Source: Candidatus Omnitrophota bacterium (GTDB lineage: Bacteria; Omnitrophota; Gorgyraeia; Gygaellales; Profunditerraquicolaceae). Taken from it: DNA of 64,000 bases. The stretch is taken from the NCBI GenBank assembly GCA_016867115.1, contig VGKG01000003.1, positions 673 through 64,672 on the forward strand. Direction: 5' to 3'. Positions 1 to 64,000 of this stretch are shown in pieces. Each line of letters starts with the position of its first letter. Positions within the stretch are counted from its first letter, which is position 1. A model generated the notes under the pieces. The model searched no databases. It had not been told where the DNA came from and was given only the letters and a program-made list of their open reading frames with translations. The translations under genes and the position numbers were made by a program.

Positions 1-261
1 CCCCAGAGCGATCGCCAGGTCAAAACTTGCGCCCTCTTTTTTGATGTCTGAGGGAGCCAGGCTGATAGTTACCCTCTCTCCCGGCCAGGAGAAGCCGGAA
101 TTCCTGATGGCGGATTTCACTCTGGCCCTGCTCTCCCGGATAGCTGAGTCCGGCAGGCCGACCAGGATTACCGCCGGCAGTCCCCCTGACACATCTACTT
201 CTATTTCAACAGGATACGCCTCTAAACCAAAAACGCCAAAACTGGATACCTTCGCTAACAT
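1..261 (-). CDS. YifB/ComM-family Mg-chelatase-like AAA+ ATPase, N-terminal fragment (gene continues past window start)
   Basis: Reverse-complement translation from ATG (+ coords 259-261) gives MLAKVSSFGVFGLEAYPVEIEVDVSGGLPAVILVGLPDSAIRESRARVKSAIRNSGFSWPGERVTISLAPSDIKKEG..., the canonical ComM/YifB N-terminus. An AGGAGG SD lies upstream. It is absent from the ORF track because it is truncated. Confidence 0.7.
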   Translation of the reverse strand, partial: MLAKVSSFGVFGLEAYPVEIEVDVSGGLPAVILVGLPDSAIRESRARVKSAIRNSGFSWPGERVTISLAPSDIKKEGASFDLAIALG

Positions 262-359
262 ATGGCCACCTCCTCTACCATAATAGATACCGGAGACCGG
301 AAAATCTAACTAAGAAAAATGCTTGCCGCAAGTCTGATTTTATGCTAATCTAAAAGGCC

Positions 360-806
360 ATGCAAGAGGCTTTTCTTCAATTCCTCAGGAATAAAGTCCT
401 GATCACCACTATTTTTGCCTGGATCATTGCTCAGGCGCTCAAAGTGGTAGTTGGGGTGATCCGCTATAAAAGGTTCGATTTCCGCTGGTTTGTAGGTACA
501 GGAGGCATGCCCTCAAGCCATGTTACCGGCGCATCGTGCCTGGCGACTGCCGTAGGCCAGGCTTATGGTTTTGACAGCGCCTACTTTGCCTTGGCTGCGT
601 CTTTTGCCCTGGTAATCATGTTCGATGCCCAGGGCGTCAGGCGCGCAGCCGGACGGCAGGCGCGCATCCTGAATAAGATCAGCGAGGACATATACTGGAA
701 GGGCAAGTTTGACGAGGAGAAACTGCGCGAGTTTATCGGGCATACTCCGGTAGAGGTGATCGTAGGGTTCATTCTGGGAGTGGTGATAGCGCTGGTTGCG
801 CGTTAA
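360..806 (+). CDS. divergent PAP2/acid phosphatase-vanadium haloperoxidase-related membrane protein (DUF212/YuiD-like)
   Basis: 148 aa membrane protein with the GGMPSSH motif typical of the DUF212 family. Confidence 0.55.
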   Translation: MQEAFLQFLRNKVLITTIFAWIIAQALKVVVGVIRYKRFDFRWFVGTGGMPSSHVTGASCLATAVGQAYGFDSAYFALAASFALVIMFDAQGVRRAAGRQARILNKISEDIYWKGKFDEEKLREFIGHTPVEVIVGFILGVVIALVAR

Positions 807-823
807 TAAAAAGAGGTGGAGAG

Positions 824-1648
824 GTGAACAAGAAATTCGTGATCCTGCTGGCAGCGATCGGTATAGTACTGGCTGTGGTGCTGGTCATCGGCTTAAAGAA
901 GGCAAATATTACCCTGGGCAGCAGGCTTCCTGCGGTAGGCGAAGCGGCAGCCCTGATCAATCAGGCTAAACAATTAGAGGAGAAGGGGGAGCTCCTTGCG
1001 GCCAAGGAGGCCTACCAGAAGCTGATCGGCGAATACCTTAATTCTGCGCAGGTTTCGGAATGGCAGAAAAAAGCAGAAGAGCTGAACATGGAATTATTAT
1101 TCTCCGCTACGGTCACGCCCAAAAGCGTCTCTTATGAGATAAAGCCGGGAGATACCCTGGCCAGGATCGCGCGGGAGTTTAAGACCACCCCGGAATTGAT
1201 CATGAAGAGCAACAACCTCTCCGGCGATCGGATCGTTCCGGGAAGGAAGATCAAGGTCTGGAACGCGCCTTTTAGCATACTGGTGGATAAATCCCAGAAT
1301 ACGCTGATCCTGAAATGCGACGATGAGATCATGAAGACTTACATCGTCTCCACGGGCAAGAATAACTCTACTCCTACCGGCACCTTTAAGATAGCCAACA
1401 AGCTGATGAATCCCCCCTGGTTCAAGAAAGGTTCCTCAAGCCCCATCCCTGCCGGCAGCCCCGAAAATATACTGGGGACGCGCTGGATGGGCTTTGACCG
1501 TCTTACTGACTACGGAATTCACGGCACTATCGACCCCCAGAGCCTGGGTAAACAGGTCACCCAGGGTTGCGTGCGCATGGCTAATCCTGAGGTGGAAGAA
1601 CTCTATATCATCGTCCCCGTCGGCACCGAAGTCACCATTGTTGACTGA
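824..1648 (+). CDS. LysM domain-containing L,D-transpeptidase (YkuD/ErfK family)
   Basis: N-terminal TM segment and a LysM-like segment (GDTLARIAREFKTTPELIMKSNNL). C-terminal YkuD catalytic motif HGT...GCVRM. Confidence 0.8.
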   Translation: MNKKFVILLAAIGIVLAVVLVIGLKKANITLGSRLPAVGEAAALINQAKQLEEKGELLAAKEAYQKLIGEYLNSAQVSEWQKKAEELNMELLFSATVTPKSVSYEIKPGDTLARIAREFKTTPELIMKSNNLSGDRIVPGRKIKVWNAPFSILVDKSQNTLILKCDDEIMKTYIVSTGKNNSTPTGTFKIANKLMNPPWFKKGSSSPIPAGSPENILGTRWMGFDRLTDYGIHGTIDPQSLGKQVTQGCVRMANPEVEELYIIVPVGTEVTIVD

Positions 1649-1826
1649 GCGTGAATACGCGTTGTTTGATTTAGGCAATTTGCCCCTCGCGTAAGCGCTT
1701 GTAAATTTCCTTGAAATTTACTGCGCACGCTCGGGGTTAATTCGCAGACGCTGAATATAATTAAACGAGGCAGTTACACTTTACGTTCACTCACTTTGTT
1801 CGTTCCGTAAAGTGTCTGCTCATTAA

Positions 1827-2774
1827 ATGGCCGGATTAGATTTCGAAAAACCGATCATCGAGCTTGAGAAGAAGATCCAGGAGCTGAAGAACTTCGTCTC
1901 GGATAAGAATATCGACCTTACCGCGGAAGTCAGGCGCCTGGAGGAAAAATTAGAGCACCTCAAAAAAGACACCTACACCAATTTAAGCGCCTGGCAGAAG
2001 ATCCAGCTTGCCCGCCACCCCCAGAGGCCCTACACCTTAGACTACATCAGCATGCTCATGACTGATTTTATCGAGTTGCACGGCGACCGCGCCTTTGCCG
2101 ATGATAAGGCTCTTATTTGCGGCCTGGCAAAACTGGATAAACAGAAAGCGGTCGTCATCGGCCACCAGAAGGGCCGCGATACCAAAGAGAACCTGAAGCG
2201 TAACTTCGGCTGCGCGCATCCTGAAGGCTACCGCAAGGCCATGCGGGTAATGGAGCTGGCGGATAGGTTTTCTCTGCCTATTGTGGCTTTTATCGATACG
2301 CCGGGCGCATACCCGGGTATCGGCGCCGAAGAGCGCGGCCAGTCGCAGGCGATTGCCGAAAACCTAAGGGACATGGCTCAGGTCTCCACCCCTATAGTCG
2401 CTATTATCATCGGCGAAGGCGGCTCCGGCGGCGCCTTAGGCATAGGTATCGCCGACAGGGTCTGTGTTCTGGAGAACGCTTATTATTCGGTCATTTCTCC
2501 CGAAGGTTGCGCTGCGATCCTCTGGAAGGACGGCTCAAAGGCTCCGGAGGCGGCAGAGGTCCTGAAGCTTACCGCGCAGGACCTTTTAAAGATGGGGATC
2601 ATCGAAGAGATCATCCCCGAGCCGATGGGCGGCGCGCACCGCGATCCCCAGAAGACCGCGGACAACGTAAAAGATGCGATCTTAAGGAACCTGCGTGAGC
2701 TGAAGCAGCTGGATAAAGAAGGCCTGCTTAAGGCAAGATACAAGAAGTTTCGCAGCATCGGCGCAATCGCATGA
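1827..2774 (+). CDS. accA: acetyl-CoA carboxylase carboxyltransferase alpha subunit
   Basis: 315 aa. N-terminus MAGLDFEKPIIELEKKIQEL and the GGSGGALG / PEGCAAILWKD motifs are diagnostic of AccA. Confidence 0.9.
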   Translation: MAGLDFEKPIIELEKKIQELKNFVSDKNIDLTAEVRRLEEKLEHLKKDTYTNLSAWQKIQLARHPQRPYTLDYISMLMTDFIELHGDRAFADDKALICGLAKLDKQKAVVIGHQKGRDTKENLKRNFGCAHPEGYRKAMRVMELADRFSLPIVAFIDTPGAYPGIGAEERGQSQAIAENLRDMAQVSTPIVAIIIGEGGSGGALGIGIADRVCVLENAYYSVISPEGCAAILWKDGSKAPEAAEVLKLTAQDLLKMGIIEEIIPEPMGGAHRDPQKTADNVKDAILRNLRELKQLDKEGLLKARYKKFRSIGAIA

Positions 2775-3286
2775 TAGAACATGAACTCCTATTCTTAGGG
2801 CTCCTCAGAGAAGGCCCCAAGCACGGCTACGACATCAAAATAAAGATCCGCGAGATCCTCTCCATATTCGCCGGCATTGACCTGAAATCAGTATATTACC
2901 CCTTAAGGATATTAGAGAAAAGAGGCCTGGTCACCAAGCGCAAAATCAAATCCGGCCGCCGGCCGGAACGCATAGTCTATTGCCTCACGCCTGAGGGAAG
3001 CGCCCGTTTTGAAGAACTATTAAGCGAAAGCTTCCTTAATTTCAAGCGGCCGCAATTCAGCCTGGACCTGAGCCTTTATTTCCTGAATTACGTAAGACCT
3101 CAGACCGCAAAGAGGAGGCTGCGCGCCAGGATGCTCCTCCTGAAGCGGCTTTTGCGCAGCCTGCATCAGGCAGTAAATGCCTCCCGTAAGGAGAAACCCC
3201 TTACCCTGACCTATATCCTGGAACATGACCTGCAGATGGTTGAAACTGAGCTTAAGTTCTTAGAGAATCTGGTGAGAAACTTTTAA
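2771..3286 (+). CDS. PadR-family transcriptional regulator
   Basis: N-terminal wHTH HGYDIKIKIREI...VYYPLRILEKRGLV matches PadR. Its start overlaps the accA stop. Confidence 0.65.
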   Translation: MIEHELLFLGLLREGPKHGYDIKIKIREILSIFAGIDLKSVYYPLRILEKRGLVTKRKIKSGRRPERIVYCLTPEGSARFEELLSESFLNFKRPQFSLDLSLYFLNYVRPQTAKRRLRARMLLLKRLLRSLHQAVNASRKEKPLTLTYILEHDLQMVETELKFLENLVRNF

Positions 3287-3505
3287 ATGCTTCCTTTTAT
3301 TGCCGCAACAGGAATTATTATCGGCGTCTTCCTCGCCCTCAAACCTGCCCGGGCAATAGAAGCGCAGAGAAGGTTTTACCTGCATATTAACTGGAAGATC
3401 GAGCCGGTCTCTATGGAAAAAGAGCTGCGTAATACCCGCCTCATGGGACTGTTTCTCACCGGCATTTCGATACTCATCTTCATCCTCGCATTTCTGAAAG
3501 CCTAA
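3287..3505 (+). CDS. small hypothetical membrane protein
   Basis: 72 aa with two hydrophobic segments. Start abuts the PadR stop. No recognisable family. Confidence 0.3.
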   Translation: MLPFIAATGIIIGVFLALKPARAIEAQRRFYLHINWKIEPVSMEKELRNTRLMGLFLTGISILIFILAFLKA

Positions 3506-3570
3506 CCCGTAGACCAGACCCGAAATTACCTTGACAGCGCATAATAAATATGGCATATTTTTAATGATAT

Positions 3571-3595
3571 TAATATTTAACTTACTTAAATATTA
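3571..3595. promoter_or_regulatory. perfect 10-bp inverted repeat (TAATATTTAA-cttac-TTAAATATTA), putative MarR operator
   Basis: Read directly. Sits between a TTGACA hexamer (3531-3536) and the SD/ATG of the MarR gene at 3595. Confidence 0.4.
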
Positions 3596-4053
3596 TGGAG
3601 GTAAATATGTTTCAGTCAAAGATCGAGGTTTTTGCCGACAGGCTTAACGCCGTACTGCCGGTGATCATCAAGGAGTTTTCCCGGCGCCAGACAAATGAAC
3701 TGTATAGGGGCCACATCAGCCTGGCGCAGTTTTTGATCCTGGAGTTCCTGCAGCGCGAGGGTGAATCCCGGATGTCCGCCCTGGCCCGCGCGATGCATGT
3801 GACTACCGCGGCGATGACCGGTTTTATCGAGAGGCTGGTTCGGGACGGCTACGCCCTCAGGCAATCAGACCCGGACGACAGACGCGTCATCAGGATAAGG
3901 CTTACCCCCAAGGGAGCCGGCCTTGTGCATAAGATCAATCACCAGCGGCGCACGATGGTCATAAAGATCTTCGGCAAGATCTCGGAAAGGGAGCGCCATG
4001 ATTATCTGAAGATCCTCACGCACATAAAAGAGATCCTGGCTGAAGAGGCTTAA
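3595..4053 (+). CDS. MarR-family transcriptional regulator
   Basis: wHTH LAQFLILEFLQREGESRMSALARAMHVTTAAMTGFIERLVRDGYALRQSDPDDRRVIRIRLTPKG. Confidence 0.85.
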   Translation: MEVNMFQSKIEVFADRLNAVLPVIIKEFSRRQTNELYRGHISLAQFLILEFLQREGESRMSALARAMHVTTAAMTGFIERLVRDGYALRQSDPDDRRVIRIRLTPKGAGLVHKINHQRRTMVIKIFGKISERERHDYLKILTHIKEILAEEA

Positions 4054-4060
4054 AAGGCGA

Positions 4061-5329
4061 ATGAAGAAGATAATTTTATTATTCAGCATCTTTATATCGT
4101 TCCTGCCGGTAGCCTTACGGGCAGAGGAGATCCTGCTTACTCCCGATGAGGCGGTTGCGCTGTGCCTGCGGGAGAACCGCGACGTGCTCTTAAGGGCCGA
4201 GGATATCAAGAAGGCCAAGGCAAAACTTGCCGAGGCAAATGCCGGCCTCTTTCCCAGCGTCACCGCCAGCTTCACCTGGCAGGATGTGCGCGGGCTTTAT
4301 GATAAGGACCTTCCGGAGAAGGAGAGCCACATCGGCGCAAAACAGTATTTTTATCAGGGCGGAAGGGTGATCAATACCATCAGGTACAGCCAGCAGGGGA
4401 TAGAGGTCGCACGGGCGCTTCTGGATAAGACAAAAATCGAGACGGCCTTAAACGTCAGAAGGTCGTTTTATACTCTTTTATTGGCTGTGGAGTTCAGCCG
4501 CCTAAACAGCGAGATCCTGAAAAACACCAAAGGGCATCTTAGGTATCTAGAAGAGCGCTATAAGTCCGGAGAAGCTTCGGAATCGGATATTTTACAGATC
4601 AAGCAGTCCCTGGCCGCGATAGAAGACGCTTATGAGACCTCTTTGAACCAGGCGGATGCAAGCGAGGCGCTCCTTAAAAGTCTGCTTTTTCTCGACGAAA
4701 AAGTAAAGATAATTCCTGCGGCCCGGTTCGAATATACGCCCGAAGAGGTCGCTTATGACGAAGGCCTGTTAAAGGCGATGAAGTCAAGGCCGGAGATCAG
4801 GCAGTTTGAAGCCCAGGAAAAGCAGTCGAAATACGCGATTGAAATAGCTAAGGCTGACGGAAGGCCCAGTATCTACGCCTCTTGGGACTATTATAGCTCA
4901 TCAACAACTGTTCTTACCTTTTCGCCGTCGCGCGCCTGGCAGGATTACAATATAATCGGAGTGACTTTTTCCTGGCCCATCTTTGACGGCTGGGCGACCA
5001 AAGCCAAGGTGGAGCAGGCGATCGTAGACTTAAAGGAGGCCCAGCTTTTAAAAGAAAAGACGGTCAAGGATATCGCCACAGAACTGAAAGAGGCGTACCT
5101 GGGCATGAAGGATGCGATATCAGGCATCCGGGCATCCGAGGCAGACATCCTGCGTTTTCAGGATAACCTCTCGGTAGTGAAAGAGAAGAATAAGGCAGGC
5201 ATTGCCAGCTACCTGGACCTGGACGATGCGCGCCTGAAATATAACGTCTCACAGTTCAATCAGCAGCAGGCGGTCTATGATTACATCGTCGCCAAGGCCA
5301 CTTTCGAAAAGGCAACCGGAGGGCTCTGA
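4061..5329 (+). CDS. TolC-family outer membrane efflux protein
   Basis: 422 aa with signal peptide and two repeated halves of OEP-type coiled-coil/beta segments. First gene of the efflux operon. Confidence 0.8.
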   Translation: MKKIILLFSIFISFLPVALRAEEILLTPDEAVALCLRENRDVLLRAEDIKKAKAKLAEANAGLFPSVTASFTWQDVRGLYDKDLPEKESHIGAKQYFYQGGRVINTIRYSQQGIEVARALLDKTKIETALNVRRSFYTLLLAVEFSRLNSEILKNTKGHLRYLEERYKSGEASESDILQIKQSLAAIEDAYETSLNQADASEALLKSLLFLDEKVKIIPAARFEYTPEEVAYDEGLLKAMKSRPEIRQFEAQEKQSKYAIEIAKADGRPSIYASWDYYSSSTTVLTFSPSRAWQDYNIIGVTFSWPIFDGWATKAKVEQAIVDLKEAQLLKEKTVKDIATELKEAYLGMKDAISGIRASEADILRFQDNLSVVKEKNKAGIASYLDLDDARLKYNVSQFNQQQAVYDYIVAKATFEKATGGL

Positions 5330-6204
5330 TGAAAAACTATAAACTTGTTTTTCTTATACTTTTAAGTCTTTTTACTTTCGGCTGTCAGCCTAAAGCGGAG
5401 AAACAGAAGGCAGAGGAGAGCATTCCGGTAAGGGTGATCAAGGTAGGCCTGCAGGAATTGGCCGAGACCATCGACTACGTGGGTAATATCAGGGCTAAAG
5501 ACGAAGCCCTGATCTATCCCAAGGTGAGCGGTAAGATCATCGAAAAGGTCAAGGAGGACGGCGCGCCCGTGAATAAGGGCGAGGTGATCCTTTATATCGA
5601 CCGCGACGAGGTGGGGCTGAAGTTCGAGCGGGCCCCGGTTGAGAGTACGCTTACCGGGACCATAGGCAGGGTCTACGTGGATATCGGAGAGAATGTGGAC
5701 CCGCAGACCGCAGTCGCCCTGGTCGTGGATATGCACGAGGTAAAGACTGACCTTGATATCCCGGAAAAGTACCTGGCCAAGGTCTCGCTTGGACAGACGG
5801 CCAGGATCAGCGTGGATGCCTATCCCGCAGAAGAGTTTATGGGGAAGGTGACCAAGATCAGCCCGGTAGTGGATATGAATACCCGCAGCTCCCCCATTGA
5901 GATCACCGTGGCTAATCCCGGGCACCGGCTGAAATCCGGCATGTTTGCCAAGGTCAGCCTCATCGTACGCGAGAAAAAAGAGGTGCCGGTGATCATGAAA
6001 GAGGCGGTGATCGGCAAAGAGCCTGACCAGTGTGTCTTTGTGATCGAAGATAACAAGGCGCTTTTAAAGAAGATAAGCCTGGGTATCCGTCAGGGGCCGT
6101 ATTTTGAGGTAAGGCAGGGGTTAAAAGAAGGGGATTTAGTGGTAGTGATGGGCCAGCAGCGGCTTACCGAGGGCAGTCCCGTCAAGATAGAGGAGAATAA
6201 ATAA
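5329..6204 (+). CDS. efflux RND periplasmic adaptor (membrane fusion protein, HlyD family)
   Basis: Lipoprotein-like signal peptide plus biotinyl/lipoyl-like and beta-barrel MFP motifs. Translationally coupled (ATGA overlaps). Confidence 0.85.
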   Translation: MKNYKLVFLILLSLFTFGCQPKAEKQKAEESIPVRVIKVGLQELAETIDYVGNIRAKDEALIYPKVSGKIIEKVKEDGAPVNKGEVILYIDRDEVGLKFERAPVESTLTGTIGRVYVDIGENVDPQTAVALVVDMHEVKTDLDIPEKYLAKVSLGQTARISVDAYPAEEFMGKVTKISPVVDMNTRSSPIEITVANPGHRLKSGMFAKVSLIVREKKEVPVIMKEAVIGKEPDQCVFVIEDNKALLKKISLGIRQGPYFEVRQGLKEGDLVVVMGQQRLTEGSPVKIEENK

Positions 6205-9200
6205 TGAAGTTTGCGGAGTTCGGCGTAAAAAGGCCGGTCACCAACCTCATGATCTTCTTCTCTATTTTTGTCCTGGCCATGTACAGTTTCACGCGCCTGG
6301 GGATTGACATGATGCCTGAGATCGAGCCGCCGGTGATCACGGTGATCTCCGCTTACCCGGGAGCCAGCCCTGAAGACGTGGAAGTCAAGGTGACCGAGCC
6401 GCTGGAAAACCAGCTGGCCACTACTCCCGGCCTTGAGAAGATGACCTCGGATTCATTAGACGGGGTGTCTTTGATCACCCTGAAGTTCATCTGGGGGACA
6501 AACCTTGACGCCGCCTCCAATGACGTGCGCGACCGCATTGACCTGGCCAAGCGTTTCCTTCCGGATATCCCCGATGAGATGGATAACCCCTTTATCTACA
6601 AGTTCAATACCTCCAATATCCCCATCCTCTTTTTCGGGATCACCGCAAAACAATCCTATACCGACCTCTTTGACCTGGTGGATAAAAGAGTGGCTGATGC
6701 CCTGCGCCAGCTGCCCGGCGTAGGCACCGTCGAGCTGATCGGAGGGTTGGAACGGCAGGTGAACATCTGGATCGACCGCCAGCGCCTGGAAGGATACGGC
6801 TTCTCGATCCTGGATATAGAGGCCTCTCTAAGAAAAGAGAATGTCCAGCAGCCTCTGGGCAGGTTAAAGAGCGGGCTTACCGATTATCTTATCCGGCTGC
6901 CGGGTGAGTTCGCTGCTCCGGATGAGATCAATCAGGTGATCCTGGGAAGGCGCAACGGGAATCTGGTCTATCTAAAAGACGTAGCCAGGGTCGAGGACAG
7001 CTTCAAAGAGGTGACCCTGAACGTGCGTATCAGCAGGCAGCCCGGATTGCTGCTCATGGTGCAAAAACAGAGCGGCACAAATACCGTGGAGGTCGCCCGG
7101 CGCATCAGGGATAAACTCGATGAACTGGAGAAGGTCCTGCCTGCGGACGTCAAGATCTACACCATCTTTGATACTTCTAAAGACATCATTGATTCCCTGA
7201 ACTCCCTGAAGTCTACAGTCTGGGTGGGGATCATTCTGGTGGTCCTCGTAGTCTGGTTCTTTCTGCGGATGGCCCTGCCCAGCCTTATCGTTGCCCTGAC
7301 CATTCCTTTTTCCCTGCTCATCGCCTTTGTTTATCTGTTCTTAAGCGGCCGCACGGTAAATGTCATCAGCCTTTCGTCGCTGGCGATCGCAGCCGGGATG
7401 GTCGTGGATAACGCGATTGTAGTCGTGGATAACATCTATAGAAAATTAGAGAGGGGTAACCGGGCCCAGGAGGCTGCAATCTTCGGCACGCAGGAGATGT
7501 TCTTTGCGATCGCCGCCTCGACCTTTACCACTATCGTAGTCTTCCTGCCCATGCTTTTCATCCCCGGGGTGATCGGAGTGATGTTTGCTGAAATGGCAGT
7601 GATCATTTCCGCCACACTCCTGGGTTCTCTTTTTACCGCCTCGACATTCAGCCCCATGCTCTGTTCGCAGTGGATGAAAAAGCCGTACGCGCAAAAAGCA
7701 GACGGCGGATGGTTTGACAAGTTCTACAATTTTTCCGAAAGGATCTTCCGCTCGTGGGAGGAGTTTTACGCCCGGAACCTCGGGTTTTGCCTGCACCATA
7801 AAAAATTAGTGATCTTCGCTTTTTCCGGGGCTTTTATTTTTTCCCTGACCCTGCTTCCCTTTGTCGGCCATGAGTTTATTCCCGAGGAAGACACCGGAGA
7901 CCTGCGCCTGACTGCGCACCTGCCTTTAGGGACCCGGATCGAAGAAGCGGACAAGGTGGCCTCCAGGATCGAGGAGATGATCCGGGAGGATGTCCCGGAG
8001 GCGCGCTTTTATTTTTCCCGCACCGGAGAGACGGCGGGAAGGAGCAGGGCTGCGGGCCAGACTTCCGGAACGCACATCATTACTGCCGGCGCAAAGTTAG
8101 TCTCGAAGACTAAGCGCACCCGCAGCGCCAACGACGTAGCGCAGGCCCTGCGGCAGAAGATCAAAGAGATCCCCGGGGTCCTGAAGATCGATATGCAGGT
8201 GGGTAACCCCCTCGGCCGCATGATCACCGGCATGGGCGGGAAGGCGGTCCGGCTTGAGGTCATCGGCCACTCTTTTGAAGAGACGGACCGCGTAGCCAAT
8301 CAGATCAAGGGCCTGATGGAGAAGATCCCCGGCGCTGTAGATGTGGCAATTTCGCGAGAGTTCAACCGCCCGGAATTAAGGATCGAAATAGACCGCGAGA
8401 AGATCGGCAGCCTTGGCCTGACCATGGATACCATCGCCAACAGCCTGCAGGCTTATATTGCCGGCTCGGTTGCCAGCAAATACCGCGAAAAGGGAGAGAC
8501 CTATGATATCAATCTGCGCCTGGAAGAAGAGAACCGTAAAAAAATAGAAGACATCGAAAACCTGCCTTTGATCGCCGAGACCACCCAGTTTGTCAGCGCC
8601 CAGGCGCCGGTGAGCGCCCTGGCGCCGCAAATCGAGACTGCCCCGCCGGTCTCCCTGACTACGCTTAAGATCATCCGGCTCTCCAATGTCGCCAAGATCT
8701 ACGAGGTCAAGGCACCGGTAAGTATCGAACGCCAGAACCGCGAGAGGGTAGTCAGGGTAGAATGCAATACCTATAAGCGTTCATCGGGGAAAGTGGTCGA
8801 GGATATCCAAAAGGCGCTCTCCAGCATTGCCGTCCCCAAGGACATCATGATTAATTTCGGCGGCGAGGCAGAGGAGCAGAAAAAGGCCTTCCGGGACCTG
8901 GGCCTATTATTGATCTTAGGCATTATCCTTGTCTATATGATCATGGCCGCTCAGTTTGAGTCGCTTTTTGACCCCTTTATTATCATGTTCTCCATACCTT
9001 TCACCTTTATCGGCGTGATCTTAAGTTTTCTGGTTACCGGGATAACGCTAAACGTGATCAGTTACTTGGGCGTGATCATGCTTATGGGCATTGTGGTCAA
9101 TAACGCCATTGTCCTCATCAGCTACATTATCATCTTGCGCCACCGCGGCCAGACTATGTATGAGGCGGTGACTAATGCCGGAAGAGACAGGCTGCGGCCG

Positions 9201-9410
9201 GTTCTAATGACCACGATCACCACGTTGGTTGGACTCCTGCCTCTGGCTTTATTCCGGGGCGAAGGCTCGGAATCCTGGCAGCCGTTGGGAGTGACCATGT
9301 TCGGCGGGCTTTTAGTCTCTACCCTGATCACCATGCTTTTTGTGCCTACGCTTTATGCGCTCTTCCACAGAAAAGCAGCCGAGGCAGAAGCAGGAGGAAA
9401 AAGGAGATGA
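6204..9410 (+). CDS. efflux RND permease (AcrB/CzcA family)
   Basis: 1068 aa with 12 TM segments and large periplasmic loops, the typical RND transporter architecture. Confidence 0.9.
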   Translation: MKFAEFGVKRPVTNLMIFFSIFVLAMYSFTRLGIDMMPEIEPPVITVISAYPGASPEDVEVKVTEPLENQLATTPGLEKMTSDSLDGVSLITLKFIWGTNLDAASNDVRDRIDLAKRFLPDIPDEMDNPFIYKFNTSNIPILFFGITAKQSYTDLFDLVDKRVADALRQLPGVGTVELIGGLERQVNIWIDRQRLEGYGFSILDIEASLRKENVQQPLGRLKSGLTDYLIRLPGEFAAPDEINQVILGRRNGNLVYLKDVARVEDSFKEVTLNVRISRQPGLLLMVQKQSGTNTVEVARRIRDKLDELEKVLPADVKIYTIFDTSKDIIDSLNSLKSTVWVGIILVVLVVWFFLRMALPSLIVALTIPFSLLIAFVYLFLSGRTVNVISLSSLAIAAGMVVDNAIVVVDNIYRKLERGNRAQEAAIFGTQEMFFAIAASTFTTIVVFLPMLFIPGVIGVMFAEMAVIISATLLGSLFTASTFSPMLCSQWMKKPYAQKADGGWFDKFYNFSERIFRSWEEFYARNLGFCLHHKKLVIFAFSGAFIFSLTLLPFVGHEFIPEEDTGDLRLTAHLPLGTRIEEADKVASRIEEMIREDVPEARFYFSRTGETAGRSRAAGQTSGTHIITAGAKLVSKTKRTRSANDVAQALRQKIKEIPGVLKIDMQVGNPLGRMITGMGGKAVRLEVIGHSFEETDRVANQIKGLMEKIPGAVDVAISREFNRPELRIEIDREKIGSLGLTMDTIANSLQAYIAGSVASKYREKGETYDINLRLEEENRKKIEDIENLPLIAETTQFVSAQAPVSALAPQIETAPPVSLTTLKIIRLSNVAKIYEVKAPVSIERQNRERVVRVECNTYKRSSGKVVEDIQKALSSIAVPKDIMINFGGEAEEQKKAFRDLGLLLILGIILVYMIMAAQFESLFDPFIIMFSIPFTFIGVILSFLVTGITLNVISYLGVIMLMGIVVNNAIVLISYIIILRHRGQTMYEAVTNAGRDRLRPVLMTTITTLVGLLPLALFRGEGSESWQPLGVTMFGGLLVSTLITMLFVPTLYALFHRKAAEAEAGGKRR

Positions 9411-9697
9411 AGATGGTCATGGTCTGTTACAATGAGGCTATTGATATTGAGGTGATGGAGCTTTTGGGAGGGAGTGGCCTAAAAAATTATACCAAGGTCT
9501 GCGCTACCTTTGGTAGCGGCAATACTTCCGGAATACACCTTGGTAATGATATCTGGCCGGGTAAGAATAACCTGCTTTTTGTCGCCTGCCAGGAAAAAGA
9601 GGCAAAGGAGCTCCTCTCTGCAGTGCGAGAATTAAGGAAACAGCTTGGCAGAGAAGGGGTTAAGGCTTTCATTTTACCATTAGAAGAGCTCACCTGA
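9407..9697 (+). CDS. small PII-like (GlnB-fold) protein coupled to the RND pump (DUF3240-like)
   Basis: 96 aa. MKMVMVCYNEAIDIEVMELL...GSGNTSGIHLG has a beta-alpha-beta pattern reminiscent of PII-like proteins found downstream of CzcA-type pumps. Overlaps the RND stop (ATGA). Confidence 0.4.
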   Translation: MKMVMVCYNEAIDIEVMELLGGSGLKNYTKVCATFGSGNTSGIHLGNDIWPGKNNLLFVACQEKEAKELLSAVRELRKQLGREGVKAFILPLEELT

Positions 9698-9735
9698 TCT
9701 TTTGTTCACGCCTCAAAAATTTTGCGAAAAATCCC

Positions 9736-9763
9736 TTGACAGCACCGCTTAAATAGGTATAAT
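9736..9763 (+). promoter_or_regulatory. sigma70-type promoter (TTGACA-16 nt-TATAAT) upstream of the PKS-like operon
   Basis: Consensus hexamers read directly (TTGACA 9736-9741, TATAAT 9758-9763), about 50 nt upstream of the first ORF at 9812. Confidence 0.5.
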
Positions 9764-9811
9764 ATATTAAAATTTAATTAGTAAAATTTTACTATACGGA
9801 GGTTCCAGCTG

Positions 9812-10078
9812 ATGCAGTGGGAGAATAATACCGCACAAAGATTTCAGACGATGATCGCCAAGATCCCGGTTTTTCACCGCCACATCACCGAACAGGCAGT
9901 AGTGCGCCGGGCCCAGGAGATCGCCGCAAAGCGTAAGGCCAGCCAGATTGAAGAAGAGGATGTCATCGCCGCCTTCTTTTCGGATGTCCCCTCGCCCTTT
10001 TACAGCATGATGGTCAGGCTATTGGAGCAAAACGGTTTTGACTACAAGAAGTACGGCTTTCCCAGGAATAACAAATAA
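9812..10078 (+). CDS. small PCP_red-domain-like protein (protochlorophyllide reductase 57 kD subunit-like motif)
   Basis: W-x3-A-x2-R-x3-IAKIPVFHRHITEQAVVRRAQEIAAKRKASQIEEEDV fits the PF08369-like pattern. SD GGAGG upstream. Confidence 0.45.
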   Translation: MQWENNTAQRFQTMIAKIPVFHRHITEQAVVRRAQEIAAKRKASQIEEEDVIAAFFSDVPSPFYSMMVRLLEQNGFDYKKYGFPRNNK

Positions 10079-10084
10079 TCTACG

Positions 10085-11089
10085 ATGAAGATCGCGGTTA
10101 TCGGAGCAGGCGCAATCGGCGCCTTGGTTGCAGGGTATCTTAAAGCAAAAGATGCGGATGTATCTTTGGTGGCGCGGCCGGATTCTTTAGCCGTAATTAA
10201 GGATCAGGGGCTTGCGGTCTCCGGGGTAAGAGGAGACTTAAAGGTCAAGATCAGCGCTGAGCAGGCCTTAAGTTACCAGCCGGAACTGGTAATTTTAGCT
10301 ACCAAGACCCAGGACCTAGAGAACGCCCTGAAGCAGAATTTAAATTTCCTTAAGGATGCCACAATCTTGACTACACAAAACGGCGTAGCTGCAGACGGCA
10401 TAGTCGCCAGATACCTTCCGGAAGAAAAAATCATTTCTAGTATTGTCATGTTCGGCGCCACGCTCCTTGAGCCGGTAAGGATCGTGCATAATTTTGAGGG
10501 GAGCTGGATCATGGGGAGCGCTTTTGGCCAAAACGACGCCGAAGTCGTCAGGATAAGCGAGGTACTTAACCGCGCCTTTCCGACAATCGTCGCCGAAGAT
10601 ATCCGGGGGATGAAATACCTGAAGATCTTTGTGAACGCCAATAACTGCATCCCGGCGATATTAGGCACCAGCATGCAGGAGGCCTTTAGCAACCCCCGGA
10701 TCAGCCGGATCAGTATCGCTATCTGGAAGGAAGGCCTGGATATCGTAGGCAGATCCGGGATCAGCCTGACCTCTTTGCCGGATTTTCCCCTGGAACGCCT
10801 GACCGCCCTGGCCGCGCTGCCACTGGATGAGGCGGCTAAGATCTTTTCCGGCATCATGAGCAATTTAAGCAAAGAGCCGCTTTATGGCTCTATCCTCCAG
10901 AGCATCAAGAGAGGCAGGACTTCAGAAATAGATTACATTAACGGCGAGTTCAGCCGGCTGGCCGAGACGCAGAATTTAGCAGCGCCTTTAAATAAAAAAT
11001 TAGTGGAGATGGTGCACAGCGTCGAGCAGAATAAGAAGTTTTTCACGCCGGATGAGCTGGTCAGCTCAACCCGCGAGCTGATAAATTAA
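10085..11089 (+). CDS. ApbA/PanE-family 2-dehydropantoate 2-reductase-like NAD(P)H oxidoreductase
   Basis: N-terminal Rossmann MKIAVIGAGAIGALVAGYL. 334 aa. Ketopantoate-reductase family architecture. Confidence 0.75.
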   Translation: MKIAVIGAGAIGALVAGYLKAKDADVSLVARPDSLAVIKDQGLAVSGVRGDLKVKISAEQALSYQPELVILATKTQDLENALKQNLNFLKDATILTTQNGVAADGIVARYLPEEKIISSIVMFGATLLEPVRIVHNFEGSWIMGSAFGQNDAEVVRISEVLNRAFPTIVAEDIRGMKYLKIFVNANNCIPAILGTSMQEAFSNPRISRISIAIWKEGLDIVGRSGISLTSLPDFPLERLTALAALPLDEAAKIFSGIMSNLSKEPLYGSILQSIKRGRTSEIDYINGEFSRLAETQNLAAPLNKKLVEMVHSVEQNKKFFTPDELVSSTRELIN

Positions 11090-11098
11090 GGAGTAAAG

Positions 11099-11698
11099 AT
11101 GATCAAATCACCTTTTCCCAAGTTAAAATTGACTGTCATGAATGTTTACGGGCCCTGTTATCACGGCTACAAGGTGGGCGATGAACTGATCCTGGATGAT
11201 TTTACCCACGGCCCTAAATATTTTTGTCTGGGCCTGGCGCATGCGCTCTTTCCCGTAGCCTATGCCTTAAGTTTCGGGGCAAAGTTCCCTTTCCGGGACA
11301 ACCAGCGTTCGTTACTGGTCACCTGTCCTGACGGAGGCAAGCTTGAGTTTAAAGCCGAGGTCCTGGATAAGGAGAGGGATGTCGAAAACGTGCCTAAGGA
11401 CCCTGAACACAGGGGCCCGAACCCCAAGAAGATGATCATTGAGGTGGTCAAGGCAAAAGGAAAATGCACCTTCGGCTATAAAGTCGGCGATAAGTGGGAG
11501 ACGCAAGGATTAAAATGCATCCCCGGATTTTGCGGAGCGGCGTTTCACACCGCGTTCCCTGCGCTCTTTGCCCTGAATTTCGGGGCGAAGTTTTTCTTTA
11601 TGCAGGATCCGGATTCTATCGATACAGTCACCTGCCCCGACGGAGGGAATATCATATTTAAGGTAACGCGGGCAAAAGAAGAGGCCAAGGAGAAATAG
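11099..11698 (+). CDS. TIGR04076-family protein, tandemly duplicated domain
   Basis: Two homologous halves, each with C-x-x-G-YKVGD ... C ... A(H/F)xxFP..AL.FGAKF.F ... CPDGG..FK. Compare FCLGLAHALFPVAYALSFGAKFPF...TCPDGG with FCGAAFHTAFPALFALNFGAKFFF...TCPDGG. Confidence 0.6.
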   Translation: MIKSPFPKLKLTVMNVYGPCYHGYKVGDELILDDFTHGPKYFCLGLAHALFPVAYALSFGAKFPFRDNQRSLLVTCPDGGKLEFKAEVLDKERDVENVPKDPEHRGPNPKKMIIEVVKAKGKCTFGYKVGDKWETQGLKCIPGFCGAAFHTAFPALFALNFGAKFFFMQDPDSIDTVTCPDGGNIIFKVTRAKEEAKEK

Positions 11699-11701
11699 TC
11701 A

Positions 11702-12964
11702 ATGCAAAAACGTAGAGTAGTGATCACTGGGATAGGCGTAATCTCGCCTAACGGTATCGGCAAGCCCGCCGTCTATCAGGCGATGATCTCCGGTGTGTCC
11801 GGGGTGAAGCGGGTGGACGGTTTTGATGTCTCCATATTTAATACCAAGATTGCTGCCGAGGCGCGCGATTTTGACCCCTTTAAGCTGGGCCTCACCCACG
11901 AAGAAGTGATGCGTATGGACCGCTACGTGCAGTTCGGCGTGGTGGCTGGCGATATGGCCATAAAGGATAGCGGCCTGGATTTTTCAAAAGAAGACCCCGA
12001 GCGCATCGGCGTCTGCCTGGCTAACGCCATCTGCGGCACCAAATACATGGAAGAGGAGTTCGCCCTGGTTACTGACGACGGCAAGAAACCGATCGACCCC
12101 TCAAAGGTGCGGCCTGATCTTTACGATGCGGCGATGTTCAATACGCCCTCAATTGAGATCAGCGCGCGTTACGGTTTTAAGGGTATCTGCGATACTCTCT
12201 CCACGGGTTGCACTGCCGGAACGGATTCTCTGGGGTTTGGCCTTGAGACGATCCAGGACGGCGAGCAAGATGTCATGATCTGCGGCGCTGCCGAAGCGCC
12301 GATCACTCCGATCACTTTTGGCGCCTTTGACGTGGTAAGTGTTCTTTCAGTGCGTAACGATACTCCGGAAGCGGCATCACGACCATTTGATAACCGGCGC
12401 GACGGTTTTGTCCTCTCCGAAGGCGCGGGGATCCTGGTCCTTGAAGAACTGGATCATGCCCTGAAACGCAATGCCCGCATTTATTGCGAGGTCCTCGGCT
12501 TTGGCACCAGCTGCAACGCCTTCCACATGACTGACCTTCCTTCTGACGGAGGGGCGATGGTAAGTTGCATCAGCCTCGGCTTGAAAGACGCAGGGGTTAA
12601 GCCGGATGAGGTCGATTATATCAGCGCCCACGGCTCATCCACCAGGATGAACGACATCTTTGAGACCAATGCCTACAAGACGATCTTCGGCGAGTATGCC
12701 TATAAGCTGCCGATCAGTTCTCTTAAGTCCATGATCGGACATCCCCTGGCCGCGGCTAACGCCGTGGAGATGACTGTCTGTGCGATGATCTTCCAGAAGG
12801 ATATCCTTCCTCCGACGATAAACCAGGAGGAGAAAGACCCTTTATGCGATCTGGATTATATCCCAAACTCAGCCCGGAAACAGAAGGTAAACACAATACT
12901 TAAGACCTCAAGCGGATTTTCGGGGATACATTCCTCACTTATATTAAGGAGATACAATGGGTAA
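11702..12964 (+). CDS. beta-ketoacyl synthase (KS-alpha / FabF-like) with intact Cys-His-His triad
   Basis: ITGIGVISP N-terminus, active-site TGCTAG, AHGSSTRMND and SMIGHPLAAA histidines. Confidence 0.85.
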   Translation: MQKRRVVITGIGVISPNGIGKPAVYQAMISGVSGVKRVDGFDVSIFNTKIAAEARDFDPFKLGLTHEEVMRMDRYVQFGVVAGDMAIKDSGLDFSKEDPERIGVCLANAICGTKYMEEEFALVTDDGKKPIDPSKVRPDLYDAAMFNTPSIEISARYGFKGICDTLSTGCTAGTDSLGFGLETIQDGEQDVMICGAAEAPITPITFGAFDVVSVLSVRNDTPEAASRPFDNRRDGFVLSEGAGILVLEELDHALKRNARIYCEVLGFGTSCNAFHMTDLPSDGGAMVSCISLGLKDAGVKPDEVDYISAHGSSTRMNDIFETNAYKTIFGEYAYKLPISSLKSMIGHPLAAANAVEMTVCAMIFQKDILPPTINQEEKDPLCDLDYIPNSARKQKVNTILKTSSGFSGIHSSLILRRYNG

Positions 12965-14192
12965 GCAGATCGCAGTCACCGGTATAGGCGTAGTCAGTCC
13001 TTCGGGCATAGGCAAGAGGCAGCTCTGGGCGAATATTAAATCCGGACGCCCTTTTATCAAGGAGATTACTCGTTTCGACGCTTCCAAATACCCCAGTCAC
13101 ATCGCAGGGCAAATAGATGAACTGGAAAAATATAGCAACATTTCAGAGCGGCTGCTCAAAAAGATCGACGCCTTCTCGCACATGGCCCTAATCGCTTCGG
13201 AGCTTGCCCTGCAAGATGCCGGCATTGATATTAAGAAAGAGGACCCGAACCTGGTCGGCATATTTTTAGGCAATGCCTTAGGCGGCTGGCTTTATGCCGA
13301 GACAGAGCTACGCGATATGTATATTGAAGGCCGCGAAGGGGTCTCGCCTTACATGGCCTCTGCCTGGTTTCCGGCTGCGCCACAGGGCCAGGTTTCTATT
13401 TACTACGGGATAAAGGGATTCAGCAAGACCGTAGTCGCAGACAGGGCAAGCTCCCTTATGGCCATCGGATATGCCAGAAAGGTCCTAAGCAAGGATAAAT
13501 TGAACATGATCTTAGCCGGCGGCATGGAAGCTCCGGTCACCCCCTACGCGCTTTTATGCTGCAACACCTATGGCTCTCTTTCTACGGATAATGCTCATCC
13601 ACAAGCCGCTTACCGGCCCTTTGATAAAAAACGTAGCGGCTTTGTCATTGGCGAGGGCGCGGGGATCGTCGTCATGGAAGGATTAGAGCGGGTGAGGGCA
13701 AGAGGGGCAAATATTCAGGCCCTGATCACCGGTTACGGCGCAACCTGCGACGGAATAGACAGGATCAATCCTGCTTCTGACGGGAAAGAATTAGCCCGGG
13801 CAATCCAGATAGCGCTTAGTGATGCGGGCATAGGCCCTGAGGGAATCGATTATATCAGCCTGGACGGTATTGCCGTTGGTCTCTGGGATAGCACCGAAGT
13901 AAAGGCGATCAAGAGTGTCTTCGGCAGCCGCGCTAAAGAGATACCGGTAAGCTGCCCGAAATCCATGTTCGGCAATCTCCTGGGCGCCTCCGGTGCCCTG
14001 GATATGATCATCACTATTTCGGCTATGGAAAACAGCCTTATTCCTCCGACTATCAATTTGGATGAGCCGGCAGAAACCGGCCTGAATTATATAGGTAAGG
14101 AAGCCAGACCCCATAAAATAAATAAAGCCCTGATCATCTCCCGCGGCAGAGGCGGGATCAATTCGGCTTTAGTGGTTGAGAAAGGAGCATAA
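12957..14192 (+). CDS. KS-like partner lacking the catalytic triad (chain-length-factor / KS-beta-like)
   Basis: KS fold (VTGIGVVSP...), but the Cys position reads ADRASS, AHGTxT is replaced by SLDGIAVG, and GH is replaced by GNLLGASG. An 8-nt overlap with the upstream KS points to translational coupling. Confidence 0.75.
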   Translation: MGKQIAVTGIGVVSPSGIGKRQLWANIKSGRPFIKEITRFDASKYPSHIAGQIDELEKYSNISERLLKKIDAFSHMALIASELALQDAGIDIKKEDPNLVGIFLGNALGGWLYAETELRDMYIEGREGVSPYMASAWFPAAPQGQVSIYYGIKGFSKTVVADRASSLMAIGYARKVLSKDKLNMILAGGMEAPVTPYALLCCNTYGSLSTDNAHPQAAYRPFDKKRSGFVIGEGAGIVVMEGLERVRARGANIQALITGYGATCDGIDRINPASDGKELARAIQIALSDAGIGPEGIDYISLDGIAVGLWDSTEVKAIKSVFGSRAKEIPVSCPKSMFGNLLGASGALDMIITISAMENSLIPPTINLDEPAETGLNYIGKEARPHKINKALIISRGRGGINSALVVEKGA

Positions 14193-14194
14193 GA

Positions 14195-15655
14195 ATGAAG
14201 ATTTTATTCGTCATGCCTAAAGTAGGCGCCTGGGCAACGCACGGAATCCACCGTTCACCGAACCAGTTGTATGCGCACTGGGCAGCTTATGCGCGCGAAA
14301 AAGGTTATACGGACGTCTCGGTCATCGACGGAAGGGCGCTTGAGATCCCCATGGACCAGTTGATCGAACAGGTCAAAGCCAAGAATCCGGATATCGTGGT
14401 CATGGGCGAGCAGATCCATGGTTACGGCGGCTACGGGGTCTTACGCCATTTCCGGGACGCGGCTATCGGGATCAAAAAAGTATTACCTAGAACAAAGATA
14501 ATCCTGGGCGGGCTATGGTATTCGGCGATGCCTGTGCCGACCCTGGAAGAGATCCCCGCGGTGGATTTTGTGGTCATGGGCGAAGAAGAGTCTTTCGGCG
14601 ACCTGATCGAGGCGATAGATAAGAATAAGCCTCTTAAAGATGTGGGTGGAGTCACCTCGCGCATCGACGGCTCAATCGTCATGGGGCCGCATAAGCCGCT
14701 GATGACTGACCTGGATAAACTGCCTTTACCGGCATACGACTTATTCCCCATGGATAAGTATGTGGGGCACACCTACTGGAAGCCCTTTGTAGATATGATC
14801 ACCTCGCGCGGCTGCCCTTCTGCCTGCACCTTCTGCTATGAATGGGACCAGTTTGACCCGCGCTCGCCGTCAGACTTCCTGAAATGGCGCGCAAAATCAC
14901 CGGAGAGGGTCATCGAAGAGCTGGAAGTGCTGCATAAGAAATACGGGGTAAAGGTCGTGGTGATCCAGGACGATAATTTTAACGTTGATCCTGCTAGGGT
15001 GAAGAGGTTCTGTGAGCTGAAGAAGCAGAAGAACATCCCGACTAAATGGGTCTCCTTAGGCAGGGCAGTGGACTGGGTGAATTGCGAGTCGATCCTGCCC
15101 CTAATGAAAGAAACGGGCTTGTTTATGGGAGTATTCGGGATAGAAGTCACCACACAGGATGAGCTGAAGAGGATTGCTAAAGGAACCACCATCGAGCAGA
15201 TCAAGAAGACTATCGAGATCCTGCGCCGTAACGATATCGCTATTGTCGCCGATATCATGATCGGGTTTGACTACGATACCGAGGCGATCATCAAGCAGCG
15301 CTTTGAGTTTGCTGATGCTGTGGACCCGGACGTCTTGTGGATCGGCTATGTGACTCCGGCACCCAACTCGCCGATGTGGCGCATTTCGCTAAAGAAAAAC
15401 TGGATCGATCCCAAGAAGGTGGACTTCAGCACCTGGGATTTCCTGCATCCGGTGATCCCCACGGATCATCTCACTACCGAGGAGCTGGGAAGGCTTGGCG
15501 CCTGGTGCATGCGCGAGTTCTTCTCAAAGCCGGGAAGGATCAACCGGATCATGGAGAGCAATTTTGACCCCCTGGCCAAGCTCTGTTTTCAGGATGTCAT
15601 GGCCGGAGTAGGCAAGTGGGAAGCAGCCGCCACCAAAGGCGAAGTACAGATCTAG
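14195..15655 (+). CDS. B12-binding-domain radical SAM enzyme
   Basis: N-terminal cobalamin-binding-like domain followed by a CPSACTFC (Cx3Cx2C) radical SAM cluster motif. 486 aa. Confidence 0.85.
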   Translation: MKILFVMPKVGAWATHGIHRSPNQLYAHWAAYAREKGYTDVSVIDGRALEIPMDQLIEQVKAKNPDIVVMGEQIHGYGGYGVLRHFRDAAIGIKKVLPRTKIILGGLWYSAMPVPTLEEIPAVDFVVMGEEESFGDLIEAIDKNKPLKDVGGVTSRIDGSIVMGPHKPLMTDLDKLPLPAYDLFPMDKYVGHTYWKPFVDMITSRGCPSACTFCYEWDQFDPRSPSDFLKWRAKSPERVIEELEVLHKKYGVKVVVIQDDNFNVDPARVKRFCELKKQKNIPTKWVSLGRAVDWVNCESILPLMKETGLFMGVFGIEVTTQDELKRIAKGTTIEQIKKTIEILRRNDIAIVADIMIGFDYDTEAIIKQRFEFADAVDPDVLWIGYVTPAPNSPMWRISLKKNWIDPKKVDFSTWDFLHPVIPTDHLTTEELGRLGAWCMREFFSKPGRINRIMESNFDPLAKLCFQDVMAGVGKWEAAATKGEVQI

Positions 15656-15663
15656 ACCGGTCA

Positions 15664-15732
15664 CGGGACAGATCCCGCCAGACCTATTACTTGCGCTGCT
15701 AAGGGACCTGTCCCGACCGCGAGGAGGTAAAG
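15664..15732 (+). promoter_or_regulatory. structured 5' leader element, copy A (upstream of ACP)
   Basis: Near-identical to 15973-16046. Contains GGGACAG...CTGTCCC inverted arms and ends in GACCGCGAGGAGGTA with SD. Read directly. Confidence 0.45.
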
Positions 15733-15957
15733 ATGAAAGAGAGGATCAGAGAAGTCTTAAGTAATCTCTTGAAAGTAAAACCCGAAGAGCTTAAGGACGA
15801 TGTTTCTTTACAGGATTCTATCGGCGTAGACTCGACCGAAATGGTTGAGACAGTGATTGCGCTGGAGAAGGCCTTCGGGAAGAAGTTAAGCACCAAGGAG
15901 ATCACCAAGTTCTCTTCGATAAGCGATATCGAAAAAGTAATTCAATCTAAAGCTTAG
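15733..15957 (+). CDS. acyl carrier protein
   Basis: 74 aa with the GVDSTEMVE phosphopantetheine-attachment serine motif. Confidence 0.85.
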   Translation: MKERIREVLSNLLKVKPEELKDDVSLQDSIGVDSTEMVETVIALEKAFGKKLSTKEITKFSSISDIEKVIQSKA

Positions 15958-15972
15958 GACCATATGAGACAT

Positions 15973-16046
15973 GTCGCGGGACAGATCCCGCCAGAGTTAA
16001 TACCTGCGGTACTAAGGGACCTGTCCCGACCGCGAGGAGGTACTCA
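15973..16046 (+). promoter_or_regulatory. structured 5' leader element, copy B (upstream of cyclase gene)
   Basis: Shares the identical 31-nt 3' segment CTAAGGGACCTGTCCCGACCGCGAGGAGGTA and 5' GGGACAGATCCCGCCAGA with copy A. A TTG start follows. Confidence 0.45.
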
Positions 16047-16880
16047 TTGAAGATAATCGACTTAAGCCTGCCAATCGACGACAAGGCCTTTGAGGTCCAC
16101 CGTGTGGATATTGAGCGGGTCTCACATTCGGCGGGAGTAGAAAAGTTCAATCGGGTAATCATGGGCAAGACCCTGAAGGGCAGGCTTCAGTATCTTTTAG
16201 GTAAGCGCATCCTGAAGAAAGAAGACCTTCCGGATGAGGAGTTCCTTTCTCTCGAAGTAATCCATTCTCCGGTGCACATCGGCACACACCTGGATTATTC
16301 TTTCCACTACGGCTCAAAGTCAGAGGGCCGCCCCGCCAAGACCGCGGAGGAGATCCCGCTTGAGTGGTGTTATGCTGACGGCGTGAAACTGGACCTGACG
16401 CATAAGAAGCCAAACGAAGTGGTCAAAGCCCCGGACCTGGAGCAGGCCTTAAAAATGATCAATTATACGCTTAAGCATAATGACATTGTGCTCCTGCATA
16501 CAGGTGCGGATAAACTCTTTGGTTCTGCGAGATACTTCTCTGAATACCCCGGAATAGACATTTCCGCGATAGATTATCTCTTAGACCGCGGGGTCAAGAT
16601 TTTCGGCGTGGACACCATGGGCATTGACCGGCCTTACAAGTTCATGCTTAAGGAGTTCCTGGAGGAGAAAAAGCCGCTTTATCCGGCGCACTTTTACGGA
16701 AGGAAGAGAGAGTTTATCCATATCGAGCGCCTAAGCAATCTGGATAAGCTGCCGGCAGCCGGCTTTAAAGTCATCTGTTTTCCGGTGAAGATAAAATATA
16801 CCGGCGCTGCCTGGTCCAGGGTAGTGGCAGTACTAAGCGAGATAAGCCCTGAACGCGAAATGAGCCAAAAGGAGGTTTGA
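16047..16880 (+). CDS. PF04199 'putative cyclase' family protein (kynurenine-formamidase-like fold)
   Basis: HSPVHIGTHLDYSFHYG metal-binding motif (HxGTHxDxPxH-like). TTG start directly after the leader SD. Confidence 0.7.
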   Translation: MKIIDLSLPIDDKAFEVHRVDIERVSHSAGVEKFNRVIMGKTLKGRLQYLLGKRILKKEDLPDEEFLSLEVIHSPVHIGTHLDYSFHYGSKSEGRPAKTAEEIPLEWCYADGVKLDLTHKKPNEVVKAPDLEQALKMINYTLKHNDIVLLHTGADKLFGSARYFSEYPGIDISAIDYLLDRGVKIFGVDTMGIDRPYKFMLKEFLEEKKPLYPAHFYGRKREFIHIERLSNLDKLPAAGFKVICFPVKIKYTGAAWSRVVAVLSEISPEREMSQKEV

Positions 16881-16881
16881 G

Positions 16882-17421
16882 ATGGGACATACCTGCAATT
16901 CTATTATCATCAACGCCCCTTACGACTTAGTCTTTGATATCTCAAATGACATCCCGCGCTGGACAGAATTATTCGGCACAGAATACAAAAAGGCAGAGGT
17001 ACTGGAGAAAAAAGACAATAAGATCACCTTCCGCCTCACTGATGAGGACGATAAGTCCTGGGTCTCCTGGCGCCTCCTTTTTAAAGACAAATACTTCGCC
17101 TATGCCCAGCGCCATGAACCGTTATTCCCTTTTAAATACATGAAGATTGTTTGGCTCTATACCCCTAAGCCCGAGGGTGTGGCTTTGGCTACTGCGCAGA
17201 AGCGCGTACCGGCCGGTCCGATAAGGCCGGGTGAAGGAGGCCAAACCACGGACCCCTGTCCTGTTGAGATGGCCTGGATCCAGCACTTTGAGATGGATGA
17301 GAAGGCTAAGTTCAATGACCAGCAGATCGAGGGTTTTATTAATGAAGGCTCCCGCCACAACCTGAAGATCTTTAAAGAGATCATCGAGCGGGAAGCAGCT
17401 ACGGCTAAAGTTAAGAGTTAA
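16882..17421 (+). CDS. SRPBCC-superfamily polyketide cyclase/aromatase-like protein
   Basis: 179 aa with a START/Bet v1-like N-terminal pattern (IIINAPYDLVFDISNDIPRW...), immediately downstream of the cyclase. Confidence 0.65.
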   Translation: MGHTCNSIIINAPYDLVFDISNDIPRWTELFGTEYKKAEVLEKKDNKITFRLTDEDDKSWVSWRLLFKDKYFAYAQRHEPLFPFKYMKIVWLYTPKPEGVALATAQKRVPAGPIRPGEGGQTTDPCPVEMAWIQHFEMDEKAKFNDQQIEGFINEGSRHNLKIFKEIIEREAATAKVKS

Positions 17422-17430
17422 GCGGATCTG

Positions 17431-18552
17431 GTGAAAAAAAGCACATTTCTCATCCTTTGTCTTGAAGGCGCGATCCTCTCCTTCAATGTCGCCGCAGCCG
17501 CTGCCTTAGTTCCTTCGATCGCCAGGGATTTTGCTCTTTCTCAGTTCGTGGTAGGCAAAATGATCTGGCTGTACATGTTTCCGTACGGCATAGCTGCTTT
17601 AATTTATGGTCCCCTGGTAAGGGCGATTGATGCAAAGAAGATAGAACTGGTTTGCATATTTTTCTTTTCTCTATCAAATCTTCTAGCCGCCCTATCCGGA
17701 AACATTTATACTTGTTTCATTGCCCGGTTTTTTATGGGACTTTTTGGCGCTTCAGTCATACCGCTTGGACTAGTATTAATTGCAAATCATATTGAGCAGC
17801 AGAGGCGCGGTAAGTATGTGGGGATTTTTTTTAGTGCAACCTTTGTGGCTTCGCTCTTAGGCTTATTTTTAAGTGGTATCATTTCCTGGCGACTGATTTA
17901 TCTTATCCCTGCAATTGCCGGCCTTTTTCTTACCGGTATCATTTATCTTTATCTGCCCAGTTTCAAAGGAGATGTTACGGGCTTTAAGATAAATTATTTT
18001 GCTGCCCTGGGTGATAAAAGAATGCTTTTTATCTTTGCCTATATATTTGTTATCAGCCTTCTTTATCACGGCATCCAGCAGTGGCTGGGAGTTTATTTCT
18101 CAGACAGGTTCGGCTTTAGCCAGTTTTTGATCAGCGCACTCATTACTCTGACCAGCTTAAGCGGTATTTTCGGAGAGGCCTTTGGCGGAGTGCTGGCAGA
18201 TAGGTTCGGCAGGATACGCACTGCGAATCTAGGCGTTCTTTTGATGGTTATCAGCGCATTGCTTTTGATCTTGAAGCTCCCTTTTGTTCTTCTGGCGCTG
18301 TTAATGATCGTCTGGGGTTTAGGCTGGACCTTTAATCATGCCGGGATATCTACGGTGTTGACAGACCTGCCTCGGGAGTTCTTGAATGAGGCAGCGAGTT
18401 TAAACAGCAGCGTGCGTTTTATTTCAGGCGGCGTGGGTGCTGCGCTCGGCGGAGTGCTGATGCAGAGGGGTTTTAGCGTCGGGTTTGTGGTTTTCGGCGT
18501 GAGCCTGGCCGCATTGTTATTTTTAAGCAAAACATTGGAAAGCGGGAGGTAG
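17431..18552 (+). CDS. MFS transporter
   Basis: 373 aa with about 12 TM segments and the MFS signature around GPLVRAIDAKK. Confidence 0.8.
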   Translation: MKKSTFLILCLEGAILSFNVAAAAALVPSIARDFALSQFVVGKMIWLYMFPYGIAALIYGPLVRAIDAKKIELVCIFFFSLSNLLAALSGNIYTCFIARFFMGLFGASVIPLGLVLIANHIEQQRRGKYVGIFFSATFVASLLGLFLSGIISWRLIYLIPAIAGLFLTGIIYLYLPSFKGDVTGFKINYFAALGDKRMLFIFAYIFVISLLYHGIQQWLGVYFSDRFGFSQFLISALITLTSLSGIFGEAFGGVLADRFGRIRTANLGVLLMVISALLLILKLPFVLLALLMIVWGLGWTFNHAGISTVLTDLPREFLNEAASLNSSVRFISGGVGAALGGVLMQRGFSVGFVVFGVSLAALLFLSKTLESGR

Positions 18553-18554
18553 TC

Positions 18555-19328
18555 ATGGAGGATTTAAAAGGTAAAGTAGCCATAGTCACCGGTGCCAGCC
18601 GCGGGATAGGTAAGGCGCTTGCCTCTACCGCCGCAAGTTTAGGGATTAATCTAGCCATTGCCGCGCGCCAGGAAGGGCCGTTAAAAGAGACCGCGGATGA
18701 GATCGCCAAAAAATATAAGGTCGAGGTCCTGGCTGTACCCTGCGACGTGACGAAGCTGGGTGATCTTGAGAACCTGGTCAATAAGACCAGGGAAAGATTC
18801 GGCAAAATAGATATCCTGATCAATAATGCCGGAGTCTCCAGCCAGTACCCCTTTGACAAGCAGCCGTTAGAGGACTTTGAGAAGCTGGCGCACACGAATT
18901 ACTTAGGCTATGTGCGGCTCATCCGCCTGGTGATCAACGAGATGGTCGAAAGAAAATCCGGGGCCATCATCAATATGGTCTCAGGCTCGACCCTTTGCGA
19001 TCCCCTGCCCAGGAACTTTATCGTCTATAGTTCCTTAAAGGTGGGGCTGCGAGCTTTTTCTAAAGGCCTCTTCTGGGAGCTGCGCGACCACGGGATCAAG
19101 GTCACCTCGATCCTGCCCGGGGTAACGGATACGGACCTGACCGGAAAATTAAGCGAGATCACTGCCGATGCCGGGCGCCTGATGACTACCGAGGCGATCG
19201 AGAATGCGGTGAGGTTTGCCCTGACTGTCCCGGCAAATGTCTGTCCGTTAGAGATTGCGGTGATCAACCAGCAGACGCCCTGGACTGCGCCTGTAATCCC
19301 CTATAAACAAGCTCACCCGGAGAAATAA
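18555..19328 (+). CDS. SDR-family oxidoreductase (ketoreductase-like)
   Basis: GKVAIVTGASRGIGKA (TGxxxGxG), NNAG, catalytic YSSLK. Confidence 0.85.
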   Translation: MEDLKGKVAIVTGASRGIGKALASTAASLGINLAIAARQEGPLKETADEIAKKYKVEVLAVPCDVTKLGDLENLVNKTRERFGKIDILINNAGVSSQYPFDKQPLEDFEKLAHTNYLGYVRLIRLVINEMVERKSGAIINMVSGSTLCDPLPRNFIVYSSLKVGLRAFSKGLFWELRDHGIKVTSILPGVTDTDLTGKLSEITADAGRLMTTEAIENAVRFALTVPANVCPLEIAVINQQTPWTAPVIPYKQAHPEK

Positions 19329-19330
19329 CG

Positions 19331-19750
19331 ATGGATAAGCGCGACCTGAAGAACTTAAAAAAGAGGTACCTGGTCTGGCTCTATAAGAACACCAAAGAGG
19401 CCTTTGACCGGTATGAGCGTAAGTTCACCCAGTTAGATATTGATAAGTTTATGCTCGCGGAGATGGAGAAGGAGGTAGAAAGCTCCTTCATGCCTGCCGA
19501 GCTTGAAGGAGTGGCTAAGTTTATCGAAGACTTCCGCAATTACATCGAAGAAAAAGAAAAATCCTGCCTTGAGCTCAAATATCAGGATAAGAAGATCAAT
19601 CCCGAGTTCCTTTTCCTGGATATGAAACTGAGGGCCGTAGAGAAGGCGATTCAGAGCGAGCTGGGGAGTAAAGCCCTGGATGAGATAAAGGAGCTTTACC
19701 AGCAGGAGATGCTTAAAAGGATCATGACTGAGCGCGAAGAAAAACGTTAA
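19331..19750 (+). CDS. hypothetical charged/coiled-coil protein
   Basis: 139 aa, K/E-rich, in the operon, no recognisable family. Confidence 0.4.
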   Translation: MDKRDLKNLKKRYLVWLYKNTKEAFDRYERKFTQLDIDKFMLAEMEKEVESSFMPAELEGVAKFIEDFRNYIEEKEKSCLELKYQDKKINPEFLFLDMKLRAVEKAIQSELGSKALDEIKELYQQEMLKRIMTEREEKR

Positions 19751-20562
19751 TGGCGACAACTAAAGCAGCCTATCAAATCTTTATTCTTCTTGCGCTTATC
19801 GCTGGCATCATCATGTATTTTAGATTCATTGAGCGCCGCACCCTCTTTTTCCCGGCCAAGGAGTTTGATTATACGCCGGCAGCCCTTAAGCTGGAATACG
19901 AAGAAGTAAGTTTTAAGACCAAAGATAATGTAGAGATCAATGCCTGGTTTGTTCCGGCCAGGGATGCTAAGTTTACCGTGCTCTTTGCTCACGGCAATGC
20001 CGGAAATATCAGCCACCGCGTGGAAAAGATCGATTTTTTCCATGAGTTAGGTTTGAATGTCCTGATCTTTGATTACCGGGGATATGGCAAGAGCAGGGGT
20101 TCGCCTTCTGAAAAGGGTTTATATAAAGATGCCCAGGCTTCCTATGAATATCTTTTATCGCGCGGCATTAAGCCGGATGAGATCATCGGCTACGGAGAGT
20201 CTATCGGAGGTGCGGTGATCATTGATCTTGGCTCAAGGAATAAACTGACAGCCCTGATCTCTGACAGCACGCCCAGCTCCGCAAAGGACATGGTCAGGAT
20301 CATTTATCCCTTTCTGCCTTACTGGGTGTTTTCTGTGCGCATGGACTCTTTGAGCAAGGTGAAAGCGATCCACTACCCTAAGCTTTTTATCCATAGCGTA
20401 AATGATGAGATCGTGCCTTTTAAATTAGGGAAGAAGCTTTTTGAATCCGCGCCCCTGCCTAAGGAATTCCTGCAGATCCACGGAGGGCACAACAGTTGCT
20501 TTTTTGAATCAGAGGATGTGTTAAAAGAAAAAGTCAGCGCTTTTCTAAAAGGGCTTAAATAA
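19750..20562 (+). CDS. alpha/beta hydrolase (S9/BAAT-like)
   Basis: N-terminal TM segment, HGNAG oxyanion region, GYGESIGG nucleophile elbow, C-terminal His. Confidence 0.75.
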   Translation: MATTKAAYQIFILLALIAGIIMYFRFIERRTLFFPAKEFDYTPAALKLEYEEVSFKTKDNVEINAWFVPARDAKFTVLFAHGNAGNISHRVEKIDFFHELGLNVLIFDYRGYGKSRGSPSEKGLYKDAQASYEYLLSRGIKPDEIIGYGESIGGAVIIDLGSRNKLTALISDSTPSSAKDMVRIIYPFLPYWVFSVRMDSLSKVKAIHYPKLFIHSVNDEIVPFKLGKKLFESAPLPKEFLQIHGGHNSCFFESEDVLKEKVSAFLKGLK

Positions 20563-21479
20563 TGAAGATAATCGACGCCCACAGCCATTGGCTGCCGGAT
20601 GAGATCATCAATAACGCCCATTTTTTTCATAAGGGCTGGGCAGATATTGAGGCGCAGGTCAAGGCAATGCAGGAGGCAGGCATTGACCGGGCAGTCCTGA
20701 CTTATCCTACCTCGGATGCGCACTTAAAATTAGGCAGTATCAGCCTGGTAGCCAGGATCTATAATGATAATGTCGCTAAGATCCTTAAGCGCTATCCGGA
20801 TAAGTTTATCGGTGCGGCTATTATCCCGGTGGATAACGTTACGGGCATGGTGGATGAATTGCGCCGCGCCACGGAAGAGCTGGGATTTAAGGCGCTCTCT
20901 TTAGCCTCAAGCTACAACGGCAAATACCCGGATGATGCGATATTTATGCCTCTCTATAAAGAGGCGCAAGCAAAGAATATCCCGGTCTTTGTGCATTCGC
21001 AGATCGTCAACCCCATCGGTTTTGAACGGGTCAATGACCCCCTACTTACTCCGGTAGTCGAATACATCTTTGACATGACCATGTGTATCGGCAAGCTCTT
21101 AATGGCAGATATTTTTCGGGATTATCCTCAGCTGAAATTCATCTTTGCCAATTTCGGCGGGGCTACTGCATTCTTGCAGCACCGTTTTGACGCTACTTAC
21201 AATATGCTCAGGGGCATAAACTTTGTCAAAGACTTAAAGGGCCAGCCCACGCAGTTCTTAAAGAATATTTATGTGGATACCGGAGGCGACAGGATTAAGG
21301 CTAATTTTACGCTTGCCCTTGAACTCCTCGGGCCGCAGCATATTTTATGGGGCAGCGACTGGCCGGCAAAGAAGGATGTTGCATCGGGCATCAAAGTGGT
21401 AGAGGAACTAGGATTAAGCGAGCAGGATAAAGAGAATATTTTAGGTGGGAATATAGAGAGGTTGTTTACCGTTCTTTAA
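20562..21479 (+). CDS. amidohydrolase-2 (ACMSD/LigW-type metal-dependent hydrolase/decarboxylase) family protein
   Basis: MKIIDAHSHWLPDE start with TIM-barrel amidohydrolase_2 pattern. Last gene of the operon. Confidence 0.75.
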   Translation: MKIIDAHSHWLPDEIINNAHFFHKGWADIEAQVKAMQEAGIDRAVLTYPTSDAHLKLGSISLVARIYNDNVAKILKRYPDKFIGAAIIPVDNVTGMVDELRRATEELGFKALSLASSYNGKYPDDAIFMPLYKEAQAKNIPVFVHSQIVNPIGFERVNDPLLTPVVEYIFDMTMCIGKLLMADIFRDYPQLKFIFANFGGATAFLQHRFDATYNMLRGINFVKDLKGQPTQFLKNIYVDTGGDRIKANFTLALELLGPQHILWGSDWPAKKDVASGIKVVEELGLSEQDKENILGGNIERLFTVL

Positions 21480-21730
21480 TGCCCCTGTCGGTTTTCTCGC
21501 TCAGGTCGATTTTGCCCACAACTGCTTTTATACAGGGCACGCCAATGATCTTTCGCATTTCGGCGGCTGAAGAACTCGTCGCATTTGCTCTAGCAAATGC
21601 TCCTCAGGCAGCTTCAGCCGTGCCTGTTTTGTCGCTTCGCTCCACAGGCATTCCCTCAATGCTCAAGCTCCATTGGCTAAAATCGACATTCGCTCGAAAA
21701 TCCGCCAGGTGCATTTATGATATTTAACAA

Positions 21731-21909
21731 GTTTTAGAGTTTTGCTGGAGCGTGCATTAGAAAATTTTTGGCCACTCTATGACTTCAGTCTGCAAGGAAT
21801 TACGGTGAACGAAAGGCGGTAAGCTCACGTTAGCATCCAGCCCGAAAGTGAGCCGTAAACCGCAGCAGACGGCAAAAATTTTCAGCACGCGGAAGCAAAA
21901 CGCTAAAAC
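21731..21909 (+). mobile_element. MITE-like 180-bp element with 15-bp terminal inverted repeats, copy 1
   Basis: Termini GTTTTAGAGTTTTGC ... GCAAAACGCTAAAAC (reverse complements, 1 mismatch). Internal hairpin GCTCAC...GTGAGC. About 90% identical to the reverse complement of 39755-39945. Confidence 0.5.
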
Positions 21910-21943
21910 GATAGTTTGATGCATAATAAAAAGGAGAGAAGAA

Positions 21944-22693
21944 ATGCAGATGCAGAAGGATGTACATTTGACGGGAAAGGACCTGACCCAGATGGTGCAG
22001 TTGAGGCCCCAGGATGTGGGAGCTTATGCGATCGTGCCCGGGCCGCGCGACCGGCTGGATGTCTTGATTAAAAGAATCGAGAGCCCGGTAAAGAACTTTT
22101 CTTTTATGGAATACACCATGTATACCGGGACTTTCCAGGGAATAAAGGTCACCGGAATGAACGGCGGAAGATTCTCTACCGACACCTCCATTACTACCGA
22201 AGTGATGTGCAATGCCGGGATCAAGAATATCATCCGTATCGGCACCTGCGGGGCCTTGGATGAAAAGATGAAGGTCGGAGACCTCGTAGTAGTGGATAAG
22301 GTCCTCCGCGGCGACGGCGTGACTCCCTATTACGTAGATAAGGATTTCGTGACGACTGCGGATAAGCAGATCACGGATACTTTATGCGAGGTTTCCAAGG
22401 CCATGGGACTCTCTGTCTTGCGGGGCACAGTCTGGACTACGGATGCGCTTTTACGCGAGACGCGCGAGATCGTCGAGGCAAAGAGAAAAGAAGGCGCCAT
22501 TGCCGTGGATATGGTCTCCTCAACCCTGCTGACCCTGGCTCAGCTTTATCAGGTCAAGGCTGGATCGATCCTGGCGGTAAGCGACAATGTCATCACCGGA
22601 GAGATGGGTTTTATGAACCCGCTCTATTACATGGCAGAGACTAACCTGATCAATATTGCCCTTGAGACAGTGAAGAAACTGGAAGGAAAATGA
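21944..22693 (+). CDS. PNP/UDP-family (PNP-I) nucleoside phosphorylase
   Basis: IRIGTCGAL...VGDLVV core resembles DeoD/Udp-type phosphorylases. 249 aa. Confidence 0.7.
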   Translation: MQMQKDVHLTGKDLTQMVQLRPQDVGAYAIVPGPRDRLDVLIKRIESPVKNFSFMEYTMYTGTFQGIKVTGMNGGRFSTDTSITTEVMCNAGIKNIIRIGTCGALDEKMKVGDLVVVDKVLRGDGVTPYYVDKDFVTTADKQITDTLCEVSKAMGLSVLRGTVWTTDALLRETREIVEAKRKEGAIAVDMVSSTLLTLAQLYQVKAGSILAVSDNVITGEMGFMNPLYYMAETNLINIALETVKKLEGK

Positions 22694-23613
22694 AATACTC
22701 GCCCCTATTCTGGCCCATTGAGTTAAAGGGTAACGCTATTTGCATCCTGGATGAGACCAAATTGCCGCAGAGTCTTACCTATATAAAGGCGATTAATTAC
22801 CGGCAGGCCTGTAAGGCGATTAAAGAGATGAAGACGCGCGCCGTAGGCCAGGTCTTATTGGTAATGTACACCTTCCTTTTGGAGAGCCGCAAGAGAAATA
22901 CTCCTTTAAGCAAGGTGGCTGAGGCGATTAACGCTACCCGGCCGACCCTCTCTTTCAAATTCCTGACTGATATGGTCCTGGGATGGGGGAAGAGCGGTGC
23001 GCCGCTTGAAGATTCTATCAAAGGATTTTTAGGTGCGCTTAAAGAGGCGCGCATCCGTCAGGCGAAAGAGGCAAGCCATCTGCTGGAAGACGGCGATGCG
23101 GTCCTGACGCACTGCAATGTGAGCGGCCTTCTGCCCCTGATCGCAGAGTTCTGCAGACGCGATAAAAAGCGCATCAGCTTCTTTGTGACCGAAACCCGGC
23201 CGTATTTGCAGGGAACGCGGCTGACTGCGTGGGAGCTTAACCGGGCAAAGATAAATAACACTATCATCGCGGATAACATGGTGGCGCAGGTCATGTTTGA
23301 GAGAAAAATCAAGAAGGTCATTGTCGGAGCGGATAATCTGGCGCAGAACGGCGATATCGCTAATAAGATCGGCACCTATCAGATCGCCCTGCTGGCCAGG
23401 GATTTTAACATCCCGTTTTTTGTATTATGCCCTCCGCCGTCCGGCGCAGAGACAGGCTATGATATAGAGATCGAGGTCAGGCCTCCGAAAGAATTACTGG
23501 AGTTTCGCGGCAGGAGCCTTGCGCCAACAGGGGCAAAGGCATATTATCCGGCATTTGATATTACGCCTCATGAATTGATCACCAGGCATATTAACCTCAA
23601 TATTGTGCGATGA
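22690..23613 (+). CDS. eIF-2B alpha/beta/delta-family sugar-phosphate isomerase (methylthioribose-1-phosphate / ribose-1,5-bisphosphate isomerase-like)
   Basis: IF-2B family architecture with a Rossmann-like C-terminal half (VIVGADNLAQNGDIANKIGTYQIALLAR). Confidence 0.7.
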   Translation: MKYSPLFWPIELKGNAICILDETKLPQSLTYIKAINYRQACKAIKEMKTRAVGQVLLVMYTFLLESRKRNTPLSKVAEAINATRPTLSFKFLTDMVLGWGKSGAPLEDSIKGFLGALKEARIRQAKEASHLLEDGDAVLTHCNVSGLLPLIAEFCRRDKKRISFFVTETRPYLQGTRLTAWELNRAKINNTIIADNMVAQVMFERKIKKVIVGADNLAQNGDIANKIGTYQIALLARDFNIPFFVLCPPPSGAETGYDIEIEVRPPKELLEFRGRSLAPTGAKAYYPAFDITPHELITRHINLNIVR

Positions 23614-24605
23614 ATGAGCAGGAATTAAGAGAGCAGATCATCGGAGTAGGCAGAAGGCTTTATGATGCGGGCCTGGCAGTGGCTAAATCCGGAAATATCA
23701 GCTGCCGCCTGGATAAAGAGATTATCCTGATCACCACTACCGGCACTTTCTTAGGCGACCTAAAGGAAGATGATATTGTCAGATTTAATTTATCCACTTC
23801 TAAGCCTGAGGGAAGCAAAAGCCCCAGTTCAGAGCTTCCTCTGCACAGCCTGGTCTATAAAAACTTTCCTGCAAAAAACGTGATCCACGCTCATCCGCCG
23901 CTGGTCAATGCCTATTTTGCGGTGAATAATAGCTTAGAAGCGCTTACCTTTGAGACCAAGTTCTACCTGGGCGATATTCCGGTAGTGGCGCAGGATACTC
24001 CGACAGTGACTGATCCGGAAGCAGTGATCGCAGCCCTCAAGACGAACAACCTTGTTGTGCTGAAAAACCACGGCATAGTGGCGATCAGCGATAAATTTGA
24101 AGACGGGTTGGCCCTGATCGAGGCCCTGGAAGAGGCAGTCAGGACCGCAGCAGTAGCCAGGCTTTTTAAAAAGGAACCAAAAGATACGCTGGACTCGGCC
24201 TTAAAAGAGACTTTGACCAGGAATGATACTGCATATCCTATGTTTTCGCGCGAGCACATCCAAGCGATCGTGGAGCGGGTAAACAAGGATGATTTTGTAG
24301 GGCAAAAGGGCAAAGAGCTGGATCTGACTCTGCGCCTTGCGATAAAGCTCGACGGCACAGACGAAGGCTTCACCTTTAACTTTGAAAAGGGCAGGATCAC
24401 CAGGCTTGATTCCGGAGTTGATGCGCCTTTTATTGTCTCAGGGCCCCGGGATGTCTGGGAGCAGGTATTCCTGGGTAAAGTTGACTCATTTGTCGCGGTT
24501 ACTCAGGGAAAGATGAAGTTAGTGGGTCAACTCGGACAACTCTCCAAATGGTATGTGCCTTTTACCCGGGTATTCGAACATTTTAAACAGGTGAAATTCA
24601 AATGA
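23610..24605 (+). CDS. class II aldolase/adducin-domain protein fused to a C-terminal SCP2-like domain
   Basis: N-terminal GNISCR...HAHPP...NHGIVA motifs of the fuculose-P aldolase/MtnB fold, then about 110 aa of SCP2-like sequence (GKELDLTLRLAIKLDGTDEGFTFNF...). Confidence 0.7.
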   Translation: MNEQELREQIIGVGRRLYDAGLAVAKSGNISCRLDKEIILITTTGTFLGDLKEDDIVRFNLSTSKPEGSKSPSSELPLHSLVYKNFPAKNVIHAHPPLVNAYFAVNNSLEALTFETKFYLGDIPVVAQDTPTVTDPEAVIAALKTNNLVVLKNHGIVAISDKFEDGLALIEALEEAVRTAAVARLFKKEPKDTLDSALKETLTRNDTAYPMFSREHIQAIVERVNKDDFVGQKGKELDLTLRLAIKLDGTDEGFTFNFEKGRITRLDSGVDAPFIVSGPRDVWEQVFLGKVDSFVAVTQGKMKLVGQLGQLSKWYVPFTRVFEHFKQVKFK

Positions 24606-26092
24606 CCGCCAGGATTCTGATTAACGGAGATCTGGTTGAGACGGGCCTAAAGCAGGCAGTGATCAATCCCTCTACGGGCGGACCGATCACTGAGGTCTGT
24701 GTTGCTCAGGCCAGAGAGATAGAGATGGCTTTAGCTTCAGCGCGGCAAGCTTTTGACAAAGGCCCCTGGCCGGGACTTAGCCTCAAAGAGCGCAAAACCT
24801 GCCTTTTAAAGATCGCTCAGGGGATCTTAGAGAAAGCCGGAGAACTCGCAGATTTAGAGACCCTGAATACCGGAAAGCCGATCAAGGAATCCACCTTTAT
24901 GGATATTCCTTCAAGCGCAGAGACTTTCAAACATTTTGCCGGACATCTGGAAGAATACCTTGAAGAAGAGACGCTCAATATCCAGTCTCAGGTCTCAACT
25001 GCCAAGAGCCGGCTCGTGCGCGAGCCAAGGGGTGTAGTAGTCCTGATCGTGCCCTGGAATTATCCTTTATTGATCGCTTCCTGGAAGATGGCTCAAGCCC
25101 TGGCTGCGGGGAATACGGTGATCCTGAAGCCTTCCAGCCTCACTCCTTTGACGGCCCTGGAATTAGGAAAGATCATACTGGATGCCGGAATACCCGCGGG
25201 AGTAGTAAATATCCTTAACGGAAGCGGAGAAGTCCTGGGTGAAAAACTCTGTACAGACTCCCGAGTGGATATGGTCTCCTTTACCGGAAGTAACGAAGTG
25301 GGAAAGAAGATCATCAGCTACTGCGCCGCTTCCGCCAAAAAACTGGTCATGGAACTGGGGGGAAAATCCGCCGGGATCGTTTTGGAGGATGCGGACCTGG
25401 AATCAGCGGTGAACGGCTCGCTCTGTTCCATATTCTTAAACCAGGGTCAGATGTGCACTGCCATGTCGCGCATCTTTGTGCAAGAGGGGATCTTCGATAA
25501 GTTTGTCGCTGATTTTACTGATAAAGCCAAGCGCCTTAAGCTCGGCGAGGGTTCGGACTTTCAGACCCAGATGGGCCCGTTGATCTCTGAGGCACAGCGT
25601 AAACGCGTTTTATCCTATGTGGAGAAGGCTAAGAAAGACGGCGCAAAACTGCTCTGCGGCGGAAAGGTCCCGGATGAGGCAGGCCTTAAAAAGGGATTCT
25701 TCTTTGAGCCCGCTGTTTTTACGGAGATCAAACCACAGGCAGTTATTTTCAGGGAGGAGATCTTCGGTCCGGTAGCGATCATCAATAAGTTTTTCGGCTT
25801 CGAGGAAGCGGTCGAGCTTGCTAACAGCACGGAGTTTGGCCTGGCTGCCTGCATCTGGACAAAGGACCCGGTTAAGGCGAAGGATCTAGCTGGCCGCCTC
25901 AACGCCGGTACGGTCTGGGTGAATACTTACGGCATGTTTTTTAACGAACTTCCCTACGGCGGCTTTAAGCAGAGCGGTTTTGGCAAGGAGCTGGGCAGGG
26001 AGGGGTTCCTGGAATACACGCGCCTGAAGAATGTTTTAGAAGATGCCTCGGGCGAGGCCAGGCCAATCGTCAATTACTGGTACGGATTTTAA
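24602..26092 (+). CDS. NAD(P)-dependent aldehyde dehydrogenase
   Basis: ELGGKS and QGQMCTA catalytic motifs. 496 aa. Confidence 0.9.
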   Translation: MTARILINGDLVETGLKQAVINPSTGGPITEVCVAQAREIEMALASARQAFDKGPWPGLSLKERKTCLLKIAQGILEKAGELADLETLNTGKPIKESTFMDIPSSAETFKHFAGHLEEYLEEETLNIQSQVSTAKSRLVREPRGVVVLIVPWNYPLLIASWKMAQALAAGNTVILKPSSLTPLTALELGKIILDAGIPAGVVNILNGSGEVLGEKLCTDSRVDMVSFTGSNEVGKKIISYCAASAKKLVMELGGKSAGIVLEDADLESAVNGSLCSIFLNQGQMCTAMSRIFVQEGIFDKFVADFTDKAKRLKLGEGSDFQTQMGPLISEAQRKRVLSYVEKAKKDGAKLLCGGKVPDEAGLKKGFFFEPAVFTEIKPQAVIFREEIFGPVAIINKFFGFEEAVELANSTEFGLAACIWTKDPVKAKDLAGRLNAGTVWVNTYGMFFNELPYGGFKQSGFGKELGREGFLEYTRLKNVLEDASGEARPIVNYWYGF

Positions 26093-26105
26093 GTGAGGAG
26101 AGAGC

Positions 26106-27602
26106 ATGGACCTGATCAAACTCTTGGCAGAAGACGCGTATAGACTAAAGGATAAGCCGGCAGTCATTTTCCGGGACCAGCCGATCACCTTCGGCCGGTT
26201 AAGGGAGACGAGTTTCCGCCTGGCAGACAGCCTAAGGACCCTGGGGATAAAAAAGGGCGACAAGGTAGGGATATATCTGCCGAATTGCCCGGAATACATC
26301 TGCAGTTATTTAGCTATCTGGTATCTGGGCGCAACTGCCGTGCCCCTGGATTATATGCTCACTACCGAAGAGCTGGTCTCCTGCCTCTCTCACTCCGAGG
26401 CAAAGTGCCTGATCGCCAGGAATAAGCCCAATATTTCCTTTTCGCAGATCAAAGAAAGGTGTGTGGTCTTAAATGAGATCATTAGCTGCCAGGAAAAAAC
26501 AGACCTGACCCTTTGGTTTGAAGACCTGGTGACAAAGGGCAGGGATAATCCCGAACGCGACTACATAGAAGATAAGGACCTGGCGATCATCTTTTACACC
26601 TCCGGCACAACCGGAAAGCCTAAAGGCGTCCTTATCAATTATCCTCACCTGGGTGCGCCGCCCATGTCCATGGACTTTTTTGCCGATCTGCGGGAGGACG
26701 ATATCGCTGTCTGCGCCCTCCCCTTTTCTCATTTAGGCGGCCTGATCTATATCCAGAACTGCATCTCCTACGGCATTACCGTAGTATTATTAGAGCGTTT
26801 CCTGCCGCTTGAGTTCTTAAGGAGCATCCAGAAATACCGGGCCACCTGTTTCTGGATCGTGCCTTCCATGTATTATGCGATACTGCAGCTTAAAGAGTTT
26901 GAGGTCTTTGACCTGTCTAGCTTGCGCTGGATGGTGACCTTCGGAGCCTCCAGTTCTCCCGACGCGCTGCGCAGGTTCCATAAGTATTGCCCCAATGCCC
27001 ACCTCCTGAACGGCTGGGGCCTTACCGAGACCAATGCACCGACGACAGTCCTGCCGATAGGTTCAGGTAAAATAGAAAGCGTAGGTAAACCCGCTCCCTG
27101 GATCGAAGTAAAGATCTTTGACGACAACGACCGCGAGCTTGCTCCTGGTAATGTGGGCGAGGTGGCGGTGAAGAGCTGGGTGGTCAGCGACGGGTATTAT
27201 AAGGACGCCGAGCTTACCGCAGAGACTATGCGTAACGGCTACTTTTTCACCGGTGACCTGGGAAAATATGATACGGAAGGGAACCTCTATATCGTGGGCA
27301 GGAAAAAGGAGATGATCAAGGTGGGCGGCCAGATCCTCTTTGAGCCGGAGGTTGAGGCAGTGCTTTTTCGCCATCCGGATATTGCCGAAGCGGCGGTCAT
27401 CGGTGTAGCGGATAAATTAAGGGGAGAGGTGCCCAAGGCATTCATAGCCTTGAAAGAAGGAAGCAAGCTCGGCGAAGATGAACTGCGCTCATTTCTGCGC
27501 CAGCATCTGGCCGGCTTCAAGATCCCGCATTATTTTGAGTTTGTCTCAGCGCTTCCCAAGAACCGCACGGGAAAAATCGACAAAGAACAGTTAAGGAAAT
27601 AG
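26106..27602 (+). CDS. AMP-dependent synthetase/ligase (acyl-CoA synthetase family)
   Basis: YTSGTTGKPKGV AMP-binding motif and the C-terminal lysine region. Confidence 0.85.
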   Translation: MDLIKLLAEDAYRLKDKPAVIFRDQPITFGRLRETSFRLADSLRTLGIKKGDKVGIYLPNCPEYICSYLAIWYLGATAVPLDYMLTTEELVSCLSHSEAKCLIARNKPNISFSQIKERCVVLNEIISCQEKTDLTLWFEDLVTKGRDNPERDYIEDKDLAIIFYTSGTTGKPKGVLINYPHLGAPPMSMDFFADLREDDIAVCALPFSHLGGLIYIQNCISYGITVVLLERFLPLEFLRSIQKYRATCFWIVPSMYYAILQLKEFEVFDLSSLRWMVTFGASSSPDALRRFHKYCPNAHLLNGWGLTETNAPTTVLPIGSGKIESVGKPAPWIEVKIFDDNDRELAPGNVGEVAVKSWVVSDGYYKDAELTAETMRNGYFFTGDLGKYDTEGNLYIVGRKKEMIKVGGQILFEPEVEAVLFRHPDIAEAAVIGVADKLRGEVPKAFIALKEGSKLGEDELRSFLRQHLAGFKIPHYFEFVSALPKNRTGKIDKEQLRK

Positions 27603-27610
27603 CTCTAACC

Positions 27611-28642
27611 ATGCAGGATATCAAAGACCTGAATAAGGAGGAACTATCCGCCCTTCTTAAAAAATGGCAAGAGCCGGTGTACCATGCCGGGCAGATCCTT
27701 TCCTGGATCTATAAAAAGGGGGCCGCGGATTTCTCCCGGATGAGCGACTTATCCCTCTCCTTAAGAGAGAAGCTGAAAGAGGGCTTTTATATTCTGGGTT
27801 TAAAGCCTGTTTCTACCCGGAAGTCAGAAGATGATACAGAAAAGCTTCTCTTCGAACTTAAGGATGGCAATCTTATTGAATCGGTGATCATCCCGGCAAA
27901 GGAGAGGACCACGGGCTGCGTCTCAACGCAGGTAGGCTGCAAGTCCGGCTGCCGATTCTGCGCAAGCGGCATGCTTGGCTTTAAAAGAAATCTTAGCGCA
28001 GGAGAGATCCTGGAAGAAGTCCTGCAGATGAATACATATATCTTGCCCGGTAAACTTACCCACATTGTATTTATGGGTATCGGCGAGCCGCTGGATAATT
28101 ACGACAACGTTTTAAAGGCGATCCGGATCATTAATTCCGATTATAGTTTTAATATCGCAAGCCGCCGGATCACCATTTCAAGCTGCGGCATCATCCCGGG
28201 GATCAGGAAGCTGGCAAAGGAGAACCTGCAGGTTGAGCTTTCCATTTCTCTGCACGCAGCCGAAGATAAGACGCGCTCTGAGCTTATGCCGGTGAACAAA
28301 AAATATCCTTTAAAAGAGCTGATGGCATGCCTGCGCGAGTACATCTCGGAGACTGACCGCCAGGTCACCTTTGAATACGTCCTGATCCGGGGGCTGAATG
28401 CGGATTTGCAAAGTGCCGTAAGTTTAAGTAAAATATTAAAGCCGCTTAAGCTTTGTAAGGTGAACCTGCTCCCGGCCAATCCGATCGAAGAGCTGGGAAT
28501 CGAGCCGCCGGGAAAATTAGAGATCCTGTTTTTCCGGGATTATCTGCTGAAGAAAGGGATAAACACGACTTTAAGGATGCCGCGCGGCCGGGATATCGAG
28601 GCTGCCTGCGGACAGTTGAGGTTAAGATATGAGAAGAAATAG
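27611..28642 (+). CDS. rlmN: 23S rRNA (adenine2503-C2)/tRNA methyltransferase RlmN, radical SAM
   Basis: GCKSGCRFC cluster motif and conserved RlmN N-terminal domain. 343 aa. Confidence 0.85.
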   Translation: MQDIKDLNKEELSALLKKWQEPVYHAGQILSWIYKKGAADFSRMSDLSLSLREKLKEGFYILGLKPVSTRKSEDDTEKLLFELKDGNLIESVIIPAKERTTGCVSTQVGCKSGCRFCASGMLGFKRNLSAGEILEEVLQMNTYILPGKLTHIVFMGIGEPLDNYDNVLKAIRIINSDYSFNIASRRITISSCGIIPGIRKLAKENLQVELSISLHAAEDKTRSELMPVNKKYPLKELMACLREYISETDRQVTFEYVLIRGLNADLQSAVSLSKILKPLKLCKVNLLPANPIEELGIEPPGKLEILFFRDYLLKKGINTTLRMPRGRDIEAACGQLRLRYEKK

Positions 28643-29273
28643 GCTTTGGGTCCTATTGTTCTATAGTTCTATAGTTCTACTGTTAAATGGATGCGTTAAG
28701 AGAGAGATCAAGAATATTGATTCCAAGGGGACTAACATCATCTGTTTCGGCGACAGCCTTACCTTTGGCTACGGAGTAGGCGGTGGCGAAGACTATCCGT
28801 CGGCATTAGCCAAGATGCTGGATATTCCGGTGATCAACGCCGGCATCGACGGAGATACCTCTACAGAGGCCCTGAAGCGCATAGGCTCCGATGTCCTGAA
28901 CCGCAAACCGCTTTTGGTGATTTTGGAGTTCGGAGGGAACGATTTCTTAAGGAAGGTGCCTAAAGAAGTCACAGTAGACAATGTCAGGCAGATGGTGAGG
29001 GAGATCCAGAAAGCCGGGGCAATGGTAGCGGTTGTCGACATCAGCGCCGGGCTATTCTTAAGGGATTACCGGATACTGCTTTCGCGCATCGCCCGCCAGG
29101 ACCAGGCCATATTTGTACCGGCGGTATTAAGCGGGATCATCACCGATCCCACCATGAAGAGCGACTTCATCCATCCAAACGGCGAAGGCTACAAGCTGAT
29201 CGCAGAGCGCATCCACCGCGCTATCTCGCCTTACCTGGAAAAGCAGGCCCGCTCAAAGAGCCCCAAAAAATAA
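28629..29273 (+). CDS. SGNH/GDSL hydrolase (arylesterase/TesA-like lipoprotein)
   Basis: IICFGDSLTFGYG block I and GGNDF block III. Confidence 0.8.
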   Translation: MRRNRLWVLLFYSSIVLLLNGCVKREIKNIDSKGTNIICFGDSLTFGYGVGGGEDYPSALAKMLDIPVINAGIDGDTSTEALKRIGSDVLNRKPLLVILEFGGNDFLRKVPKEVTVDNVRQMVREIQKAGAMVAVVDISAGLFLRDYRILLSRIARQDQAIFVPAVLSGIITDPTMKSDFIHPNGEGYKLIAERIHRAISPYLEKQARSKSPKK

Positions 29274-29291
29274 GCGGACCCAAAGGTCCGC
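29262..29291 (-). terminator. hairpin + T-tract terminator for the minus-strand tRNA-Leu (overlaps the GDSL gene end)
   Basis: GCGGACC-caaa-GGTCCGC stem. On the minus strand it is followed by TTATTTTTTGGGG. Confidence 0.4.
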
Positions 29292-29294
29292 GAT

Positions 29295-29380
29295 TGGTGC
29301 CGGAGAAGGGACTTGAACCCCCATGAGGTTGCCCTCAGTAGCTTTTGAGGCTACCGCGTCTGCCATTTCGCCACTCCGGC
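29295..29380 (-). tRNA. tRNA-Leu (anticodon CAA)
   Basis: Reverse complement GCCGGAG...CTCAAAA...long variable arm...GGTTCAAGTCC...CTCCGGCACCA. 86 nt with encoded CCA. Confidence 0.85.
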
Positions 29381-29523
29381 GATTTTTATTAGTTGACGGG
29401 TTTCATTTTATATTCTAAAATAGCAAAGGTCAAGCAGGAAATACGCTTTTCGACGCGGCAAGCCAATAAATAATTGCCATGCTCAGGGTAAGTTCTCAGA
29501 TAAATTAAACGAAGGAACTTTTT

Positions 29524-29599
29524 GGGGCCGTAGCTCAATTGGGAGAGCACTTGCATGGCATGCAAGGGGTCGAGGGTTCGAATCCCTCCGGCTCCACCA
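29524..29599 (+). tRNA. tRNA-Ala (anticodon GGC)
   Basis: GGGGCCGTAGCTCAATTGGGAGAGC...CTTGCATGGCATGCAAG...GGTTCGAATCC...CGGCTCCACCA. G3:U70 identity pair present. Confidence 0.9.
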
Positions 29600-29633
29600 A
29601 ATACAAAATCTGGCGCCACTCCCCTAAAATATA

Positions 29634-29659
29634 AGGGCGGTTCATCACCGCCCTTTTTA
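29634..29659 (+). terminator. rho-independent terminator after tRNA-Ala
   Basis: AGGGCGGT-tcat-CACCGCCCT followed by TTTTT. Confidence 0.55.
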
Positions 29660-29711
29660 AATAAGGGGCAGGATTGACGCGCCTGATAAAGAGGAGTATA
29701 ATTTAACCAAT

Positions 29712-30557
29712 ATGCTGCTGGGTTTACAGGTCTCTACCGAAGGAAAAATATACGAGGCGCCGGAGCGCGCGAAACTGCTTGGCTGCAATACCATGCAGAT
29801 CTTCGGCCGCAACCCCCAGCAGTGGCGCAAGGACTTTCTGGATCCGCAGGATATCCGGGAGTTCATCCGGCAAAAGGCTGACTGCGGCATAAAGCCGGTA
29901 TTTATTCATATCCCGTATCTGATTAATCTGGCTTCCCCTAATCCGCGGCTTTATGAAGCTTCCATTGAAGCCTACATCGAAGATATGGTGGAAGCAGAAG
30001 CCCTGGAGGCAGATTACATCGTCACCCACATGGGCAGCCATAAGGAGACGACGGAGGAGGCCGGGATAGAGAGGCTGATCGACGCCTTAAACCGCATCGC
30101 GGATAAGACAACAAGCACCCACGTCGGGATTTTGCTTGAGAATACCGCTGGCAGCGGCTCCTGGCTCGGTTATAAGTTCATCCACCAGAAGAAGATCCTC
30201 GAGGGATTGAAACAGAAGAAGCGTTTCGGGCTCTGTTTTGACACGGCACACGCATATCTGGCAGGATATGACCTGGCGACTAAAGAAGGACTGGAGAAGA
30301 CTCTGGCGGAAATAGATGACCTGGTTGGAATGAATCTGATCAAAGCCATCCACCTGAATGACGCCAAGGGCAAGCTCGGTTCAAATGTGGACCGGCACGA
30401 CCACATCGGTAAGGGGAATATCGGCTTAGAGGGGATGAGGCGCATCATCAATCATCCCAAGCTGCGCGACCTTCCTTTTATCCTGGAGACGCCGAAAAAA
30501 AGCGATACTGACGACCGGATGAACCTTGAGATAGTCAGGAGATTAAGAGTCAATTAG
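29712..30557 (+). CDS. nfo: deoxyribonuclease IV / AP endonuclease family 2
   Basis: 281 aa TIM-barrel AP endonuclease 2 pattern (HxxYLINLAS, HMGSH, DTAH, HLND). Confidence 0.85.
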   Translation: MLLGLQVSTEGKIYEAPERAKLLGCNTMQIFGRNPQQWRKDFLDPQDIREFIRQKADCGIKPVFIHIPYLINLASPNPRLYEASIEAYIEDMVEAEALEADYIVTHMGSHKETTEEAGIERLIDALNRIADKTTSTHVGILLENTAGSGSWLGYKFIHQKKILEGLKQKKRFGLCFDTAHAYLAGYDLATKEGLEKTLAEIDDLVGMNLIKAIHLNDAKGKLGSNVDRHDHIGKGNIGLEGMRRIINHPKLRDLPFILETPKKSDTDDRMNLEIVRRLRVN

Positions 30558-30562
30558 GAGAG

Positions 30563-30973
30563 TTGCCCCATATGGCCTACAGAATATTATTAGTCGATGA
30601 CGATAAGGAGATAGTCCAGACCCTGCAAAAGTCGCTGGTGCGCGAAGGCTATGAGGTAATACCGGCTTTTGACGGCGAGGAGGCCCTGGCCAAGCTGAAA
30701 GATTCGGATCCGGATATCGTGCTGCTTGACCTGATGCTGCCGAAAGTGAGCGGCCATGAGGTCTTAAGCGCCATCCGTAAAGTTCATAAAGACAAGTGGC
30801 GGCCGGTGATCGTCATCAGCGCAAAAGACGAGCTGGAATCGGTGATGCAGACTTACCGCCTGGACGCGGACCACTATCTGACCAAGCCCTGCGAATTAGA
30901 GCATATTTTGCGCGGGATAAGGACGATGATCTCGCTTATGCCGATGCGTAAAGATGAGGAAACGCAAGAATGA
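30563..30973 (+). CDS. single-domain response regulator (CheY-like receiver)
   Basis: ILLVDDD...DIVLLDLMLP...VIVISAK receiver motifs. Confidence 0.75.
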   Translation: MPHMAYRILLVDDDKEIVQTLQKSLVREGYEVIPAFDGEEALAKLKDSDPDIVLLDLMLPKVSGHEVLSAIRKVHKDKWRPVIVISAKDELESVMQTYRLDADHYLTKPCELEHILRGIRTMISLMPMRKDEETQE

Positions 30974-33372
30974 TCTATGCCTTTAAAGAAATAGAGGAAA
31001 AATGGCAGAAGTCCTGGCAGGCCTCAAGGCTTTTTAACGTAAAAGCCGATCCCAAACGGAAGAAGTATTATCTCCTTGAGATGTTCCCTTATCCGTCGGG
31101 AAAGATCCATATGGGCCATGTGCGTAATTACACGATCGGCGATGTAGCGGCGCGCTTTAAGATGATGCAGGGCTTTGAAATCCTGCACCCCATGGGCTTT
31201 GACGCCTTCGGCCAGCCGGCAGAGAACGCCGCCATTAAGAACAAGACCAAACCTGACATCTGGACCTACAAGTGCATTGACTGGATGCGCGAGGAATTAA
31301 GGAAGATGGGCTTCTCCTACGACTGGGAAAGGGAGGTCTCCACCTGCGACAGCTCTTATTATAGATGGAACCAGTGGATCTTTTTAAAGATGTTTGAGCG
31401 CGGGCTTGCCTATAAAAAGGAATCGAGCGTTAACTGGTGCCCGTCTTGCGAGACCACGCTGGCTAATGAGGAGGTAGTCGATGGCGGCTGCTGGCGCTGC
31501 TCAACCAAGGTGAAGCTGCGCGACCTTGAGCAGTGGTATCTGAAGATTACCGATTATAAAGAGAGGCTCCTGGAAGACCTGGAGGGACTAGGGCATTGGC
31601 CGGAGCGCGTGCTGGCCATGCAGGCGAACTGGATCGGCAAAAGCTCTGGGGTTGAGATCTATTTCCGGCGCAAAGACAATAATGCGATTATCCCGGTCTT
31701 TACTACGAGAGCGGATACGATATTCGGCGCGACTTACATCGTGCTTGCTCCGGAGCTTCCTTTAGTAAAAGAGCTCATCAAGGGTAAGCCTCAGGAAAAA
31801 CAGATCCTTGACTTTATCGACAAGGTGACCAAGGAGAGTAAAGTCATCCGCACTGCCTCAGACGTAAAAAAAGAGGGGTATTTTACCGGCGCTTATGCCG
31901 TAAATCCGGTAAACAACGAAGAGGTGCCTATTTGGGTCGCGGATTATGTCTTGATGGAATACGGGACCGGTGCGATCATGGCTGTGCCTACTCATGACCA
32001 AAGGGATTTCCTTTTTGCCGGAGAGCATGGCCTGCCGATGAGGATTGTTATAAGGTCACCAGGTCACCAGGTCACAACGTCACCGGAGAACCTTAGTGAG
32101 GCATATGAAGGACCCGGCATACAGGTCAATTCCGCGCAGTTTGACGGATTAAATAATCAGGAAGCCAAGGTAAAGATCGCCGAATGGATGGAGGCGACCA
32201 AAATCGGCAAGATCAAGACGCACTGGCGCTTGCGCGACTGGCTAATTTCGCGCCAGCGTTTCTGGGGTACGCCCATCCCGATGATTTATTGTAAGGCCTG
32301 CGGCGTGGTTCCTGTGCCGGAAGCGGATCTACCCGTAGAGTTGCCCAAGGATGCGCCTTTTACCGGCGCAGGCGGCAGCCCTCTGGGTAAAGTAAAGGAG
32401 TTTGTAGAAGTAAAATGCCCCAGGTGCGGCAGCCGTGCCAGGCGCGAGACAGATACTATGGCCACCTTCTTTGACTCGTCATGGTATTTCTTAAGGTTCT
32501 GCTCGCCTAAGTCCGATAAGCTTCCCTTTGATAAGGAGGAGGCAGGCTACTGGATGCCGGTGGACCAGTACATCGGCGGTATTGAGCATGCGATCCTGCA
32601 CCTTTTATATTCGCGCTTCTTTACCAAGTTTTTTCAGGACTTGGGGATGGTGGCATTCAAAGAGCCGTTTAAGCGCCTGCTCACGCAGGGCATGGTCCTT
32701 AAAGACGGGGAAGTGATGTCTAAATCCAGGGGCAATATCGTCGACCCTGATTCGATCATCAAGAAATACGGCGCAGATACCCTGCGTCTATTCATTCTCT
32801 TTGCCGCGCCCCCGGAAACGGAGCTGGAGTGGGATGACCGCGGCATAGAGGGCGCATTTAAGTTCTTAAACCGCGTCTGGCGGATACAGGAGAACCTCAT
32901 GCCTGCGGCCAGCCCGGAGGTTGTGCGCGTTCTGCATAAGACGATTAAAAAAGTGACTGAAGATTTCCAGGACTTTAAGTTCAATACTGCTATCGCCAGC
33001 CTCATGGAACTGACCAACGCGATCTATCAATCGGGAGCGGATAAAGAGGTATTTGCGAAACTCATCATCCTGCTTAGCCCGATCGCACCGCATTTTTGCG
33101 AAGAGCTCTGGCAGATCCTGGGAAATAAGGAGAGTATTTTCATGACCAGGTGGCTCGAGCATGAAGAGCGCTTCCTGATCGAAGAGACGGTCGCCGTGGT
33201 CATCCAGGTGAACGGCAAGGTGCGCTCAAAGATCGAGGTGCCTGCTGACATCAGCGAAGATAAGCTTAAAGAGCTGGTGCTGGCCGACGAAAAGACCAGG
33301 GCCTGGCTTAAAGATTCCCCGCCGAAGAGCTTCATCATCGTCCCCAAAAAACTCGTCAACATCGTCATCTAA
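30970..33372 (+). CDS. leuS: leucine--tRNA ligase
   Basis: HMGHVRNY (HIGH) and VMSKSRGN (KMSKS) motifs. 800 aa. Confidence 0.95.
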   Translation: MIYAFKEIEEKWQKSWQASRLFNVKADPKRKKYYLLEMFPYPSGKIHMGHVRNYTIGDVAARFKMMQGFEILHPMGFDAFGQPAENAAIKNKTKPDIWTYKCIDWMREELRKMGFSYDWEREVSTCDSSYYRWNQWIFLKMFERGLAYKKESSVNWCPSCETTLANEEVVDGGCWRCSTKVKLRDLEQWYLKITDYKERLLEDLEGLGHWPERVLAMQANWIGKSSGVEIYFRRKDNNAIIPVFTTRADTIFGATYIVLAPELPLVKELIKGKPQEKQILDFIDKVTKESKVIRTASDVKKEGYFTGAYAVNPVNNEEVPIWVADYVLMEYGTGAIMAVPTHDQRDFLFAGEHGLPMRIVIRSPGHQVTTSPENLSEAYEGPGIQVNSAQFDGLNNQEAKVKIAEWMEATKIGKIKTHWRLRDWLISRQRFWGTPIPMIYCKACGVVPVPEADLPVELPKDAPFTGAGGSPLGKVKEFVEVKCPRCGSRARRETDTMATFFDSSWYFLRFCSPKSDKLPFDKEEAGYWMPVDQYIGGIEHAILHLLYSRFFTKFFQDLGMVAFKEPFKRLLTQGMVLKDGEVMSKSRGNIVDPDSIIKKYGADTLRLFILFAAPPETELEWDDRGIEGAFKFLNRVWRIQENLMPAASPEVVRVLHKTIKKVTEDFQDFKFNTAIASLMELTNAIYQSGADKEVFAKLIILLSPIAPHFCEELWQILGNKESIFMTRWLEHEERFLIEETVAVVIQVNGKVRSKIEVPADISEDKLKELVLADEKTRAWLKDSPPKSFIIVPKKLVNIVI

Positions 33373-33389
33373 AAAATCCGGTTAGATTC

Positions 33390-33430
33390 TGCCTCCTTCT
33401 GTATCAGTTGTATTAGAAGGAGGCATTTTT
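33390..33430 (+). terminator. leuS terminator hairpin whose 3' arm contains the comEA Shine-Dalgarno
   Basis: TGCCTCCTTCT-(14 nt loop)-AGAAGGAGGCA followed by TTTTT, then ATG at 33431. Confidence 0.5.
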
Positions 33431-33760
33431 ATGTTCAGCCTGACCCGGCAGGAGAGGCAGGTGATCCTGTTTCTGATGGCCACGGCCTTATTCGGCACAG
33501 GGATAGATTTTCTGGTGAAGCGTTACTCGCCGGAGAGAAGGATCCCCTCTTTTGGCCAGAACATCGGAAGGATCAACCTGAACACTGCCGGCCCCGAACT
33601 GCTTGAAGAGCTACCCGGCATAGGCCAGAAGCTCGCCTCAAGGATCATCGAATATCGCGATCAGTCGGGCGGGTTCGATTCCGTAGAAGAGTTAAAGCAG
33701 GTCAAGGGGATCACTGTTTATCGTTTTGAGAAGATCAAGGATTCGCTTTGCATAAAATGA
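33431..33760 (+). CDS. comEA: ComEA-family helix-hairpin-helix DNA-binding protein
   Basis: INLNTAGPELLEELPGIGQKLASRIIEYR HhH motif. N-terminal TM segment. Confidence 0.75.
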   Translation: MFSLTRQERQVILFLMATALFGTGIDFLVKRYSPERRIPSFGQNIGRINLNTAGPELLEELPGIGQKLASRIIEYRDQSGGFDSVEELKQVKGITVYRFEKIKDSLCIK

Positions 33761-35094
33761 CGCGGCCGTTGGTAGTTTTAACTATCGCTTTTTGCAGCGG
33801 CATAATCTTTAGCCGTTTATGCCAAGTTCCTTTTTGGGCCATTTTTTTGCCCAATGCCTTTATCCTTGCCCTGATTTTAATCAGCCGCAAGACAATGAGA
33901 GCCCTCTTAATCATCCTCGCCTTTGGCCTGGGGGCAATCTTCCGGGTGAATGCCTATAATCTGGCTGAATCCCATGTATTAAGGTCAAAGCTCAAGTCGC
34001 ATCTTGTAGTAAAGGGCATAGTTGAAGATATTCCGCAGATAAGGGGTAACCGTACGATCTTTCCCCTGAAAGTAGAAGCAATCGAGGCAGGAAATACCGC
34101 CCGCCGATCCTGCGGGACGCTGCGCATTTTCCTGAATGGCAGGCCGGATTTTTCCTACGGTGATGAGCTTATCCTGAAAGGAAGGTTAGAAAAGGCCGCG
34201 GTCATGCGCGTGCGCTCTCTGAGCGATGTTACGAGAGTCAGCAGAAATAAAGGATTCTTTCTGAAGAGGGTTGCGCTTTGGGCCAGGAGAGAGAGCGGCA
34301 TTAGAATGCAACGGTATACTTCGAGCCTCACTTCGGCGGTCCTTTCGGCGATGGTGCTCGGCGAAAAAAGAAACATCCCCTGGTTCGTGAACAACCTGAT
34401 GGTCAGGACCGGGACGGTACATATTCTGGTGGTGAGCGGTTTTAATGTGGGGATCGTAAGCTTTACCGTGCTCCTGATTTTGAAGTTGCTCAGGGTCCGC
34501 AGGGATACGCGCTTTATTATTACGATCAGCTGCCTCATCTTTTATTGCCTGCTTACCGGAGCCTCCACCCCGGTGGTACGGGCCACGATAATGGCCGTAT
34601 TTTTTCTTTCTGGATACCTGATCAGGAGAGAGCCGGATATCTATAATTCCTTAAGTATGGCGGCGTTATTTATCCTTGTATTTAATCCGGGCCAGTTGTT
34701 TGATATCGGTTTTCAGCTTTCTTTTGTCAGTGTCCTGGCCATAGTCTGCCTCTACCCAGCCCTTTCTAAACTTATCGCTAAGTATTTTTTTAAAAAGGGC
34801 TGGGTGAAGTTCCTTATAGACAGCCTCCTGATTTCTCTCTCTGCGTGGCTGGGCACCTGCGCCTTTATTGCCTATTACTTCAGGATTTTTTCCCCGGTTA
34901 CGGTGCTGGCTAACCTCTTTGTCGTGCCGCTGGCTACTCTGATCACTTTGTGCGGTTTCAGCCTGGTCCTTATAAGCCTGATATGCCCTGCCCTAGGTTT
35001 TGCCTTCGGCTCCTCAGCCGAAGCCCTGGTTTTCATTCTGTTACGCATTAACGCCTCTCTGGCGGATCTGCCCGGCGCCTGCCTGAAGTTTTAG
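33748..35094 (+). CDS. comEC: ComEC/Rec2-family membrane protein (no C-terminal metallo-beta-lactamase domain)
   Basis: DUF4131-like N-terminus plus a polytopic competence domain (HILVVSGFNVGIV). 448 aa. Confidence 0.7.
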   Translation: MHKMTRPLVVLTIAFCSGIIFSRLCQVPFWAIFLPNAFILALILISRKTMRALLIILAFGLGAIFRVNAYNLAESHVLRSKLKSHLVVKGIVEDIPQIRGNRTIFPLKVEAIEAGNTARRSCGTLRIFLNGRPDFSYGDELILKGRLEKAAVMRVRSLSDVTRVSRNKGFFLKRVALWARRESGIRMQRYTSSLTSAVLSAMVLGEKRNIPWFVNNLMVRTGTVHILVVSGFNVGIVSFTVLLILKLLRVRRDTRFIITISCLIFYCLLTGASTPVVRATIMAVFFLSGYLIRREPDIYNSLSMAALFILVFNPGQLFDIGFQLSFVSVLAIVCLYPALSKLIAKYFFKKGWVKFLIDSLLISLSAWLGTCAFIAYYFRIFSPVTVLANLFVVPLATLITLCGFSLVLISLICPALGFAFGSSAEALVFILLRINASLADLPGACLKF

Positions 35095-35145
35095 GGCTAA
35101 GGGCAGGATTGACAAACCCGTATATCTGTGTTAAATTAACCTATT

Positions 35146-36144
35146 ATGTTTAAGCGTTTAATCCTGATCAGCGTAATCCTTTTTGGCCTGGCCGCAGGGC
35201 CGCTTCATGCCTACTGGATCTGGACGCCCAAGACCGGAAAGTGGGTAAACCCTAAGACCCTGCCCAAGCCCACGCCTAAAGAGCAGTTTGAATACGCGAT
35301 GAGCTTCTATAATATCAAGAAGTTTAAAGAGGCGCGGATCGAGTTTAAGAAGCTCCTGAAGGCCTACCCTAAATCCTTTGAGGCCTCCGAAAGCCAGTAT
35401 TACCTGGGCCGGGTTGAGGAAGAGCAGGGCAATATCTATGAAGCCTACCTTGCCTACCAGATGCTCATCGATAAGTACCCTTTTTCCGAGCGGATCCAGG
35501 AAGTCAATGAGCGCGAATACAAGATCGCCGAGCGCTTTATGGCCGGCGAAAAACGCAAGGCCATGGGCGTTGCCCTTCCGGTAGAAAACCCGGCGATAGA
35601 GATCTTTACCAGGGTGGTGGAGAACTCCACCTACGGGCCGCTGGCGCCGAAAGCGCAGTATAAACTGGGGCTCCTCTTAAAGAGCCTGATGCGTTATTAC
35701 GAGGCAGAAGAGGCCTTCAATAAGCTGCTTGCCAATTATCCGGACAGCGAATGGGCGGAGGCGGCGAAGTTCCAGCTGGCGGAGAGCCGCGCGGCGGAGA
35801 GCCGCGGGCCCGAGTATGACCAGGGCGCGACCACGGAGGCGAAGCAGAAATTTGAGGACTTCATCAAGAGCCACCCGGACGCAGCACTCTCCCGCGAGGC
35901 ACAGAAGAATATCCAGCAGCTGCGGGTGAAAGAGGCGGCCAGCAATTATAATATCGGCCGTTTTTACGAGAAGCAGAAGGCTTATGAGGCGGCAAAGATC
36001 TATTACGATGAAGTGCTCAACAGCCTTCCGGACAGCGATTGGGCAAAGAAGGCCTCGGATAGGCTTGAGATAATCGAGAAGTTAACGGAGAAGAAAAATG
36101 TTGTGCCTAAGGGGAAGAAGAAAAAGCTTTTCTTTGGTTCTTAG
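35146..36144 (+). CDS. TPR-repeat protein, BamD/YfiO-like
   Basis: Signal peptide and multiple TPR-like repeats (YYLGRV..., AKFQLAESRA...). No lipobox Cys. Confidence 0.5.
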   Translation: MFKRLILISVILFGLAAGPLHAYWIWTPKTGKWVNPKTLPKPTPKEQFEYAMSFYNIKKFKEARIEFKKLLKAYPKSFEASESQYYLGRVEEEQGNIYEAYLAYQMLIDKYPFSERIQEVNEREYKIAERFMAGEKRKAMGVALPVENPAIEIFTRVVENSTYGPLAPKAQYKLGLLLKSLMRYYEAEEAFNKLLANYPDSEWAEAAKFQLAESRAAESRGPEYDQGATTEAKQKFEDFIKSHPDAALSREAQKNIQQLRVKEAASNYNIGRFYEKQKAYEAAKIYYDEVLNSLPDSDWAKKASDRLEIIEKLTEKKNVVPKGKKKKLFFGS

Positions 36145-36667
36145 CCTGCTTTTGGCGGGCTCTTTGTTCCAGGCCGGCGGCTGCGGCTATACTACGCGTT
36201 CGGCGATCAGCAAGGAATACAGCACTATTTACATCACGCCTTTTGTGAACAAGGTGGATATCACCCAGGAATCCTATTCCCAGAATAAATACCGGATCTA
36301 CCGGCCGACGATAGAGTCGGACATTACCAAGGTGGTGATTGACAGGTTCCTCGTTGACGGCAACCTCAAGCCACTGAGAGAGGATTCCGCGGACCTCATC
36401 CTTAAGGGGGAACTGACGGAATACCGCCGCGACCCATTAAGATACGACGATAACGATAATGTCACCGAATACCGCATAAATCTTGTGGTCAATATTTCCC
36501 TCTACGACCGCAAAAACGATAAACTGCTTTGGGAGGAGAACGGTTTCACCGGAGACTACAGTTATTTCACCACCGGCAACTTAGCCGTCCCCGAAGAAGT
36601 CGCGGTAAATAATGCCCTGGACGACCTGGCGCGCAGGATCGTCGAGCGCGCAGTCGAACAGTGGTAG
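36098..36667 (+). CDS. lptE: LPS-assembly lipoprotein LptE-like
   Basis: Lipoprotein signal ...LFQAGGCGYTTRS (compare the LptE GCGYxLRG motif). About 190 aa. Conserved leuS-lptE-holA neighbourhood. Confidence 0.55.
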   Translation: MLCLRGRRKSFSLVLSLLLAGSLFQAGGCGYTTRSAISKEYSTIYITPFVNKVDITQESYSQNKYRIYRPTIESDITKVVIDRFLVDGNLKPLREDSADLILKGELTEYRRDPLRYDDNDNVTEYRINLVVNISLYDRKNDKLLWEENGFTGDYSYFTTGNLAVPEEVAVNNALDDLARRIVERAVEQW

Positions 36668-36671
36668 GCAT

Positions 36672-37358
36672 ATGGTCTATCTGTTTGTCGGAAGCGACCC
36701 ACCCGCCAAAGACGCCCAGCTGAAAAAGATCAGGCTGCAGGCCCTGGATCAGCACACCGAGCAGTTCAATCTGGATGTATTGTACGCAAGGGACACCTCT
36801 CTTAAAGAGCTGCAGGAGAAGCTGTTTTATCTTCCGGTAAAAAGCCTGAAGCGCGTAGTGGTGGTAAGGGGCGCAGAGGACCTGAAGGAAGAATCGAGGG
36901 AATACCTTGCGCAATACGTAAAAACTCCCCCTAAACAGACTATTTTGGTGCTGGATATCGATACCCGTCAGCAGAAAGGCGCGTTCGGGAAAAACGACAG
37001 ACTGGAGTCTTTTATCCGCCGGATATCCGGATACGCCAAGACTATCCGTTTCCAGGAAGACCCAAGGCCCGATACTTTCAGCCTCGGCAGGCAGATAAAC
37101 CTGAGGCGGCCTGACGCGGCCTTAAAGATCCTGCGTGAGCTGACGAGATTCAATGACGAAAGAAAGCTGGCGCCTCTGATCCTGGGGGTCCTGAGGGCTA
37201 ACTTCGAGAGGGAGGTCGCAGAACCGCTTGAGTTAAGAAGGAGGCTCAAGCTCCTTTTGGCCTGCGACCTGGAAATAAAAACGGGCAAACTTAAAGCCTC
37301 GTTTGCCCTGGAAAAACTGATCGTCGCTTTATGCGGCCTTAGAAAGGCGCTTCATTAA
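36672..37358 (+). CDS. holA: DNA polymerase III delta subunit
   Basis: MVYLFVGSD N-terminus typical of HolA. Position after lptE matches E. coli synteny. Start chosen at an internal ATG of the longer ORF. Confidence 0.65.
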   Translation: MVYLFVGSDPPAKDAQLKKIRLQALDQHTEQFNLDVLYARDTSLKELQEKLFYLPVKSLKRVVVVRGAEDLKEESREYLAQYVKTPPKQTILVLDIDTRQQKGAFGKNDRLESFIRRISGYAKTIRFQEDPRPDTFSLGRQINLRRPDAALKILRELTRFNDERKLAPLILGVLRANFEREVAEPLELRRRLKLLLACDLEIKTGKLKASFALEKLIVALCGLRKALH

Positions 37359-37592
37359 GCGCGATTTTCTGCGGTTTGCGGTGGCGGGATGGATGATATT
37401 CTTCTTGGCTGCCTTGTCCAGCTGGGAGAATACCTTAGCCAGCATGGCCTTGGCTTCGGCGGCATTCTTCGCCGAGACAAGCGAGAGGAACTTCTTGATC
37501 GTTTTTTTCAGCTGTTGTTTAATTTTGAGGTTACGCAGGTGTTTTTTTCTGTCCGCGCGGTTTTTCTTCAATGAGGTTTTTCTTCTCGGCAT
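37329..37592 (-). CDS. rpsT: 30S ribosomal protein S20
   Basis: MPRRKTSLKKNRADRKKHLRNLKIKQQLKKTIKKF... Confidence 0.9.
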   Translation of the reverse strand: MPRRKTSLKKNRADRKKHLRNLKIKQQLKKTIKKFLSLVSAKNAAEAKAMLAKVFSQLDKAAKKNIIHPATANRRKSRLMKRLSKAA

Positions 37593-37669
37593 TTTTGTTC
37601 CTTTCGTGAGGCCGGATCCGGCCTTTAATAGTGAATAACAGTAGCTAAAGATAGCATAATTAGCCGGCT

Positions 37670-39214
37670 ATGTCAACAAACAAATCCGTCGCCCGCTGGG
37701 CAAGCACCATCGCCTTCGCCACCTTTTGTTCCCGGCTGCTGGGTTTTGTGCGCGATATCGTCATCGCCCGGCTTTTCGGCATCCGGGAGATCGCCCAGGC
37801 CTTTGTCGTCGCCTTCAGGATCCCGAACCTCTTCCGGGATTTTGTCGGAGAAGGCGCCGCCAACGCCAGCCTGGTGCCTGTCTTTAGCGAATATAGCCTA
37901 AAACAGGACAAAGAGGAGTTCTGGCGCCTGGCTAATGTGGTGTTGAACCTGCTGCTGGTCGTCCTTTCCGCAATCGTATTATTGGGCATAATTTTTTCTC
38001 CCCTGATCATCCGCCTGATCGCCCCCGGGTTCATCGCTTCTCCGGAGAAGTTCCTGGCCACGGTTAAGTTAAACCGGATTATTTTCCCTTATCTTTTATT
38101 GATCTGCCTGGCTGCCTATTCCACGGGGATCCTGAATTCCCTGAAGCATTTCAGTATCCCGGCGTTTGCGCCCTGTCTTTTGAATATTTCCATTATTATC
38201 TGCGCCCTCGCCTTTGGCGAGGGGATCGTAGGCCTGGCCTCGGGAGTCCTGATCGGCGGGATCCTGCAGCTTGCGATACAGATCCCCGTACTTTACAAAA
38301 AAGGGTTCCGGCTAAACCCTGCCGCAGGTTTCCGTCATCCCGAAGTAAAGACTATCGGTAGGCTGATGCTGCCGCGCATCGCCAGCTCCAGCATTTACCA
38401 GCTGAATAATTTTGTGGATTCCATCTTCGGGTCTCTGGTCTGGTTTGTGGGAGAGGGGGGTGTGGCGGTCCTTTATTTCGCCTACCGACTGATCCAATTT
38501 CCCCTCGGGATCTTCAGTAACGCCCTTTCCCAGGCGCTCCTGCCTACATTTTCCACCCAATCCCTGGAGCCGGACAGAGAGGGCCTGAAGAGCACGCTGG
38601 CCTGGGCCCTGCGCGCAGTCTCCTTCGTCATCGTGCCCGCGCAGGCCGCCTTTATCTTTCTGGCGAAACCGGTGGTCCTGGTGCTTTTCGGCGGCGGCAG
38701 ATTCGATTCAACCGCCGTAGATCTTACTGCCTCATGCCTCATCTTTTACAGTATCGGTCTGTCTGCCTATGGGGCAAATAAAATCTTACAGTCCTGTTTC
38801 TTTGGCCTGAAGGACACCCTCACGCCGGCAAAGATCTCAGGTTTGGCCCTCGGGATGAACATCGCGTTGAACTGCCTGCTTATGTTTCCCCTCAAGATCG
38901 CAGGCATAGCCCTGGCCACCTCTATTTCCGGGGTAGTATCATTCTTGGTACTTTTTAATATCCTCCGGCGCAAGATCGGTGATTTCCGGGTGGCAGAGGT
39001 CGTATTTTCTTTCGTACGCATAGCCCTGGCCAGCCTTTGCATGGGTCTGGTGGCTTATCTTTGTTTTTACAAGGGCCATTCCTTAAAGTTGAATAATTAC
39101 CTGAATCTGGGGCTTACGGTGTTTCTCAGCCTGTTTTCATATGCGGTTTTCTGCCTGCTTTTGGGGGTCAGAGAGATGCGCGAGCTCTGGCAGTGGGTAA
39201 GCCATAAAAAGTAA
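37670..39214 (+). CDS. murJ: lipid II flippase MurJ (MviN family)
   Basis: 514 aa polytopic protein with the N-terminal MviN pattern (FCSRLLGFVRDIVIARLFG..., RIPNLFRDF). Confidence 0.85.
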   Translation: MSTNKSVARWASTIAFATFCSRLLGFVRDIVIARLFGIREIAQAFVVAFRIPNLFRDFVGEGAANASLVPVFSEYSLKQDKEEFWRLANVVLNLLLVVLSAIVLLGIIFSPLIIRLIAPGFIASPEKFLATVKLNRIIFPYLLLICLAAYSTGILNSLKHFSIPAFAPCLLNISIIICALAFGEGIVGLASGVLIGGILQLAIQIPVLYKKGFRLNPAAGFRHPEVKTIGRLMLPRIASSSIYQLNNFVDSIFGSLVWFVGEGGVAVLYFAYRLIQFPLGIFSNALSQALLPTFSTQSLEPDREGLKSTLAWALRAVSFVIVPAQAAFIFLAKPVVLVLFGGGRFDSTAVDLTASCLIFYSIGLSAYGANKILQSCFFGLKDTLTPAKISGLALGMNIALNCLLMFPLKIAGIALATSISGVVSFLVLFNILRRKIGDFRVAEVVFSFVRIALASLCMGLVAYLCFYKGHSLKLNNYLNLGLTVFLSLFSYAVFCLLLGVREMRELWQWVSHKK

Positions 39215-39224
39215 GGAGGTCAAT

Positions 39225-39755
39225 ATGACGCAGACAAGATCGCGTGGGATCGCTATTTTTGCCTGGGCTTTTATCGCGGTGAACGCATTCGGGCTATTGA
39301 ATATCCGCGGCTACTATATTACTTATTCTTTCCTGCCCCGCAGCGCCTTGATCGCGGTCCTGCTTTATGCCATCGCCTTTTTTGCCTGCGGTATTATTGC
39401 CGCGGTGAATGTGCTGCGGTTAAAGGAGTGGGCCAGGAGATTAATGCTGGTTATGGCTCTCCTGGGCATCGTGGATAATATCATCTTTGTGCCCCTGACC
39501 CACAGGTCCATACAGAATGTTTCGGCCGATCAGAAACTGATCGAGACCCTGAATGAGCAGTATGATAAGCTGCCGCAGGATTACCGCCGGAAGCTGGCGA
39601 TGTCTAAGGAGGCCTATGTGGACTCCATGCTCAAGACGGCTGTATTCGTTGCCCACCTGATCACCGGGATCATTGAGGTGGGCTTTACGATCATCTTCGG
39701 CTTTTTGATGTTCTGGTACTTCTTACGCCGCAAGGTCAGAGAAGAGTTTCATTAG
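39225..39755 (+). CDS. hypothetical membrane protein
   Basis: 176 aa with 4 predicted TM segments. No family recognised. Confidence 0.4.
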   Translation: MTQTRSRGIAIFAWAFIAVNAFGLLNIRGYYITYSFLPRSALIAVLLYAIAFFACGIIAAVNVLRLKEWARRLMLVMALLGIVDNIIFVPLTHRSIQNVSADQKLIETLNEQYDKLPQDYRRKLAMSKEAYVDSMLKTAVFVAHLITGIIEVGFTIIFGFLMFWYFLRRKVREEFH

Positions 39756-39945
39756 TTTTGCTTCCGGGCTTTGTTCGCGTGCGAAAATTTTTGCCGTCTG
39801 CGGCGGTTTACGGCTCACTTTCAGGCTGGATGCTAACGTTAGCTTCCCGCCTCCCGTTCGCCGTAATTCCTTGCAGACTGAAGCTATAGAGGGGCCAAAA
39901 ATTTTCTAATGCACGCTCACAAACCCTCCAGCAAAACTCTTTGAG
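39755..39945 (-). mobile_element. MITE-like element, copy 2 (inverted relative to copy 1)
   Basis: Its reverse complement aligns to 21731-21909 at about 90% identity with two indels of about 10 nt. Fills the intergenic gap between the stop at 39755 and the uvrC start at 39954. Confidence 0.5.
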
Positions 39946-39953
39946 AATCACTA

Positions 39954-41186
39954 ATGAGCAGTCTTAAAGAAAAGATCAGAAAATTTCCGGATGCGCCGGG
40001 AGTCTATCTCATGAAGGATAGCTCGGGCAGGATCATCTATGTGGGGAAGGCCAAGTCCCTGAAGAAGCGCCTGATGAGTTATTTCCGGGGCGGCCTCTCT
40101 GATAAGACGCGCATCCAGATGGCTTCGGTTGAGACGATAGAATACCGGCTCACTCCTACCGAAGGCCTGGCGCTTTTAATTGAAAACAGCCTGATCAAGC
40201 AGCACCAGCCTAAATACAATGTGTCGCTACGCGACAGCAAGGGCTATCCTCTGGTGAAGATCACTAATGAGGAATTTCCGGCCATCTGCATCACCCGTAA
40301 AAGAGAACCTGACAGAGCGCGCTATTTCGGCCCTTACACTAGCGCTAGTCTTCTGCGCGAGGCGCTGAAAGTCATCCGCCGCAACTTCCCCTACCGCTCC
40401 TGCCATAAGATGCCCGAAGAGGCCTGCCTGTATTACCGCATCGGACTTTCGCCTGCGCCCTGCGCGGGTAAGATCAGTAAGAGAGATTACGCCGCGACTA
40501 TCGAAAAGATCGCTATGATCCTGGAAGGAAAGACTGACGAGCTGGTCGCCCGGCTATCCAGAGAGATGCTTACCTTGGCCAGGCAAAAGGATTACGAGGC
40601 CGCAGCCAAGAGGCGCGACCAGATCAATGCCTTAAGTTCTTTGAGCGGTTCCCGTCCGGGTTTAAGCCGTAGCGACGAACTTCATGACCTGAAGGCGCGC
40701 CTGGGATTAGATAAACTGCCTGAGCGTATAGAAGCCTTTGATATCTCAAATATCTTCGGTAAAGAGGCGACCGGCTCGATGGTCAGTTTCTATAAAGGCG
40801 TTCCAGATAAGGATAACTACCGCCGCTTCCGGATCAAGACTGTCTCCGGGATCGATGATTATTCCATGCTGGCAGAGGTGGTCAGGCGCAGGTACGCACG
40901 CCTCAAAGAAGAGGGCCTTAAGTTTCCCGACCTCATCCTCATCGACGGCGGCCGCGGACACCTCTTTACCGCCAAAAAAGCCCTGGAGGAGGTGGGGGCA
41001 AAAGTTCCGTTTGCCAGCATTGCCAAGGAGAGAGAGCACATCTATACCCCGGAAAGGAAGGCGCCGATAAAGCTGGGAGAAGGCACTCCGGCCCTGAACC
41101 TGATCCGCCGCATCCGCGATGAGGCGCATCGCTTCGCAGTTTCGTATCACCATCTGCTTCGCCGTAAGAAAGTAATAGGGGAATAG
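39954..41186 (+). CDS. uvrC: UvrC-family excinuclease subunit (GIY-YIG + UVR + RNase H-like endonuclease domain; no C-terminal HhH)
   Basis: GVYLMKDSSGRIIYVGKAKSLKKRL GIY-YIG motif and a UVR motif (YEAAAKRRDQINAL). 410 aa versus about 600 for canonical UvrC. Confidence 0.75.
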   Translation: MSSLKEKIRKFPDAPGVYLMKDSSGRIIYVGKAKSLKKRLMSYFRGGLSDKTRIQMASVETIEYRLTPTEGLALLIENSLIKQHQPKYNVSLRDSKGYPLVKITNEEFPAICITRKREPDRARYFGPYTSASLLREALKVIRRNFPYRSCHKMPEEACLYYRIGLSPAPCAGKISKRDYAATIEKIAMILEGKTDELVARLSREMLTLARQKDYEAAAKRRDQINALSSLSGSRPGLSRSDELHDLKARLGLDKLPERIEAFDISNIFGKEATGSMVSFYKGVPDKDNYRRFRIKTVSGIDDYSMLAEVVRRRYARLKEEGLKFPDLILIDGGRGHLFTAKKALEEVGAKVPFASIAKEREHIYTPERKAPIKLGEGTPALNLIRRIRDEAHRFAVSYHHLLRRKKVIGE

Positions 41187-41187
41187 T

Positions 41188-41460
41188 ATGATTTCGCCGT
41201 TTGCCAGGAGAGTCTATAAAGCGGTTTGCGCGATCCCGATCGGCGAAACACGCAGCTACAAATGGGTGGCGAAAAAGGCAGGCAGGCCAAAGGCCGGCCG
41301 CGCAGTCGGGACTATCCTGAAAAACAATCCCTTTCCCTTGTTCATTCCCTGCCACCGCGTCATCCGCTCGGGCGGCGCGCCCGGCTCTTTTATCTGGGGC
41401 AGGAAGGCCAAAGAAAAGCTCTTGAATCTAGAGAGACAAATCCGGGAATCAGTGCTATAA
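41188..41460 (+). CDS. methylated-DNA--protein-cysteine methyltransferase DNA-binding/active-site domain (Ogt C-terminal-like)
   Basis: IPCHRV active-site motif. 90 aa. Confidence 0.75.
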   Translation: MISPFARRVYKAVCAIPIGETRSYKWVAKKAGRPKAGRAVGTILKNNPFPLFIPCHRVIRSGGAPGSFIWGRKAKEKLLNLERQIRESVL

Positions 41461-41493
41461 TAGTTTTTATTAATCAGCCTATCGGAGGCCAAG

Positions 41494-42564
41494 ATGGATA
41501 TAAAAATATTGATCAAACAGCTGGTGGAGAAGAACGGTTCGGATCTCTTTTACCGGGCCGGAGGCACCCCGCGCCTGAGGATCGACGGCAAGATCGTCAC
41601 CATAGAGGATAGGGTCCTCAGCGTCGATGACGTGATGCGGGCGACCGAGCAGCTGACTACCCCTAAGCAGCGCGACGCCTTCAAGAACAACCTGGACGTG
41701 GACTTTGCGGTCTATCTGGATGAGTTTGAGCGCAGGTTCAGGGTGAGTATCTTCATGCAGCGCAACTGGCCCTCCATCGTAGTGCGTAATGTCAACAGCA
41801 AGATACAGACCTTTGAGGAGCTGCGCCTGCCGGCGGAAATATTAAAAAAGCTCTCTATGGAGACGCGCGGCTTAGTGCTCCTTACCGGAAGCATGGGCAG
41901 CGGCAAATCCACCACCATCGCCAGCATGATCGAGTACATCAACTCCAGCTGTAAAAAGCACATCCTTACGGTCGAGGAACCCATCGAATACACCTTTAAG
42001 GATAAGAACTGCCTGATTAACCAGAGGGAGCTGGGGATAGACGTGGCATCTTATCCGGTGGCGTTGCGCGCCTTTACCCTGCAAAGCCCGGACGTGATCT
42101 TTATCGGAAACATCCGGGATTATGACACCATGTCCAGTGCCATCACCGCCGCCGAAACCGGGGTTCTGGTCTTAAGCACTCTGCATACGGTGAATGCCGC
42201 GCAGAGCGTCGAACGCGTGGTCAATTTTTTCTCGCCGCACCAGCATCAGGAGATCAGGAATCAGCTCTCAGGGTTGCTTAAAGGCATCATCTCCCTGCGT
42301 CTGGTGCCGCTAAAGGACGGTTCCGGACGCGTGCCTGCCTATGAAGTCATGCTGCTCACCCCCACTATCAGCCGCCTCATCCGGGAGGGAAAGTTCTGGG
42401 AGATACCCAAGTACATCGAAGAGGGAGAGGTCTTTGGGCTGCAGTCATTCAGCCAGTCGCTGGCCCGGTTAGTCAGGGAGGGCAAGGTCACCGAGGAAGT
42501 GGCTGGGGATTTTTCGGATAACCGCGATGAGTTCATCCTGCAGTTAAGGGGCATCAAGAAGTAG
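41494..42564 (+). CDS. pilT: type IV pilus retraction ATPase PilT
   Basis: Walker A GSMGSGKSTT and the PilT/PilU family layout. 356 aa. Confidence 0.85.
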   Translation: MDIKILIKQLVEKNGSDLFYRAGGTPRLRIDGKIVTIEDRVLSVDDVMRATEQLTTPKQRDAFKNNLDVDFAVYLDEFERRFRVSIFMQRNWPSIVVRNVNSKIQTFEELRLPAEILKKLSMETRGLVLLTGSMGSGKSTTIASMIEYINSSCKKHILTVEEPIEYTFKDKNCLINQRELGIDVASYPVALRAFTLQSPDVIFIGNIRDYDTMSSAITAAETGVLVLSTLHTVNAAQSVERVVNFFSPHQHQEIRNQLSGLLKGIISLRLVPLKDGSGRVPAYEVMLLTPTISRLIREGKFWEIPKYIEEGEVFGLQSFSQSLARLVREGKVTEEVAGDFSDNRDEFILQLRGIKK

Positions 42565-42573
42565 GAGTCACAA

Positions 42574-43702
42574 ATGCTAGAAGAAATAAAAGAAAAACTT
42601 TCCATTCTGGATCACCGGCTCCGGCAACTAAGAGGTTATCTTTGACATAGATCATAAAAAAGAACAGATCGAGGAATTGAACAGATTAATGTCCGGCCCC
42701 GGCTTTTGGGAGGATACCCAGAACAGCACCCGGGTAGTAAAACAGCTGAAAGAATTAAAGTCCTCAGTTGAGCCGTGGGAACTCGCCTTTAAAAAATACC
42801 AGGAATTTCTTGAGTTCGCCGAACTCCTTAAACCCGAAGATACCCAGCTGGCCGCAAATCTCATGCGGGACCTTGAAAATGTCTCCGCAGAGCTTGAGAA
42901 ATTAGAGTTCAATACGCTCTTTAGCGGGGAGTTCGACCGTAATAGCGCAATCCTGAGCATCAACGCCGGCGCCGGAGGCACTGAATCCTGCGACTGGGTA
43001 TCGATGTTATTGCGTATGTACAGCCGTTTTTCCGAGCGCCACGGATACAGCACAAGCACCATAGATATCCTGGCGGGAGAAGAGGCCGGCATAAAAAACG
43101 TGACTATTCTGGTCGAAGGCGGATACGCCTACGGGTATCTCAAGGCAGAGCGCGGGGTGCACCGCCTCGTGCGCATCTCGCCGTTTGACGCCAATAAGCG
43201 CCGCCACACTTCTTTCGCTTCGGTGGACGTGATCCCCGAGATAGAGGATGATGTGGAGGTGAAGATCGAAGATAAGGATCTGGCGATCGAGACCTTCCGC
43301 GCTTCGGGCCCGGGAGGCCAGCACATGCAGAAGACCGATTCCGCGGTCAGGATTACACACCTGCCTTCCGGCATCACTGTGCAGTCGCAGAATGAGCGCT
43401 CGCAGCATCAGAATAAACAGACGGCGCTGAAGATCCTGAAGGCCAGGATCTATGAGCTGGAGAGGGAGAAGAAGGAAGAGCAGCTTTTGAAGACCTATGA
43501 TGCGCAGAAGAAGAGGATCGAGTTCGGCTCCCAGATCCGCTCTTACGTGATGCACCCCTATAATCTGGTCAAGGACCACCGCACCGACTGCCAGACCGGC
43601 GACGTCAATAAGGTGATGGACGGCGGGATTGATGAGTTTATCGAGGAGTATCTGAAAAAGCAAAAGTTAAAAGGAAAAAGCGAGAATCATAAGGATGCTT
43701 AA
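42574..43702 (+). CDS. prfB: peptide chain release factor 2, with programmed +1 ribosomal frameshift at CTT TGA C (42640-42646)
   Basis: Frame 0 encodes [23 protein letters not shown] then TGA. The +1 frame continues [22 protein letters not shown]... through the SPF/GGQ motifs ([19 protein letters not shown]). An internal SD-like GAGG lies upstream of the shift site. Confidence 0.85.
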
Positions 43703-46610
43703 ATTCATCAAGCAATCTATTCTAAACAGTAAGCAAAACCAGATCCGGCACAGATACCCGAATGTCAATATCGCCCTGCATCCGGATATGCCGCAACCCT
43801 CGATCGGCAAGATCGTCGAGGTGGCGCGGACAGTGGCCCAGGTGAATGCCTTCGAAGAGAAGCTTGGTTCCTTAAGCGACGAGCAGCTACGCCGCAAGAC
43901 CGATGATTTCAAGGCGCACCTGAGAGAAGGATCCAAAGCTTATGAAGCGGATTTAAAGGAGCTGTCCGCCTCCCTCCAGGAAGTGGCTATCCCCGAGGAA
44001 AAAGCAAAGATCAAGAAGAAGATACGCGATACCCGCAATAAAGTCTTCGAAGAAATACTGCCCGAAGCCTTTGCCGTAGTCAGAGAGGCATCCCGGCGCA
44101 CCATAGGTCTGCGTCATTTTGATACCCAGATCGCCGGAGGCATGATCCTGCATGAAGGAAGGATCGCCGAGATGGCCACCGGCGAGGGCAAGACCCTGGT
44201 TGCTACGCTTCCTGCGTATCTGAATGCGCTCCTTGGCCTTGGCGTGCATATCGTCACGGTCAACGATTACCTGGCGCGCAGGGACCGCGAATGGATGGGG
44301 CCGGTCTATGAGTTCCTGGGGTTATCCGTGGGCGCCATTCAGCATGAGATGTCTGACGAGCAAAGAAAAGCCGCTTACTCCTGCGATATCACTTACGGAA
44401 CGAATAACGAGTTCGGATTTGATTACCTGCGCGACAATATGAAGTACAGCCTGGATGACCTGGTGCAGCGGCCCTTCTTTTACGCTATTGTCGACGAGGT
44501 CGACTCCATCCTTATTGACGAGGCGCGCACCCCCCTGATCATCTCGGGGCCGGCAGAGGAATCGACCGGCAAATATTACACCGCAAAAACTATTGCCGAC
44601 CAGCTTAAGGGAAAGCGCGTCACCGAAAGCGAAGAGATAGACGCAAAATATAAAGGCATAGACCTCTCCAAAGGCTTTGATTACGTCGCCGACGAAAAGG
44701 CCCAGACCATCGCCCTCACCGAAGAGGGAGAGATGAAGGCGGCTCGCCTCTGGGGGGTAGAGGACCTGCACAGTATCGAGACCAATGAGCTCAGGGGCCA
44801 CACTATCGCCGCACTTCGCGCAAAAGAGTTTTACGAACGCGATGTGGAGTATGTGGTTAAAGACGGCCAGGTAGTGATCGTGGATGAGTTTACCGGACGG
44901 CTTATGCCGGGAAGGCGCTGGTCAGACGGACTGCATCAGGCAGTAGAGGCAAAGGAGGGGATAAAGATTGAGCGCGAGAACCAGACGCTGGCGACCATCA
45001 CCTTCCAGAATTATTTCCGCATGTATGAGAAGCTCTCCGGCATGACCGGTACCGCCTTTACCGAAGCCGCCGAGTTTGAGAATATTTACCAGTTAAACGT
45101 CGAGGTCGTCCCGACTAACCGGCCACTCATCCGCACGAACTTCCCGGACCGCGTCTATAAGACTGAGAAGGAGAAGTTTAATGCGGTGGCGGATGAGATC
45201 GCCGAACACTACAATGCCGGAAGGCCGGTCCTGGTGGGCACCATCTCCATCGATAAATCCGAGCGCCTCTCGGAGACGTTGAAGGTGCGCGGCATCGCCC
45301 ATCAGGTATTGAATGCCAAGTATCATGAGCTGGAGGCCCAGATTGTGGCTCAGGCCGGCAGGTACAAGGCAGTGACCATTGCCACGAATATGGCCGGCCG
45401 CGGAACAGACATCCTGCTTGGCGGAAATCCGGAATATATGGCAAAGAGCCTCATCCAGCAGAAGTTTAAACCGGATGACCCAAACCTGAAAGAAGAGTAC
45501 CTCAGGGTTTTAGGGAGATTCAGGAAAGAGGCCCAGGAAGAACACGATAAAGTAGTCAAGCTCGGCGGCCTGCACGTCCTGGGTACTGAACGCCATGAGG
45601 CGCGCCGCATCGATAATCAGCTGCGCGGAAGGAGCGGCCGCCAGGGAGATCCGGGCTCCTCAAGGTTCTATGTTTCATTGGGAGATGATTTAATGCGGCT
45701 CTTCGGTTCTGACCGGATCGCCGGACTGATGGAAAAATTAGGGCTTGAAGAAGGCCAGGTGATCGAGCATCCCTGGGTCTCCGGTTCCATCGAGATCGCG
45801 CAGAAACGTGTGGAACAGCAGAACTTCGAGATCAGGAAGCGCCTTCTTGAATACGATAATGTGATGAACAAGCAAAGGGAGATCATCTACGGCCAGCGCC
45901 GCAAGGTGCTGGAAGGAGCCTCATTAAAGGAGAATATCCTGGATATCGCCGAGCGGGTCCTGGATGATCTTTATACCTCCCATATTTCAGAAAGCGTACT
46001 GGATGCAAATGCGCTTGCCCAGACCCTGAAGTTGAAGTACGGCCTTGAGATTGACCCCCAGGTTATAGCCGGCAGGCGCGATGACGAGATCAAGAGCTAC
46101 CTGTTTCAGCGGCTGGAAGATTTTTATCAGGAAAAAGAGAAGAATCTTGGGCCGGAGGTGATGCGCCAGATGGAACGCATCATCTTCCTGCAGATCGTGG
46201 ACAGCAAATGGAAAGAGCATCTCCTGGCCATGGATCATCTGCGGGAGGGGATAGGTTTCCGTTCTGTCGGCCAGCGCGACCCCCTGATCGAATACAAGCG
46301 CGAGGCCTTTGAAATGTTTGGCGCCATGGTCGCAAGCATCGAAGACGACGCCCTTGAGGCGATCTTCAGGCTTGCACCGGTGCGGCCGGAGAGGATCCGG
46401 GGAGTCTTTAGCAGCCTGCCGCAGGAGCTCATCCATCAGACAGAGTTGGCGCAGTTTGAAGAGGCAAAAGAGCTTGCGGTGCAGGAAGAAGAAGCTGTTC
46501 CGGTCGAAGAAAAATCAAAACCCGTCCACTCCGCCCACCCCAAAGTCGGCCGCAATGACCCCTGCCCCTGCGGTTCCGGTAAAAAGTATAAGAAATGCTG
46601 CGGACGTTAA
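43695..46610 (+). CDS. secA: preprotein translocase ATPase SecA
   Basis: 971 aa with DEAD-like motor motifs and the C-terminal Zn finger [14 protein letters not shown]. Confidence 0.95.
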
Positions 46611-48136
46611 GTTCAGTTCTTCAGTTCTTCAGTTCTTCAGTTCTTCAGTTAAAAGGCAAAAGCCTTATCCTGTGTTTTCTTTCCGCAATACTATTAGCCC
46701 TCTCTTTTCCGCGCGCGAGTTTCTGGATCTCCGCCTGGTTCGGTTTTGTGCCCTTATTTTTTGCGCTGGAAAATAAATCCGGAGGCAGGGCATTTTTACT
46801 CGGATTTATTACCGGGATTATTTTCTGGCTAGGCACGGTCTACTGGCTTATCCACGTCACCCTTCCCGGAACCGTTCTTCTGGTTTTGTATTTAGCTTTG
46901 TATTTTGGAATTTTTGCCTTTGTTTTTCCCTACCTGCTACCTACTAACTACTGTCTACTATCGATCCCTGCGACTTGGGTTTTACTCGAGTATATTCGAG
47001 CCCACTTATTCACCGGTTTTCCCTGGGCGCTCTTGGGACATTCGCAATATCTGAATCTTCCGGTCATTCAGATATCCGATATTTTCGGCGCCTGGGGGGT
47101 ATCGTTTCTGCTGATGATGGCGAATGTCTCTCTTTACAGAATCAGGGTTTATGGGTTAAGGGCCAGGGGCACGGCCATATCCTTATTCTGTATACTGGCA
47201 GTCATAACCTACGGATATTATCAGATGTATCATCTGGCCGCCGTTCCTTCCCGCCTCCGGCTTAAGGTCTGCGTCATTCAGGCAAACATCCCGCAGGAGA
47301 AAAAGTGGGATAAAAATGCCGTAGGTTTCATCCTGGATAGATACTCTGAGTTAAGCCGGGAGGCGAGCCTTAAAAAGCCCGACCTGATCATCTGGCCCGA
47401 GGCAGCCAGTCCCGGAGTGCTGGGCGAGGATGACTGGGTCTTTGAGGAGTTTTTTGCTTTGAATAAAAGAATAAGGATCCCGATGCTTATCGGCGCGGTG
47501 GTACGCGAAAAAGACATCTATTATAATAGCGCGCTCCTTATCGAAGAGGGAAGGATCACCGGCCGTTATGACAAACTGCATCTTGTGCCTTTCGGAGAAT
47601 ATGTCCCGCTAAAAAAGTTCCTTCCCTTCTTGGAGGCGGTCGTGCCCATAGGCGATATTGCCCGGGGAGAAGAGTACACGATATTCAAGGCCGTTGATCC
47701 CCGGTCCCGCACACCGGTCAGCTTTGCGGTGCTTAACTGTTTTGAGGACCTCTTTCCGGAATTATCCAGGCAGTTCGTCAAAAAGGGGGCGCAATTCCTG
47801 GTGAACATCACCAATGACGCCTGGTATAAGAAGACAAGCGCTTCTTACCAGCACCTGCAGGCCTCGGTATTCAGGGCGGTAGAGAACCGCATCTATCTTG
47901 CCCGCTCTGCCAACACCGGCATCTCGGGATTCATTTCGCCTTCCGGCATTATCGTTTCCCGGGTGCGCGATAATGCGGGGAGGGATATTTTTGTGGAAGG
48001 TTGTTCTACTCTGGCGGTGCCGGCCAAAGAAGACAGCCAAAGCATCTATTGCCGGCTGGGAGATTTTTTTATCCCGGCCTGCCTTCTTTCTATTTTCTAT
48101 GGTATAATACGCGCTCGAAGAAAAAATGAAAAATAA
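46595..48136 (+). CDS. lnt: apolipoprotein N-acyltransferase
   Basis: Polytopic N-terminus plus CN-hydrolase domain ([11 protein letters not shown], catalytic Cys). The only in-frame start is the ATG at 46595, which overlaps the secA stop. Confidence 0.8.
46611..46650. repeat. 8-nt tandem repeat (CAGTTCTT) x about 5
   Basis: Read directly: gttCAGTTCTTCAGTTCTTCAGTTCTTCAGTTCTTCAGTT. Confidence 0.7.
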
Positions 48137-48614
48137 ATTATTGATTCCGTTCGTGCTTTTTTTATTGTCCGTCACAGGCGCTTTCTACTATGTAGACAAG
48201 GCTGCGTTCTTGAGTCCGATTTTCTACCAGCGCGATTTTCTGATCCGTAATGACAATCGCGGAGAAGGCCATTTTGCGGCTGACAGGAGCGGAAGCCGAC
48301 TGCATAACGGCATCGACCTGCTTGCGCCTTTAGGCACGCCGGTCCTGGCGAGCCGTTTAGGCATAGTAGCCCAGGCAAGGCAGACTAACGGCATGGGTAA
48401 GTTTGTGATCCTGAAACACTTTGGAGGCGTCACTACTACCTACGGCCACCTTTCCCAGATTTATGTCCGGGAGGGTGAGATCGTGCGGCAGGGCGATTGT
48501 ATAGGCGCCGTAGGCAAGACCGGCAACGCCAATTACCGCGATATCCTGCCGCATCTGCATTTCGAAGTGAGAAAATATGGGACCCCCCAGGATCCTTTGG
48601 AATATCTGGAATAA
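48126..48614 (+). CDS. M23-family metallopeptidase
   Basis: HNGIDL (HxGxD) and HLHFEV (HxH) motifs. N-terminal TM segment. Confidence 0.8.
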   Translation: MKNKLLIPFVLFLLSVTGAFYYVDKAAFLSPIFYQRDFLIRNDNRGEGHFAADRSGSRLHNGIDLLAPLGTPVLASRLGIVAQARQTNGMGKFVILKHFGGVTTTYGHLSQIYVREGEIVRQGDCIGAVGKTGNANYRDILPHLHFEVRKYGTPQDPLEYLE

Positions 48615-48616
48615 GA

Positions 48617-49759
48617 ATGTTTAATATCATCCTGCTTGGCATTACCAGTCTGTTGACGGACATCTCATCCGAGATGGTCTATCCGCTCCTGCCGATTTAT
48701 CTGGTGAACCAGCTGGGCGCAAGCCCCGCGATCCTCGGGTTTATCGAGGGGATCGCCGAAAGTTCGGCCAGCCTCCTGAAAGTCTTCTCGGGCTATTTTT
48801 CCGATAGGTTAAAACTGCGCAAGCCCTTTACGATCCTGGGCTATGCCGCTTCGGCTGCGGGAAAACTCTTTCTTTATATATCAGGCGGCTGGGGGCTGGT
48901 CTTTTTCGGCCGGCTCATCGACCGTATCGGCAAGGGAGTGCGCACCGCGCCCCGCGACGCCCTGATCGCCGACTCAGCGCAGGCAGAAAAGAGGGGGCAG
49001 GCCTACGGCCTCCACCGGACCATGGATACTCTCGGAGCTGTTTCGGGAGTACTGCTGGCCTATCTTATCATCACCCGCTATAAAGGCGATTTTAAGAATG
49101 TATTCTTTATTTCGCTTATCCCGGCGGCGCTGGGGATCATCGTTTTATTTTTAGTAAGGGAGAAGAAGAGAGAGCAGAAAGTTCGGGCGGCGAAGGTAGA
49201 GTTCAGGTGGCATGCGCTCGACAGGCGCCTGAAAATGTTCCTTATCTTCACTTTCATCTTTACCCTGGGGAACTCTTCAAACCAGTTTCTGCTCCTGCGC
49301 GCAAAAAGCCTGGGAAATCCCCTCGGAATAGTCATCCTGCTTTATCTCTTTTACAATATTACCTACTGCCTGATGGCGTATCCGGCGGCCCGGCTTTCAG
49401 ACAGGATCGGCAGGAAGAAGCTTCTGGTTGCCGGCTACTTTATCTACGGCCTGGTGTATCTGGGATTTGCCCTGAATAATTCCGCCGCCAATCTCTGGCT
49501 GCTCTTCGGCCTTTACGGATTTTATATCGGTTTTACCGAGGGAGTAGAAAAGGCGCTGGTAGTGGATATTGCGCCTCAGGGCCTGCGCGCTACTGCCATA
49601 GGCCTGCATGCTGCCCTGGTGGGGATCGGATTGTTTCCGGCTTCTCTTTTGGCGGGACTGCTCTGGAAATACGCCGGAGCGAGCGCTCCGTTTTATTTCG
49701 CCGGATTCATGGGGATAACCGCAAGTATCGGCTTATGGTTTATCCTGAAGGACCTTTAG
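48617..49759 (+). CDS. MFS transporter
   Basis: MFNIILLGITSLLTDISSEMVYPLLPIYL start (internal ATG of the longer ORF). 12 TM segments. GRLIDRIGKG MFS motif. Confidence 0.7.
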   Translation: MFNIILLGITSLLTDISSEMVYPLLPIYLVNQLGASPAILGFIEGIAESSASLLKVFSGYFSDRLKLRKPFTILGYAASAAGKLFLYISGGWGLVFFGRLIDRIGKGVRTAPRDALIADSAQAEKRGQAYGLHRTMDTLGAVSGVLLAYLIITRYKGDFKNVFFISLIPAALGIIVLFLVREKKREQKVRAAKVEFRWHALDRRLKMFLIFTFIFTLGNSSNQFLLLRAKSLGNPLGIVILLYLFYNITYCLMAYPAARLSDRIGRKKLLVAGYFIYGLVYLGFALNNSAANLWLLFGLYGFYIGFTEGVEKALVVDIAPQGLRATAIGLHAALVGIGLFPASLLAGLLWKYAGASAPFYFAGFMGITASIGLWFILKDL

Positions 49760-50657
49760 CCTCGTCGGAATCGGGCGTGCGCGCTCCGCCCAGCGGTTCG
49801 ATGTGCACCACTACGTCCGTCACCCCGGGAACACTCTTCTTTATCGCATCCTCGATCGCATAACTTATCCTGTGGGCGTTATCGACGTGCATGTCAGGAT
49901 GCACCTGCACATGCAGGTCGAGGCATATATCGTCGGGACGGCCGCGGGTGCGGATCTTATGGCAGGTCTTGACCCCCTTTATCCCCAGGACAATATCCTC
50001 GATTTTTTTCACATCCACGATCACGATGGCGTCGCAAAGGACAGCCGAGCCTTCTTTCACGATATTTGCCCCTGCATAGGCGATAAAGAGGGAAATAAAG
50101 ATAGTGACTACGGGGTCGATGACCGGATACCCCATCTTTACGACTGCCAGGGACAATATTACCGAGAGCGAAGTAAAGATATCGGCCCGGGTGTGCATGG
50201 AGTCGGAAATCAGGATGTCGCTCTGTAGCTGCCTTCCTTTTTTTAGTTCGTAGCGCATTACCCATAAGTTTACCGCCAGGGTCGAGAGCATGACTATGAA
50301 ACTGGCCGGGCCGATATCCGGACTCACCGGCCGGATGAAGCGCATGATCCCTTCCCTGATCAGGTTGAAGGCGACGAAGAAGAGGAATGCCGCGATGACC
50401 ATGGAAAAGAGAGTCTCGTATTTTTTGTGGCCGTAAGGATGCTCTTTGTCGCGGGGCCGGCAGGCGAGGCTGATGCCGATCAGGCCGATGATATTGGAGG
50501 TGCCGTCAGAGAAGGAGTGGAAGCCGTCTGCGGTCATGCTCGCTGAACGGCTGACCAGGCCGTAAATGACCTTGGCTGCGGCCACTGACCAGTTAAGGAT
50601 AAGGATTGCGATGAGGATGCGCCTGATGCGCCGGCAATGCTGTTCAATAGGCTCCAT
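49740..50657 (-). CDS. cation diffusion facilitator (CDF) family transporter
   Basis: 305 aa with six TM segments, HSxxD motifs and a C-terminal cytoplasmic domain. Confidence 0.85.
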   Translation of the reverse strand: MEPIEQHCRRIRRILIAILILNWSVAAAKVIYGLVSRSASMTADGFHSFSDGTSNIIGLIGISLACRPRDKEHPYGHKKYETLFSMVIAAFLFFVAFNLIREGIMRFIRPVSPDIGPASFIVMLSTLAVNLWVMRYELKKGRQLQSDILISDSMHTRADIFTSLSVILSLAVVKMGYPVIDPVVTIFISLFIAYAGANIVKEGSAVLCDAIVIVDVKKIEDIVLGIKGVKTCHKIRTRGRPDDICLDLHVQVHPDMHVDNAHRISYAIEDAIKKSVPGVTDVVVHIEPLGGARTPDSDEAKGPSG

Positions 50658-50700
50658 AAGAAATATTATAACTCAATTCAGGGGCCAGTTAAAGAGAAGT

Positions 50701-50728
50701 TTACAAGAAAATGCCCCGATGCTATAAT
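50701..50728 (+). promoter_or_regulatory. sigma70-like promoter (TTACAA-16 nt-TATAAT) for the deacetylase gene
   Basis: Read directly. Lies in the divergent region shared with the CDF gene. Confidence 0.45.
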
Positions 50729-50735
50729 AAACCCC

Positions 50736-52127
50736 ATGTCTAAGAAGGCTTTTTTCATCCTGGCGCTCCTTGTTTCGTTTGCGCCTTACGGTTATCCTGC
50801 CGGCCCGCTTGAACCCTTTAGAAAGCAGGACCGCATCCTCATCCTTGCCCCGCACCCCGACGACGAAGCGCTGGGTGCCTGCGGGGTGATCCAGCAGGCG
50901 CTCTCCTGCGGCGCAAAGGTCAAGGTGCTCTACCTGACTAACGGCGACCACAACCAGTTCGCCTTTATCGTCTACGCAAAAAGGCTGCCCATAAGGAAGG
51001 CTGAGTTCATACATCTGGGCGAAGTGCGCCGCCGCGAATCCATAAAGGCCATGCAGCTCCTGGGTCTTTCCGAAAAGGACCTCATTTTTCTGGGTTACCC
51101 GGATTTCGGTACCTTTACCATTTTTAGCAGATACTGGGAGACTAAGAAGCCCTTCCGCAGCCTCCTGACGCGCATCTCCCGGGTGCCCTATAAAGAGGAT
51201 CTTTCCTTCGGCGCGCCTTACACCGGAGAGAGCATCCTCGCCGATATAAAGAGGGTCCTCCTTGATTATAAACCGAATAAGGTCTTTGTCACGCATCCTG
51301 CGGATGTGAATGTGGATCATAAGTCATTCTACCTTTTTCTGCAGGTGGCCCTTGCTGACCTGAGGGGCAGGATCTCTTACCCTAAAATATATCCGTATCT
51401 CATCCACCGCGTCGGCTGGCCTCTGCCGCGGCACTACCATCCGCAGCTGGCCCTTGAACCGCCGAAAGAGTTTATTGGTTCCGCCGCCCGCTGGTTCAGC
51501 CTTGCGCTTACGCCTGAGCAGCTGGAAAAAAAGCACCAGGCCATACTATGTTACAAAAGCCAGACCGAATCCAGTGCTTTTTATCTTCTGGCCTTTGCCA
51601 GGAAAAATGAGCTCTTCGGGGATTATCCGGAGATCATTTTGGAAAGGCAGGATCCGGCGAAGGGCAAGGTTACTTTTTCGGATTTTTCGGAGATGTATGT
51701 AGATGCGCCTGCCGAGGTCTCGGCAGAGCCGCAAGAATCAGGGGCAAGGGAAAAAGGAGAGAAGGGTAATGTCGCCTATGCGCTTTCAGGCAGCACCCTC
51801 TATGTCCGGATCGATAAACCGCAAGGCCTGAAAAACAGGCTCAACTTCGTGGTTTATCTGTTCGGTTATAGCAGGGATAAGCCTTTTGCCCGGATGCCAA
51901 AGCTGAGGCTTTTGGCCAAGCATGACCGGGTGAGAGCCTTTGATAAAGGTAAAGAAATATCTCCCGCAGGGATATGCATAAAATCGGTGCCGGAATCAGA
52001 TGTCCTGATGCTTGCGATTCCGCTGGCAGTCATGGGGAATCCAGAGTTTATTCTTTCTTCCATCCGGTCTTACGGAGCAACGTTATCTGTAGATGCCACT
52101 TCATTCAGGAAGATCAGGATCAGGTAA
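50736..52127 (+). CDS. PIG-L/LmbE-family deacetylase with about 250-aa C-terminal extension
   Basis: Signal peptide then LILAPHPDDEALGACG...VLYLTNGD (PIG-L motif). Start chosen at the internal ATG (MSKKAFFILALL). Confidence 0.7.
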   Translation: MSKKAFFILALLVSFAPYGYPAGPLEPFRKQDRILILAPHPDDEALGACGVIQQALSCGAKVKVLYLTNGDHNQFAFIVYAKRLPIRKAEFIHLGEVRRRESIKAMQLLGLSEKDLIFLGYPDFGTFTIFSRYWETKKPFRSLLTRISRVPYKEDLSFGAPYTGESILADIKRVLLDYKPNKVFVTHPADVNVDHKSFYLFLQVALADLRGRISYPKIYPYLIHRVGWPLPRHYHPQLALEPPKEFIGSAARWFSLALTPEQLEKKHQAILCYKSQTESSAFYLLAFARKNELFGDYPEIILERQDPAKGKVTFSDFSEMYVDAPAEVSAEPQESGAREKGEKGNVAYALSGSTLYVRIDKPQGLKNRLNFVVYLFGYSRDKPFARMPKLRLLAKHDRVRAFDKGKEISPAGICIKSVPESDVLMLAIPLAVMGNPEFILSSIRSYGATLSVDATSFRKIRIR

Positions 52128-52284
52128 GACATCTTATAAAGAAAAACAAGCAAAGGAGATGTCTGATTACGCAGATTTTAAACCAGATCACACAGATTAA
52201 AGCTTCTAATCTGTGTAATCTAAAATAATCAATGTAATCAGGTATAATCACGATTTTACCTAAGGATTATACCAGGAGGCAGAT

Positions 52285-52773
52285 ATGCCAGAGTTTAAAT
52301 CCGTGAAGGTCAACAAACCCGACGACGTGAATCTGATACTCGGCCAGAGCCATTTTATCAAGACCGCGGAGGACATCTATGAGGCCCTGGTGAACAATGT
52401 GCCGGGGATAAAGTTCGGCCTGGCATTTGCCGAATCTTCCGGCGCCTGTAAGATAAGGGCAGAGGGTAATGATCCGGAATTAAAAGAGCTTGCGGCAAAG
52501 AACGCCCTTGAAATCGGCGCAGGCCACAGCTTTCTTATATTCCTGCGCCAGGCCTATCCCATCAATGTCCTGAATGCCGTCAAGAATATCCCTGAGGTCT
52601 GTACCATTTATTGCGCCACGGCAAATCCCGTAGAGGTGCTCCTGGCTGAGAATACTTCCGGGGCCAGGGGGATCCTCGGCGTGATCGACGGCCAGGCGCC
52701 CAAGGGCATAGAGGGGCCCGAAGATATCGCCTGGAGAAAAGACCTCTTGCGCAGGATCGGCTATAAACTTTAG
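52285..52773 (+). CDS. conserved hypothetical protein (possibly PF04008 'adenosine-specific kinase'-like)
   Basis: 162 aa soluble protein. Family assignment is from memory only. Confidence 0.35.
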   Translation: MPEFKSVKVNKPDDVNLILGQSHFIKTAEDIYEALVNNVPGIKFGLAFAESSGACKIRAEGNDPELKELAAKNALEIGAGHSFLIFLRQAYPINVLNAVKNIPEVCTIYCATANPVEVLLAENTSGARGILGVIDGQAPKGIEGPEDIAWRKDLLRRIGYKL

Positions 52774-52780
52774 CTAAATA

Positions 52781-53701
52781 ATGGAACTTAAAAAGATTTC
52801 AAAGCATTTCGGCCGTTTCATGGGGTGGCTGGGGTTGTCTTCTAGCGCCCTGGCGGTAAAGTTTATCCCCAGCAGTCTTCTCTACGCCTTTGCCCGTAAG
52901 ATGAGCTGGCTGGGTTTTCGTATTGCTGCCAAACAAAGAAAGATCGCCCTGGAGAGTCTTTCTATTGCTTTTGGCAAAGAGAAGACGCCGGAGGAGCTGG
53001 AAAGGATCGCCAAAGACTGTTTTACCTTTATGGCCAAGTCTGCCTTAGAACTCCTCTTTTTGATGGATAGGCCTGAGCTGCTTAAGAAACGGGTGGATTT
53101 CGACGGCAAAGATAACCTCGATAATGCCCTGGCTAAGGGAAACGGCGCGATCCTGGTCAGCGCCCATTTCGGGAACTTCCCCCTGCTTATGGCGCGGCTC
53201 GCCCTCTGCGGGTACAAGATCGCCGGCATCATGCGCCCGATGCATGATGAGCGGGTTGAGAAGACATTCCTGGCCAAACGCAATAAGTTAGGCGTAAGGA
53301 CGATCTACAGCCAGCCGCGCATCGCCTGCGTAAACGAGACGATCGAGGCGCTGCGCGACAACTCGGTAGTCTTTATTCCCATAGACCAGAACTTCGGTTC
53401 AGGCGGGGTCTATGTGGAGTTTTTCGGCCAGAAGGCGGCAACAGCGACTGGCCCGGTGGTCCTGGCGCAGAGGACAAGGGCCAGCCTCATCCCCTGTTTT
53501 ATCGTCAGGCAGCCTGACGATACGCATAAGATAATTTTTGAGCCGGCGATAGAATTAATAGGATCCGGCGATCCCCAGGAAACTGTGGTCGCCAACATCC
53601 AGATGCTGACCGGTATCATCGAAAGGTATATCCGTGAATATCCGGCGGAGTGGGGATGGATCCACCGCCGCTGGAAGAGTAAGCCCGGCAGCCAGGCTTA
53701 G
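52781..53701 (+). CDS. lipid A biosynthesis acyltransferase (LpxL/HtrB family)
   Basis: N-terminal membrane anchor plus Lip_A_acyltrans fold (VSAHFGNFPL with HxxxxD-like region). Confidence 0.75.
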   Translation: MELKKISKHFGRFMGWLGLSSSALAVKFIPSSLLYAFARKMSWLGFRIAAKQRKIALESLSIAFGKEKTPEELERIAKDCFTFMAKSALELLFLMDRPELLKKRVDFDGKDNLDNALAKGNGAILVSAHFGNFPLLMARLALCGYKIAGIMRPMHDERVEKTFLAKRNKLGVRTIYSQPRIACVNETIEALRDNSVVFIPIDQNFGSGGVYVEFFGQKAATATGPVVLAQRTRASLIPCFIVRQPDDTHKIIFEPAIELIGSGDPQETVVANIQMLTGIIERYIREYPAEWGWIHRRWKSKPGSQA

Positions 53702-53776
53702 CCTTTACTTGGGCCTTATTTCTGGTATAATAATTCCAATTTCGCAGGGCACTTTAAATAATAAAGGAGCATGTAT

Positions 53777-54343
53777 ATGGAAGCGATCCTGAAGAGGGAG
53801 ATAGTCACTAACAAAACGATCTGCCGGATATTTGCGGCATTCACCTTCGTCATCCTGACTGCCTTGGGCGCGTATGTGCGCATACCCTTGCCTTTTACGC
53901 CTGTGCCGATCACGCTGCAGACCTTTTTTGTGCTGCTGGGTGCGGCATTATTAGGCAGAGGCCTGGGGGTGATTACGCAGGCAGCGTATCTTACCTTTGG
54001 TATTGCCGGCCTCTCCATATTCACCGGCGCAGGTTACGGCTTCGCCTATTTATTAGGCCCCACCGGCGGTTATCTGCTGGGTTTTGTCCTGGCTGCTTAT
54101 TTCGGAGGAAAATGCCTCGATTCGGAGCGGGGCGGTTTGTTATACGTTTTCGCTGTCTTATTTGCCGCTGACCTGATCCTGTTGGCCTGCGGAGTGCTCT
54201 GGCTTAAGGCAGCCTTCGGTCTTTCTTTGGCAAAAGCCATCCTTCTGGGATTGCTGCCTTTTATACCGGGAGATATTTTAAAGGCGCTGGCAGCGGCGCA
54301 TATTTACCTGAGACTCAAGCCGCGCTTAGAAAAAGTCCTATAA
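53777..54343 (+). CDS. bioY: biotin transporter BioY
   Basis: YVRIPLPFTPVPITLQTFFVLLGAALLG is a BioY hallmark. The second ATG was chosen for SD spacing. Confidence 0.8.
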   Translation: MEAILKREIVTNKTICRIFAAFTFVILTALGAYVRIPLPFTPVPITLQTFFVLLGAALLGRGLGVITQAAYLTFGIAGLSIFTGAGYGFAYLLGPTGGYLLGFVLAAYFGGKCLDSERGGLLYVFAVLFAADLILLACGVLWLKAAFGLSLAKAILLGLLPFIPGDILKALAAAHIYLRLKPRLEKVL

Positions 54344-54358
54344 AGAGGAAGGTCAAAG

Positions 54359-54805
54359 ATGAAAGTAAAAGAGATCATGAAGAAGCCCGTCACTAGCCTC
54401 AAGCCCGATGAGAATGCCCTGGAGGCGCTCAAGTACCTGTTCCAGCGCCGCATCAGCGGCCTGCCGGTCATCGACGAGAAAGGCAGGCTCCTGGGCATGT
54501 TCACCGAAAAGGAGATCATCTCCTACATCCTGCCCTCTTATCTGGAGCAGGTGGGAAGGTTTGTCTATGAGGTCGATCCCAAGGCCGTCATGCAAAAGGC
54601 GCAGCATCTCTCGGGACTAAAGGTCAAAGATATCATGCGCCAGCACGTAGCCACGGTAGAGGAAGATACCTCGCTTTGCGAAGCCGCGCACCTGATGCTT
54701 ACGCAAAAGGCAAGGCGCATCCTGGTTTTAGATAAGAACAAAAGCGTCCTGGGCATAATCGCCAGGGAAGACGTGCTTAAGGCGCTTCTGGGGGATTGCA
54801 AGTAG
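54359..54805 (+). CDS. CBS-pair domain protein
   Basis: Two CBS motifs (GLPVIDEKGRLLGMFT..., ILVLDKNKSVLGIIARED). Confidence 0.8.
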   Translation: MKVKEIMKKPVTSLKPDENALEALKYLFQRRISGLPVIDEKGRLLGMFTEKEIISYILPSYLEQVGRFVYEVDPKAVMQKAQHLSGLKVKDIMRQHVATVEEDTSLCEAAHLMLTQKARRILVLDKNKSVLGIIAREDVLKALLGDCK

Positions 54806-54808
54806 CCT

Positions 54809-56200
54809 ATGAATAAGATCGTCTCAAAGTTATCCCTGCTTATCCTGACCGCCGTTTCTTTAGGCTTTCTGGGCCGGCTGGGAGGCTTAAGTTTTCATCA
54901 GGCTCTCTCGGTCTCCATCTTTTCCGCCTCCATTATCGGCACACTTTTTTTCTGGGATTTCCGGCTCAGTTTTGCCTTTATCGGCACCGCGATACTTTTA
55001 GCTACTAAAACCACTGACCTGGAGCATGTCATCAAGTTCTCTTCGCTGGAAGTGATCCTCTTTCTCGTCGGGATGATGGTGATCATCGGGCTGCTCAGGC
55101 AGGAGGGTTTCTTTGCCTGGATCGTCAGCCTCATCCTGCGTATCCGCAACTTAAGCGCCAGGAAGTTTGTCTTCTCCGTAGCGATAGCCTCAGCGCTCCT
55201 TGCCTGCGCGGTGGATGAGGTGACCTCCATAATCTTCATTGTGGCAGCGGTACTTGAGATCTGCGACTATTTCGAGGTAGATGCCGTCCCCTTCATCATC
55301 ATTTCGGTCCTGGCTACCAACATCGGCTCAGCCGGGACAGTGCTCGGTAACCCTATCGGAATACTGATCGCCACCAAGTCGGGGCTTACCTTCGAAGATT
55401 TTATCGTCAAGGCCTTTCCTTTAGCTATGCTTGCGCTTTTAAGCATGATATTCCTTGTGCTTTACTGGTACCGTAAGGAATTAAAGAAGCTTGACGAACA
55501 GATCGCCAGGTTAGGGTCTGACGAGATACTTTATCATCTGATCGCAGTGCCTCCGGACAGGAAGACTAAGGCTGCGCTTTCGCTATTCGGAGCGACCCTT
55601 TTTCTGTTAGCCTTTTCTCACCGGCTCGATCTTCTCTGGGGCCTTGAGAACAACACGGTCCTTCTGGTCATTCCTCTGGTCAGCGCAGCGTTGATCATGA
55701 TCTGGAAACACAGCCAGGCAAGGCATTTTATTGAGAAGGATGTGGAATGGTGGACGCTTTTATTCTTCCTGATGCTCTTTGTCCAGGCCGGGACCCTGAA
55801 ATACACCGGAGCAACTGAAGTCCTGGCCAGAAACATCGCCGGTTTTACCGGAAATAACGAGGGCCTTCTGGTGTCGGTCGTCCTCTGGGTGAGCGCTATC
55901 GGTTCAAGCATTCTTGATAACGTGGTGATGGTAGCGGCATTTGTGCCGATCGTCCAGGGCTTTGGCTCCCTGCAGGTGAACCTGCAGCCTTTGTGGTGGG
56001 CGCTCCTTTTTGGCGGCTGCTTCGGAGGCAATATCACCCTGGTCGGCTCGACTGCCAATATCGTGGCCATCGGGCTCCTGGAAAAAGAGAGGAACTTCCG
56101 GATGACCTTTTTCCGTTGGTTTTGGGTCGGGCTTACCGTAGGGATCGTTTCGACGGTAATCGTCTGGGTCGCGCTGGTCACTCTGCCGGTCTACCGTTAG
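54809..56200 (+). CDS. ArsB/NhaD-superfamily anion permease
   Basis: 463 aa with internal two-fold repeat of TM bundles. Adjacent to the CBS protein. Confidence 0.6.
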   Translation: MNKIVSKLSLLILTAVSLGFLGRLGGLSFHQALSVSIFSASIIGTLFFWDFRLSFAFIGTAILLATKTTDLEHVIKFSSLEVILFLVGMMVIIGLLRQEGFFAWIVSLILRIRNLSARKFVFSVAIASALLACAVDEVTSIIFIVAAVLEICDYFEVDAVPFIIISVLATNIGSAGTVLGNPIGILIATKSGLTFEDFIVKAFPLAMLALLSMIFLVLYWYRKELKKLDEQIARLGSDEILYHLIAVPPDRKTKAALSLFGATLFLLAFSHRLDLLWGLENNTVLLVIPLVSAALIMIWKHSQARHFIEKDVEWWTLLFFLMLFVQAGTLKYTGATEVLARNIAGFTGNNEGLLVSVVLWVSAIGSSILDNVVMVAAFVPIVQGFGSLQVNLQPLWWALLFGGCFGGNITLVGSTANIVAIGLLEKERNFRMTFFRWFWVGLTVGIVSTVIVWVALVTLPVYR

Positions 56201-56264
56201 GGTATTCACTGGAGCAGTCGGTTCAGTTTGTTATAAATCGGTATTTGTTCGCGGGAGGTGTGTT

Positions 56265-56687
56265 ATGAAGGCAAAAGTATTTTTAGTAACCCTGGCATTC
56301 TTGTTTTCAGGCACAGGTTTAAGTTTTAGCGAAGAGGCGGAACTATCTCAGCCCGCTGAGCCGCAGATGCAGTGGCAATATGTAGAGATCGTATCGGTTG
56401 ACCCCGCAGGCAAATCCTTTGTAGGAAAGTATATCGATTTTGAGACCGAACAGGAGAAGGAGATCACCATTTTCTGCGACGATAAGACCGGCTACGAGAA
56501 CATGTCTTCCCTCTCAGAGCTGAAACCCCTTGATGCCGTAGGTGTAGATTTTGTGGTCACTGCCGAAGGCAGGAACCTGGCCATGAATATCAGCCTTGAG
56601 AAGCCTGACCTTGAGGTCCTGCCGCCTGAGCTGGGTGAAGTGCTTCCGGAATTTCCTCCGGAAACAGAGGTACCCCCTCAGGAGTAA
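56265..56687 (+). CDS. hypothetical secreted protein
   Basis: Signal peptide. Acidic, Pro/Glu-rich C-terminus. Confidence 0.4.
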   Translation: MKAKVFLVTLAFLFSGTGLSFSEEAELSQPAEPQMQWQYVEIVSVDPAGKSFVGKYIDFETEQEKEITIFCDDKTGYENMSSLSELKPLDAVGVDFVVTAEGRNLAMNISLEKPDLEVLPPELGEVLPEFPPETEVPPQE

Positions 56688-56718
56688 GCGCCCCGGTTTT
56701 ATTAGCATAAGGAGACCT

Positions 56719-56753
56719 GCCCCGTCAGGCAATCCCTGACGGGGCTTGCTTTT
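56719..56753 (+). terminator. rho-independent terminator
   Basis: GCCCCGTCAGG-caatc-CCTGACGGGGC then TTGCTTTT. Confidence 0.6.
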
Positions 56754-56757
56754 CGCG

Positions 56758-57405
56758 ATGAAAGACATTAGATTAGTCATTTTCGATCTGGACGGGACGC
56801 TGGTAAACGCCTATCCTGCGATTATTGAGAGTTTTAATTTCACCATGCAGAAGCTGAATTACCCCGGGCGTGACCGCTTGACTATCCGGCGCGCTGTCGG
56901 CTGGGGAGATCAGGCGCTCCTTGAGCCCTTTCTTAAGCCCGAAGACCTATCCCGGGCCCTTGCCCTGTACCGCCGGCACCATAAGAAAGCCCTGCTCAGG
57001 GGCGCTCGCCTCCTGCCCGGGGCAAGAAGAGTCCCGGATTCCCTTAAAAATAAAGGTTATCTTATGGCCGTAGCCAGCAACCGGCCTACGCGTTTTTCCC
57101 GCATCCTCATGCGCCACCTGAAACTCGAAAAGTATTTCGCCTCTTTTTTATGCGCGGATAAATTAAAAAAAGGAAAGCCCCATCCTGAGATCCTGCAGAG
57201 GATCATGCGCCGGCTCTCCTGTAAGCCTCAAGAGACCCTTTATGTAGGCGATATGGCAATCGACGCCCGGGCCGGAAGCCGCGCGGGGGTCAGGACTGTT
57301 ATCGTCACTACCGGCTCAAGCCATCTGGGGGAAATAAGGAAAGAGAGGCCCTTTAAGGTCATTGATCGTATCAGCCGGCTGCTTAAGCTGCTTTCACAGG
57401 CGTAA
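56758..57405 (+). CDS. HAD-family hydrolase (phosphoglycolate phosphatase-like)
   Basis: MKDIRLVIFDLDGTL motif I. GDM..D motif IV. Confidence 0.8.
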   Translation: MKDIRLVIFDLDGTLVNAYPAIIESFNFTMQKLNYPGRDRLTIRRAVGWGDQALLEPFLKPEDLSRALALYRRHHKKALLRGARLLPGARRVPDSLKNKGYLMAVASNRPTRFSRILMRHLKLEKYFASFLCADKLKKGKPHPEILQRIMRRLSCKPQETLYVGDMAIDARAGSRAGVRTVIVTTGSSHLGEIRKERPFKVIDRISRLLKLLSQA

Positions 57406-57517
57406 GCGCCGGGTTTTGGCTTGACAGGCGCATATTTTGGTAATATATTAAATTGAACCGCCGCTGCCAGAACAGGCGGTTTTTGCAGGCCCGAAAGGGC
57501 TTATTACAGGAGGATTT

Positions 57518-58105
57518 ATGAAGAAGGTACTCTTTTTATCTTTGATCCTGTCATTATGCTTTACGGGTATTTATGCCATGGCTCAAGTTCCCGGCAAGAT
57601 CGGGCCGGGAGCCCAGCCAAAACTGATCCTGCTTATTTCCGAACAGAATATCGAAGGCCCGCAGCGGGCCTGGTGGGCGAGCGAAGTGGACCTTTCTACT
57701 ACTGAAGCTAAAGTGGCCCAGAAGCTTATCGATTCGGGCTTTACGGTGCTTGAGCCTTCGGACCTGACCAAGTCTATCCGCCAGGATAAGGCCTTTCGCC
57801 TGCTTAACCTGTCTGAGGAAAAGTCCGTAAAGCTGGGGAATCTCTCTCAGGCGGATTACGTGGTCTTAGGCAAGGCCGTGGCCTCTGCCGGAGGCAATGT
57901 CCCGCAGTCAAATATGCGTTCCTGTTTTGCCAATATCACTGCCAAGCTTATCCGCGTCAAAGACGGCAAAGTCGTTGCTTATCTCGATGCATCCGGCAGC
58001 TCAGCGCACCTGGATGTCATCACCGGCGGCCGCGAAGCCCTGAATAACGCCGCAGAGGACCTTGCCGCAAAGATCATTGCCGCTGTCTCCAAAGGAGGAA
58101 ATTAG
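57518..58105 (+). CDS. CsgG-like lipoprotein, short paralogue
   Basis: Signal peptide. GFTVLEPSDL...LGNLSQADYVVLGKAV parallels the CsgG core RFxVLER...LGxxxGADYLIxG. Confidence 0.45.
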   Translation: MKKVLFLSLILSLCFTGIYAMAQVPGKIGPGAQPKLILLISEQNIEGPQRAWWASEVDLSTTEAKVAQKLIDSGFTVLEPSDLTKSIRQDKAFRLLNLSEEKSVKLGNLSQADYVVLGKAVASAGGNVPQSNMRSCFANITAKLIRVKDGKVVAYLDASGSSAHLDVITGGREALNNAAEDLAAKIIAAVSKGGN

Positions 58106-58106
58106 G

Positions 58107-58841
58107 ATGAAAAGGCTGATCCTGACTTTAGTTTATGCGTTATCGATAGCCGGCGCCGGCCTCTGCGCACCGCAGCCGACAGCCCGGGTGGATAATAGCG
58201 CCGGGACAGAGGCCCTTCCGCCTTATTCCGGGCCAAAGGCGCGCGTGGCTATTGCGGATTTTGACGTGAAGGCTGCCCAGGCTACGGGCGAGATCGGTTC
58301 GGGCCTGCGCGAGATGCTGGTTACGGCTCTGGTGAACAGCAACCGTTTTTCCGTGCTGGAACGCCAGGCATTGAGCGCGGTGATGCAGGAGCAGGAGTTG
58401 GCCAGCTCCGGCGCTGCGCAGCAGGGAGCGGGCGGCCCGCAGAGAGGAAAAATCAAGACTGCGGACCTGATTATCTCAGCGGCAGTCACCGAGTTTGAGC
58501 CGCAGGCTTCAGGCGGAAGAGCAGGTATTGGCGGAGGCGCAGGGGTGGGCAGCGGTATTTTAGGAGGGCTTCTGGGCGCAAGCCTCAATAAGTCGCACAT
58601 GGCCCTGGACATCCGCATCATCGACTCTTCCACTTCCGAAGTCCTGGCTTCGACGCGCGTGCAGGGCGAGGCTTCGGATGTGGGGGGTGCGATCATGGCC
58701 GGCTTCTTCGGCGGTTGGGCGCTGGGCGGAGGGCTGTCTGCCTATGCCAACACCCCGATGGAGAAGGCGATCCGCGTCTGCATCATCGAGGCGGTACGTT
58801 ATATTTCACAGGGCATACCGGCGACGTACTATAAATACTAA
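58107..58841 (+). CDS. CsgG-family lipoprotein (curli-secretion-channel-like)
   Basis: Lipoprotein signal (AGAGLC). PYSGPKARVAIADFDVKA...LVTALVNSNRFSVLERQAL...EQELASSG matches CsgG family motifs. Confidence 0.7.
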   Translation: MKRLILTLVYALSIAGAGLCAPQPTARVDNSAGTEALPPYSGPKARVAIADFDVKAAQATGEIGSGLREMLVTALVNSNRFSVLERQALSAVMQEQELASSGAAQQGAGGPQRGKIKTADLIISAAVTEFEPQASGGRAGIGGGAGVGSGILGGLLGASLNKSHMALDIRIIDSSTSEVLASTRVQGEASDVGGAIMAGFFGGWALGGGLSAYANTPMEKAIRVCIIEAVRYISQGIPATYYKY

Positions 58842-58862
58842 GATAGCAATAGGAGGCGATCC

Positions 58863-58943
58863 GTGGGAAAACGTAAACGTAGAGGCAAGCTTAACTGGCG
58901 TTCGAAGAGAGCAAATAAAGGCAAGAAGCCCTGCTTAGGATAG
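58863..58943 (+). CDS. 26-aa highly basic micro-ORF (ribosomal protein bTHX-like?)
   Basis: AGGAGG SD 6 nt upstream of GTG. VGKRKRRGKLNWRSKRANKGKKPCLG resembles Thx GK..RRTRRGKIWR. Confidence 0.35.
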   Translation: MGKRKRRGKLNWRSKRANKGKKPCLG

Positions 58944-58989
58944 GCCCGATTTTGTTCCGGTAACCGGATCAAGCGCAAAGGAGGTCAAG

Positions 58990-59244
58990 ATGCAGGAGAA
59001 AGAGGTCGGAAAAATTACCCACTATTATAATCACCTTAGCGTTGGGATAATCGAGCTTTCTGATGCACTCACCGTCGGTGAGACTATCCATGTCAAAGGC
59101 CACTCCGATGATTTCACCCAGACCGTGGACTCGATTCAGATCGAGCACGCCGATGTGCCAAGCGCTAAAGCCGGAGACGTCATCGGCATAAAGGTAGCCG
59201 GGAAGGTGCATCCGCACGACAAGGTCTATAAGGTCATCCCCTAA
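58990..59244 (+). CDS. small beta-barrel protein (EF-Tu domain-2-like), hypothetical
   Basis: 84 aa. GKITHYYNHLSVGIIEL...GDVIGIKVAG pattern. Confidence 0.35.
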   Translation: MQEKEVGKITHYYNHLSVGIIELSDALTVGETIHVKGHSDDFTQTVDSIQIEHADVPSAKAGDVIGIKVAGKVHPHDKVYKVIP

Positions 59245-59253
59245 TCTTCCTTT

Positions 59254-59994
59254 ATGGTTTTAGTCTGGATCATTTCAAGTACGCTGCTGGTCTGCATCAT
59301 TTCGCTGATCGGCATCTTTACCCTGGCGGTGAAAGAGGAGCTTTTAAAGAAACTCCTCTCCGGCCTGATCGGCCTTTCGGGAGGCGCCCTTATCGGAGGC
59401 GCGTTCCTGCATCTGTTGCCGGAGGCGCTGGAAGAAAGCCCCGCCGAACCCGTTTTTTATTCCCTGGTCTTCGGGATCCTGCTCTTTTTCTTTATGGAGC
59501 GCTACTTCTACTGGCGCCACTGCCATGATTCGGTCTGCGACATCCACGCCTATTCGTACCTGAACCTTTTTGGGGACGCCTTCCATAACTTCGTAGACGG
59601 CGTAGCCATTGCCGTGAGTTTCGTGGCTTCTGTGGAGGTGGGGATCGTCACGACTCTGGCGATCATCCTGCATGAGATACCCCAGGAACTGGGTGATTTC
59701 GGGGTCCTGGTCTACGGCGGGTTTTCCAAGAAGAAGGCCCTGACATATAATTTTATCTCGGCGCTCTTTGCGATCGTAGGAGCGACGGCGGGGTTTTTCC
59801 TGACTGACCTGGCCAAAGGCTCAAGCGTATTCATCCTGCCGCTTACTGCCGGCGGGTTCATTTATATCGGGGCCTCTGACCTGATCCCCGAGATACACAA
59901 ACAGGCAAATCAGACGCGCTCTTCGCGTGCCCTGATCGCCTTTTTACTGGGGATCCTATTCATGGCCTTGGCCAAGTACTTAATGCCGCACTGA
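59254..59994 (+). CDS. ZIP-family metal (zinc) transporter
   Basis: HEIPQELGDFGVL signature with His-rich TM helices. Confidence 0.85.
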   Translation: MVLVWIISSTLLVCIISLIGIFTLAVKEELLKKLLSGLIGLSGGALIGGAFLHLLPEALEESPAEPVFYSLVFGILLFFFMERYFYWRHCHDSVCDIHAYSYLNLFGDAFHNFVDGVAIAVSFVASVEVGIVTTLAIILHEIPQELGDFGVLVYGGFSKKKALTYNFISALFAIVGATAGFFLTDLAKGSSVFILPLTAGGFIYIGASDLIPEIHKQANQTRSSRALIAFLLGILFMALAKYLMPH

Positions 59995-60012
59995 TTAAGA
60001 GGTCCTTCCTGA

Positions 60013-60264
60013 TTGATTCCTGATATTCCGATGAAAAAAATCACGCTCATCCAGATGAGACAAAACCAAAAGGCAAGGATCCTGGAGATTTCAGGCGGCA
60101 ATATCCTCCAGCACCGGCTGCTCAGCCTCGGTATATACCCGGGCAGAGAGATCAGGAAGCTCAGCCACATTGCCTTAAGGGGGCCGGTGACAGTCCGGGT
60201 AGGCAGGTCTGTCTTTGCTCTCGGCCACAGCATGGCGGCAAAAGTCCTGTTGGAGATAGAATGA
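60013..60264 (+). CDS. feoA: FeoA-family protein
   Basis: 83 aa SH3-like FeoA pattern (ARILEISGG...LLSLGIYPGREIR). Confidence 0.75.
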   Translation: MIPDIPMKKITLIQMRQNQKARILEISGGNILQHRLLSLGIYPGREIRKLSHIALRGPVTVRVGRSVFALGHSMAAKVLLEIE

Positions 60265-61991
60265 CCAAGAAGATCTTTCTGATCGGCAATCCCAATGTCG
60301 GCAAAAGCGTCGTCTTTTCGCGCCTGACCGGTGTTCAGGTGATCTCTTCGAATTATCCTGGGACTACCGTTGAGATCAGCAAGGGGCTGCTGAAGATCGG
60401 CGAGGAGAAGTTCGACGTGGTGGACCTCCCCGGCACTTATTCGCTTACTCCCACCTCGAAGGCCGAAGAAGTGGCAGTCTCTCTCTTGAAAGAGTGCCCC
60501 CCGGAAGAGATGGTTGTGATCAACATCGTCGACGCCACAAACCTTGAGAGGAATCTCTTTCTTACTCTGCAATTGATTGAAGAGGGAATGCCTGTGATCG
60601 TCTGCCTGAATATGTGCGACGATACGGCGCACCGGGGCATCCACATCGATACCGGAAAATTAGAGAAGCTTCTCGGAGTGGCGGTGGTGCCCACCTGTGC
60701 TGTGACCGGGATGGGCATAAAAGCCCTGATCGAGAAGGCCCCCGGCATAAATCCCGCGCCCAGGAATAAGCTCAGTCACGAAGAGCGCTGGAGTGAGATC
60801 GGCCGGATCGTCGAAGAAACGCAGCGCCTTGAGCACCGGCACCACACGTTGAGGGAGGCCCTGGAGGATGCTTCAGTGCGGCCTTTAAGCGGCCTGCTGA
60901 TAGCCGCGGGGGTGATATATGTCTCGTTTAAGATCGTGCGCTTCCTCGGAGAGTGGCTTATTGCAAACATATTCGACCCCTTATTTTTAGATTCCTACCA
61001 GCCGTTTCTTGATAGGCTGAGCCTTGCTCTCGGTCAGAAGGGTTTCCTGCACCACCTGCTTATCGGGGAGCTGATCCAGGGCAAGATCGATTTTAAGCAA
61101 TCCCTGGGGCTGCTGACTACCGCGCCTTACATCGAGTTCGCCATGGTCCTCCCGTATGTCTTTTCCTTTTATCTGGTCTTAAGCCTGCTCGAAGATGTCG
61201 GCTATCTTCCCCGGCTGGCGATCCTTCTGGATAATCTTCTGCATAGGCTCGGCTTGCACGGTTTTGCCATCATCCCGGTACTTCTTGGTTTCGGCTGCAA
61301 TGTTCCGGGCATCCTGGCCACCCGCGTCTTAGAATCGAAGCGCGAGCGTTTTATCGCCTCTACCCTGATCTCTATCGGTGTGCCCTGTGTGCCCCTGCAG
61401 GCGATGATCTTCGGGCTGCTGGGTGCTTTCGGCGGATTCTACGTCGGCGGGGTATACCTTGTGCTCTTTTCCGTCCTGATCATCCTCGGCCTGGTCCTGA
61501 ACCGCACCCTGGCCGGTTACAGCCCGGAGTTCCTCCTGGAGATACCGCCTTACCGGATCGTCCCCTTTATGACGCTGGCCAGAAAATTATTCATGCGCAT
61601 CAGGGGTTTTCTCATCGAGGCGGTACCGATTGTGCTTATCGGCGTCGCCTTTATCAATATCCTGACGTATCTGAGGGTCTTTGGCCTGATCACCGGCATT
61701 TTCGCTCCGGTAGTCGAGGGGCTTTTTGGCCTGCCCAGAGACGCGGTAGTTGCGCTCTCAATAGGGTTCCTGAGAAAAGATATCGCCGTCGGTATGCTCA
61801 TGCCCCTGGGGCTTAGCGCAAAACAATTGTTTATCGCCGCCACACTTTTAGCCATATCTTTTCCCTGTATCGCCACCTTCGTAGTCCTCTTTAAGGAACT
61901 GGGTTTTAAGAGCCTGGTCAAGGCAACGCTGATCATGGTCGCGGTCAGCCTGATCGTAGGTACAGTCCTGAATTTCGGGATCCTGCATTAA
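60261..61991 (+). CDS. feoB: ferrous iron transporter FeoB
   Basis: N-terminal G-domain GNPNVGKS...DLPG. Polytopic C-terminus with gate motifs. Confidence 0.9.
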   Translation: MTKKIFLIGNPNVGKSVVFSRLTGVQVISSNYPGTTVEISKGLLKIGEEKFDVVDLPGTYSLTPTSKAEEVAVSLLKECPPEEMVVINIVDATNLERNLFLTLQLIEEGMPVIVCLNMCDDTAHRGIHIDTGKLEKLLGVAVVPTCAVTGMGIKALIEKAPGINPAPRNKLSHEERWSEIGRIVEETQRLEHRHHTLREALEDASVRPLSGLLIAAGVIYVSFKIVRFLGEWLIANIFDPLFLDSYQPFLDRLSLALGQKGFLHHLLIGELIQGKIDFKQSLGLLTTAPYIEFAMVLPYVFSFYLVLSLLEDVGYLPRLAILLDNLLHRLGLHGFAIIPVLLGFGCNVPGILATRVLESKRERFIASTLISIGVPCVPLQAMIFGLLGAFGGFYVGGVYLVLFSVLIILGLVLNRTLAGYSPEFLLEIPPYRIVPFMTLARKLFMRIRGFLIEAVPIVLIGVAFINILTYLRVFGLITGIFAPVVEGLFGLPRDAVVALSIGFLRKDIAVGMLMPLGLSAKQLFIAATLLAISFPCIATFVVLFKELGFKSLVKATLIMVAVSLIVGTVLNFGILH

Positions 61992-61992
61992 G

Positions 61993-62997
61993 ATGAAAGC
62001 CATCACCTTGATTTCAGGGGGGCTGGACAGCACCCTGGCCACAAAGCTGATGCAGAACCTGGGTGTTGAGCTGGTTGGGCTTAATACTATCAGCCCTTTT
62101 TGTCTGTGCAATCACCGCTCATCCACCGGCCGGTCCTGCGGCGCAGCATCCGTGGCTAAGGATTTAGGCCTTGAATTGATCAATGTCAATGTCTCAGAGG
62201 AGTTCCTTGAGATCGTAAAAAAACCAAAGCACGGATACGGCTCGAATATGAACCCCTGCATAGACTGCCGCATCCTTTTATTTAAAAAAGCAAAAGAGAA
62301 GATGCCGGAGGTCGGCGCCTCCTTTGTGATCACCGGAGAGGTCCTTGGCCAGCGGCCCATGTCGCAGAAGCTTAAGACCATGCAGCTCATCGAAAAAGAG
62401 GCTGGGTTAGAGGGGTTGGTATTGCGCCCTCTCTCGGCAAAGGCCCTTGAGCCTACTATTCCGGAGAAAGAAGGCTGGGTGGATAGAGAGAGGCTGCTTG
62501 CCATAAACGGAAGAGGCAGAAGAGAGCAGTTCAGCCTGGCAAAGGAATTCGGGATCAACGACTATCCCTGTCCGAGCGGAGGCTGCCTGTTGACGGATCC
62601 GGAATTCAGCAGGCGCCTGAAAGACCTGATGCAATACCGGGATTTGAACCTGGAGGATATCCGTCTGCTTAAGGTGGGCAGGCATTTCCGCCTCGGCAGA
62701 GAAACGAAACTGGTGGTCGGCAGGAACGAAAAGGAGAATCAGCTGATGTTGAATTTAGCCAGGGATGATGACTATCTTTTCATGCCTAGCGATGACCTGG
62801 CCGGGCCTACCTGTCTAGGCAGGGGCGTTTTTAATGATGCCTTGCTCAGGCTCTCTTGCGGGATAGCCAGCCGCTATTGCGACCTGGACGGAAGAAGCGA
62901 GGCAGAAATAGTCTATCGAAGAGCAGCAGGAAAAGAAGAAAGCTCAGTTTTCTGCAGGCCCCTGGATGAGGCTGCTTTATCGGGCTTGAGGATATGA
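61993..62997 (+). CDS. PP-loop ATP pyrophosphatase, ThiI/MnmA-like (tRNA thiolation family)
   Basis: SGGLDS PP-loop, NPCIDCRILLFKKAKE, ITGEVLGQRPMSQ, RPL motifs resembling the ThiI C-terminal domain. No THUMP domain. Confidence 0.55.
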   Translation: MKAITLISGGLDSTLATKLMQNLGVELVGLNTISPFCLCNHRSSTGRSCGAASVAKDLGLELINVNVSEEFLEIVKKPKHGYGSNMNPCIDCRILLFKKAKEKMPEVGASFVITGEVLGQRPMSQKLKTMQLIEKEAGLEGLVLRPLSAKALEPTIPEKEGWVDRERLLAINGRGRREQFSLAKEFGINDYPCPSGGCLLTDPEFSRRLKDLMQYRDLNLEDIRLLKVGRHFRLGRETKLVVGRNEKENQLMLNLARDDDYLFMPSDDLAGPTCLGRGVFNDALLRLSCGIASRYCDLDGRSEAEIVYRRAAGKEESSVFCRPLDEAALSGLRI

Positions 62998-62998
62998 T

Positions 62999-64000
62999 AT
63001 GAAAGAAGCCTATCTCTATGAAAAAATAGAGAAGAGTTCAGTGCACTGTTACCTTTGCAGCCACCATTGCCGTATTGCCGAGGGTAAGTTCGGTTTCTGC
63101 GGGGTGAGGCAGAATATGGGGGGTGAGCTTTTCACGCACGTCTACGGAAAGGCGATCGCCAGCCACGTCGACCCGATTGAAAAGAAGCCTCTGTATCATT
63201 TCCTTCCCGGTTCGACCAGCCTTTCGATTGCCGCTATCGGCTGCAATTTCCGCTGCGGTTTCTGCCAGAACTGGGAGATCTCCCAGAAGTCTATCCGCGA
63301 CGGCGATTTTCCCGGCGAGGATTTTGCGCCTCCGGAGGTAGTACGGGCTGCCCTGGAAAATAAATGCAAAAGCATCTCCTACACCTATACCGAACCGACC
63401 GTCTTTTTTGAATACGCCTTTGATACGGCAAAACTCGCCAGGGAGAAGGGGTTCTATAATAATTTCGTCACCAACGGCTATATGACCAAAGAGTGTATCG
63501 AGATGGCCAGGCCGTATCTGGATGCCGCCAATGTGGACCTGAAGTTTTTCCGCGACGATGCTTACCGCAGGGTCTGCAGCGGCAGCCTTCAGCCGGTGCT
63601 GGATTCGATCAGGCTGATGCATAAGCTCGGTATCTGGGTCGAAGTGACGACCCTGGTGGTGCCGGGAGAAAATGATTCCGAGAAAGAGCTTTCGGATATC
63701 GCAGAGTTCATTGCCGGAGTGGATAAGGATATGCCTTGGCATATTTCGCGTTTCCATCCGGATTATCAGCTTATTGACAAGAGCCCCACGCCGGATGCGA
63801 CCTTAAAAAAAGCGCAGGAACTGGGCTTAAAAAGCGGGCTTAAGTTTGTTTATGCGGGGAATGTCTACGGCTGGGGCAACGACACCTGTTGTCCTTCCTG
63901 TAAAAAAGCGCTGGTAAGAAGAGAGGTTTTTAGTATACTGGAGAATCATGTCAAAAAAGGAAGATGCGCTTATTGCAGCGCCCCCATACCCGGAGTGTTT
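62999..64000 (+). CDS. AmmeMemoRadiSam-system radical SAM enzyme (PflA-like), 3'-truncated by window end
   Basis: MKEAYLYEKIEKSSVHCYLCSHHCRIAEGKFGFCGVRQN...CNFRCGFCQNWEIS. Open frame to position 64000. Confidence 0.75.
   Translation, partial: MKEAYLYEKIEKSSVHCYLCSHHCRIAEGKFGFCGVRQNMGGELFTHVYGKAIASHVDPIEKKPLYHFLPGSTSLSIAAIGCNFRCGFCQNWEISQKSIRDGDFPGEDFAPPEVVRAALENKCKSISYTYTEPTVFFEYAFDTAKLAREKGFYNNFVTNGYMTKECIEMARPYLDAANVDLKFFRDDAYRRVCSGSLQPVLDSIRLMHKLGIWVEVTTLVVPGENDSEKELSDIAEFIAGVDKDMPWHISRFHPDYQLIDKSPTPDATLKKAQELGLKSGLKFVYAGNVYGWGNDTCCPSCKKALVRREVFSILENHVKKGRCAYCSAPIPGVF

What the first reader, a model, noticed from the sequence alone, without database searches (positions are those of the whole stretch)
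9736..21479. Compact type II PKS-like operon (KS-alpha/KS-beta/ACP + two cyclases + KR + B12-radical SAM) in a diderm, non-actinobacterial context
Thirteen co-directional genes share one consensus promoter, with abutting or overlapping starts. They encode:
- a PCP_red-like small protein;
- an ApbA-family reductase;
- a duplicated TIGR04076 protein;
- a catalytic KS and a triad-less KS partner overlapping it by 8 nt;
- a B12-binding radical SAM enzyme;
- an ACP with a DSxE site;
- a PF04199 cyclase and an SRPBCC aromatase/cyclase;
- an MFS exporter and an SDR ketoreductase;
- an alpha/beta hydrolase and an amidohydrolase-2.

This is the minimal aromatic-polyketide gene set (KS-alpha, CLF, ACP, ARO/CYC, KR) plus unusual tailoring (a cobalamin radical SAM and an ACMSD-type decarboxylase). 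The surrounding chromosome is clearly Gram-negative-type (TolC, LptE, LpxL, CsgG). No MCAT or PPTase is in the cluster, as is typical when FabD is borrowed. The product is unknown.
Basis: partly seen in the sequence, partly recalled or inferred. Interest (0 to 1): 0.85.

Follow-up and report, generated by a model that had tools for sequence, protein, structure and literature searches.

The report
Phylum-wide type II polyketide synthase operon
This is a real aromatic (type II) polyketide synthase gene cluster in an uncultured Omnitrophota bacterium, and it is kept almost unchanged in at least 80 species of that phylum together with a vitamin-B12 radical enzyme and a by-product recycling module, which suggests a core molecule rather than an occasional antibiotic.

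Summary
The operon is real. It has 14 co-directional ORFs (9812-21479) behind a perfect TTGACA-16-TATAAT promoter.

- KS1 falls in the KS-alpha clade (96% bootstrap). The triad-less KS2 (Arg/Asp/Asn) falls in the CLF clade (99%). Both sit apart from FabF and aryl-polyene KSs (95%).
- The SRPBCC protein is a TcmN/WhiE-type aromatase/cyclase that keeps Tyr35 and Arg69.
- The PF04199 cyclase is 43% identical to the one in a Priestia megaterium type II PKS cluster.
- No dehydratase or enoyl reductase is present.

New findings:
- The host is Candidatus Omnitrophota.
- Twelve of the 14 genes are syntenic in all 80 species genomes retrieved where flanks allow. Median identity is 80-89% for KS-alpha, CLF, rSAM and SDR, against 78% for AccA.
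- Rearranged versions exist in two deeper Omnitrophota lineages.
- The unit extends to 27602. It adds a nucleoside phosphorylase, an MtnA-like isomerase, an aldolase-SCP2 fusion, an aldehyde dehydrogenase and an acyl-CoA ligase. In lineage 2 these genes are contiguous with the rSAM and PKS genes.
- The MFS transporter and the alpha/beta hydrolase are accessory.

The product is unknown. My best guess is a short, decarboxylated, rSAM-modified phenolic polyketide.

The parts
1827..3286 (+). AccA (acetyl-CoA carboxylase carboxyltransferase alpha, 1827-2774) and a PadR-family regulator (2771-3286). Both are conserved upstream neighbours of the operon.
   Evidence: NCBIfam AccA 510 bits, above its cutoff; PadR 31 bits, below its cutoff. 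DUF212-YkuD-AccA-PadR lies directly upstream of the operon in L004 and L005 and in 25-29 further loci.
3595..9697 (+). Inserted efflux block: MarR, outer-membrane factor (OEP/TolC family), RND adaptor, AcrB-type pump, and a PG0541-family small protein.
   Evidence: Pfam and NCBIfam hits. The block is present between PadR and the operon in only a subset of loci (pg0541 column). It is absent in L004 and L005.
9736..9763 (+). Sigma-70-type promoter, TTGACA-16 nt-TATAAT.
   Evidence: 12 of 12 match, the only perfect one in 9300-24500. It lies 48 nt upstream of the first ATG, with a GGAGG ribosome-binding site.
9812..10078 (+). 88-aa DUF2621 protein with a weak PCP_red-like hit. It is always adjacent to ApbA, and it sits next to the rSAM gene in two other lineages.
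   Evidence: PF11084 E 1.6e-7; PF08369 E 0.02, sub-threshold. Synteny.
10085..11089 (+). ApbA/PanE-family NAD(P)H 2-oxoacid reductase.
   Evidence: PF02558 plus PF08546. TIGR00745 scores 176 bits against a cutoff of 141. Conserved in all three lineages.
11099..11698 (+). Tandem-duplicated TIGR04076 protein with three conserved Cys per repeat.
11702..12964 (+). KS-alpha, the catalytic ketosynthase.
   Evidence: Cys/His/Lys/His present; STGC and AHGSST motifs. Best PDB hits are act KS-alpha (381.6 bits) and AntD (368.9), then FabF (356). In the KS-alpha clade at 96% bootstrap.
12957..14192 (+). Chain-length factor (KS-beta). It lacks the catalytic triad and overlaps KS-alpha by 8 nt.
   Evidence: Arg/Asp/Lys/Asn at the Cys/His/Lys/His columns. 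In the CLF clade at 99% bootstrap, and in a subclade with the Bacillota CLFs at 97%. Arg is conserved in at least 101 of 120 and at least 113 of 120 homologues.
14195..15655 (+). Class B (cobalamin-binding) radical SAM enzyme of an uncharacterised subfamily.
   Evidence: PF02310 plus PF04055. Best named families are BchE (203 bits, cutoff 481) and HpnJ (149 bits, cutoff 578). TIGR04072 'ladderane' scores 69 bits against a cutoff of 360. Only about five 50%-identity clusters score above 260 bits among 1.8 billion representatives. Identity is 84-93% in 80 species.
15733..15957 (+). Acyl carrier protein.
   Evidence: PF00550 E 9e-11. GVDSTE serine motif.
16047..16880 (+). PF04199 'cyclase' of the metal-dependent kynurenine-formamidase fold.
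   Evidence: PF04199 E 8.5e-29. HIGTHLDYSFH motif. It is 43% and 38% identical over its full length to the cyclase genes of the P. megaterium and S. saccharolyticus type II PKS clusters.
16882..17421 (+). Single-domain TcmN/WhiE-type aromatase/cyclase (SRPBCC) with a roughly 28-residue insertion.
   Evidence: Its only significant PDB relatives (E up to 1e-10) are WhiE and TcmN ARO/CYC, at E 1e-20. TcmN Y35 and R69, and W28, F32, W65 and S67, are conserved in the printed alignment. It is 33-37% identical to SRPBCC genes in Streptomyces and Bacillota type II PKS clusters.
17431..18552 (+). MFS transporter. Accessory.
   Evidence: PF07690 E 2e-40. Present in 48 of about 70 loci that cover this position.
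18555..19328 (+). Short-chain dehydrogenase/reductase. It may be a ketoreductase or a tailoring reductase.
   Evidence: PF00106 E 1e-51. PDB hits are generic: FabG 102 bits, act KR 85 bits. Median identity is 85.5%. Absent from the L090 cluster.
19331..19750 (+). Conserved 139-aa charged protein with no family match.
   Evidence: No Pfam or NCBIfam hit. Present in 58 loci at 42-68% identity.
19750..20562 (+). Alpha/beta hydrolase with a hydrophobic N-terminus. Rare accessory gene.
   Evidence: PF12146 and PF00561. Found in only 3 of 80 related loci.
20562..21479 (+). Amidohydrolase_2 enzyme of the non-oxidative aromatic-acid decarboxylase group.
   Evidence: PF04909 E 3e-28. Best PDB relatives are LigW 5-carboxyvanillate decarboxylase (82.7 bits), ACMSD (72) and gamma-resorcylate decarboxylase (65.6). 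Conserved in all three lineages.
21739..21901 (.). Near-palindromic structured repeat in the gap between the two gene blocks. It is probably a REP/MITE-like element or a terminator.
   Evidence: RNA fold of -70.6 kcal/mol, z-score -6.3. A second copy lies at 39771-39936. There are 19 copies in 15 of 88 sequences, and most of their mid-points lie 90-100 nt after the Amidohydrolase_2 stop codon. No Rfam match.
21944..24605 (+). Nucleoside phosphorylase (21944-22693), MtnA-like 5-deoxyribose-1-P isomerase (22690-23613), and a class II aldolase fused to an SCP2 domain (23610-24605). Together they form a DHAP-shunt-like module.
   Evidence: PF01048, PF01008, and PF00596 plus PF02036. NCBIfam scores are sub-threshold except eIF-2B_rel. 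Present downstream in 41-46 loci. Contiguous with the rSAM gene in L088, L089 and L099.
24602..27602 (+). NAD(P)-dependent aldehyde dehydrogenase (24602-26092) and an acyl-CoA ligase (26106-27602).
   Evidence: PF00171 E 1e-166; PF00501 E 9e-84. The ligase is closest to the medium/long-chain fatty-acid-CoA ligase model PRK06187 (410 bits, cutoff 476). Orthologues are linked to the rSAM gene in L088, L089 and L099. The next gene (27611) is a true RlmN (376 bits, cutoff 290), which marks the end of the unit.

Best explanation
This is a genuine type II (iterative, dissociated) polyketide synthase system of the deep, non-actinobacterial branch. It is carried as a vertically inherited core trait of the phylum Omnitrophota.

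Shown:
- A KS-alpha/CLF heterodimer pair, an ACP, a TcmN/WhiE-type aromatase/cyclase and a PF04199 cyclase are encoded together.
- No dehydratase or enoyl reductase is encoded with them.
- They share an operon with a class B radical SAM enzyme and an aromatic-acid-decarboxylase-type amidohydrolase.

Inferred mechanism:
1. Malonyl units come from acetyl-CoA carboxylase (AccA is next door) and a housekeeping malonyl transferase.
2. KS-alpha/CLF condenses them on the ACP into a short poly-beta-keto chain. The bulky Trp at a CLF gate position suggests octaketide length or shorter.
3. The aromatase/cyclase and the PF04199 cyclase fold the chain into one or a few aromatic rings.
4. The SDR reduces one carbonyl.
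5. The amidohydrolase-2 removes the terminal ortho-hydroxy-aryl carboxylate.
6. The cobalamin radical SAM enzyme modifies an unactivated carbon. C-methylation is most likely. A BchE-like oxygen-independent oxidation or cyclisation is the alternative. The DUF2621, ApbA and TIGR04076 proteins may assist it as accessory or redox partners.
7. Each radical SAM turnover releases 5'-deoxyadenosine. The linked enzymes are proposed to recycle it: phosphorylase, isomerase and aldolase to DHAP plus acetaldehyde, aldehyde dehydrogenase to acetate, and acyl-CoA ligase to acetyl-CoA.

The product is probably a small phenolic or quinone-type molecule with a constitutive physiological role. In some lineages it is exported by MFS or RND pumps. 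PadR-family regulators often respond to phenolic compounds, so the PadR gene upstream is consistent with a phenolic product.
For: - KS phylogeny and active-site columns.
- PDB ranking of KS1: act KS-alpha and AntD score above FabF.
- ARO/CYC homology with catalytic residues conserved.
- Cyclase orthology with Bacillota type II PKS clusters.
- Decarboxylase relatives of the amidohydrolase-2.
- No dehydratase or enoyl-reductase domain in any operon gene.
- Gate residue Trp where act CLF has Phe and a spore-pigment CLF has Gly.
- The rSAM gene sits between the CLF and ACP genes and is the most conserved protein of the set.
- The same gene set is kept in three divergent Omnitrophota lineages despite rearrangement.
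- The phosphorylase-isomerase-aldolase-ALDH-ligase genes are contiguous with the rSAM gene in lineage 2 and in L089, and lie downstream in 41-46 lineage-1 loci.
- Median identity is 80-89% for KS-alpha, CLF, rSAM and SDR, against 78% for AccA in the same loci.
- A perfect consensus promoter.
Against: - No product is known, and nothing here is experimental.
- The tree is neighbour-joining on 27 sequences with few FabF references and no Omnitrophota housekeeping FabF. KS2's top PDB hits by score are FabFs (294 bits against 259 for act CLF).
- The CLF has Arg, not the Gln that actinobacterial CLFs use for decarboxylative priming.
- The SDR is not specifically KR-like and is missing from the L090 cluster.
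- The rSAM is far below every named family's cutoff, so its chemistry is a guess.
- The nucleoside phosphorylase is closer to uridine/DeoD-type phosphorylases than to MTA phosphorylase. The aldolase also carries an unexplained SCP2 lipid-binding domain. The 'salvage' reading of the downstream block is therefore inferred.
- The 80 loci were selected by rSAM similarity, which inflates the apparent conservation of the rSAM.
Confidence: 0.6

Rival explanations
1. The chemistry is the same (an aromatic type II polyketide), but the product is a conventional exported secondary metabolite. It would be a toxin or antibiotic used by these ultra-small, possibly predatory or host-dependent cells against hosts or competitors, not an internal core metabolite.
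For: - An MFS exporter lies inside the operon in about two thirds of loci.
- A MarR-regulated TolC/RND/AcrB efflux block is inserted directly upstream in the window and in a subset of loci.
- A PadR regulator lies upstream.
- As far as I know, type II PKS products characterised so far are pigments or antibiotics.
Against: - The exporters are the non-conserved parts.
- The biosynthetic genes are as conserved as AccA across 80 species and occur in three deep lineages. Weaponry BGCs usually show patchy distribution and rapid diversification.
- The cluster sits among housekeeping genes.
Confidence: 0.2
2. The downstream 'salvage' genes are biosynthetic. The radical SAM enzyme would attach the 5'-deoxyadenosyl group to the polyketide, as HpnH and MqnE do for hopanoids and futalosine.

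The proposed steps are:
1. The phosphorylase removes adenine.
2. The isomerase and the SCP2-fused aldolase trim the ribose. This leaves a two-carbon aldehyde arm.
3. The aldehyde dehydrogenase oxidises the arm.
4. The ligase activates it.
For: - The aldolase carries a lipid-binding SCP2 domain that I am not aware of in described DHAP-shunt aldolases. The fusion also appears in L089, and the orthologues in the other lineages are similarly long.
- The phosphorylase has weak similarity to HpnG (53 bits) and to futalosine hydrolase (27.6 bits).
- The rSAM's second-best named family is HpnJ.
- In lineage 2 all of these genes lie in one contiguous operon ahead of the rSAM gene.
- The ligase resembles medium/long-chain acyl-CoA ligases, not acetyl-CoA synthetase.
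Against: - Known adenosylating rSAM enzymes (HpnH, MqnE) lack a cobalamin domain. Class B enzymes characterised so far are mostly methyltransferases. Both points rest on my own knowledge.
- All similarity scores to Hpn and Mqn families are far below their cutoffs.
- Plain 5'-deoxyadenosine salvage explains the same gene set more simply.
Confidence: 0.1
3. The operon is a lipid pathway, not an aromatic polyketide pathway. The KS pair would build or modify an unusual fatty-acyl chain (ladderane-like, branched or polyene), and the rSAM would methylate or cross-link it.
For: - Both KS proteins score well against FabF models: 457 and 379 bits to TIGR03150.
- KS2's best PDB hits are FabFs.
- antiSMASH 'ladderane' calls have been reported in Omnitrophota MAGs (PMC9902471).
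- B12-rSAM enzymes act in several lipid pathways.
- The cluster is highly conserved across the phylum.
Against: - The KS pair groups with KS-alpha/CLF, not with FabF or aryl-polyene KSs (95-99% bootstrap).
- The ladderane-associated rSAM model TIGR04072 scores 69 bits against a cutoff of 360.
- No dehydratase or enoyl reductase is present.
- A TcmN-type aromatase with intact catalytic residues and an aromatic-acid decarboxylase have no role in saturated-lipid synthesis.
Confidence: 0.07

Closest known systems
Bacillota plasmid type II PKS clusters (Priestia megaterium YC4-R4 plasmid NZ_CP026738, Staphylococcus saccharolyticus p13T0028). Both are uncharacterised.
   Same: - Nearest sampled KS-alpha clade, together with AntD (93% bootstrap), and nearest CLF clade (97%).
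- The CLF has Arg at the former Cys position and Trp at the gate column.
- A PF04199 cyclase (43% and 38% identical) lies next to a single-domain SRPBCC aromatase (34% and 30% identical).
- An AMP-binding ligase and an alpha/beta hydrolase are present.

   Different: - The Bacillota clusters have class I SAM methyltransferases, cupin, ferritin-like and CMD-family proteins, and in one case a salicylate synthase.
- They have no B12 radical SAM, DUF2621, ApbA, TIGR04076, amidohydrolase-2 or nucleoside-salvage genes.
- They are plasmid-borne and sporadic, not phylum-wide.
Photorhabdus anthraquinone AQ-256 synthase (AntA-I; AntD/AntE structure 6SMO)
   Same: - It is a Gram-negative type II PKS.
- KS1 is 43% identical to AntD (368.9 bits) and shares the C-terminal SSGFSGIHS motif and AHGSST.
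- It falls in the same non-actinobacterial KS-alpha subclade.

   Different: - The Ant cluster has its own PPTase, CoA ligase and chain-shortening hydrolase. That gene content is from my own knowledge and was not tested here.
- It has no radical SAM enzyme or decarboxylase of this type.
- AntE (its CLF) was not compared.
Actinobacterial aromatic type II PKSs (act, tcm, whiE and spore-pigment types)
   Same: - KS-alpha/CLF/ACP architecture with overlapping KS genes.
- Asp replaces the first His in the CLF.
- A TcmN/WhiE single-domain aromatase/cyclase with Y35 and R69.

   Different: - Only about 44% (KS-alpha) and about 36% (CLF) identity.
- CLF has Arg in place of Gln or Glu.
- There are no TcmI, cupin or ABM oxygenase partners. 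Tailoring is oxygen-independent in type (rSAM, decarboxylase).
- The cluster is a conserved core trait, not a strain-specific BGC.
Ladderane-type and 'lipid biosynthesis' B12 radical SAM clusters (TIGR04072; Kuenenia and Desulfotalea, Rattray 2009)
   Same: Divergent KS paralogues without canonical active-site residues sit next to a B12-binding radical SAM enzyme in an anaerobe.
   Different: - The rSAM scores 69 bits to TIGR04072 against a cutoff of 360.
- The KS pair is KS-alpha/CLF, not FabF-like.
- The window cluster has aromatase, cyclase and decarboxylase genes where those clusters have FAS II dehydratase/reductase and desaturase-like genes.
DHAP shunt for 5'-deoxyadenosine and MTA salvage (phosphorylase or kinase, MtnA-type isomerase, class II aldolase)
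   Same: A PNP_UDP_1 phosphorylase, an IF-2B/MtnA-family isomerase and a class II aldolase lie in a row.
   Different: - Here the genes are physically tied to one particular radical SAM enzyme and to a PKS.
- The aldolase is fused to SCP2.
- The phosphorylase is uridine/DeoD-like rather than MTAP-like.
- An ALDH and an acyl-CoA ligase follow.
BchE (anaerobic Mg-protoporphyrin monomethyl ester cyclase) and HpnJ
   Same: These are the best-scoring named families for the rSAM, aligned over nearly its whole length (203 and 149 bits). Both have the B12-binding plus radical SAM architecture.
   Different: Scores are far below the equivalog cutoffs (481 and 578). No tetrapyrrole or hopanoid genes are nearby.

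Membership tests
Type II (aromatic) polyketide synthase | KS-alpha with a Cys-His-His catalytic triad that groups with KS-alpha rather than FabF | tested here: met
   C/H/K/H columns and the STGC and AHGSST motifs. KS-alpha clade at 96% bootstrap, and the type II PKS clade separates from FabF and aryl-polyene KSs at 95%. Top PDB hits are act KS-alpha and AntD.
Type II (aromatic) polyketide synthase | An adjacent KS-beta/CLF that lacks the active-site Cys and groups with CLFs | tested here: met
   R/D/K/N at the catalytic columns. The 8-nt overlap with KS-alpha suggests translational coupling. CLF clade at 99% bootstrap.
Type II (aromatic) polyketide synthase | A conserved Gln at the former Cys position of the CLF (decarboxylative priming in actinobacterial systems) | tested here: not met
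   The position is Arg, as in the Priestia and Staphylococcus CLFs. One Streptomyces spore-pigment CLF in the sample has Glu. Arg is conserved across homologues. This feature defines the actinobacterial subgroup, not every sampled CLF.
Type II (aromatic) polyketide synthase | A discrete ACP with a phosphopantetheine-attachment serine | tested here: met
   PF00550 E 9e-11. GVDSTE motif.
Type II (aromatic) polyketide synthase | A dedicated aromatase/cyclase of the SRPBCC (TcmN/WhiE) type with its catalytic Tyr and Arg | tested here: met
   E 1e-20 to WhiE and TcmN, with no other significant PDB relative. Y35 and R69 equivalents are conserved.
Type II (aromatic) polyketide synthase | No iterative dehydratase or enoyl reductase, so the chain stays poly-beta-keto | tested here: met
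   No hot-dog dehydratase or enoyl-reductase domain in any of the 14 operon ORFs or the 5 downstream ORFs. Three small proteins with no known fold remain unassigned.
Type II (aromatic) polyketide synthase | Production of an aromatic polyketide | not testable with these tools
   This needs heterologous expression or in vitro reconstitution.
Ladderane-type lipid cluster (TIGR04072 rSAM) | The rSAM is a member of TIGR04072, alongside FabF-like KS paralogues | tested here: not met
   69 bits against a cutoff of 360. The KS pair is not FabF-like.
Aryl-polyene synthase | The KS pair groups with ApeO/ApeC-type KSs, and a dehydratase and KR are present | tested here: not met
   The E. coli CFT073 aryl-polyene KSs form a separate clade outside FabF plus the type II PKSs. 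No dehydratase is present.
BchE anaerobic cyclase | Score above the TIGR02026 equivalog cutoff, and a tetrapyrrole context | tested here: not met
   203 bits against a cutoff of 481. No bch or chl genes in the window.
DHAP shunt (5'-deoxyadenosine/MTA salvage) | Nucleoside phosphorylase or nucleosidase-kinase, then MtnA-type isomerase, then class II aldolase, all acting on 5-deoxypentoses | tested here: inconclusive
   All three fold families are present in the right order. The isomerase passes only the broad eIF-2B_rel model (192 bits, cutoff 186). The phosphorylase and aldolase fall below all equivalog cutoffs. Substrates are untested.
2-dehydropantoate 2-reductase (PanE/ApbA) | Score above the TIGR00745 subfamily cutoff | tested here: met
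   176.4 bits against a cutoff of 141.35, but below all equivalog models. It is therefore a member of the broad subfamily. True PanE function is not shown.

The most novel reading that the evidence does not exclude
The operon makes a polyketide-derived, non-isoprenoid redox cofactor (a phenol or quinone) entirely without molecular oxygen.
- The BchE-like cobalamin radical SAM enzyme, with its DUF2621, ApbA and TIGR04076 partners, would install the methyl or oxygen functions that aerobes add with oxygenases.
- The molecule would serve as a core electron carrier or protective compound of Omnitrophota.
- This would explain why the cluster is as conserved as AccA in a phylum with streamlined genomes.
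- Published surveys find canonical quinone pathways incomplete or absent in many lineages of this phylum (PMC10066038).
Probability: 0.1. Interest if true: 0.9.

Novelty: new variant of a known kind. Interest (0 to 1): 0.7.

Why it matters
Type II polyketide synthases are mostly known as strain-specific antibiotic and pigment factories of actinomycetes. Here one is a fixed, strongly conserved feature of an entire uncultured phylum of very small, mostly anaerobic bacteria. It is wired to a cobalamin radical SAM enzyme and to a module that probably recycles that enzyme's by-product.

If this holds, three things follow:
- It points to an aromatic polyketide with a housekeeping or lifestyle-defining role.
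- It points to an oxygen-free tailoring route for aromatic polyketides.
- It provides a deep-branching KS-alpha/CLF pair (CLF with Arg, not Gln) for studying how these enzymes arose from fatty-acid synthases.

The gene set is compact enough to be synthesised and expressed, so the question can be tested directly. A published catalogue lists Candidatus Omnitrophica among phyla with KS-CLF hits (PMC10132072). In the library searched, I found no description of this gene set, its conservation or the linked module.

Tried and rejected
- **Ladderane or lipid reading.** Rejected on rSAM family score, KS phylogeny and the aromatase.
- **Aryl-polyene and plain FAS II readings.** Rejected by the tree.
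- **BchE or HpnJ membership.** Rejected by scores.
- **Riboswitch in the 464-nt gap before the phosphorylase gene.** No Rfam match at gathering or permissive thresholds. The strong hairpin there is a dispersed palindromic repeat.
- **82-aa ORF at 21479-21727.** It is not conserved in related loci and is probably not a gene.
- **Distribution outside the phylum.** Not resolved:
  - An eight-sequence rSAM alignment was too diverse for the genome scan.
  - The four-sequence version returned only Omnitrophota among its best 80 loci. 544 candidate relatives were reported, but those beyond the top 80 were not inspected.
  - Some records titled 'uncultured Planctomycetales' or 'Deltaproteobacteria' carry the same operon at 87-90% rSAM identity. 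I read these as bin labels, not real hosts.
- **The divergent L088-type version.** I first hoped this came from another phylum. It is also Omnitrophota.
- **Catalogue paper supplements.** The supplements held here do not list the Omnitrophica entries.
- **Look-up of the window's LeuRS.** Found nothing.
- **85-89-aa ORF between KS and CLF in lineage 2.** It is not a TIGR04076 copy.
- **CLF gate-residue reading of chain length.** An extrapolation from actinobacterial work and only suggestive.

Full report
**What is there.**

On the + strand, 14 ORFs run from 9812 to 21479. Their junctions range from an 8-nt overlap to a 9-nt gap, except for gaps of 77 and 89 nt on either side of the ACP gene. 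A perfect sigma-70 consensus (TTGACA, 16 nt, TATAAT) lies at 9736-9763. It is the only 12/12 match in 15 kb, and a GGAGG follows just before the first ATG.

Pfam and NCBIfam give the following order:
1. DUF2621 (88 aa)
2. ApbA/PanE reductase
3. A protein made of two TIGR04076 copies
4. Ketosynthase (KS1)
5. Ketosynthase (KS2)
6. A B12-binding radical SAM enzyme
7. ACP
8. A PF04199 'cyclase'
9. An SRPBCC protein
10. An MFS transporter
11. An SDR
13. An alpha/beta hydrolase
14. An Amidohydrolase_2 enzyme

The surrounding chromosome is that of a diderm. It encodes TolC-family OEP, AcrB, LptE, a lipid A acyltransferase, CsgG, Lnt, MurJ and SecA.

**Whose genome.**

KS2 is 100% identical to a protein of a 'Candidatus Omnitrophica' MAG. 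The same operon lies on JGI metagenome contigs.

**Is it a type II PKS?**

I assembled these references:
- act KS-alpha and CLF, AntD, and Bacillus and Listeria FabF, taken from PDB alignments.
- Three Streptomyces KS-alpha/CLF pairs and two Bacillota pairs from annotated plasmids.
- E. coli FabF, FabB and the two CFT073 aryl-polyene KSs.

In the alignment, KS1 has the Cys/His/Lys/His set. It also has the STGC and AHGSST motifs of KS-alpha, where FabF has (A/T)AC and AHGTST. KS2 has Arg, Asp, Lys and Asn at those columns, in the context VVADRASS / ISLDG / PKSMFGN. This resembles the CLF patterns VAEQAGG / FADG / PKTxxGR. Arg at the Cys position is shared with the Priestia and Staphylococcus CLFs.

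A neighbour-joining tree (405 columns, 200 bootstraps, rooted on FabB) gives these supports:

| Grouping | Bootstrap |
|---|---|
| KS-alpha plus CLF, separate from FabF and aryl-polyene KSs | 95% |
| KS1 within KS-alpha | 96% |
| KS1 with AntD and the Bacillota KSs | 93% |
| KS2 within CLF | 99% |
| KS2 with the Bacillota CLFs | 97% |

The SRPBCC protein has no significant PDB relative other than the WhiE and TcmN aromatase/cyclases (E 1e-20). The printed alignment shows TcmN W28, F32, Y35, W65, S67 and R69 conserved. That Y35 and R69 are the catalytic residues comes from the literature as I recall it. The protein also has a roughly 28-residue insertion.

The PF04199 protein is 43% identical over 272 residues to the cyclase-family gene that sits next to the SRPBCC gene in the Priestia type II PKS cluster. 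It is 38% identical to the Staphylococcus one.

The Amidohydrolase_2 enzyme is closest to LigW, ACMSD and gamma-resorcylate decarboxylases. No gene has a dehydratase or enoyl-reductase domain. Both refutation conditions therefore fail, and the type II PKS reading stands.

Three points weaken it:
- KS2's highest PDB scores are to FabFs.
- The tree is small and distance-based.
- The SDR is not specifically KR-like.

**Conservation.**

A scan of one genome per GTDB species with an rSAM alignment returned 544 candidate relatives. The best 80 carry rSAM proteins 84-93% identical to the window's. Nearly all are titled Omnitrophota or Omnitrophica. The rest have bin labels such as 'uncultured Planctomycetales'.

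I ran tblastn with every window protein against these loci. Wherever the contig reaches far enough, 12 genes are present and collinear: DUF2621, ApbA, TIGR04076x2, KS-alpha, CLF, rSAM, ACP, cyclase, ARO/CYC, SDR, the 139-aa protein and Amidohydrolase_2. MFS is present in roughly two thirds of loci. The alpha/beta hydrolase is present in 3.

Median identities across these loci:

| Protein | Median identity |
|---|---|
| rSAM | 88.6% |
| SDR | 85.5% |
| TIGR04076x2 | 82.4% |
| KS-alpha | 82.1% |
| CLF | 80.0% |
| AccA (same loci) | 78.0% |
| DUF212 (same loci) | 68% |
| YkuD (same loci) | 61% |

The rSAM figure is inflated because the loci were chosen by rSAM similarity. The other figures are not.

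Two deeper versions exist:
- **Lineage 2** (L088, L099; CLF 62% identical). One contiguous operon reads: acyl-CoA ligase, nucleoside phosphorylase, IF-2B isomerase, aldolase, ALDH, rSAM, DUF2621, ApbA, a DUF4440-like protein, KS, a small ORF, CLF, ACP, cyclase, ARO/CYC, MFS, SDR, PC4, Amidohydrolase_2. All of its named relatives are Omnitrophota.
- **L090** (Omnitrophota GCA_040753015.1). This locus has two B12-rSAM genes and no SDR.

The rSAM subfamily itself is narrow. Among 1.8 billion 50%-identity representatives, only about five full-length clusters score above 260 bits before scores fall to generic BchE-like levels.

**The unit is larger than reported.**

In the window the operon is followed by a 464-nt gap. 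Then come these genes:
- PNP_UDP_1 phosphorylase (21944-22693)
- IF-2B/MtnA-like isomerase (22690-23613)
- Class II aldolase with a C-terminal SCP2 domain (23610-24605)
- Aldehyde dehydrogenase (24602-26092)
- Acyl-CoA ligase (26106-27602)

A bona fide RlmN follows, which marks the end of the unit. The first three genes lie downstream of the operon in 41-46 lineage-1 loci, and the aldehyde dehydrogenase in 21. All five are contiguous with the rSAM gene in lineage 2 and in L089. The first three match the enzyme types of the DHAP shunt, which salvages 5'-deoxyadenosine, the by-product of radical SAM enzymes. That pathway description is established knowledge and was not tested here.

Upstream, AccA and a PadR regulator are conserved neighbours. 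In the window a MarR/TolC/RND efflux block has been inserted between PadR and the operon.

**How it most likely works.**

Shown: the gene content, the family placements and the conserved linkage.

Inferred:
1. KS-alpha/CLF plus ACP build a short unreduced chain. Trp occupies a CLF gate column where act has Phe and a spore-pigment CLF has Gly. This hints at octaketide length or shorter.
2. The ARO/CYC and the PF04199 cyclase aromatise the chain.
3. The decarboxylase removes the terminal carboxylate.
4. The SDR and the rSAM tailor the product.
5. 5'-deoxyadenosine is recycled through DHAP plus acetaldehyde, then acetate, to acetyl-CoA.

The biological role is open too. Conservation at the level of AccA, the housekeeping neighbourhood and the consensus promoter all argue for a core metabolite. 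The variable exporters leave room for an exported effector.

**Literature.**

A 2023 catalogue lists Candidatus Omnitrophica among 14 phyla with KS-CLF hits, in a poorly understood non-actinobacterial clade (PMC10132072). A Cariaco Basin study reports antiSMASH 'ladderane' calls in Omnitrophota (PMC9902471). The main Omnitrophota genomics paper does not mention polyketides. It notes incomplete or absent quinone pathways in several classes (PMC10066038). Searches for Omnitrophota with ketosynthase, for TIGR04076, and for CLF with B12 radical SAM found nothing relevant.

**Verdict.**

- The type II PKS interpretation is supported.
- The system is a new variant of a known kind. It has a deep-branching type II PKS core with a fixed radical SAM and salvage-like extension, and it is conserved across a phylum.
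- The product and role remain unknown.

Noticed in passing
window 21739-21901 and 39771-39936; also L017, L026, L029, L038, L040, L047, L054, L069, L074, L077, L079, L081, L024: This is a near-palindromic repeat of about 150 nt that folds into a long hairpin (-70.6 kcal/mol, z -6.3). There are 19 copies in 15 of 88 Omnitrophota sequences. Most copies have their mid-point about 90-100 nt after the Amidohydrolase_2 stop codon. Some lie between operon genes, and one pair is in tandem. No Rfam family matches. It looks like a REP/MITE-like element or a shared terminator.
   Followed up: partly
window 23610-24605; L089 12281-13270: The class II aldolase of the salvage-like module is fused to a C-terminal SCP2 lipid-binding domain. 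The fusion is also seen in L089, and the orthologues in the other lineages are similarly long. I am not aware of this fusion in described DHAP-shunt aldolases. It is unexplained.
   Followed up: partly
window 3595-9697: A MarR regulator plus an OEP/RND-adaptor/AcrB/PG0541 efflux system is inserted between the conserved PadR gene and the operon. It is present in the window and a subset of related loci, and absent in L004 and L005.
   Followed up: partly
L090 12370-21446: In a divergent Omnitrophota MAG the cluster has a second B12-rSAM gene. It is followed by a molybdenum hydroxylase (FAD, 2Fe-2S and MoCo subunits), XdhC and molybdopterin biosynthesis genes. These could be linked to oxygen-independent hydroxylation.
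   Followed up: no
L089 6491-7222: A UbiE-family methyltransferase and an acyl-CoA ligase lie directly upstream of a 45%-identical rSAM plus salvage module, on a contig that ends before any KS gene could be seen.
   Followed up: no
proteins P0127, P0130, P0131, P0217, P0267: The rSAM representative search lists giant proteins of about 2000-2600 residues. Each has two to five B12-radical-SAM-like stretches, 26-28% identical to the window enzyme.
   Followed up: no
L088 9634-9981; L004 16316-16924; L089 5778-6374: A MamF/MmsF-family small membrane protein lies next to the rSAM gene in lineage 2. A roughly 200-aa CBM_11-like protein recurs inside or beside the cluster in two otherwise different loci.
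   Followed up: no
window 29298-29380 (-) and 29524-29596 (+): Two tRNA genes lie just downstream of the GDSL lipase gene. They mark a break between the conserved block and the following housekeeping genes.
   Followed up: no
window 21479-21727: This 82-aa ORF overlaps the Amidohydrolase_2 stop codon. It has no family match and is not conserved in related loci, so it is probably not a gene.
   Followed up: yes

Follow-up and report, generated by a model that had tools for sequence, protein, structure and literature searches.

Gene content of the locus

The window analyzed here is a 64,000-nucleotide stretch of contig VGKG01000003.1 (positions 673 to 64,672 of the forward strand) from the assembly GCA_016867115.1 of a Candidatus Omnitrophota bacterium. 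It carries a block of genes that includes a catalytic ketosynthase (KS) and, directly downstream of it, a second protein with the KS fold, hereinafter the partner. The features of the region are the following, with coordinates referring to the window.

9736-9763, + strand: promoter-like TTGACA-16-TATAAT, matching the sigma-70 consensus at 12 of 12 positions, in the 114-nt gap before the first operon gene
9812-10078, + strand: 88-aa protein with a partial match to DUF2621, at the start of the conserved block (found in 65 Omnitrophota loci; median identity 67%)
10085-11089, + strand: homologue of PanE/ApbA-family NAD(P)H-dependent 2-oxoacid/ketone reductases (PF02558 and PF08546)
11099-11698, + strand: 199-aa Cys-containing protein with two TIGR04076 repeats (99.8 bits over two stretches; 74 loci, median identity 82%)
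11702-12964, + strand: catalytic ketosynthase (KS-alpha), 420 aa, with C170 (12209-12211), H310 (12629-12631) and H347 (12740-12742)
12946-12951, + strand: Shine-Dalgarno-like AAGGAG, read from the sequence, within the 3' end of the KS gene and 5 nt before the partner ATG
12957-14192, + strand: KS-fold partner without the catalytic triad (chain-length-factor-like, KS-beta), 411 aa, with R163, D303, N340, R396 and R398, and with K335 kept
14195-15655, + strand: B12-binding radical-SAM enzyme, BchE/HpnJ-like (PF02310 and PF04055), between the partner and ACP genes
15733-15957, + strand: 74-aa acyl carrier protein (ACP; PF00550) containing the motif GVDSTEM
16047-16880, + strand: PF04199 'putative cyclase' (metal-dependent hydrolase fold), assigned with Pfam
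16882-17421, + strand: TcmN/WhiE-type SRPBCC aromatase/cyclase, with the match confined to the N-terminal ~100 residues
17431-18552, + strand: MFS transporter, a putative exporter by family match
18555-19328, + strand: SDR-family reductase, a candidate ketoreductase by family match (median identity 86%)
19331-19750, + strand: conserved protein of 139 aa, without a match to any family (45 loci; median identity 55%)
20562-21479, + strand: Amidohydrolase_2 family protein, the last gene in common with the Clostridium, Paenibacillus and deltaproteobacterial clusters

The promoter-like element at 9736-9763 is the only perfect match in the region, in which the total number of promoter-like sites does not exceed that in shuffled controls. 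An Rfam scan yielded only two tRNAs, at 29.3-29.6 kb, and detected neither a riboswitch nor any other RNA element in the vicinity of the operon. The conserved block is situated among housekeeping genes.

The reductase homologue encoded at 10085-11089 scores above the cut-off of TIGR00745 (176 vs 141 bits) and is also syntenic in a related deltaproteobacterial locus (L004). The latter locus additionally carries a phytoene-desaturase-like gene. The radical-SAM protein falls below all equivalog cut-offs (203 vs 481 bits for TIGR02026 and 69 vs 360 bits for TIGR04072), and its gene is the most conserved of the block (median identity 88%). Every ACP model matching the 15733-15957 product scored under its own cut-off. 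The protein encoded at 16882-17421 matched the WhiE ARO/CYC (3TL1; 9.8e-21) and TcmN (2REZ; 3.9e-20), in addition to a weak match to Polyketide_cyc. Of the 80 Omnitrophota loci, many of them on truncated contigs, 37 contained the MFS transporter at a query coverage of at least 70%. Neither a malonyl transferase, a phosphopantetheinyl transferase nor a starter-unit enzyme was recognizable in the operon, which also contains no FabZ or other dehydratase and no enoyl reductase.

As is typical of clusters encoding a chain-length factor (CLF), the KS pair is accompanied by a dedicated ACP (15733-15957) and by aromatase/cyclases, namely, the TcmN/WhiE-type ARO/CYC and the PF04199 cyclase, whose family is called OxyN in the literature on type II polyketide synthases (PKS), where the KS-CLF-ACP-TcmN-OxyN layout has been termed ancestral (PMC7693217). 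Judging from this gene content, the operon is an aromatic type II PKS with the "ancestral", non-actinomycete layout.

Loss of the catalytic residues in the partner

The closest relatives of the upstream KS among solved structures are the actinorhodin KS-alpha (1TQY_A; 4.7e-113) and, next, AntD (6SMO_B; 3.2e-109). The ATG of the partner (12957-12959) lies inside the final codons of the KS gene, which terminates with TAA at 12962-12964, so that the two genes overlap by 8 nt. This overlap and the partner's own AAGGAG support the coupling to a catalytic KS that was proposed in the first-pass annotation of the locus. Across the Omnitrophota loci, the KS adjoins the partner in every case in which the contig spans the KS gene.

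The partner contains both KS Pfam domains (PF00109, 1.3e-43; PF02801, 8.6e-27) and aligns with the upstream KS at 32% identity over 414 columns (BLASTP, E 3e-85), with all three active-site motifs free of gaps. In this alignment, R163 (codon AGG, 13443-13445) occupies the position of C170 (VADRASS opposite STGCTAG), D303 (13863-13865) that of H310 (SLDGIAV opposite SAHGSST), and N340 (13974-13976) that of H347 (GNLLGAS opposite GHPLAAA). Alignment with the Listeria FabF places the same three residues of the partner at the triad. Thus, the loss of the Cys and both His, originally noticed by comparing the two open reading frames, is recovered in both alignments, including the correspondence of TGCTAG to ADRASS and of GHPLAAA to GNLLGAS. 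The pairing given for the second motif, of AHGSST with SLDGIA, was shifted by one residue, the true counterpart being LDGIAV, but the conclusion that no His is present at this position stands.

As in CLFs, the active-site Cys is absent, with R163 located opposite both the KS C170 and the FabF Cys. The Gln that characterizes canonical actinobacterial CLFs at this position is missing too, as the first-pass annotation had pointed out, and is replaced by Arg. Gln is, however, a mark of the canonical CLF subgroup rather than of the functional class, because published exceptions exist, such as AntE, which carries Asp instead (PMC6638757). In the Listeria FabF alignment, both Phe of the SFGFGG motif are also replaced, by R396 and, at the gating Phe, by R398, whereas K335, D311 and E314 are kept. 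The R163/D303/N340 combination differs both from KSQ-type proteins, in which Gln substitutes for Cys and both His are kept, and, together with R398, from FabF/KAS II enzymes, which combine Cys-His-His with the gating Phe. The partner also scores below the curated cut-offs of the fabF equivalog TIGR03150 (378.9 vs 493.75 bits) and of NF005589 (367.2 vs 387 bits).

The AlphaFold2 model of the partner (mean pLDDT 90.2) displays the full KS fold, with Foldseek TM-scores of 0.95-0.96 to the FabF of B. subtilis and 0.93 to the actinorhodin CLF (1TQY_B); the sequence identities in these structure matches are 40% and 36%, respectively. In sequence searches, the CLF chain of 1TQY matches the partner at 5e-76 and ranks below FabFs among the solved structures; it was not among the five top-ranked alignments obtained with either the single sequence or the profile as query. 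A 58-residue query around the partner motif produced no match at E ≤ 0.001. The sole low-confidence stretch of the monomer model spans residues 101-160, a region that forms the dimer interface and the tunnel in FabF and 1TQY, and which is almost invariant among the 120 closest database relatives of the partner. The former active site is probably closed and filled by a charged network, which may include a salt bridge between R163 and D303, with no acyl chain bound.

Conservation and phylogeny of the partner

All 120 closest database relatives (79-100% identity) carry R/D/N at the triad columns; R163, D303, N340, R396 and R398 are invariant among them, as are 148 of the 411 partner positions overall. 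At least 80 species-level genomes deposited under Omnitrophota contain an intact partner gene, at 79-85% identity and in loci with a GC content of 38-50%, and an identical protein is encoded on 10 independent contigs. The window contig is itself represented in the JGI metagenomes 3300020222 and 3300020109. The median identity over the 80 species genomes is 81% for the partner and 83% for the KS, compared with 62-67% for several neighbouring genes, a pattern of purifying selection to which the near-invariance of residues 101-160 also belongs. The first-pass annotation had allowed that correction of a frameshift or sequencing error might bring back the Cys and His residues; no frameshift repair can restore them, and the 120 relatives share the R/D/N state.

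A neighbor-joining tree of 41 sequences (100 bootstraps), in which the deep nodes are weak and no canonical actinobacterial CLF was included, separated the triad-less partners from all Cys-His-His KSs with 86% bootstrap support. The window partner clustered with triad-less counterparts from Clostridium beijerinckii and C. puniceum, Ktedonobacter racemifer, Archangium and Paenibacillus, and the Omnitrophota and deltaproteobacterial partners were paired at 93%. A core consisting of KS, partner, ACP, cyclase, SRPBCC and amidohydrolase_2 genes is shared by the loci that encode partners of 39-57% identity in a deltaproteobacterial MAG, C. beijerinckii and Paenibacillus, and the KS-alphas of the four clusters formed a clade with 100% support. 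Furthermore, the KS tree and the partner tree are congruent, and a natural KS-partner fusion of 869 aa (P0122) was identified, the N-terminal half of which falls into the KS-alpha clade (90%) and the C-terminal half among the partners.

Most triad-less partners of this non-actinobacterial group have Arg at the Cys position, and the same residue recurs in partners with 36-58% identity from five other lineages. The former His positions vary among the Arg-type partners, with D/E/H/A/N/S at one and N/H/D/S at the other. The earlier description of the partner as a divergent CLF is thus a relative one: the partner is closer to FabF (40% identity) than to the actinorhodin CLF (36%), Arg is common across the whole non-actinobacterial clade, and the absence of Gln has a published precedent in AntE. 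The literature searched contained nothing specific on Arg-type CLFs or on a type II PKS product of Omnitrophota.

Comparison with characterized systems

The closest named non-MAG relatives of the partner are the proteins of C. beijerinckii and C. puniceum (P0129 and P0271; 44-45% identity), which are presumably ClrB of the clostrubin pathway. Like the window partner, they have Arg at the Cys position (R/E/H) and are encoded directly after a catalytic KS; unlike it, they keep the second former His. The clostridial cluster shares the PF04199 cyclase, SRPBCC cyclase, ACP and amidohydrolase_2 genes with the Omnitrophota one, but encodes, in addition, phosphopantetheinyl transferases, KS III, CMD, DUF362 and DUF169 proteins, and is devoid of the B12 radical-SAM, PanE-like and TIGR04076 genes. 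ClrB has been placed among the anciently diverged CLFs (PMC7693217). The CLF of K. racemifer, expressed together with its KS in E. coli (bioRxiv 10.1101/2020.05.18.102780), shares a 90% cluster with P0147, a protein carrying Arg at the Cys position, and is part of the same triad-less clade as the window partner (~40% identity), but keeps both His (R/H/H).

The actinorhodin KS/CLF (PDB 1TQY) provides the best solved match of the window KS, whereas the partner is closer to FabF than to the actinorhodin CLF and has Arg where canonical CLFs have Gln. The latter residue has a proposed role in decarboxylative priming. The 'VVA-[D/E]-x-A' context of the former Cys is similar to the corresponding CLF motif. 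Another non-actinomycete KS-CLF, with the ancestral KS-CLF-ACP-TcmN-OxyN layout (PMC7693217), is AntD/AntE of Photorhabdus (PDB 6SMO), from the pathway to the anthraquinone AQ-256. Among solved structures, AntD ranks second as a match of the window KS, and AntE is absent from the best 60 solved matches of the partner; AntE (Asp) and the partner (Arg) differ at the Cys position, and both are without Gln. To our knowledge, the ant cluster includes no radical-SAM gene.

In the amxFabF2/amxFabFmut pair of anammox bacteria (ladderane cluster I), an active KS is joined by a dead, FabF-like subunit in which Val/Thr, and not Gln, occupies the Cys position; the heterodimer decarboxylates malonyl-ACP, and the closest structural homologue of the dead subunit is the FabF of B. 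subtilis (bioRxiv 10.64898/2026.05.19.726425). As in the Omnitrophota pair, the dead subunit is FabF-like, and a dedicated ACP gene and a cobalamin radical-SAM gene adjoin. However, the dead copy is encoded upstream of the active one in anammox bacteria and downstream of the KS in the window, the anammox cluster encodes FabZ and no cyclases whereas the Omnitrophota operon encodes cyclases and no FabZ, and the radical-SAM proteins are not orthologous, given the TIGR04072 score quoted above. As matches of the window pair, the chains 9S5H_B and 9S5H_C are outranked by ordinary FabFs; we assume that PDB 9S5H/9S5I is the anammox heterodimer, having linked these entries to the preprint by subject. 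Thus, the combination that marks amxFabFmut (amxFabZ, a phytoene-dehydrogenase homologue, a TIGR04072-type radical-SAM protein and a dead copy upstream) was not found at the locus.

Alternative explanations

Besides the loss of the catalytic residues itself, nothing points to a decaying KS duplicate or to a sequencing or frameshift artefact. The frame is intact across 411 aa, the partner is only 32% identical to its own KS, and the tree indicates an ancient duplication common to other phyla; given, in addition, the 10 independent contigs, the 120 relatives with R/D/N, the 80 species genomes (79-85% identity, locus GC 38-50%) and the 148 invariant positions, we rejected this explanation, which has practically no chance of being correct. 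A different possibility, which we consider unlikely, is that the partner is not inert and that R163/D303/N340 together with R396/R398 constitute a new site, which could, for instance, take the place of Gln by recognizing the carboxylate of malonyl-ACP, or that of a carboxylated intermediate, and either catalysing decarboxylative priming or steering it. The recurrence of Arg in 36-58%-identical partners of five other lineages would fit such a site, but the former His positions of these proteins differ, unlike those of a fixed catalytic site. Similarly, the invariance of the five residues among the 120 relatives and the retention of the old second-shell residues K335, D311 and E314 have to be weighed against the loss of both histidines, which drive malonyl decarboxylation in ketosynthases. 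Moreover, heterodimers with Asp (AntE; PMC6638757) or Val/Thr (anammox; bioRxiv 10.64898/2026.05.19.726425) in place of Gln are still functional.

It also appears quite improbable that the pair belongs not to an aromatic PKS but to a pathway that resembles fatty acid synthesis or makes unusual lipids, with the anammox FabF2/FabFmut, ACP and cobalamin radical-SAM system as its analogue. The B12 radical-SAM gene, the most conserved of the block, is indeed inserted between the partner and ACP genes, but its product reaches only 69 of the 360 bits required by the ladderane-type TIGR04072. The partner is FabF-like, yet the anammox chains 9S5H_B and 9S5H_C match the pair worse than ordinary FabFs do, the KS is nearest to the KS-alphas of aromatic PKSs, and the gene order is opposite to that in anammox bacteria, where the dead copy is upstream (bioRxiv 10.64898/2026.05.19.726425). 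Conservation of the block in 80 Omnitrophota species genomes, amid housekeeping genes, and the phytoene-desaturase-like gene of the related locus L004 would be compatible with a lipid pathway; against this, the operon is without a dehydratase or enoyl reductase, and the TcmN/WhiE-type aromatase/cyclase and the OxyN-family cyclase are conserved together with the pair.

Proposed role of the partner

We consider it highly probable that the open reading frame at 12957-14192 encodes a non-catalytic KS-beta (chain-length-factor-type) subunit of a type II PKS, with heterodimer formation and a role in chain length suggested by homology and context. The KS-alpha/KS-beta (CLF-like) pair postulated in the first-pass annotation is in agreement with the proximity of the KS to 1TQY_A and 6SMO_B, the ACP and cyclases of the operon, the congruent trees and the natural fusion. 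The further suggestion that the role of the partner is purely structural is plausible from its sequence, which retains neither the nucleophile nor the gating Phe and has no His at the two former positions. The invariance of R163, D303, N340, R396 and R398 could mean retained function rather than the filling of a dead pocket.

Under the KS-beta assignment, the partner would be made in step with the KS-alpha by virtue of the overlap between the KS stop codon and its start codon and of a separate Shine-Dalgarno sequence, and the two proteins would pair as a heterodimer. The KS-alpha (C170/H310/H347) would perform the iterative decarboxylative condensation of malonyl units on the ACP encoded at 15733-15957, while the partner would contribute its half of the dimer interface, close the acyl tunnel and thereby set the chain length. 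Because the partner is without Gln, priming would most likely proceed by decarboxylation of malonyl-ACP in the KS-alpha site, as demonstrated for the anammox heterodimer, in which the dead subunit likewise contains no Gln. Folding of the resulting poly-beta-ketone would fall to the TcmN/WhiE-type aromatase/cyclase together with the OxyN-family cyclase, and the SDR, the PanE-like reductase, the B12 radical-SAM enzyme and the amidohydrolase-2 protein would act as tailoring enzymes, yielding an aromatic polyketide.

Implications

That a ketosynthase is paired with a dead KS is textbook knowledge for type II PKSs; the triad-less partner is an ordinary addition to a known type of protein pair, and the finding is mostly a confirmation. 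Non-Gln CLFs were already known from AntE, and a catalogue from 2023 lists KS-CLF pairs of Ca. Omnitrophica (PMC10132072). Throughout a broad non-actinobacterial clade of partners, which includes those of producers of known aromatic polyketides, Arg is the residue that mostly replaces the former Cys, and therefore the model of Gln-dependent priming does not extend to this clade. The more interesting points are the B12 radical-SAM enzyme inside the minimal PKS and the Omnitrophota-wide conservation: the cluster is syntenic in 80 Omnitrophota species genomes with core proteins 81-88% identical, which is unusual for a secondary-metabolite cluster.

We know of no natural product from Omnitrophota, an uncultured phylum, and for this reason the operon at 9812-21479 offers a clearly delimited candidate for expression in a heterologous host. 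As a speculation for which we see some, albeit limited, likelihood, a lineage-wide, vertically inherited type II PKS with a built-in cobalamin radical-SAM enzyme might make a core metabolite of uncultured anaerobes rather than an occasional antibiotic, for example, an anaerobically tailored aromatic polyketide acting as a redox carrier or cofactor; Arg163 would then represent an old, Gln-independent type of CLF. Within the block, the PKS core genes are more conserved than several of the neighbouring genes.

A ketosynthase partner without a catalytic triad

Both Pfam ketosynthase domains were found in each of two overlapping ORFs, 11702-12964 (420 aa; KS) and 12957-14192 (411 aa; partner). A pairwise alignment of the two proteins covered 414 columns at 32% identity and was free of gaps around the catalytic motifs. 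The KS keeps the Cys-His-His triad (C170, H310 and H347), whereas the partner carries Arg163, Asp303 and Asn340 (R/D/N) in the same columns. The first-pass annotation, which had read the partner as a chain-length-factor (CLF, KS-beta)-like protein devoid of the Cys, both His and also of a Gln at the Cys position, was thus right about the residues; its three motif comparisons hold in substance, but the register of the second was shifted by one residue, AHGSST aligning with LDGIAV. Alignment to Listeria FabF further showed that the Phe pair of the 'SFGFGG' motif, including the gating Phe, is replaced by Arg396 and Arg398, and that the old second-shell residues Lys335, Asp311 and Glu314 are retained. 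Coupling to the catalytic KS, also proposed initially, is supported by the position of the partner ATG, which falls within the last codons of the KS gene (8-nt overlap) and follows its own AAGGAG at a spacing of 5 nt.

The partner was modelled with AlphaFold2 from a 15-sequence alignment (mean pLDDT 90.2). The closest solved structure was Bacillus subtilis FabF (TM 0.95-0.96, 40% identity), followed by other FabFs and then by the actinorhodin KS 1TQY_A and CLF 1TQY_B (TM 0.93, 36% identity); sequence searches gave the same ranking. Because FabFs rank ahead of the 1TQY chains in both kinds of search, the partner is a little-diverged FabF-like fold minus its chemistry, and its initial description as divergent is not borne out in any strong sense. 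The sole low-confidence part of the model (residues ~110-140, pLDDT 58-71) coincides with the stretch that varies least among 120 relatives, residues 101-160, a region that in FabF and 1TQY forms the dimer interface and acyl tunnel. Being constrained yet poorly defined in a monomer model, the segment behaves as would be expected of an obligate interface and would fit one that is ordered in the heterodimer only.

Four partner cysteines (C201, C202, C264 and C333) never vary within the Omnitrophota family, and one of them precedes the conserved Lys335 by two residues; in the 15-sequence alignment, which takes in wider relatives, each of the four positions varies.

Genomic context

The KS and partner genes lie within a run of tightly packed genes on the same strand.

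Genes of the run (coordinates, product; assignments from Pfam/TIGR profile and other database matches)
9812-10078, DUF2621-like protein
10085-11089, PanE/ApbA-like reductase
11099-11698, tandem TIGR04076 protein, 199 aa
11702-12964, KS, 420 aa
12957-14192, partner, 411 aa
14195-15655, B12-binding radical-SAM enzyme
15733-15957, ACP, 74 aa
16047-16880, PF04199 cyclase
16882-17421, SRPBCC protein
17431-18552, MFS transporter
18555-19328, SDR
19331-19750, 139-aa protein without assigned product
19750-20562, alpha/beta hydrolase
20562-21479, amidohydrolase_2

The closest solved relatives of the KS are the actinorhodin KS-alpha (4.7e-113) and AntD (3.2e-109), with all FabFs ranking lower, and a search with the SRPBCC protein hit the aromatase/cyclases WhiE and TcmN at ~1e-20. 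A KS, CLF and ACP with TcmN-type and OxyN-type cyclases constitute what has been termed the ancestral non-actinomycete type II PKS layout (PMC7693217). A perfect sigma-70 consensus (TTGACA-16-TATAAT, 9736-9763) is found in the intergenic stretch that precedes the first gene, and the block is surrounded by housekeeping genes (AccA, LeuRS, MurJ, RF, SecA and Lnt).

Conservation in Omnitrophota

When each species was represented by one genome, 171 genomes proved to encode a relative. In the best 80 of these, the partner is 79-85% identical; all bear the name Candidatus Omnitrophota/Omnitrophica or, in the case of some automatically named assemblies, 'uncultured Planctomycetales'. The 80 species loci span 38% to 50% GC, and on every contig of sufficient length synteny extends from the DUF2621-like gene through to amidohydrolase_2. 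Median identity to the window proteins across these loci was highest within the block for the radical-SAM enzyme (88%, 68 loci), followed by the SDR (86%), KS (83%), TIGR04076 protein (82%, 74 loci), partner (81%), cyclase (77%), ACP (75%) and PanE-like reductase (62%); an RND pump and an MtnA-like isomerase each gave 67%. With medians of 81% and 83%, the dead subunit is nearly as constrained as the live KS. Purifying selection on the partner is strong and concentrated at residues 101-160; across the 120 nearest database clusters, 148 of its 411 positions show no variation.

A pseudogene or sequencing artefact is excluded by the identical partner proteins on ten independent contigs, by R/D/N in all 120 of these clusters (79-100% identity) and by the 79-85% identity in the best 80 genomes. 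The title 'uncultured Planctomycetales bacterium' on several public MAG records that carry an Omnitrophota-type cluster at 80-84% identity (L010, L013, L019, L032 and others) is probably an automatic or outdated label.

Relatives in other lineages

In a 50%-identity representative library, the nearest partner relatives outside the family were 58% and then at most 46% identical. Most triad-less proteins among the 40-58% single-domain matches read 'D-R-A', which puts Arg in the Cys column, and they differ at the first (D/E/H/A/N/S) and second (N/H/D/S) of the two former His positions.

Residues at the three triad columns in partners from other lineages
Clostridium beijerinckii and C. puniceum, R/E/H
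Ktedonobacter racemifer, R/H/H
Archangium, R/D/H
Paenibacillus, R/D/N
Deltaproteobacterial MAGs, R/D/N

The neighbourhoods of the relatives repeat a core of KS, partner, ACP, PF04199 cyclase, SRPBCC cyclase and amidohydrolase_2. The Clostridium partner is probably ClrB, since clostrubin ClrB and 'ClrB Cp' are given as clostridial CLFs (PMC7693217). In a neighbour-joining tree of 41 sequences, triad-less partners separated from all Cys-His-His KSs (86% bootstrap), four KS-alphas formed one clade (100%) and the Omnitrophota partner paired with deltaproteobacterial partners (93%). A natural KS-partner fusion (P0122, 869 aa) placed its N-half in the four-cluster KS-alpha clade (90%) and its C-half among the partners. 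These groupings and the fusion indicate that KS and partner are inherited as a unit and that the pair traces back to an old duplication common to several phyla instead of a recent copying of the local KS. Arg at the Cys position characterises a whole clade and not this gene alone.

Proposed function of the pair

The partner has an intact fold but neither the nucleophile nor the two His nor the gating residue, and comes with coupling signals, type II PKS genes and a co-inherited KS. It would act like a CLF, with which it shares the defining features of fold, Cys loss and gene context but not the canonical Gln. Canonical CLFs have Gln where the partner has Arg163; the Gln is also missing from AntE, a known CLF whose Asp at the Gln/Cys position is a precedent for priming without Gln (PMC6638757). 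A further precedent is the anammox FabF2/FabFmut heterodimer, which decarboxylates malonyl-ACP despite Val/Thr in the dead subunit (bioRxiv 10.64898/2026.05.19.726425). We infer a KS-alpha/KS-beta heterodimer in which every condensation would occur at KS C170, on malonyl-ACP, while the partner would close the acyl tunnel and set chain length, its former pocket being occupied by a charged network (R163/D162/D303/R396/R398). The product would presumably be an aromatic polyketide tailored by the SDR, B12 radical-SAM enzyme, PanE-like reductase and amidohydrolase.

The R/D/N site might instead have a retained or new function, in favour of which these residues are invariant and Arg recurs; against it, neither His has been kept, and the former His positions vary among Arg-type partners. 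Alternatively, the pair could serve a lipid-type pathway resembling the anammox cluster, with which the embedded B12 radical-SAM gene and lineage-wide conservation would agree. However, cyclases are present, the operon has no dehydratase or enoyl reductase, the KS has its affinity with aromatic-PKS ketosynthases, and the ladderane radical-SAM model scored 69 bits against a cut-off of 360 bits.

KS-CLF pairs in Candidatus Omnitrophica were already in a 2023 catalogue (PMC10132072), and one database source had named a close relative 'Actinorhodin polyketide putative beta-ketoacyl synthase 2'. The Arg detail may be unreported, since we found no comment on it in the papers searched. Conservation at the level of the phylum is more unusual, as is the placement of a radical-SAM gene within the minimal PKS; on these two points rests the unproven reading that the product may be a core aromatic metabolite of Omnitrophota.

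Accessory and neighbouring genes

The radical-SAM gene (14195-15655) lies between the partner and ACP genes; its product is BchE/HpnJ-like and missed every curated cut-off. The TIGR04076 protein, encoded directly upstream of the KS, consists of two repeats, each with conserved Cys and a 'TCPDGG' motif, and the protein (there 196 aa) also precedes the KS in a deltaproteobacterial MAG locus (L004). Solved cyclases match the TcmN/WhiE-type aromatase/cyclase (16882-17421) over residues 2-101 only; its Pro/Gly-rich segment (~residues 100-140) has no counterpart in them. Just 3 of the other Omnitrophota loci have the alpha/beta-hydrolase gene, which therefore looks as if it had been inserted into the operon in a particular lineage, and an 82-aa ORF (21479-21727) with almost no counterpart may not be a real gene.

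Downstream, a nucleoside phosphorylase, an MtnA-like (IF-2B family) isomerase and a class II aldolase (21944-24605) keep their position in many Omnitrophota loci and in L004 (18447-21242); the trio looks like a salvage route for the radical-SAM by-products 5'-deoxyadenosine or methylthioadenosine. Upstream, genes for an outer-membrane factor, an HlyD-type adaptor, an AcrB-type RND pump and a 96-aa P-II-like protein (4061-9697), preceded by MarR and PadR regulator genes, are syntenic with the block in the 11-15 loci reaching that far. The sole Rfam matches in the window are tRNA genes on opposite strands (29298-29380, minus; 29524-29596, plus).

In L004 (partner 57% identical), the B12 radical-SAM gene lies upstream of, not within, the minimal PKS, and there are two extra aldehyde:ferredoxin oxidoreductase genes and a phytoene-desaturase-like flavoprotein (4851-6824, 14177-16156 and 17180-18430). 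The Paenibacillus cluster with an R/D/N partner (L008, 15666-21248) encodes two HemN-like radical-SAM proteins, a U32-family protein and a flavodoxin-like reductase, a gene content that suggests oxygen-independent tailoring of an aromatic product.

Follow-up and report, generated by a model that had tools for sequence, protein, structure and literature searches.

Why does a biosynthetic operon of an Omnitrophota bacterium carry the same hairpin twice, once before its acyl carrier protein (ACP) gene and again before the cyclase gene that follows? The question was raised by a first-pass annotation of a 64-kb stretch of DNA (hereafter, the window), which had described a duplicated, structured leader at these two sites and had considered both a dedicated cis-element and a local duplication scar. 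Our analyses of the window, of orthologous operons and of metagenomic contigs establish that the duplicated hairpin is real and non-random. With moderate confidence, we read it as an intergenic palindrome of the REP/REPIN-like kind, specific to this lineage, which was copied, together with a Shine–Dalgarno (SD) sequence, to a second junction of the operon, and which would form an intercistronic stem-loop in the mRNA, an effect that is predicted.

The Repeat and Its Predicted Structure

The repeat is the longest direct repeat of the window, with 87 nt aligning at 84% identity and without gaps, in the same orientation and at a spacing of 313 nt (Table 1). The resemblance of about 80% first seen between 15664-15732 and 15973-16046 holds over a longer stretch. 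Two blocks are identical between the copies: CGGGACAGATCCCGCCAGA, which at 19 nt is one nucleotide longer than first described, and CTAAGGGACCTGTCCCGACCGCGAGGAGGTA, whose 31 nt had been given correctly. CGGGACAGATCCCGCCAGA and the core of the CTAAGGGACCTGTCCCGACCGCGAGGAGGTA block each occur exactly twice in the window even when up to three mismatches are allowed, where 0.03 and 0.39 matches, respectively, would be expected by chance. A third copy of the element was not found in the 64 kb, and both copies lie in one operon. The 14 differences between the copies had been thought to be confined to about 20 central nucleotides; six do fall in the 16-nt central loop segment, but three lie in the 11-nt 5' flank and five around the start codons. 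The 5' flanks are accordingly identical at 8 of 11 positions and the loop segments at 10 of 16. On both sides the copies share sequence beyond the arms that are common to the wider family described below, namely AGAC..GTC.C upstream and GCGAGGAGGTA downstream.

Table 1. Features around the two repeat copies (positions in the window).
Feature	Position	Strand	Remarks
B12-binding radical SAM gene (BchE/HpnJ-like)	14195..15655	+	Pfam PF04055 and PF02310, NCBIfam matches; called as a gene on JGI contigs
Repeat copy 1	15654..15740	+	5' flank AGACCGGTCAC, hairpin, SD, ATG, first ACP codons; reference copy in repeat search
Hairpin 1	15658..15719	+	Core arms 15664-15676/15703-15715; apical region 26 nt; RNAfold and inverted-repeat search
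ACP SD, GAGGAGG	15721..15727	+	5 nt before ATG at 15733
Acyl carrier protein gene, 74 aa	15733..15957	+	PF00550; bracketed by both repeat copies
Repeat copy 2	15967..16053	+	5' flank AGACATGTCGC, hairpin, copied SD, TTG, first cyclase codons; 84% identical to copy 1, no gaps
Hairpin 2	15971..16032	+	Core arms 15977-15989/16016-16028, same as hairpin 1; weaker outer stem; 16-nt loop segment diverged
Cyclase SD, GAGGAGG	16034..16040	+	6 nt before TTG at 16047; SD survey
PF04199 'putative cyclase' gene, TTG start	16047..16880	+	Pfam; translation aligns from residue 1 with homologues

The surrounding genes form a tightly packed, co-directional block (10085-21727) in which all junctions measure at most 9 nt save the two that hold the repeat, at 77 and 89 nt. 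They include an ApbA-like reductase, TIGR04076, two FabF-like ketosynthases (KS), the B12 radical SAM (rSAM) gene, the ACP, the PF04199 cyclase, SRPBCC, MFS and SDR genes, and others; the ACP and the cyclase had been recognized as the neighbors of the repeat at first pass, and matches to PF00550 and PF04199 bear this out. The stop codon of the rSAM gene, TAG at 15653-15655, overlaps the first bases of repeat copy 1. An identical ACP is encoded on three JGI lake-metagenome contigs, which are 100% identical over the region, and the cyclase homologues that carry a source name come from Omnitrophota/Omnitrophica. 'Ladderane-like' clusters in Omnitrophota genomes assembled from metagenomes have been mentioned before (PMC9902471). 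The window also holds MarR and PadR genes, at 2771-4053, about 12 kb away and in another gene group, and no candidate regulator is linked to the element.

Each copy contains two 13-nt arms, 92% complementary and 26 nt apart, and RNAfold predicts a hairpin of 12-16 bp in each, where a closing stem of about 11 bp had been proposed. In copy 1 the pairing comprises 5+7+4 = 16 bp (outer CGGUC/GACCG, core GGGACAG/CUGUCCC and, beyond an A.C mismatch, UCCC/GGGA), while the outer 5 bp are weakened in copy 2. The 64-nt cores fold at -29.2 kcal/mol in copy 1 (z -4.27, with none of 200 shuffles as good) and at -25.1 kcal/mol in copy 2 (z -3.03, with 1 of 200 as good); the folds with flanks (87 nt) reach a z of just -2.2 and -2.0, respectively. 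The opposite strand is predicted to fold better than the mRNA strand (-34.6 vs -29.5 kcal/mol), whose stem contains the A.C mismatch, and the fold therefore provides no argument for selection on an mRNA hairpin. The structure is made of two inverted half-sites 26 nt apart, CGGGA-CAGA-TCCCG and GGGAC-CT-GTCCC, each of them near-palindromic in its own right (CGGGACAGATCCCG, GGGACCTGTCCCG).

The predicted stems end 1-2 nt 5' of the SD. A strong GAGGAGG before both starts had been reported at first pass, and it is indeed there, at the slightly shorter distances of 5 and 6 nt rather than 6-8 nt. The further proposal that the hairpin leaves this SD single-stranded fits copy 1, with a mean predicted probability of being unpaired of 0.93, but is not robust for copy 2 (0.53), where a second fold of equal energy competes; nor is the predicted accessibility robust in longer contexts. 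This uncertain accessibility in copy 2 and the A.C mismatch of the mRNA strand both speak against a function selected at the level of RNA. A promoter and terminator scan detected no promoter-like or terminator-like site at the element, and the stem is followed by CGAGGAGG in place of the U-run that, with a GC-rich stem, marks an intrinsic terminator.

A Lineage-Specific Element in a Conserved Operon

Is the hairpin a property of the operon or of this genome? More than 80 Omnitrophota species share the gene order KS-KS-B12 rSAM-ACP-cyclase-SRPBCC, and we compared the window with 80 orthologous-operon loci from species-representative genomes and four from its closest metagenomic relatives. Searches of these 84 loci with an nhmmer profile and a covariance model (R1) found the window's element in none of them; weak profile or model matches at L081 and L065 reflect GGGAC-type stems, not homology. 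In the 80 species the rSAM–ACP and ACP–cyclase spacers range from 0 to 936 nt, about half of them being 20 nt or shorter. The nearest relative, L084, whose ACP and cyclase are 96% and 89% identical in amino acid sequence to those of the window, has hairpin-free spacers of 20 and 21 nt, reading TAG-TTATGAGGAGGTAAGGGAAG-ATG before the ACP and lacking an SD in the 21 nt before the cyclase. In the sister lineage L085 a different, 133-nt double hairpin precedes the ACP, and in L087 a ParE toxin-antitoxin pair sits between ACP and cyclase. The absence of the element from relatives and the empty site in L084 point to an insertion specific to this lineage, placed after the rSAM stop codon and ahead of a pre-existing ACP SD.

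What relatives do have in common is a tendency to expand the same junctions with palindromes of their own. Expansion to at least 40 nt occurs at all junctions of the operon, in 11-70% of loci (KS2–rSAM 46%, rSAM–ACP 61%, ACP–cyclase 37%, MFS–SDR 38%), and 74 of 112 expanded spacers fold at z < -2; the expanded spacers of other species hold unrelated, species-specific palindromes. Different hairpins occupy the rSAM–ACP spacer in L085, L016, L054, L057, L012 and L069. In seven loci (L016, L040, L009, L014, L027, L043 and L081) one species-specific palindrome recurs in two or three junctions of a single operon. L016 and L040 offer a parallel: in both of these sister species a two-tier hairpin of about 85 nt stands before the rSAM gene and again before the ACP, each time with an SD behind it; as in the window, the outer arms of its copies are identical and the interior has diverged. 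In the family formed by L016, L040 and L054 the stems are kept through two compensatory base-pair changes. The words GGGACAG/CTGTCCC are 19-fold enriched in the rSAM–ACP spacer (11 in 5,048 nt vs 67 in 592,060 nt). A conserved ancestral hairpin in this spacer was considered and rejected, since the carriers are dispersed over the cyclase tree, next to sisters that have no hairpin, and their elements come from different sequence families. This biosynthetic operon is very conserved in Omnitrophota, and its junctions are hot spots for species-specific hairpins.

The SD sequences suggest how the second copy arose. In nearly all loci the ACP, rSAM and SRPBCC genes have an SD of at least 5 nt. The cyclase has an SD match shorter than 5 nt in 74 of 81 orthologous loci, and the sole 7-nt match (AGGAGGT) is that of the window; its start codon is ATG in 76 of the 81 loci and TTG in two. 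The ACP SD is ancestral in that the hairpin-free L084 has the same GAGGAGGTAA, and in the window the cyclase and ACP SDs are the same throughout GCGAGGAGGTA, flanks included. Given cyclase orthologues without an SD and a cyclase SD identical to the ancestral one of the ACP, the downstream copy is best read as a duplicate of the hairpin plus the ACP SD. Judged from sequence, then, the cyclase SD is derived and the ACP SD ancestral, and the duplication most likely ran from the rSAM–ACP copy to the ACP–cyclase copy, by local duplication or gene conversion. The arrangement can be accounted for without a tandem duplication of hairpin and ACP and subsequent loss of the second ACP, of which no remnant is seen.

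Does the element exist outside the operon? A metagenome scan for GGGACAGNTCCC-N20-45-GGGANCTGTCCC matched at least 119 contigs. On one of these, L139, CGGGACAGATCCCG...AAGGGACCTGTCCCGACC lies between lysS and a lolC-like gene, with 10 further bases identical to the window's element beyond the search pattern, a loop unrelated to that of the window and a predicted fold of -26.7 kcal/mol (z -4.15). The LysS of this contig is best matched by Omnitrophota proteins; the 14 kb contain one related copy, which stands before an unrelated gene that has no SD. L139 is the only significant nhmmer profile match outside the window, across the 84 Omnitrophota loci and the 119 metagenome loci among the matches listed. 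Besides L139, the matches listed include several multi-copy families of nested palindromes, each with an outer stem, the 12-nt core GGGACAGGTCCC and an inner stem. Among these same matches, 31 loci exceed two core 12-mers, the extra cores number 41 against an expectation of 0.35, G:C pairing at the N position occurs in 91 of 128 matches, and one multi-core contig is of Bacillaceae. In control scans restricted to viral contigs, the real pattern found one match, and composition-matched hairpins one and none. No close relative of the window's genome was detected with window proteins as queries among the listed metagenome matches. The presence of the same arms in L139 makes them a feature of the family that is not tied to this operon. 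The search for further copies, which had been recommended at first pass, yielded one homologue outside the operon and no other clear relative among the loci searched. The idea of a dedicated cis-element of the operon is not supported by these comparisons: neither the 80 orthologous operons nor the nearest relatives contain the element, Rfam has no match to it, its arms recur at the unrelated lysS/lolC-like junction, and in other species equivalent palindromes of unrelated sequence occupy all junctions of the operon. The element is not a conserved regulatory leader.

Alternative Readings of the Duplicated Hairpin

We propose that the window contains two paralogous copies of an intergenic palindromic repeat of about 62 nt, built from the inverted half-sites CGGGACAGATCCCG and GGGACCTGTCCCG. 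The first copy would have been acquired, in this lineage, between the rSAM stop codon and the ancestral SD of the ACP. The second, between ACP and cyclase, most likely descends from the first through a local duplication or a gene-conversion event that brought GCGAGGAGGTA along and provided the cyclase with a strong SD. Because the operon is co-transcribed, both copies are expected to form stem-loops of 12-16 bp in the mRNA. By analogy with other intercistronic hairpins, such stems could act as processing sites, as barriers to 3'-5' exonucleases or, after cleavage, as 5' caps, giving the ACP segment a stability of its own, and spacers of 77 and 89 nt may break translational coupling, leaving ACP and cyclase each to initiate from its own SD. 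On the same analogy, a role as intercistronic stabilizer or decoupler is the most plausible RNA-level effect of the hairpins. We also infer the mobility, or REP-like origin, of the element.

The distribution of differences between the copies is informative here. Arms and SD differ at 0 of 49 positions and the loop segment at 6 of 16 (37%), while 49 of 115 four-fold degenerate sites (43%) differ between the window and L084. Identity at all 49 sites, set against this four-fold divergence, indicates constraint or gene conversion. Several histories are possible: the duplication may be old, with arms and SD held by selection or concerted evolution; both copies may stem from a family in which the source itself has conserved arms; or the loop may be hypermutable. 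Arms this alike could also be due to gene conversion, or to a conserved master copy that inserted twice, and not to a function in situ. A plain neutral scar is the reading least compatible with this arm and loop pattern.

Among the alternatives such a scar is the likeliest, although we think it unlikely. It would stem from a one-off local copying of the rSAM–ACP spacer, for example by template switching at the palindrome, and would have neither function nor family. A single event of this kind agrees with the presence of just two copies in 64 kb, 313 nt apart and in the same orientation, with shared flanks that reach past the family-level arms, and with the lineage specificity of the element; loop segments that are still identical at 10 of 16 positions also mark the two copies as each other's closest relatives. 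The first-pass mention of a local duplication scar is half right: the downstream copy does look local and carried the ACP SD with it, but a homologue exists elsewhere, the predicted structure is stable and the arms have not decayed. Neutral decay would not spare 49 sites at the observed four-fold divergence; the homologous arms sit at an unrelated locus in another Omnitrophota contig (L139), and an analogous hairpin pair is kept, with compensatory changes, in the sister species L016 and L040.

More doubtful is a history of two independent insertions of a dispersed, mobile family of the REPIN or MITE type, in which the SD flank was added later by short-tract gene conversion or convergent selection for a strong SD. 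Conserved arms with diverged loops are what members of a mobile family look like, and L139 combines the same arms with an unrelated loop; the rSAM–ACP spacer is, moreover, a recurrent insertion site in the six loci named above, and its 19-fold enrichment in GGGACAG/CTGTCCC is scattered over the tree. Two insertions, however, require an extra event for the 11 identical flanking bases, which include the ancestral ACP SD and precede a gene that is SD-less in 74 of 81 loci, and they leave the match of the 5' flanks at 8 of 11 positions to be accounted for as well. They must also be reconciled with the lack of a third copy in 64 kb and of a transposase among ten mid-size open reading frames of the window.

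A bolder extension, which we regard as improbable, is that hairpin and SD together constitute a portable ribosome-binding cassette that is copied between junctions, converting coupled genes into independently initiated ones and bracketing the ACP cistron for stability, and that the 12-nt core GGGACAGGTCCC marks a cross-phylum superfamily of nested palindromes with a shared mobilizing or binding protein. The GGGACAGGTCCC core is found in Omnitrophota and in one Bacillaceae contig, in at least eight distinct multi-copy families. A search of the literature for the core strings returned primer-type coincidences only.

Could the two copies instead be a regulatory RNA, be it a riboswitch, a thermosensor or a protein-binding leader, that co-regulates the translation of ACP and cyclase by switching between the long hairpin, with the SD free, and two short hairpins with the loop paired to the SD? 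The palindromic half-sites make two folds possible, and both copies lie directly before an SD. In copy 2, loop bases ACCUGCGGU can pair with ACCGCGAGG(U), covering part of the SD, in an alternative fold that equals the long hairpin in energy (-29.4 vs -28.2 kcal/mol). In copy 1, however, the anti-SD-like loop sequence is weaker, the alternative fold costing 3 kcal/mol, and this sequence belongs to the stretch in which the copies have diverged. The comparison with Rfam that had been suggested at first pass gave no match at the element, over 14000-18000, with any of 4227 models at E-values up to 10, with two unrelated weak matches elsewhere, and at the gathering threshold the whole window yielded two tRNAs and nothing else. 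Together with the lack of conservation in any of the 80 orthologous operons or the closest relatives, and with the same arms standing before an unrelated, SD-less gene in L139, this renders a dedicated regulatory RNA highly improbable.

Equally remote is a role at the level of DNA, with GAC-N2-GTC palindromes serving as operators to which a dimeric regulator or a nucleoid protein would bind, or as gyrase or IHF sites of the kind proposed for REPs: each copy does contain three perfect or imperfect palindromes of this type (GACCGGTC/GACATGTC, GGGACAGATCCC, GGGACCTGTCCC), a CG-to-AT change between the copies leaves the 5' one symmetric, and the core GGGACNNGTCCC recurs in many unrelated repeat families among the matches listed, but the location is internal to an operon and nothing promoter-like is near, no candidate regulator is linked (the MarR and PadR genes belonging to the other gene group), and the symmetric change is expected by chance roughly 1 time in 3.

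If the reading as a copied intergenic palindrome is right, the locus is a piece of routine genome natural history, a lineage-specific palindromic repeat duplicated inside an operon. It would also exemplify how repeats remodel translation signals, the cyclase having a strong SD and a TTG start unlike its orthologues, and would be relevant to expressing the 'ladderane-like' KS/rSAM/ACP/cyclase cluster or to interpreting its metatranscriptomes.

Relation to Known Repeats and Intercistronic Hairpins

How does the element compare with known palindromic repeats? REPs and REPINs consist of two inverted short palindromes with a spacer between them and are extragenic, located between co-directional open reading frames, with conserved arms and a variable spacer (PMC3116915, PMC3733652). 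The element resembles them (Bertels & Rainey 2011, PMC3116915; Di Nocera et al. 2013, PMC3733652) in lying just downstream of a coding region between co-directional genes, in having two inverted palindromic half-sites that, with their spacer, form a longer hairpin in single-stranded DNA or mRNA, and in combining conserved arms with a varying spacer and a related copy at an unrelated locus of another genome (L139). Omnitrophota relatives, too, carry species-specific families, some of them GTAG-tagged (L065, L081). It differs in its shorter half-sites (12-14 nt vs 20-40 nt in classical REPs), in having just two copies in 64 kb, both in one operon, and in the duplicated SD flank of one copy, which the family-level element does not include. 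Neither a GTAG nor a CGTC tag precedes the stem, where the window has TCAC and TCGC and L139 has GAGC; no RAYT or IS200-type transposase is encoded among ten window open reading frames of 140-195 aa, and neither a GGGAC nor a GTCCC consensus appears in the REP survey.

Hairpin-forming MITEs such as Correia/NEMIS of Neisseria, with its RNase III processing, ERIC/IRU, SMAG and RUP/BOX are likewise found next to coding sequences inside transcription units, and their robust stem-loops, of the kind predicted here, can stabilize or destabilize flanking mRNA (PMC3733652). The element has terminal inverted repeats, in the form of its 13-nt, 92% complementary arms and, in copy 1, the outer CGGTC/GACCG. 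Compared with these MITEs (PMC3733652) it is shorter, at about 62 nt, and its borders show no target-site duplication relative to the empty site of L084 (TAG-TTAT-GAGGAGG). With the cis-regulatory families of Rfam (riboswitches, leaders and thermoregulators) it shares a position directly upstream of an SD and the possibility of two alternative folds; unlike them, it matches none of the 4227 models and is not conserved across orthologous operons.

The hairpins of REPs and MITEs are known to stabilize or process co-transcribed mRNA. Intercistronic stem-loops set differential mRNA stability in the malE-malF REP of E. coli (Higgins/Newbury) and in the puf operon of Rhodobacter. Relative to those systems, the hairpins of the window lie 5' of each SD, and their mRNA-strand stem contains an A.C mismatch; their effect is put forward purely by analogy. 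The likeness lies in the arrangement, in which hairpins predicted to be stable bracket a single cistron, the ACP, whose product is expected to be needed in the highest amount.

Palindromic elements in operon spacers

The operon spacers of relatives carry palindromic hairpins of several kinds. A classical-looking GTAG-tagged repetitive extragenic palindrome (REP) hairpin occurs in two copies at one Omnitrophota locus, L065, together with a variant, and GTAGGGACTGTCCCC-type elements lie at two operon junctions of another, L081. A two-tier hairpin family of ~85 nt occupies the spacers between the second ketosynthase and B12 radical SAM genes and between the radical SAM and ACP genes; sister species have retained it, and two of its base pairs show compensatory changes. 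Coordinates are collected in the table.

Features of the window and of related loci
Feature	Location	Strand	Sequence or remark
Tightly packed operon	window 10085-21727		
Perfect 8-nt palindrome just 5' of hairpin copy 1	window 15655-15662		GACCGGTC
Perfect 8-nt palindrome just 5' of hairpin copy 2	window 15968-15975		GACATGTC
tRNA gene	window 29298-29380	-	Rfam, gathering threshold
tRNA gene	window 29524-29596	+	Rfam, gathering threshold
GTAG-tagged REP hairpin, two copies	L065:2186-2212 and 6059-6085		GTAGGGACAGGTTT(A/G)AAACCTGTCCCTAC
Variant of this hairpin	L065:3691-3773		GTAGGGGCGGGTTTAAAACCCACCCCTAC; radical SAM-ACP spacer
Two-tier hairpin family	L016:2112-2192 and 3670-3752; same in L040		GGGACGGTTCT ... 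AGAACCGTCCC
Further members of this family	L054:3526-3612; L057:~3690-3730		
Nested palindromes with 12-nt core (examples)	L158:546-592, 3189-3235, 4872-4918; L174:1382-1433		
ParE-type toxin-antitoxin pair	L087:2184-3000		between ACP and cyclase genes

The words GGGACAG/CTGTCCC are enriched 19-fold in a single spacer type of the Omnitrophota loci with the orthologous operon (L004-L087), the radical SAM-ACP spacer (11 in 5,048 nt versus 67 in 592,060 nt overall), and are absent from the 4,389 nt of their ACP-cyclase spacers. A conserved element was considered as the source and rejected: the loci carrying the words in this spacer are scattered over the tree, and the words were therefore acquired recurrently. 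In the window itself, the small palindromes preceding the two hairpins differ at two adjacent positions with symmetry preserved, an outcome that is probably not meaningful, since it is expected by chance roughly 1 time in 3.

A core shared among metagenome repeat families

Across the metagenome loci matched by the hairpin pattern (L088-L206), at least eight distinct multi-copy families of nested palindromes have a 12-nt core in common, GGGACAGGTCCC / GGGACCTGTCCC. In each family the core lies between an outer and an inner stem, and the 3' outer flank resembles the 5' inner stem. The core recurs across phyla, its hosts including a member of Omnitrophota (L139) and one of Bacillaceae (L174).

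Translation start of the cyclase gene

In 74 of 81 loci (L004-L087), no recognisable Shine-Dalgarno sequence precedes the PF04199 cyclase gene (for example, L084:321-344 and L006:~3990-4003). The cyclase start often lies 0-20 nt downstream of the ACP stop, and the neighbouring ACP, radical SAM and SRPBCC genes almost always have a Shine-Dalgarno sequence of at least 5 nt. Together, these sequence features suggest that cyclase initiation is either translationally coupled to ACP or Shine-Dalgarno-independent. In L087, one of the closest metagenomic relatives, the toxin-antitoxin insertion separating the two genes has its own promoter-like AT-rich leader.

The operon and its distribution

The operon encodes an ApbA-like reductase, a TIGR04076 protein, two FabF-like ketosynthases, a BchE/HpnJ-like B12 radical SAM enzyme, ACP, the PF04199 cyclase, and SRPBCC, MFS, SDR and hydrolase proteins. 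Elsewhere in the window, the two tRNA genes, divergently oriented, are the sole Rfam matches at the gathering threshold. More than 80 Omnitrophota species keep the operon, at ~70-90% amino acid identity. Some loci bear other labels in their record titles, 'Methanosarcinales archaeon' for L077 and 'uncultured Planctomycetales/Planctomycetia' for others (L009, L011, L043 and others among those affected); the source records of these loci are likely mis-binned or only coarsely classified. Genome mining has named 'ladderane-like' clusters in Omnitrophota (PMC9902471), and the operon of the window may correspond to these clusters.
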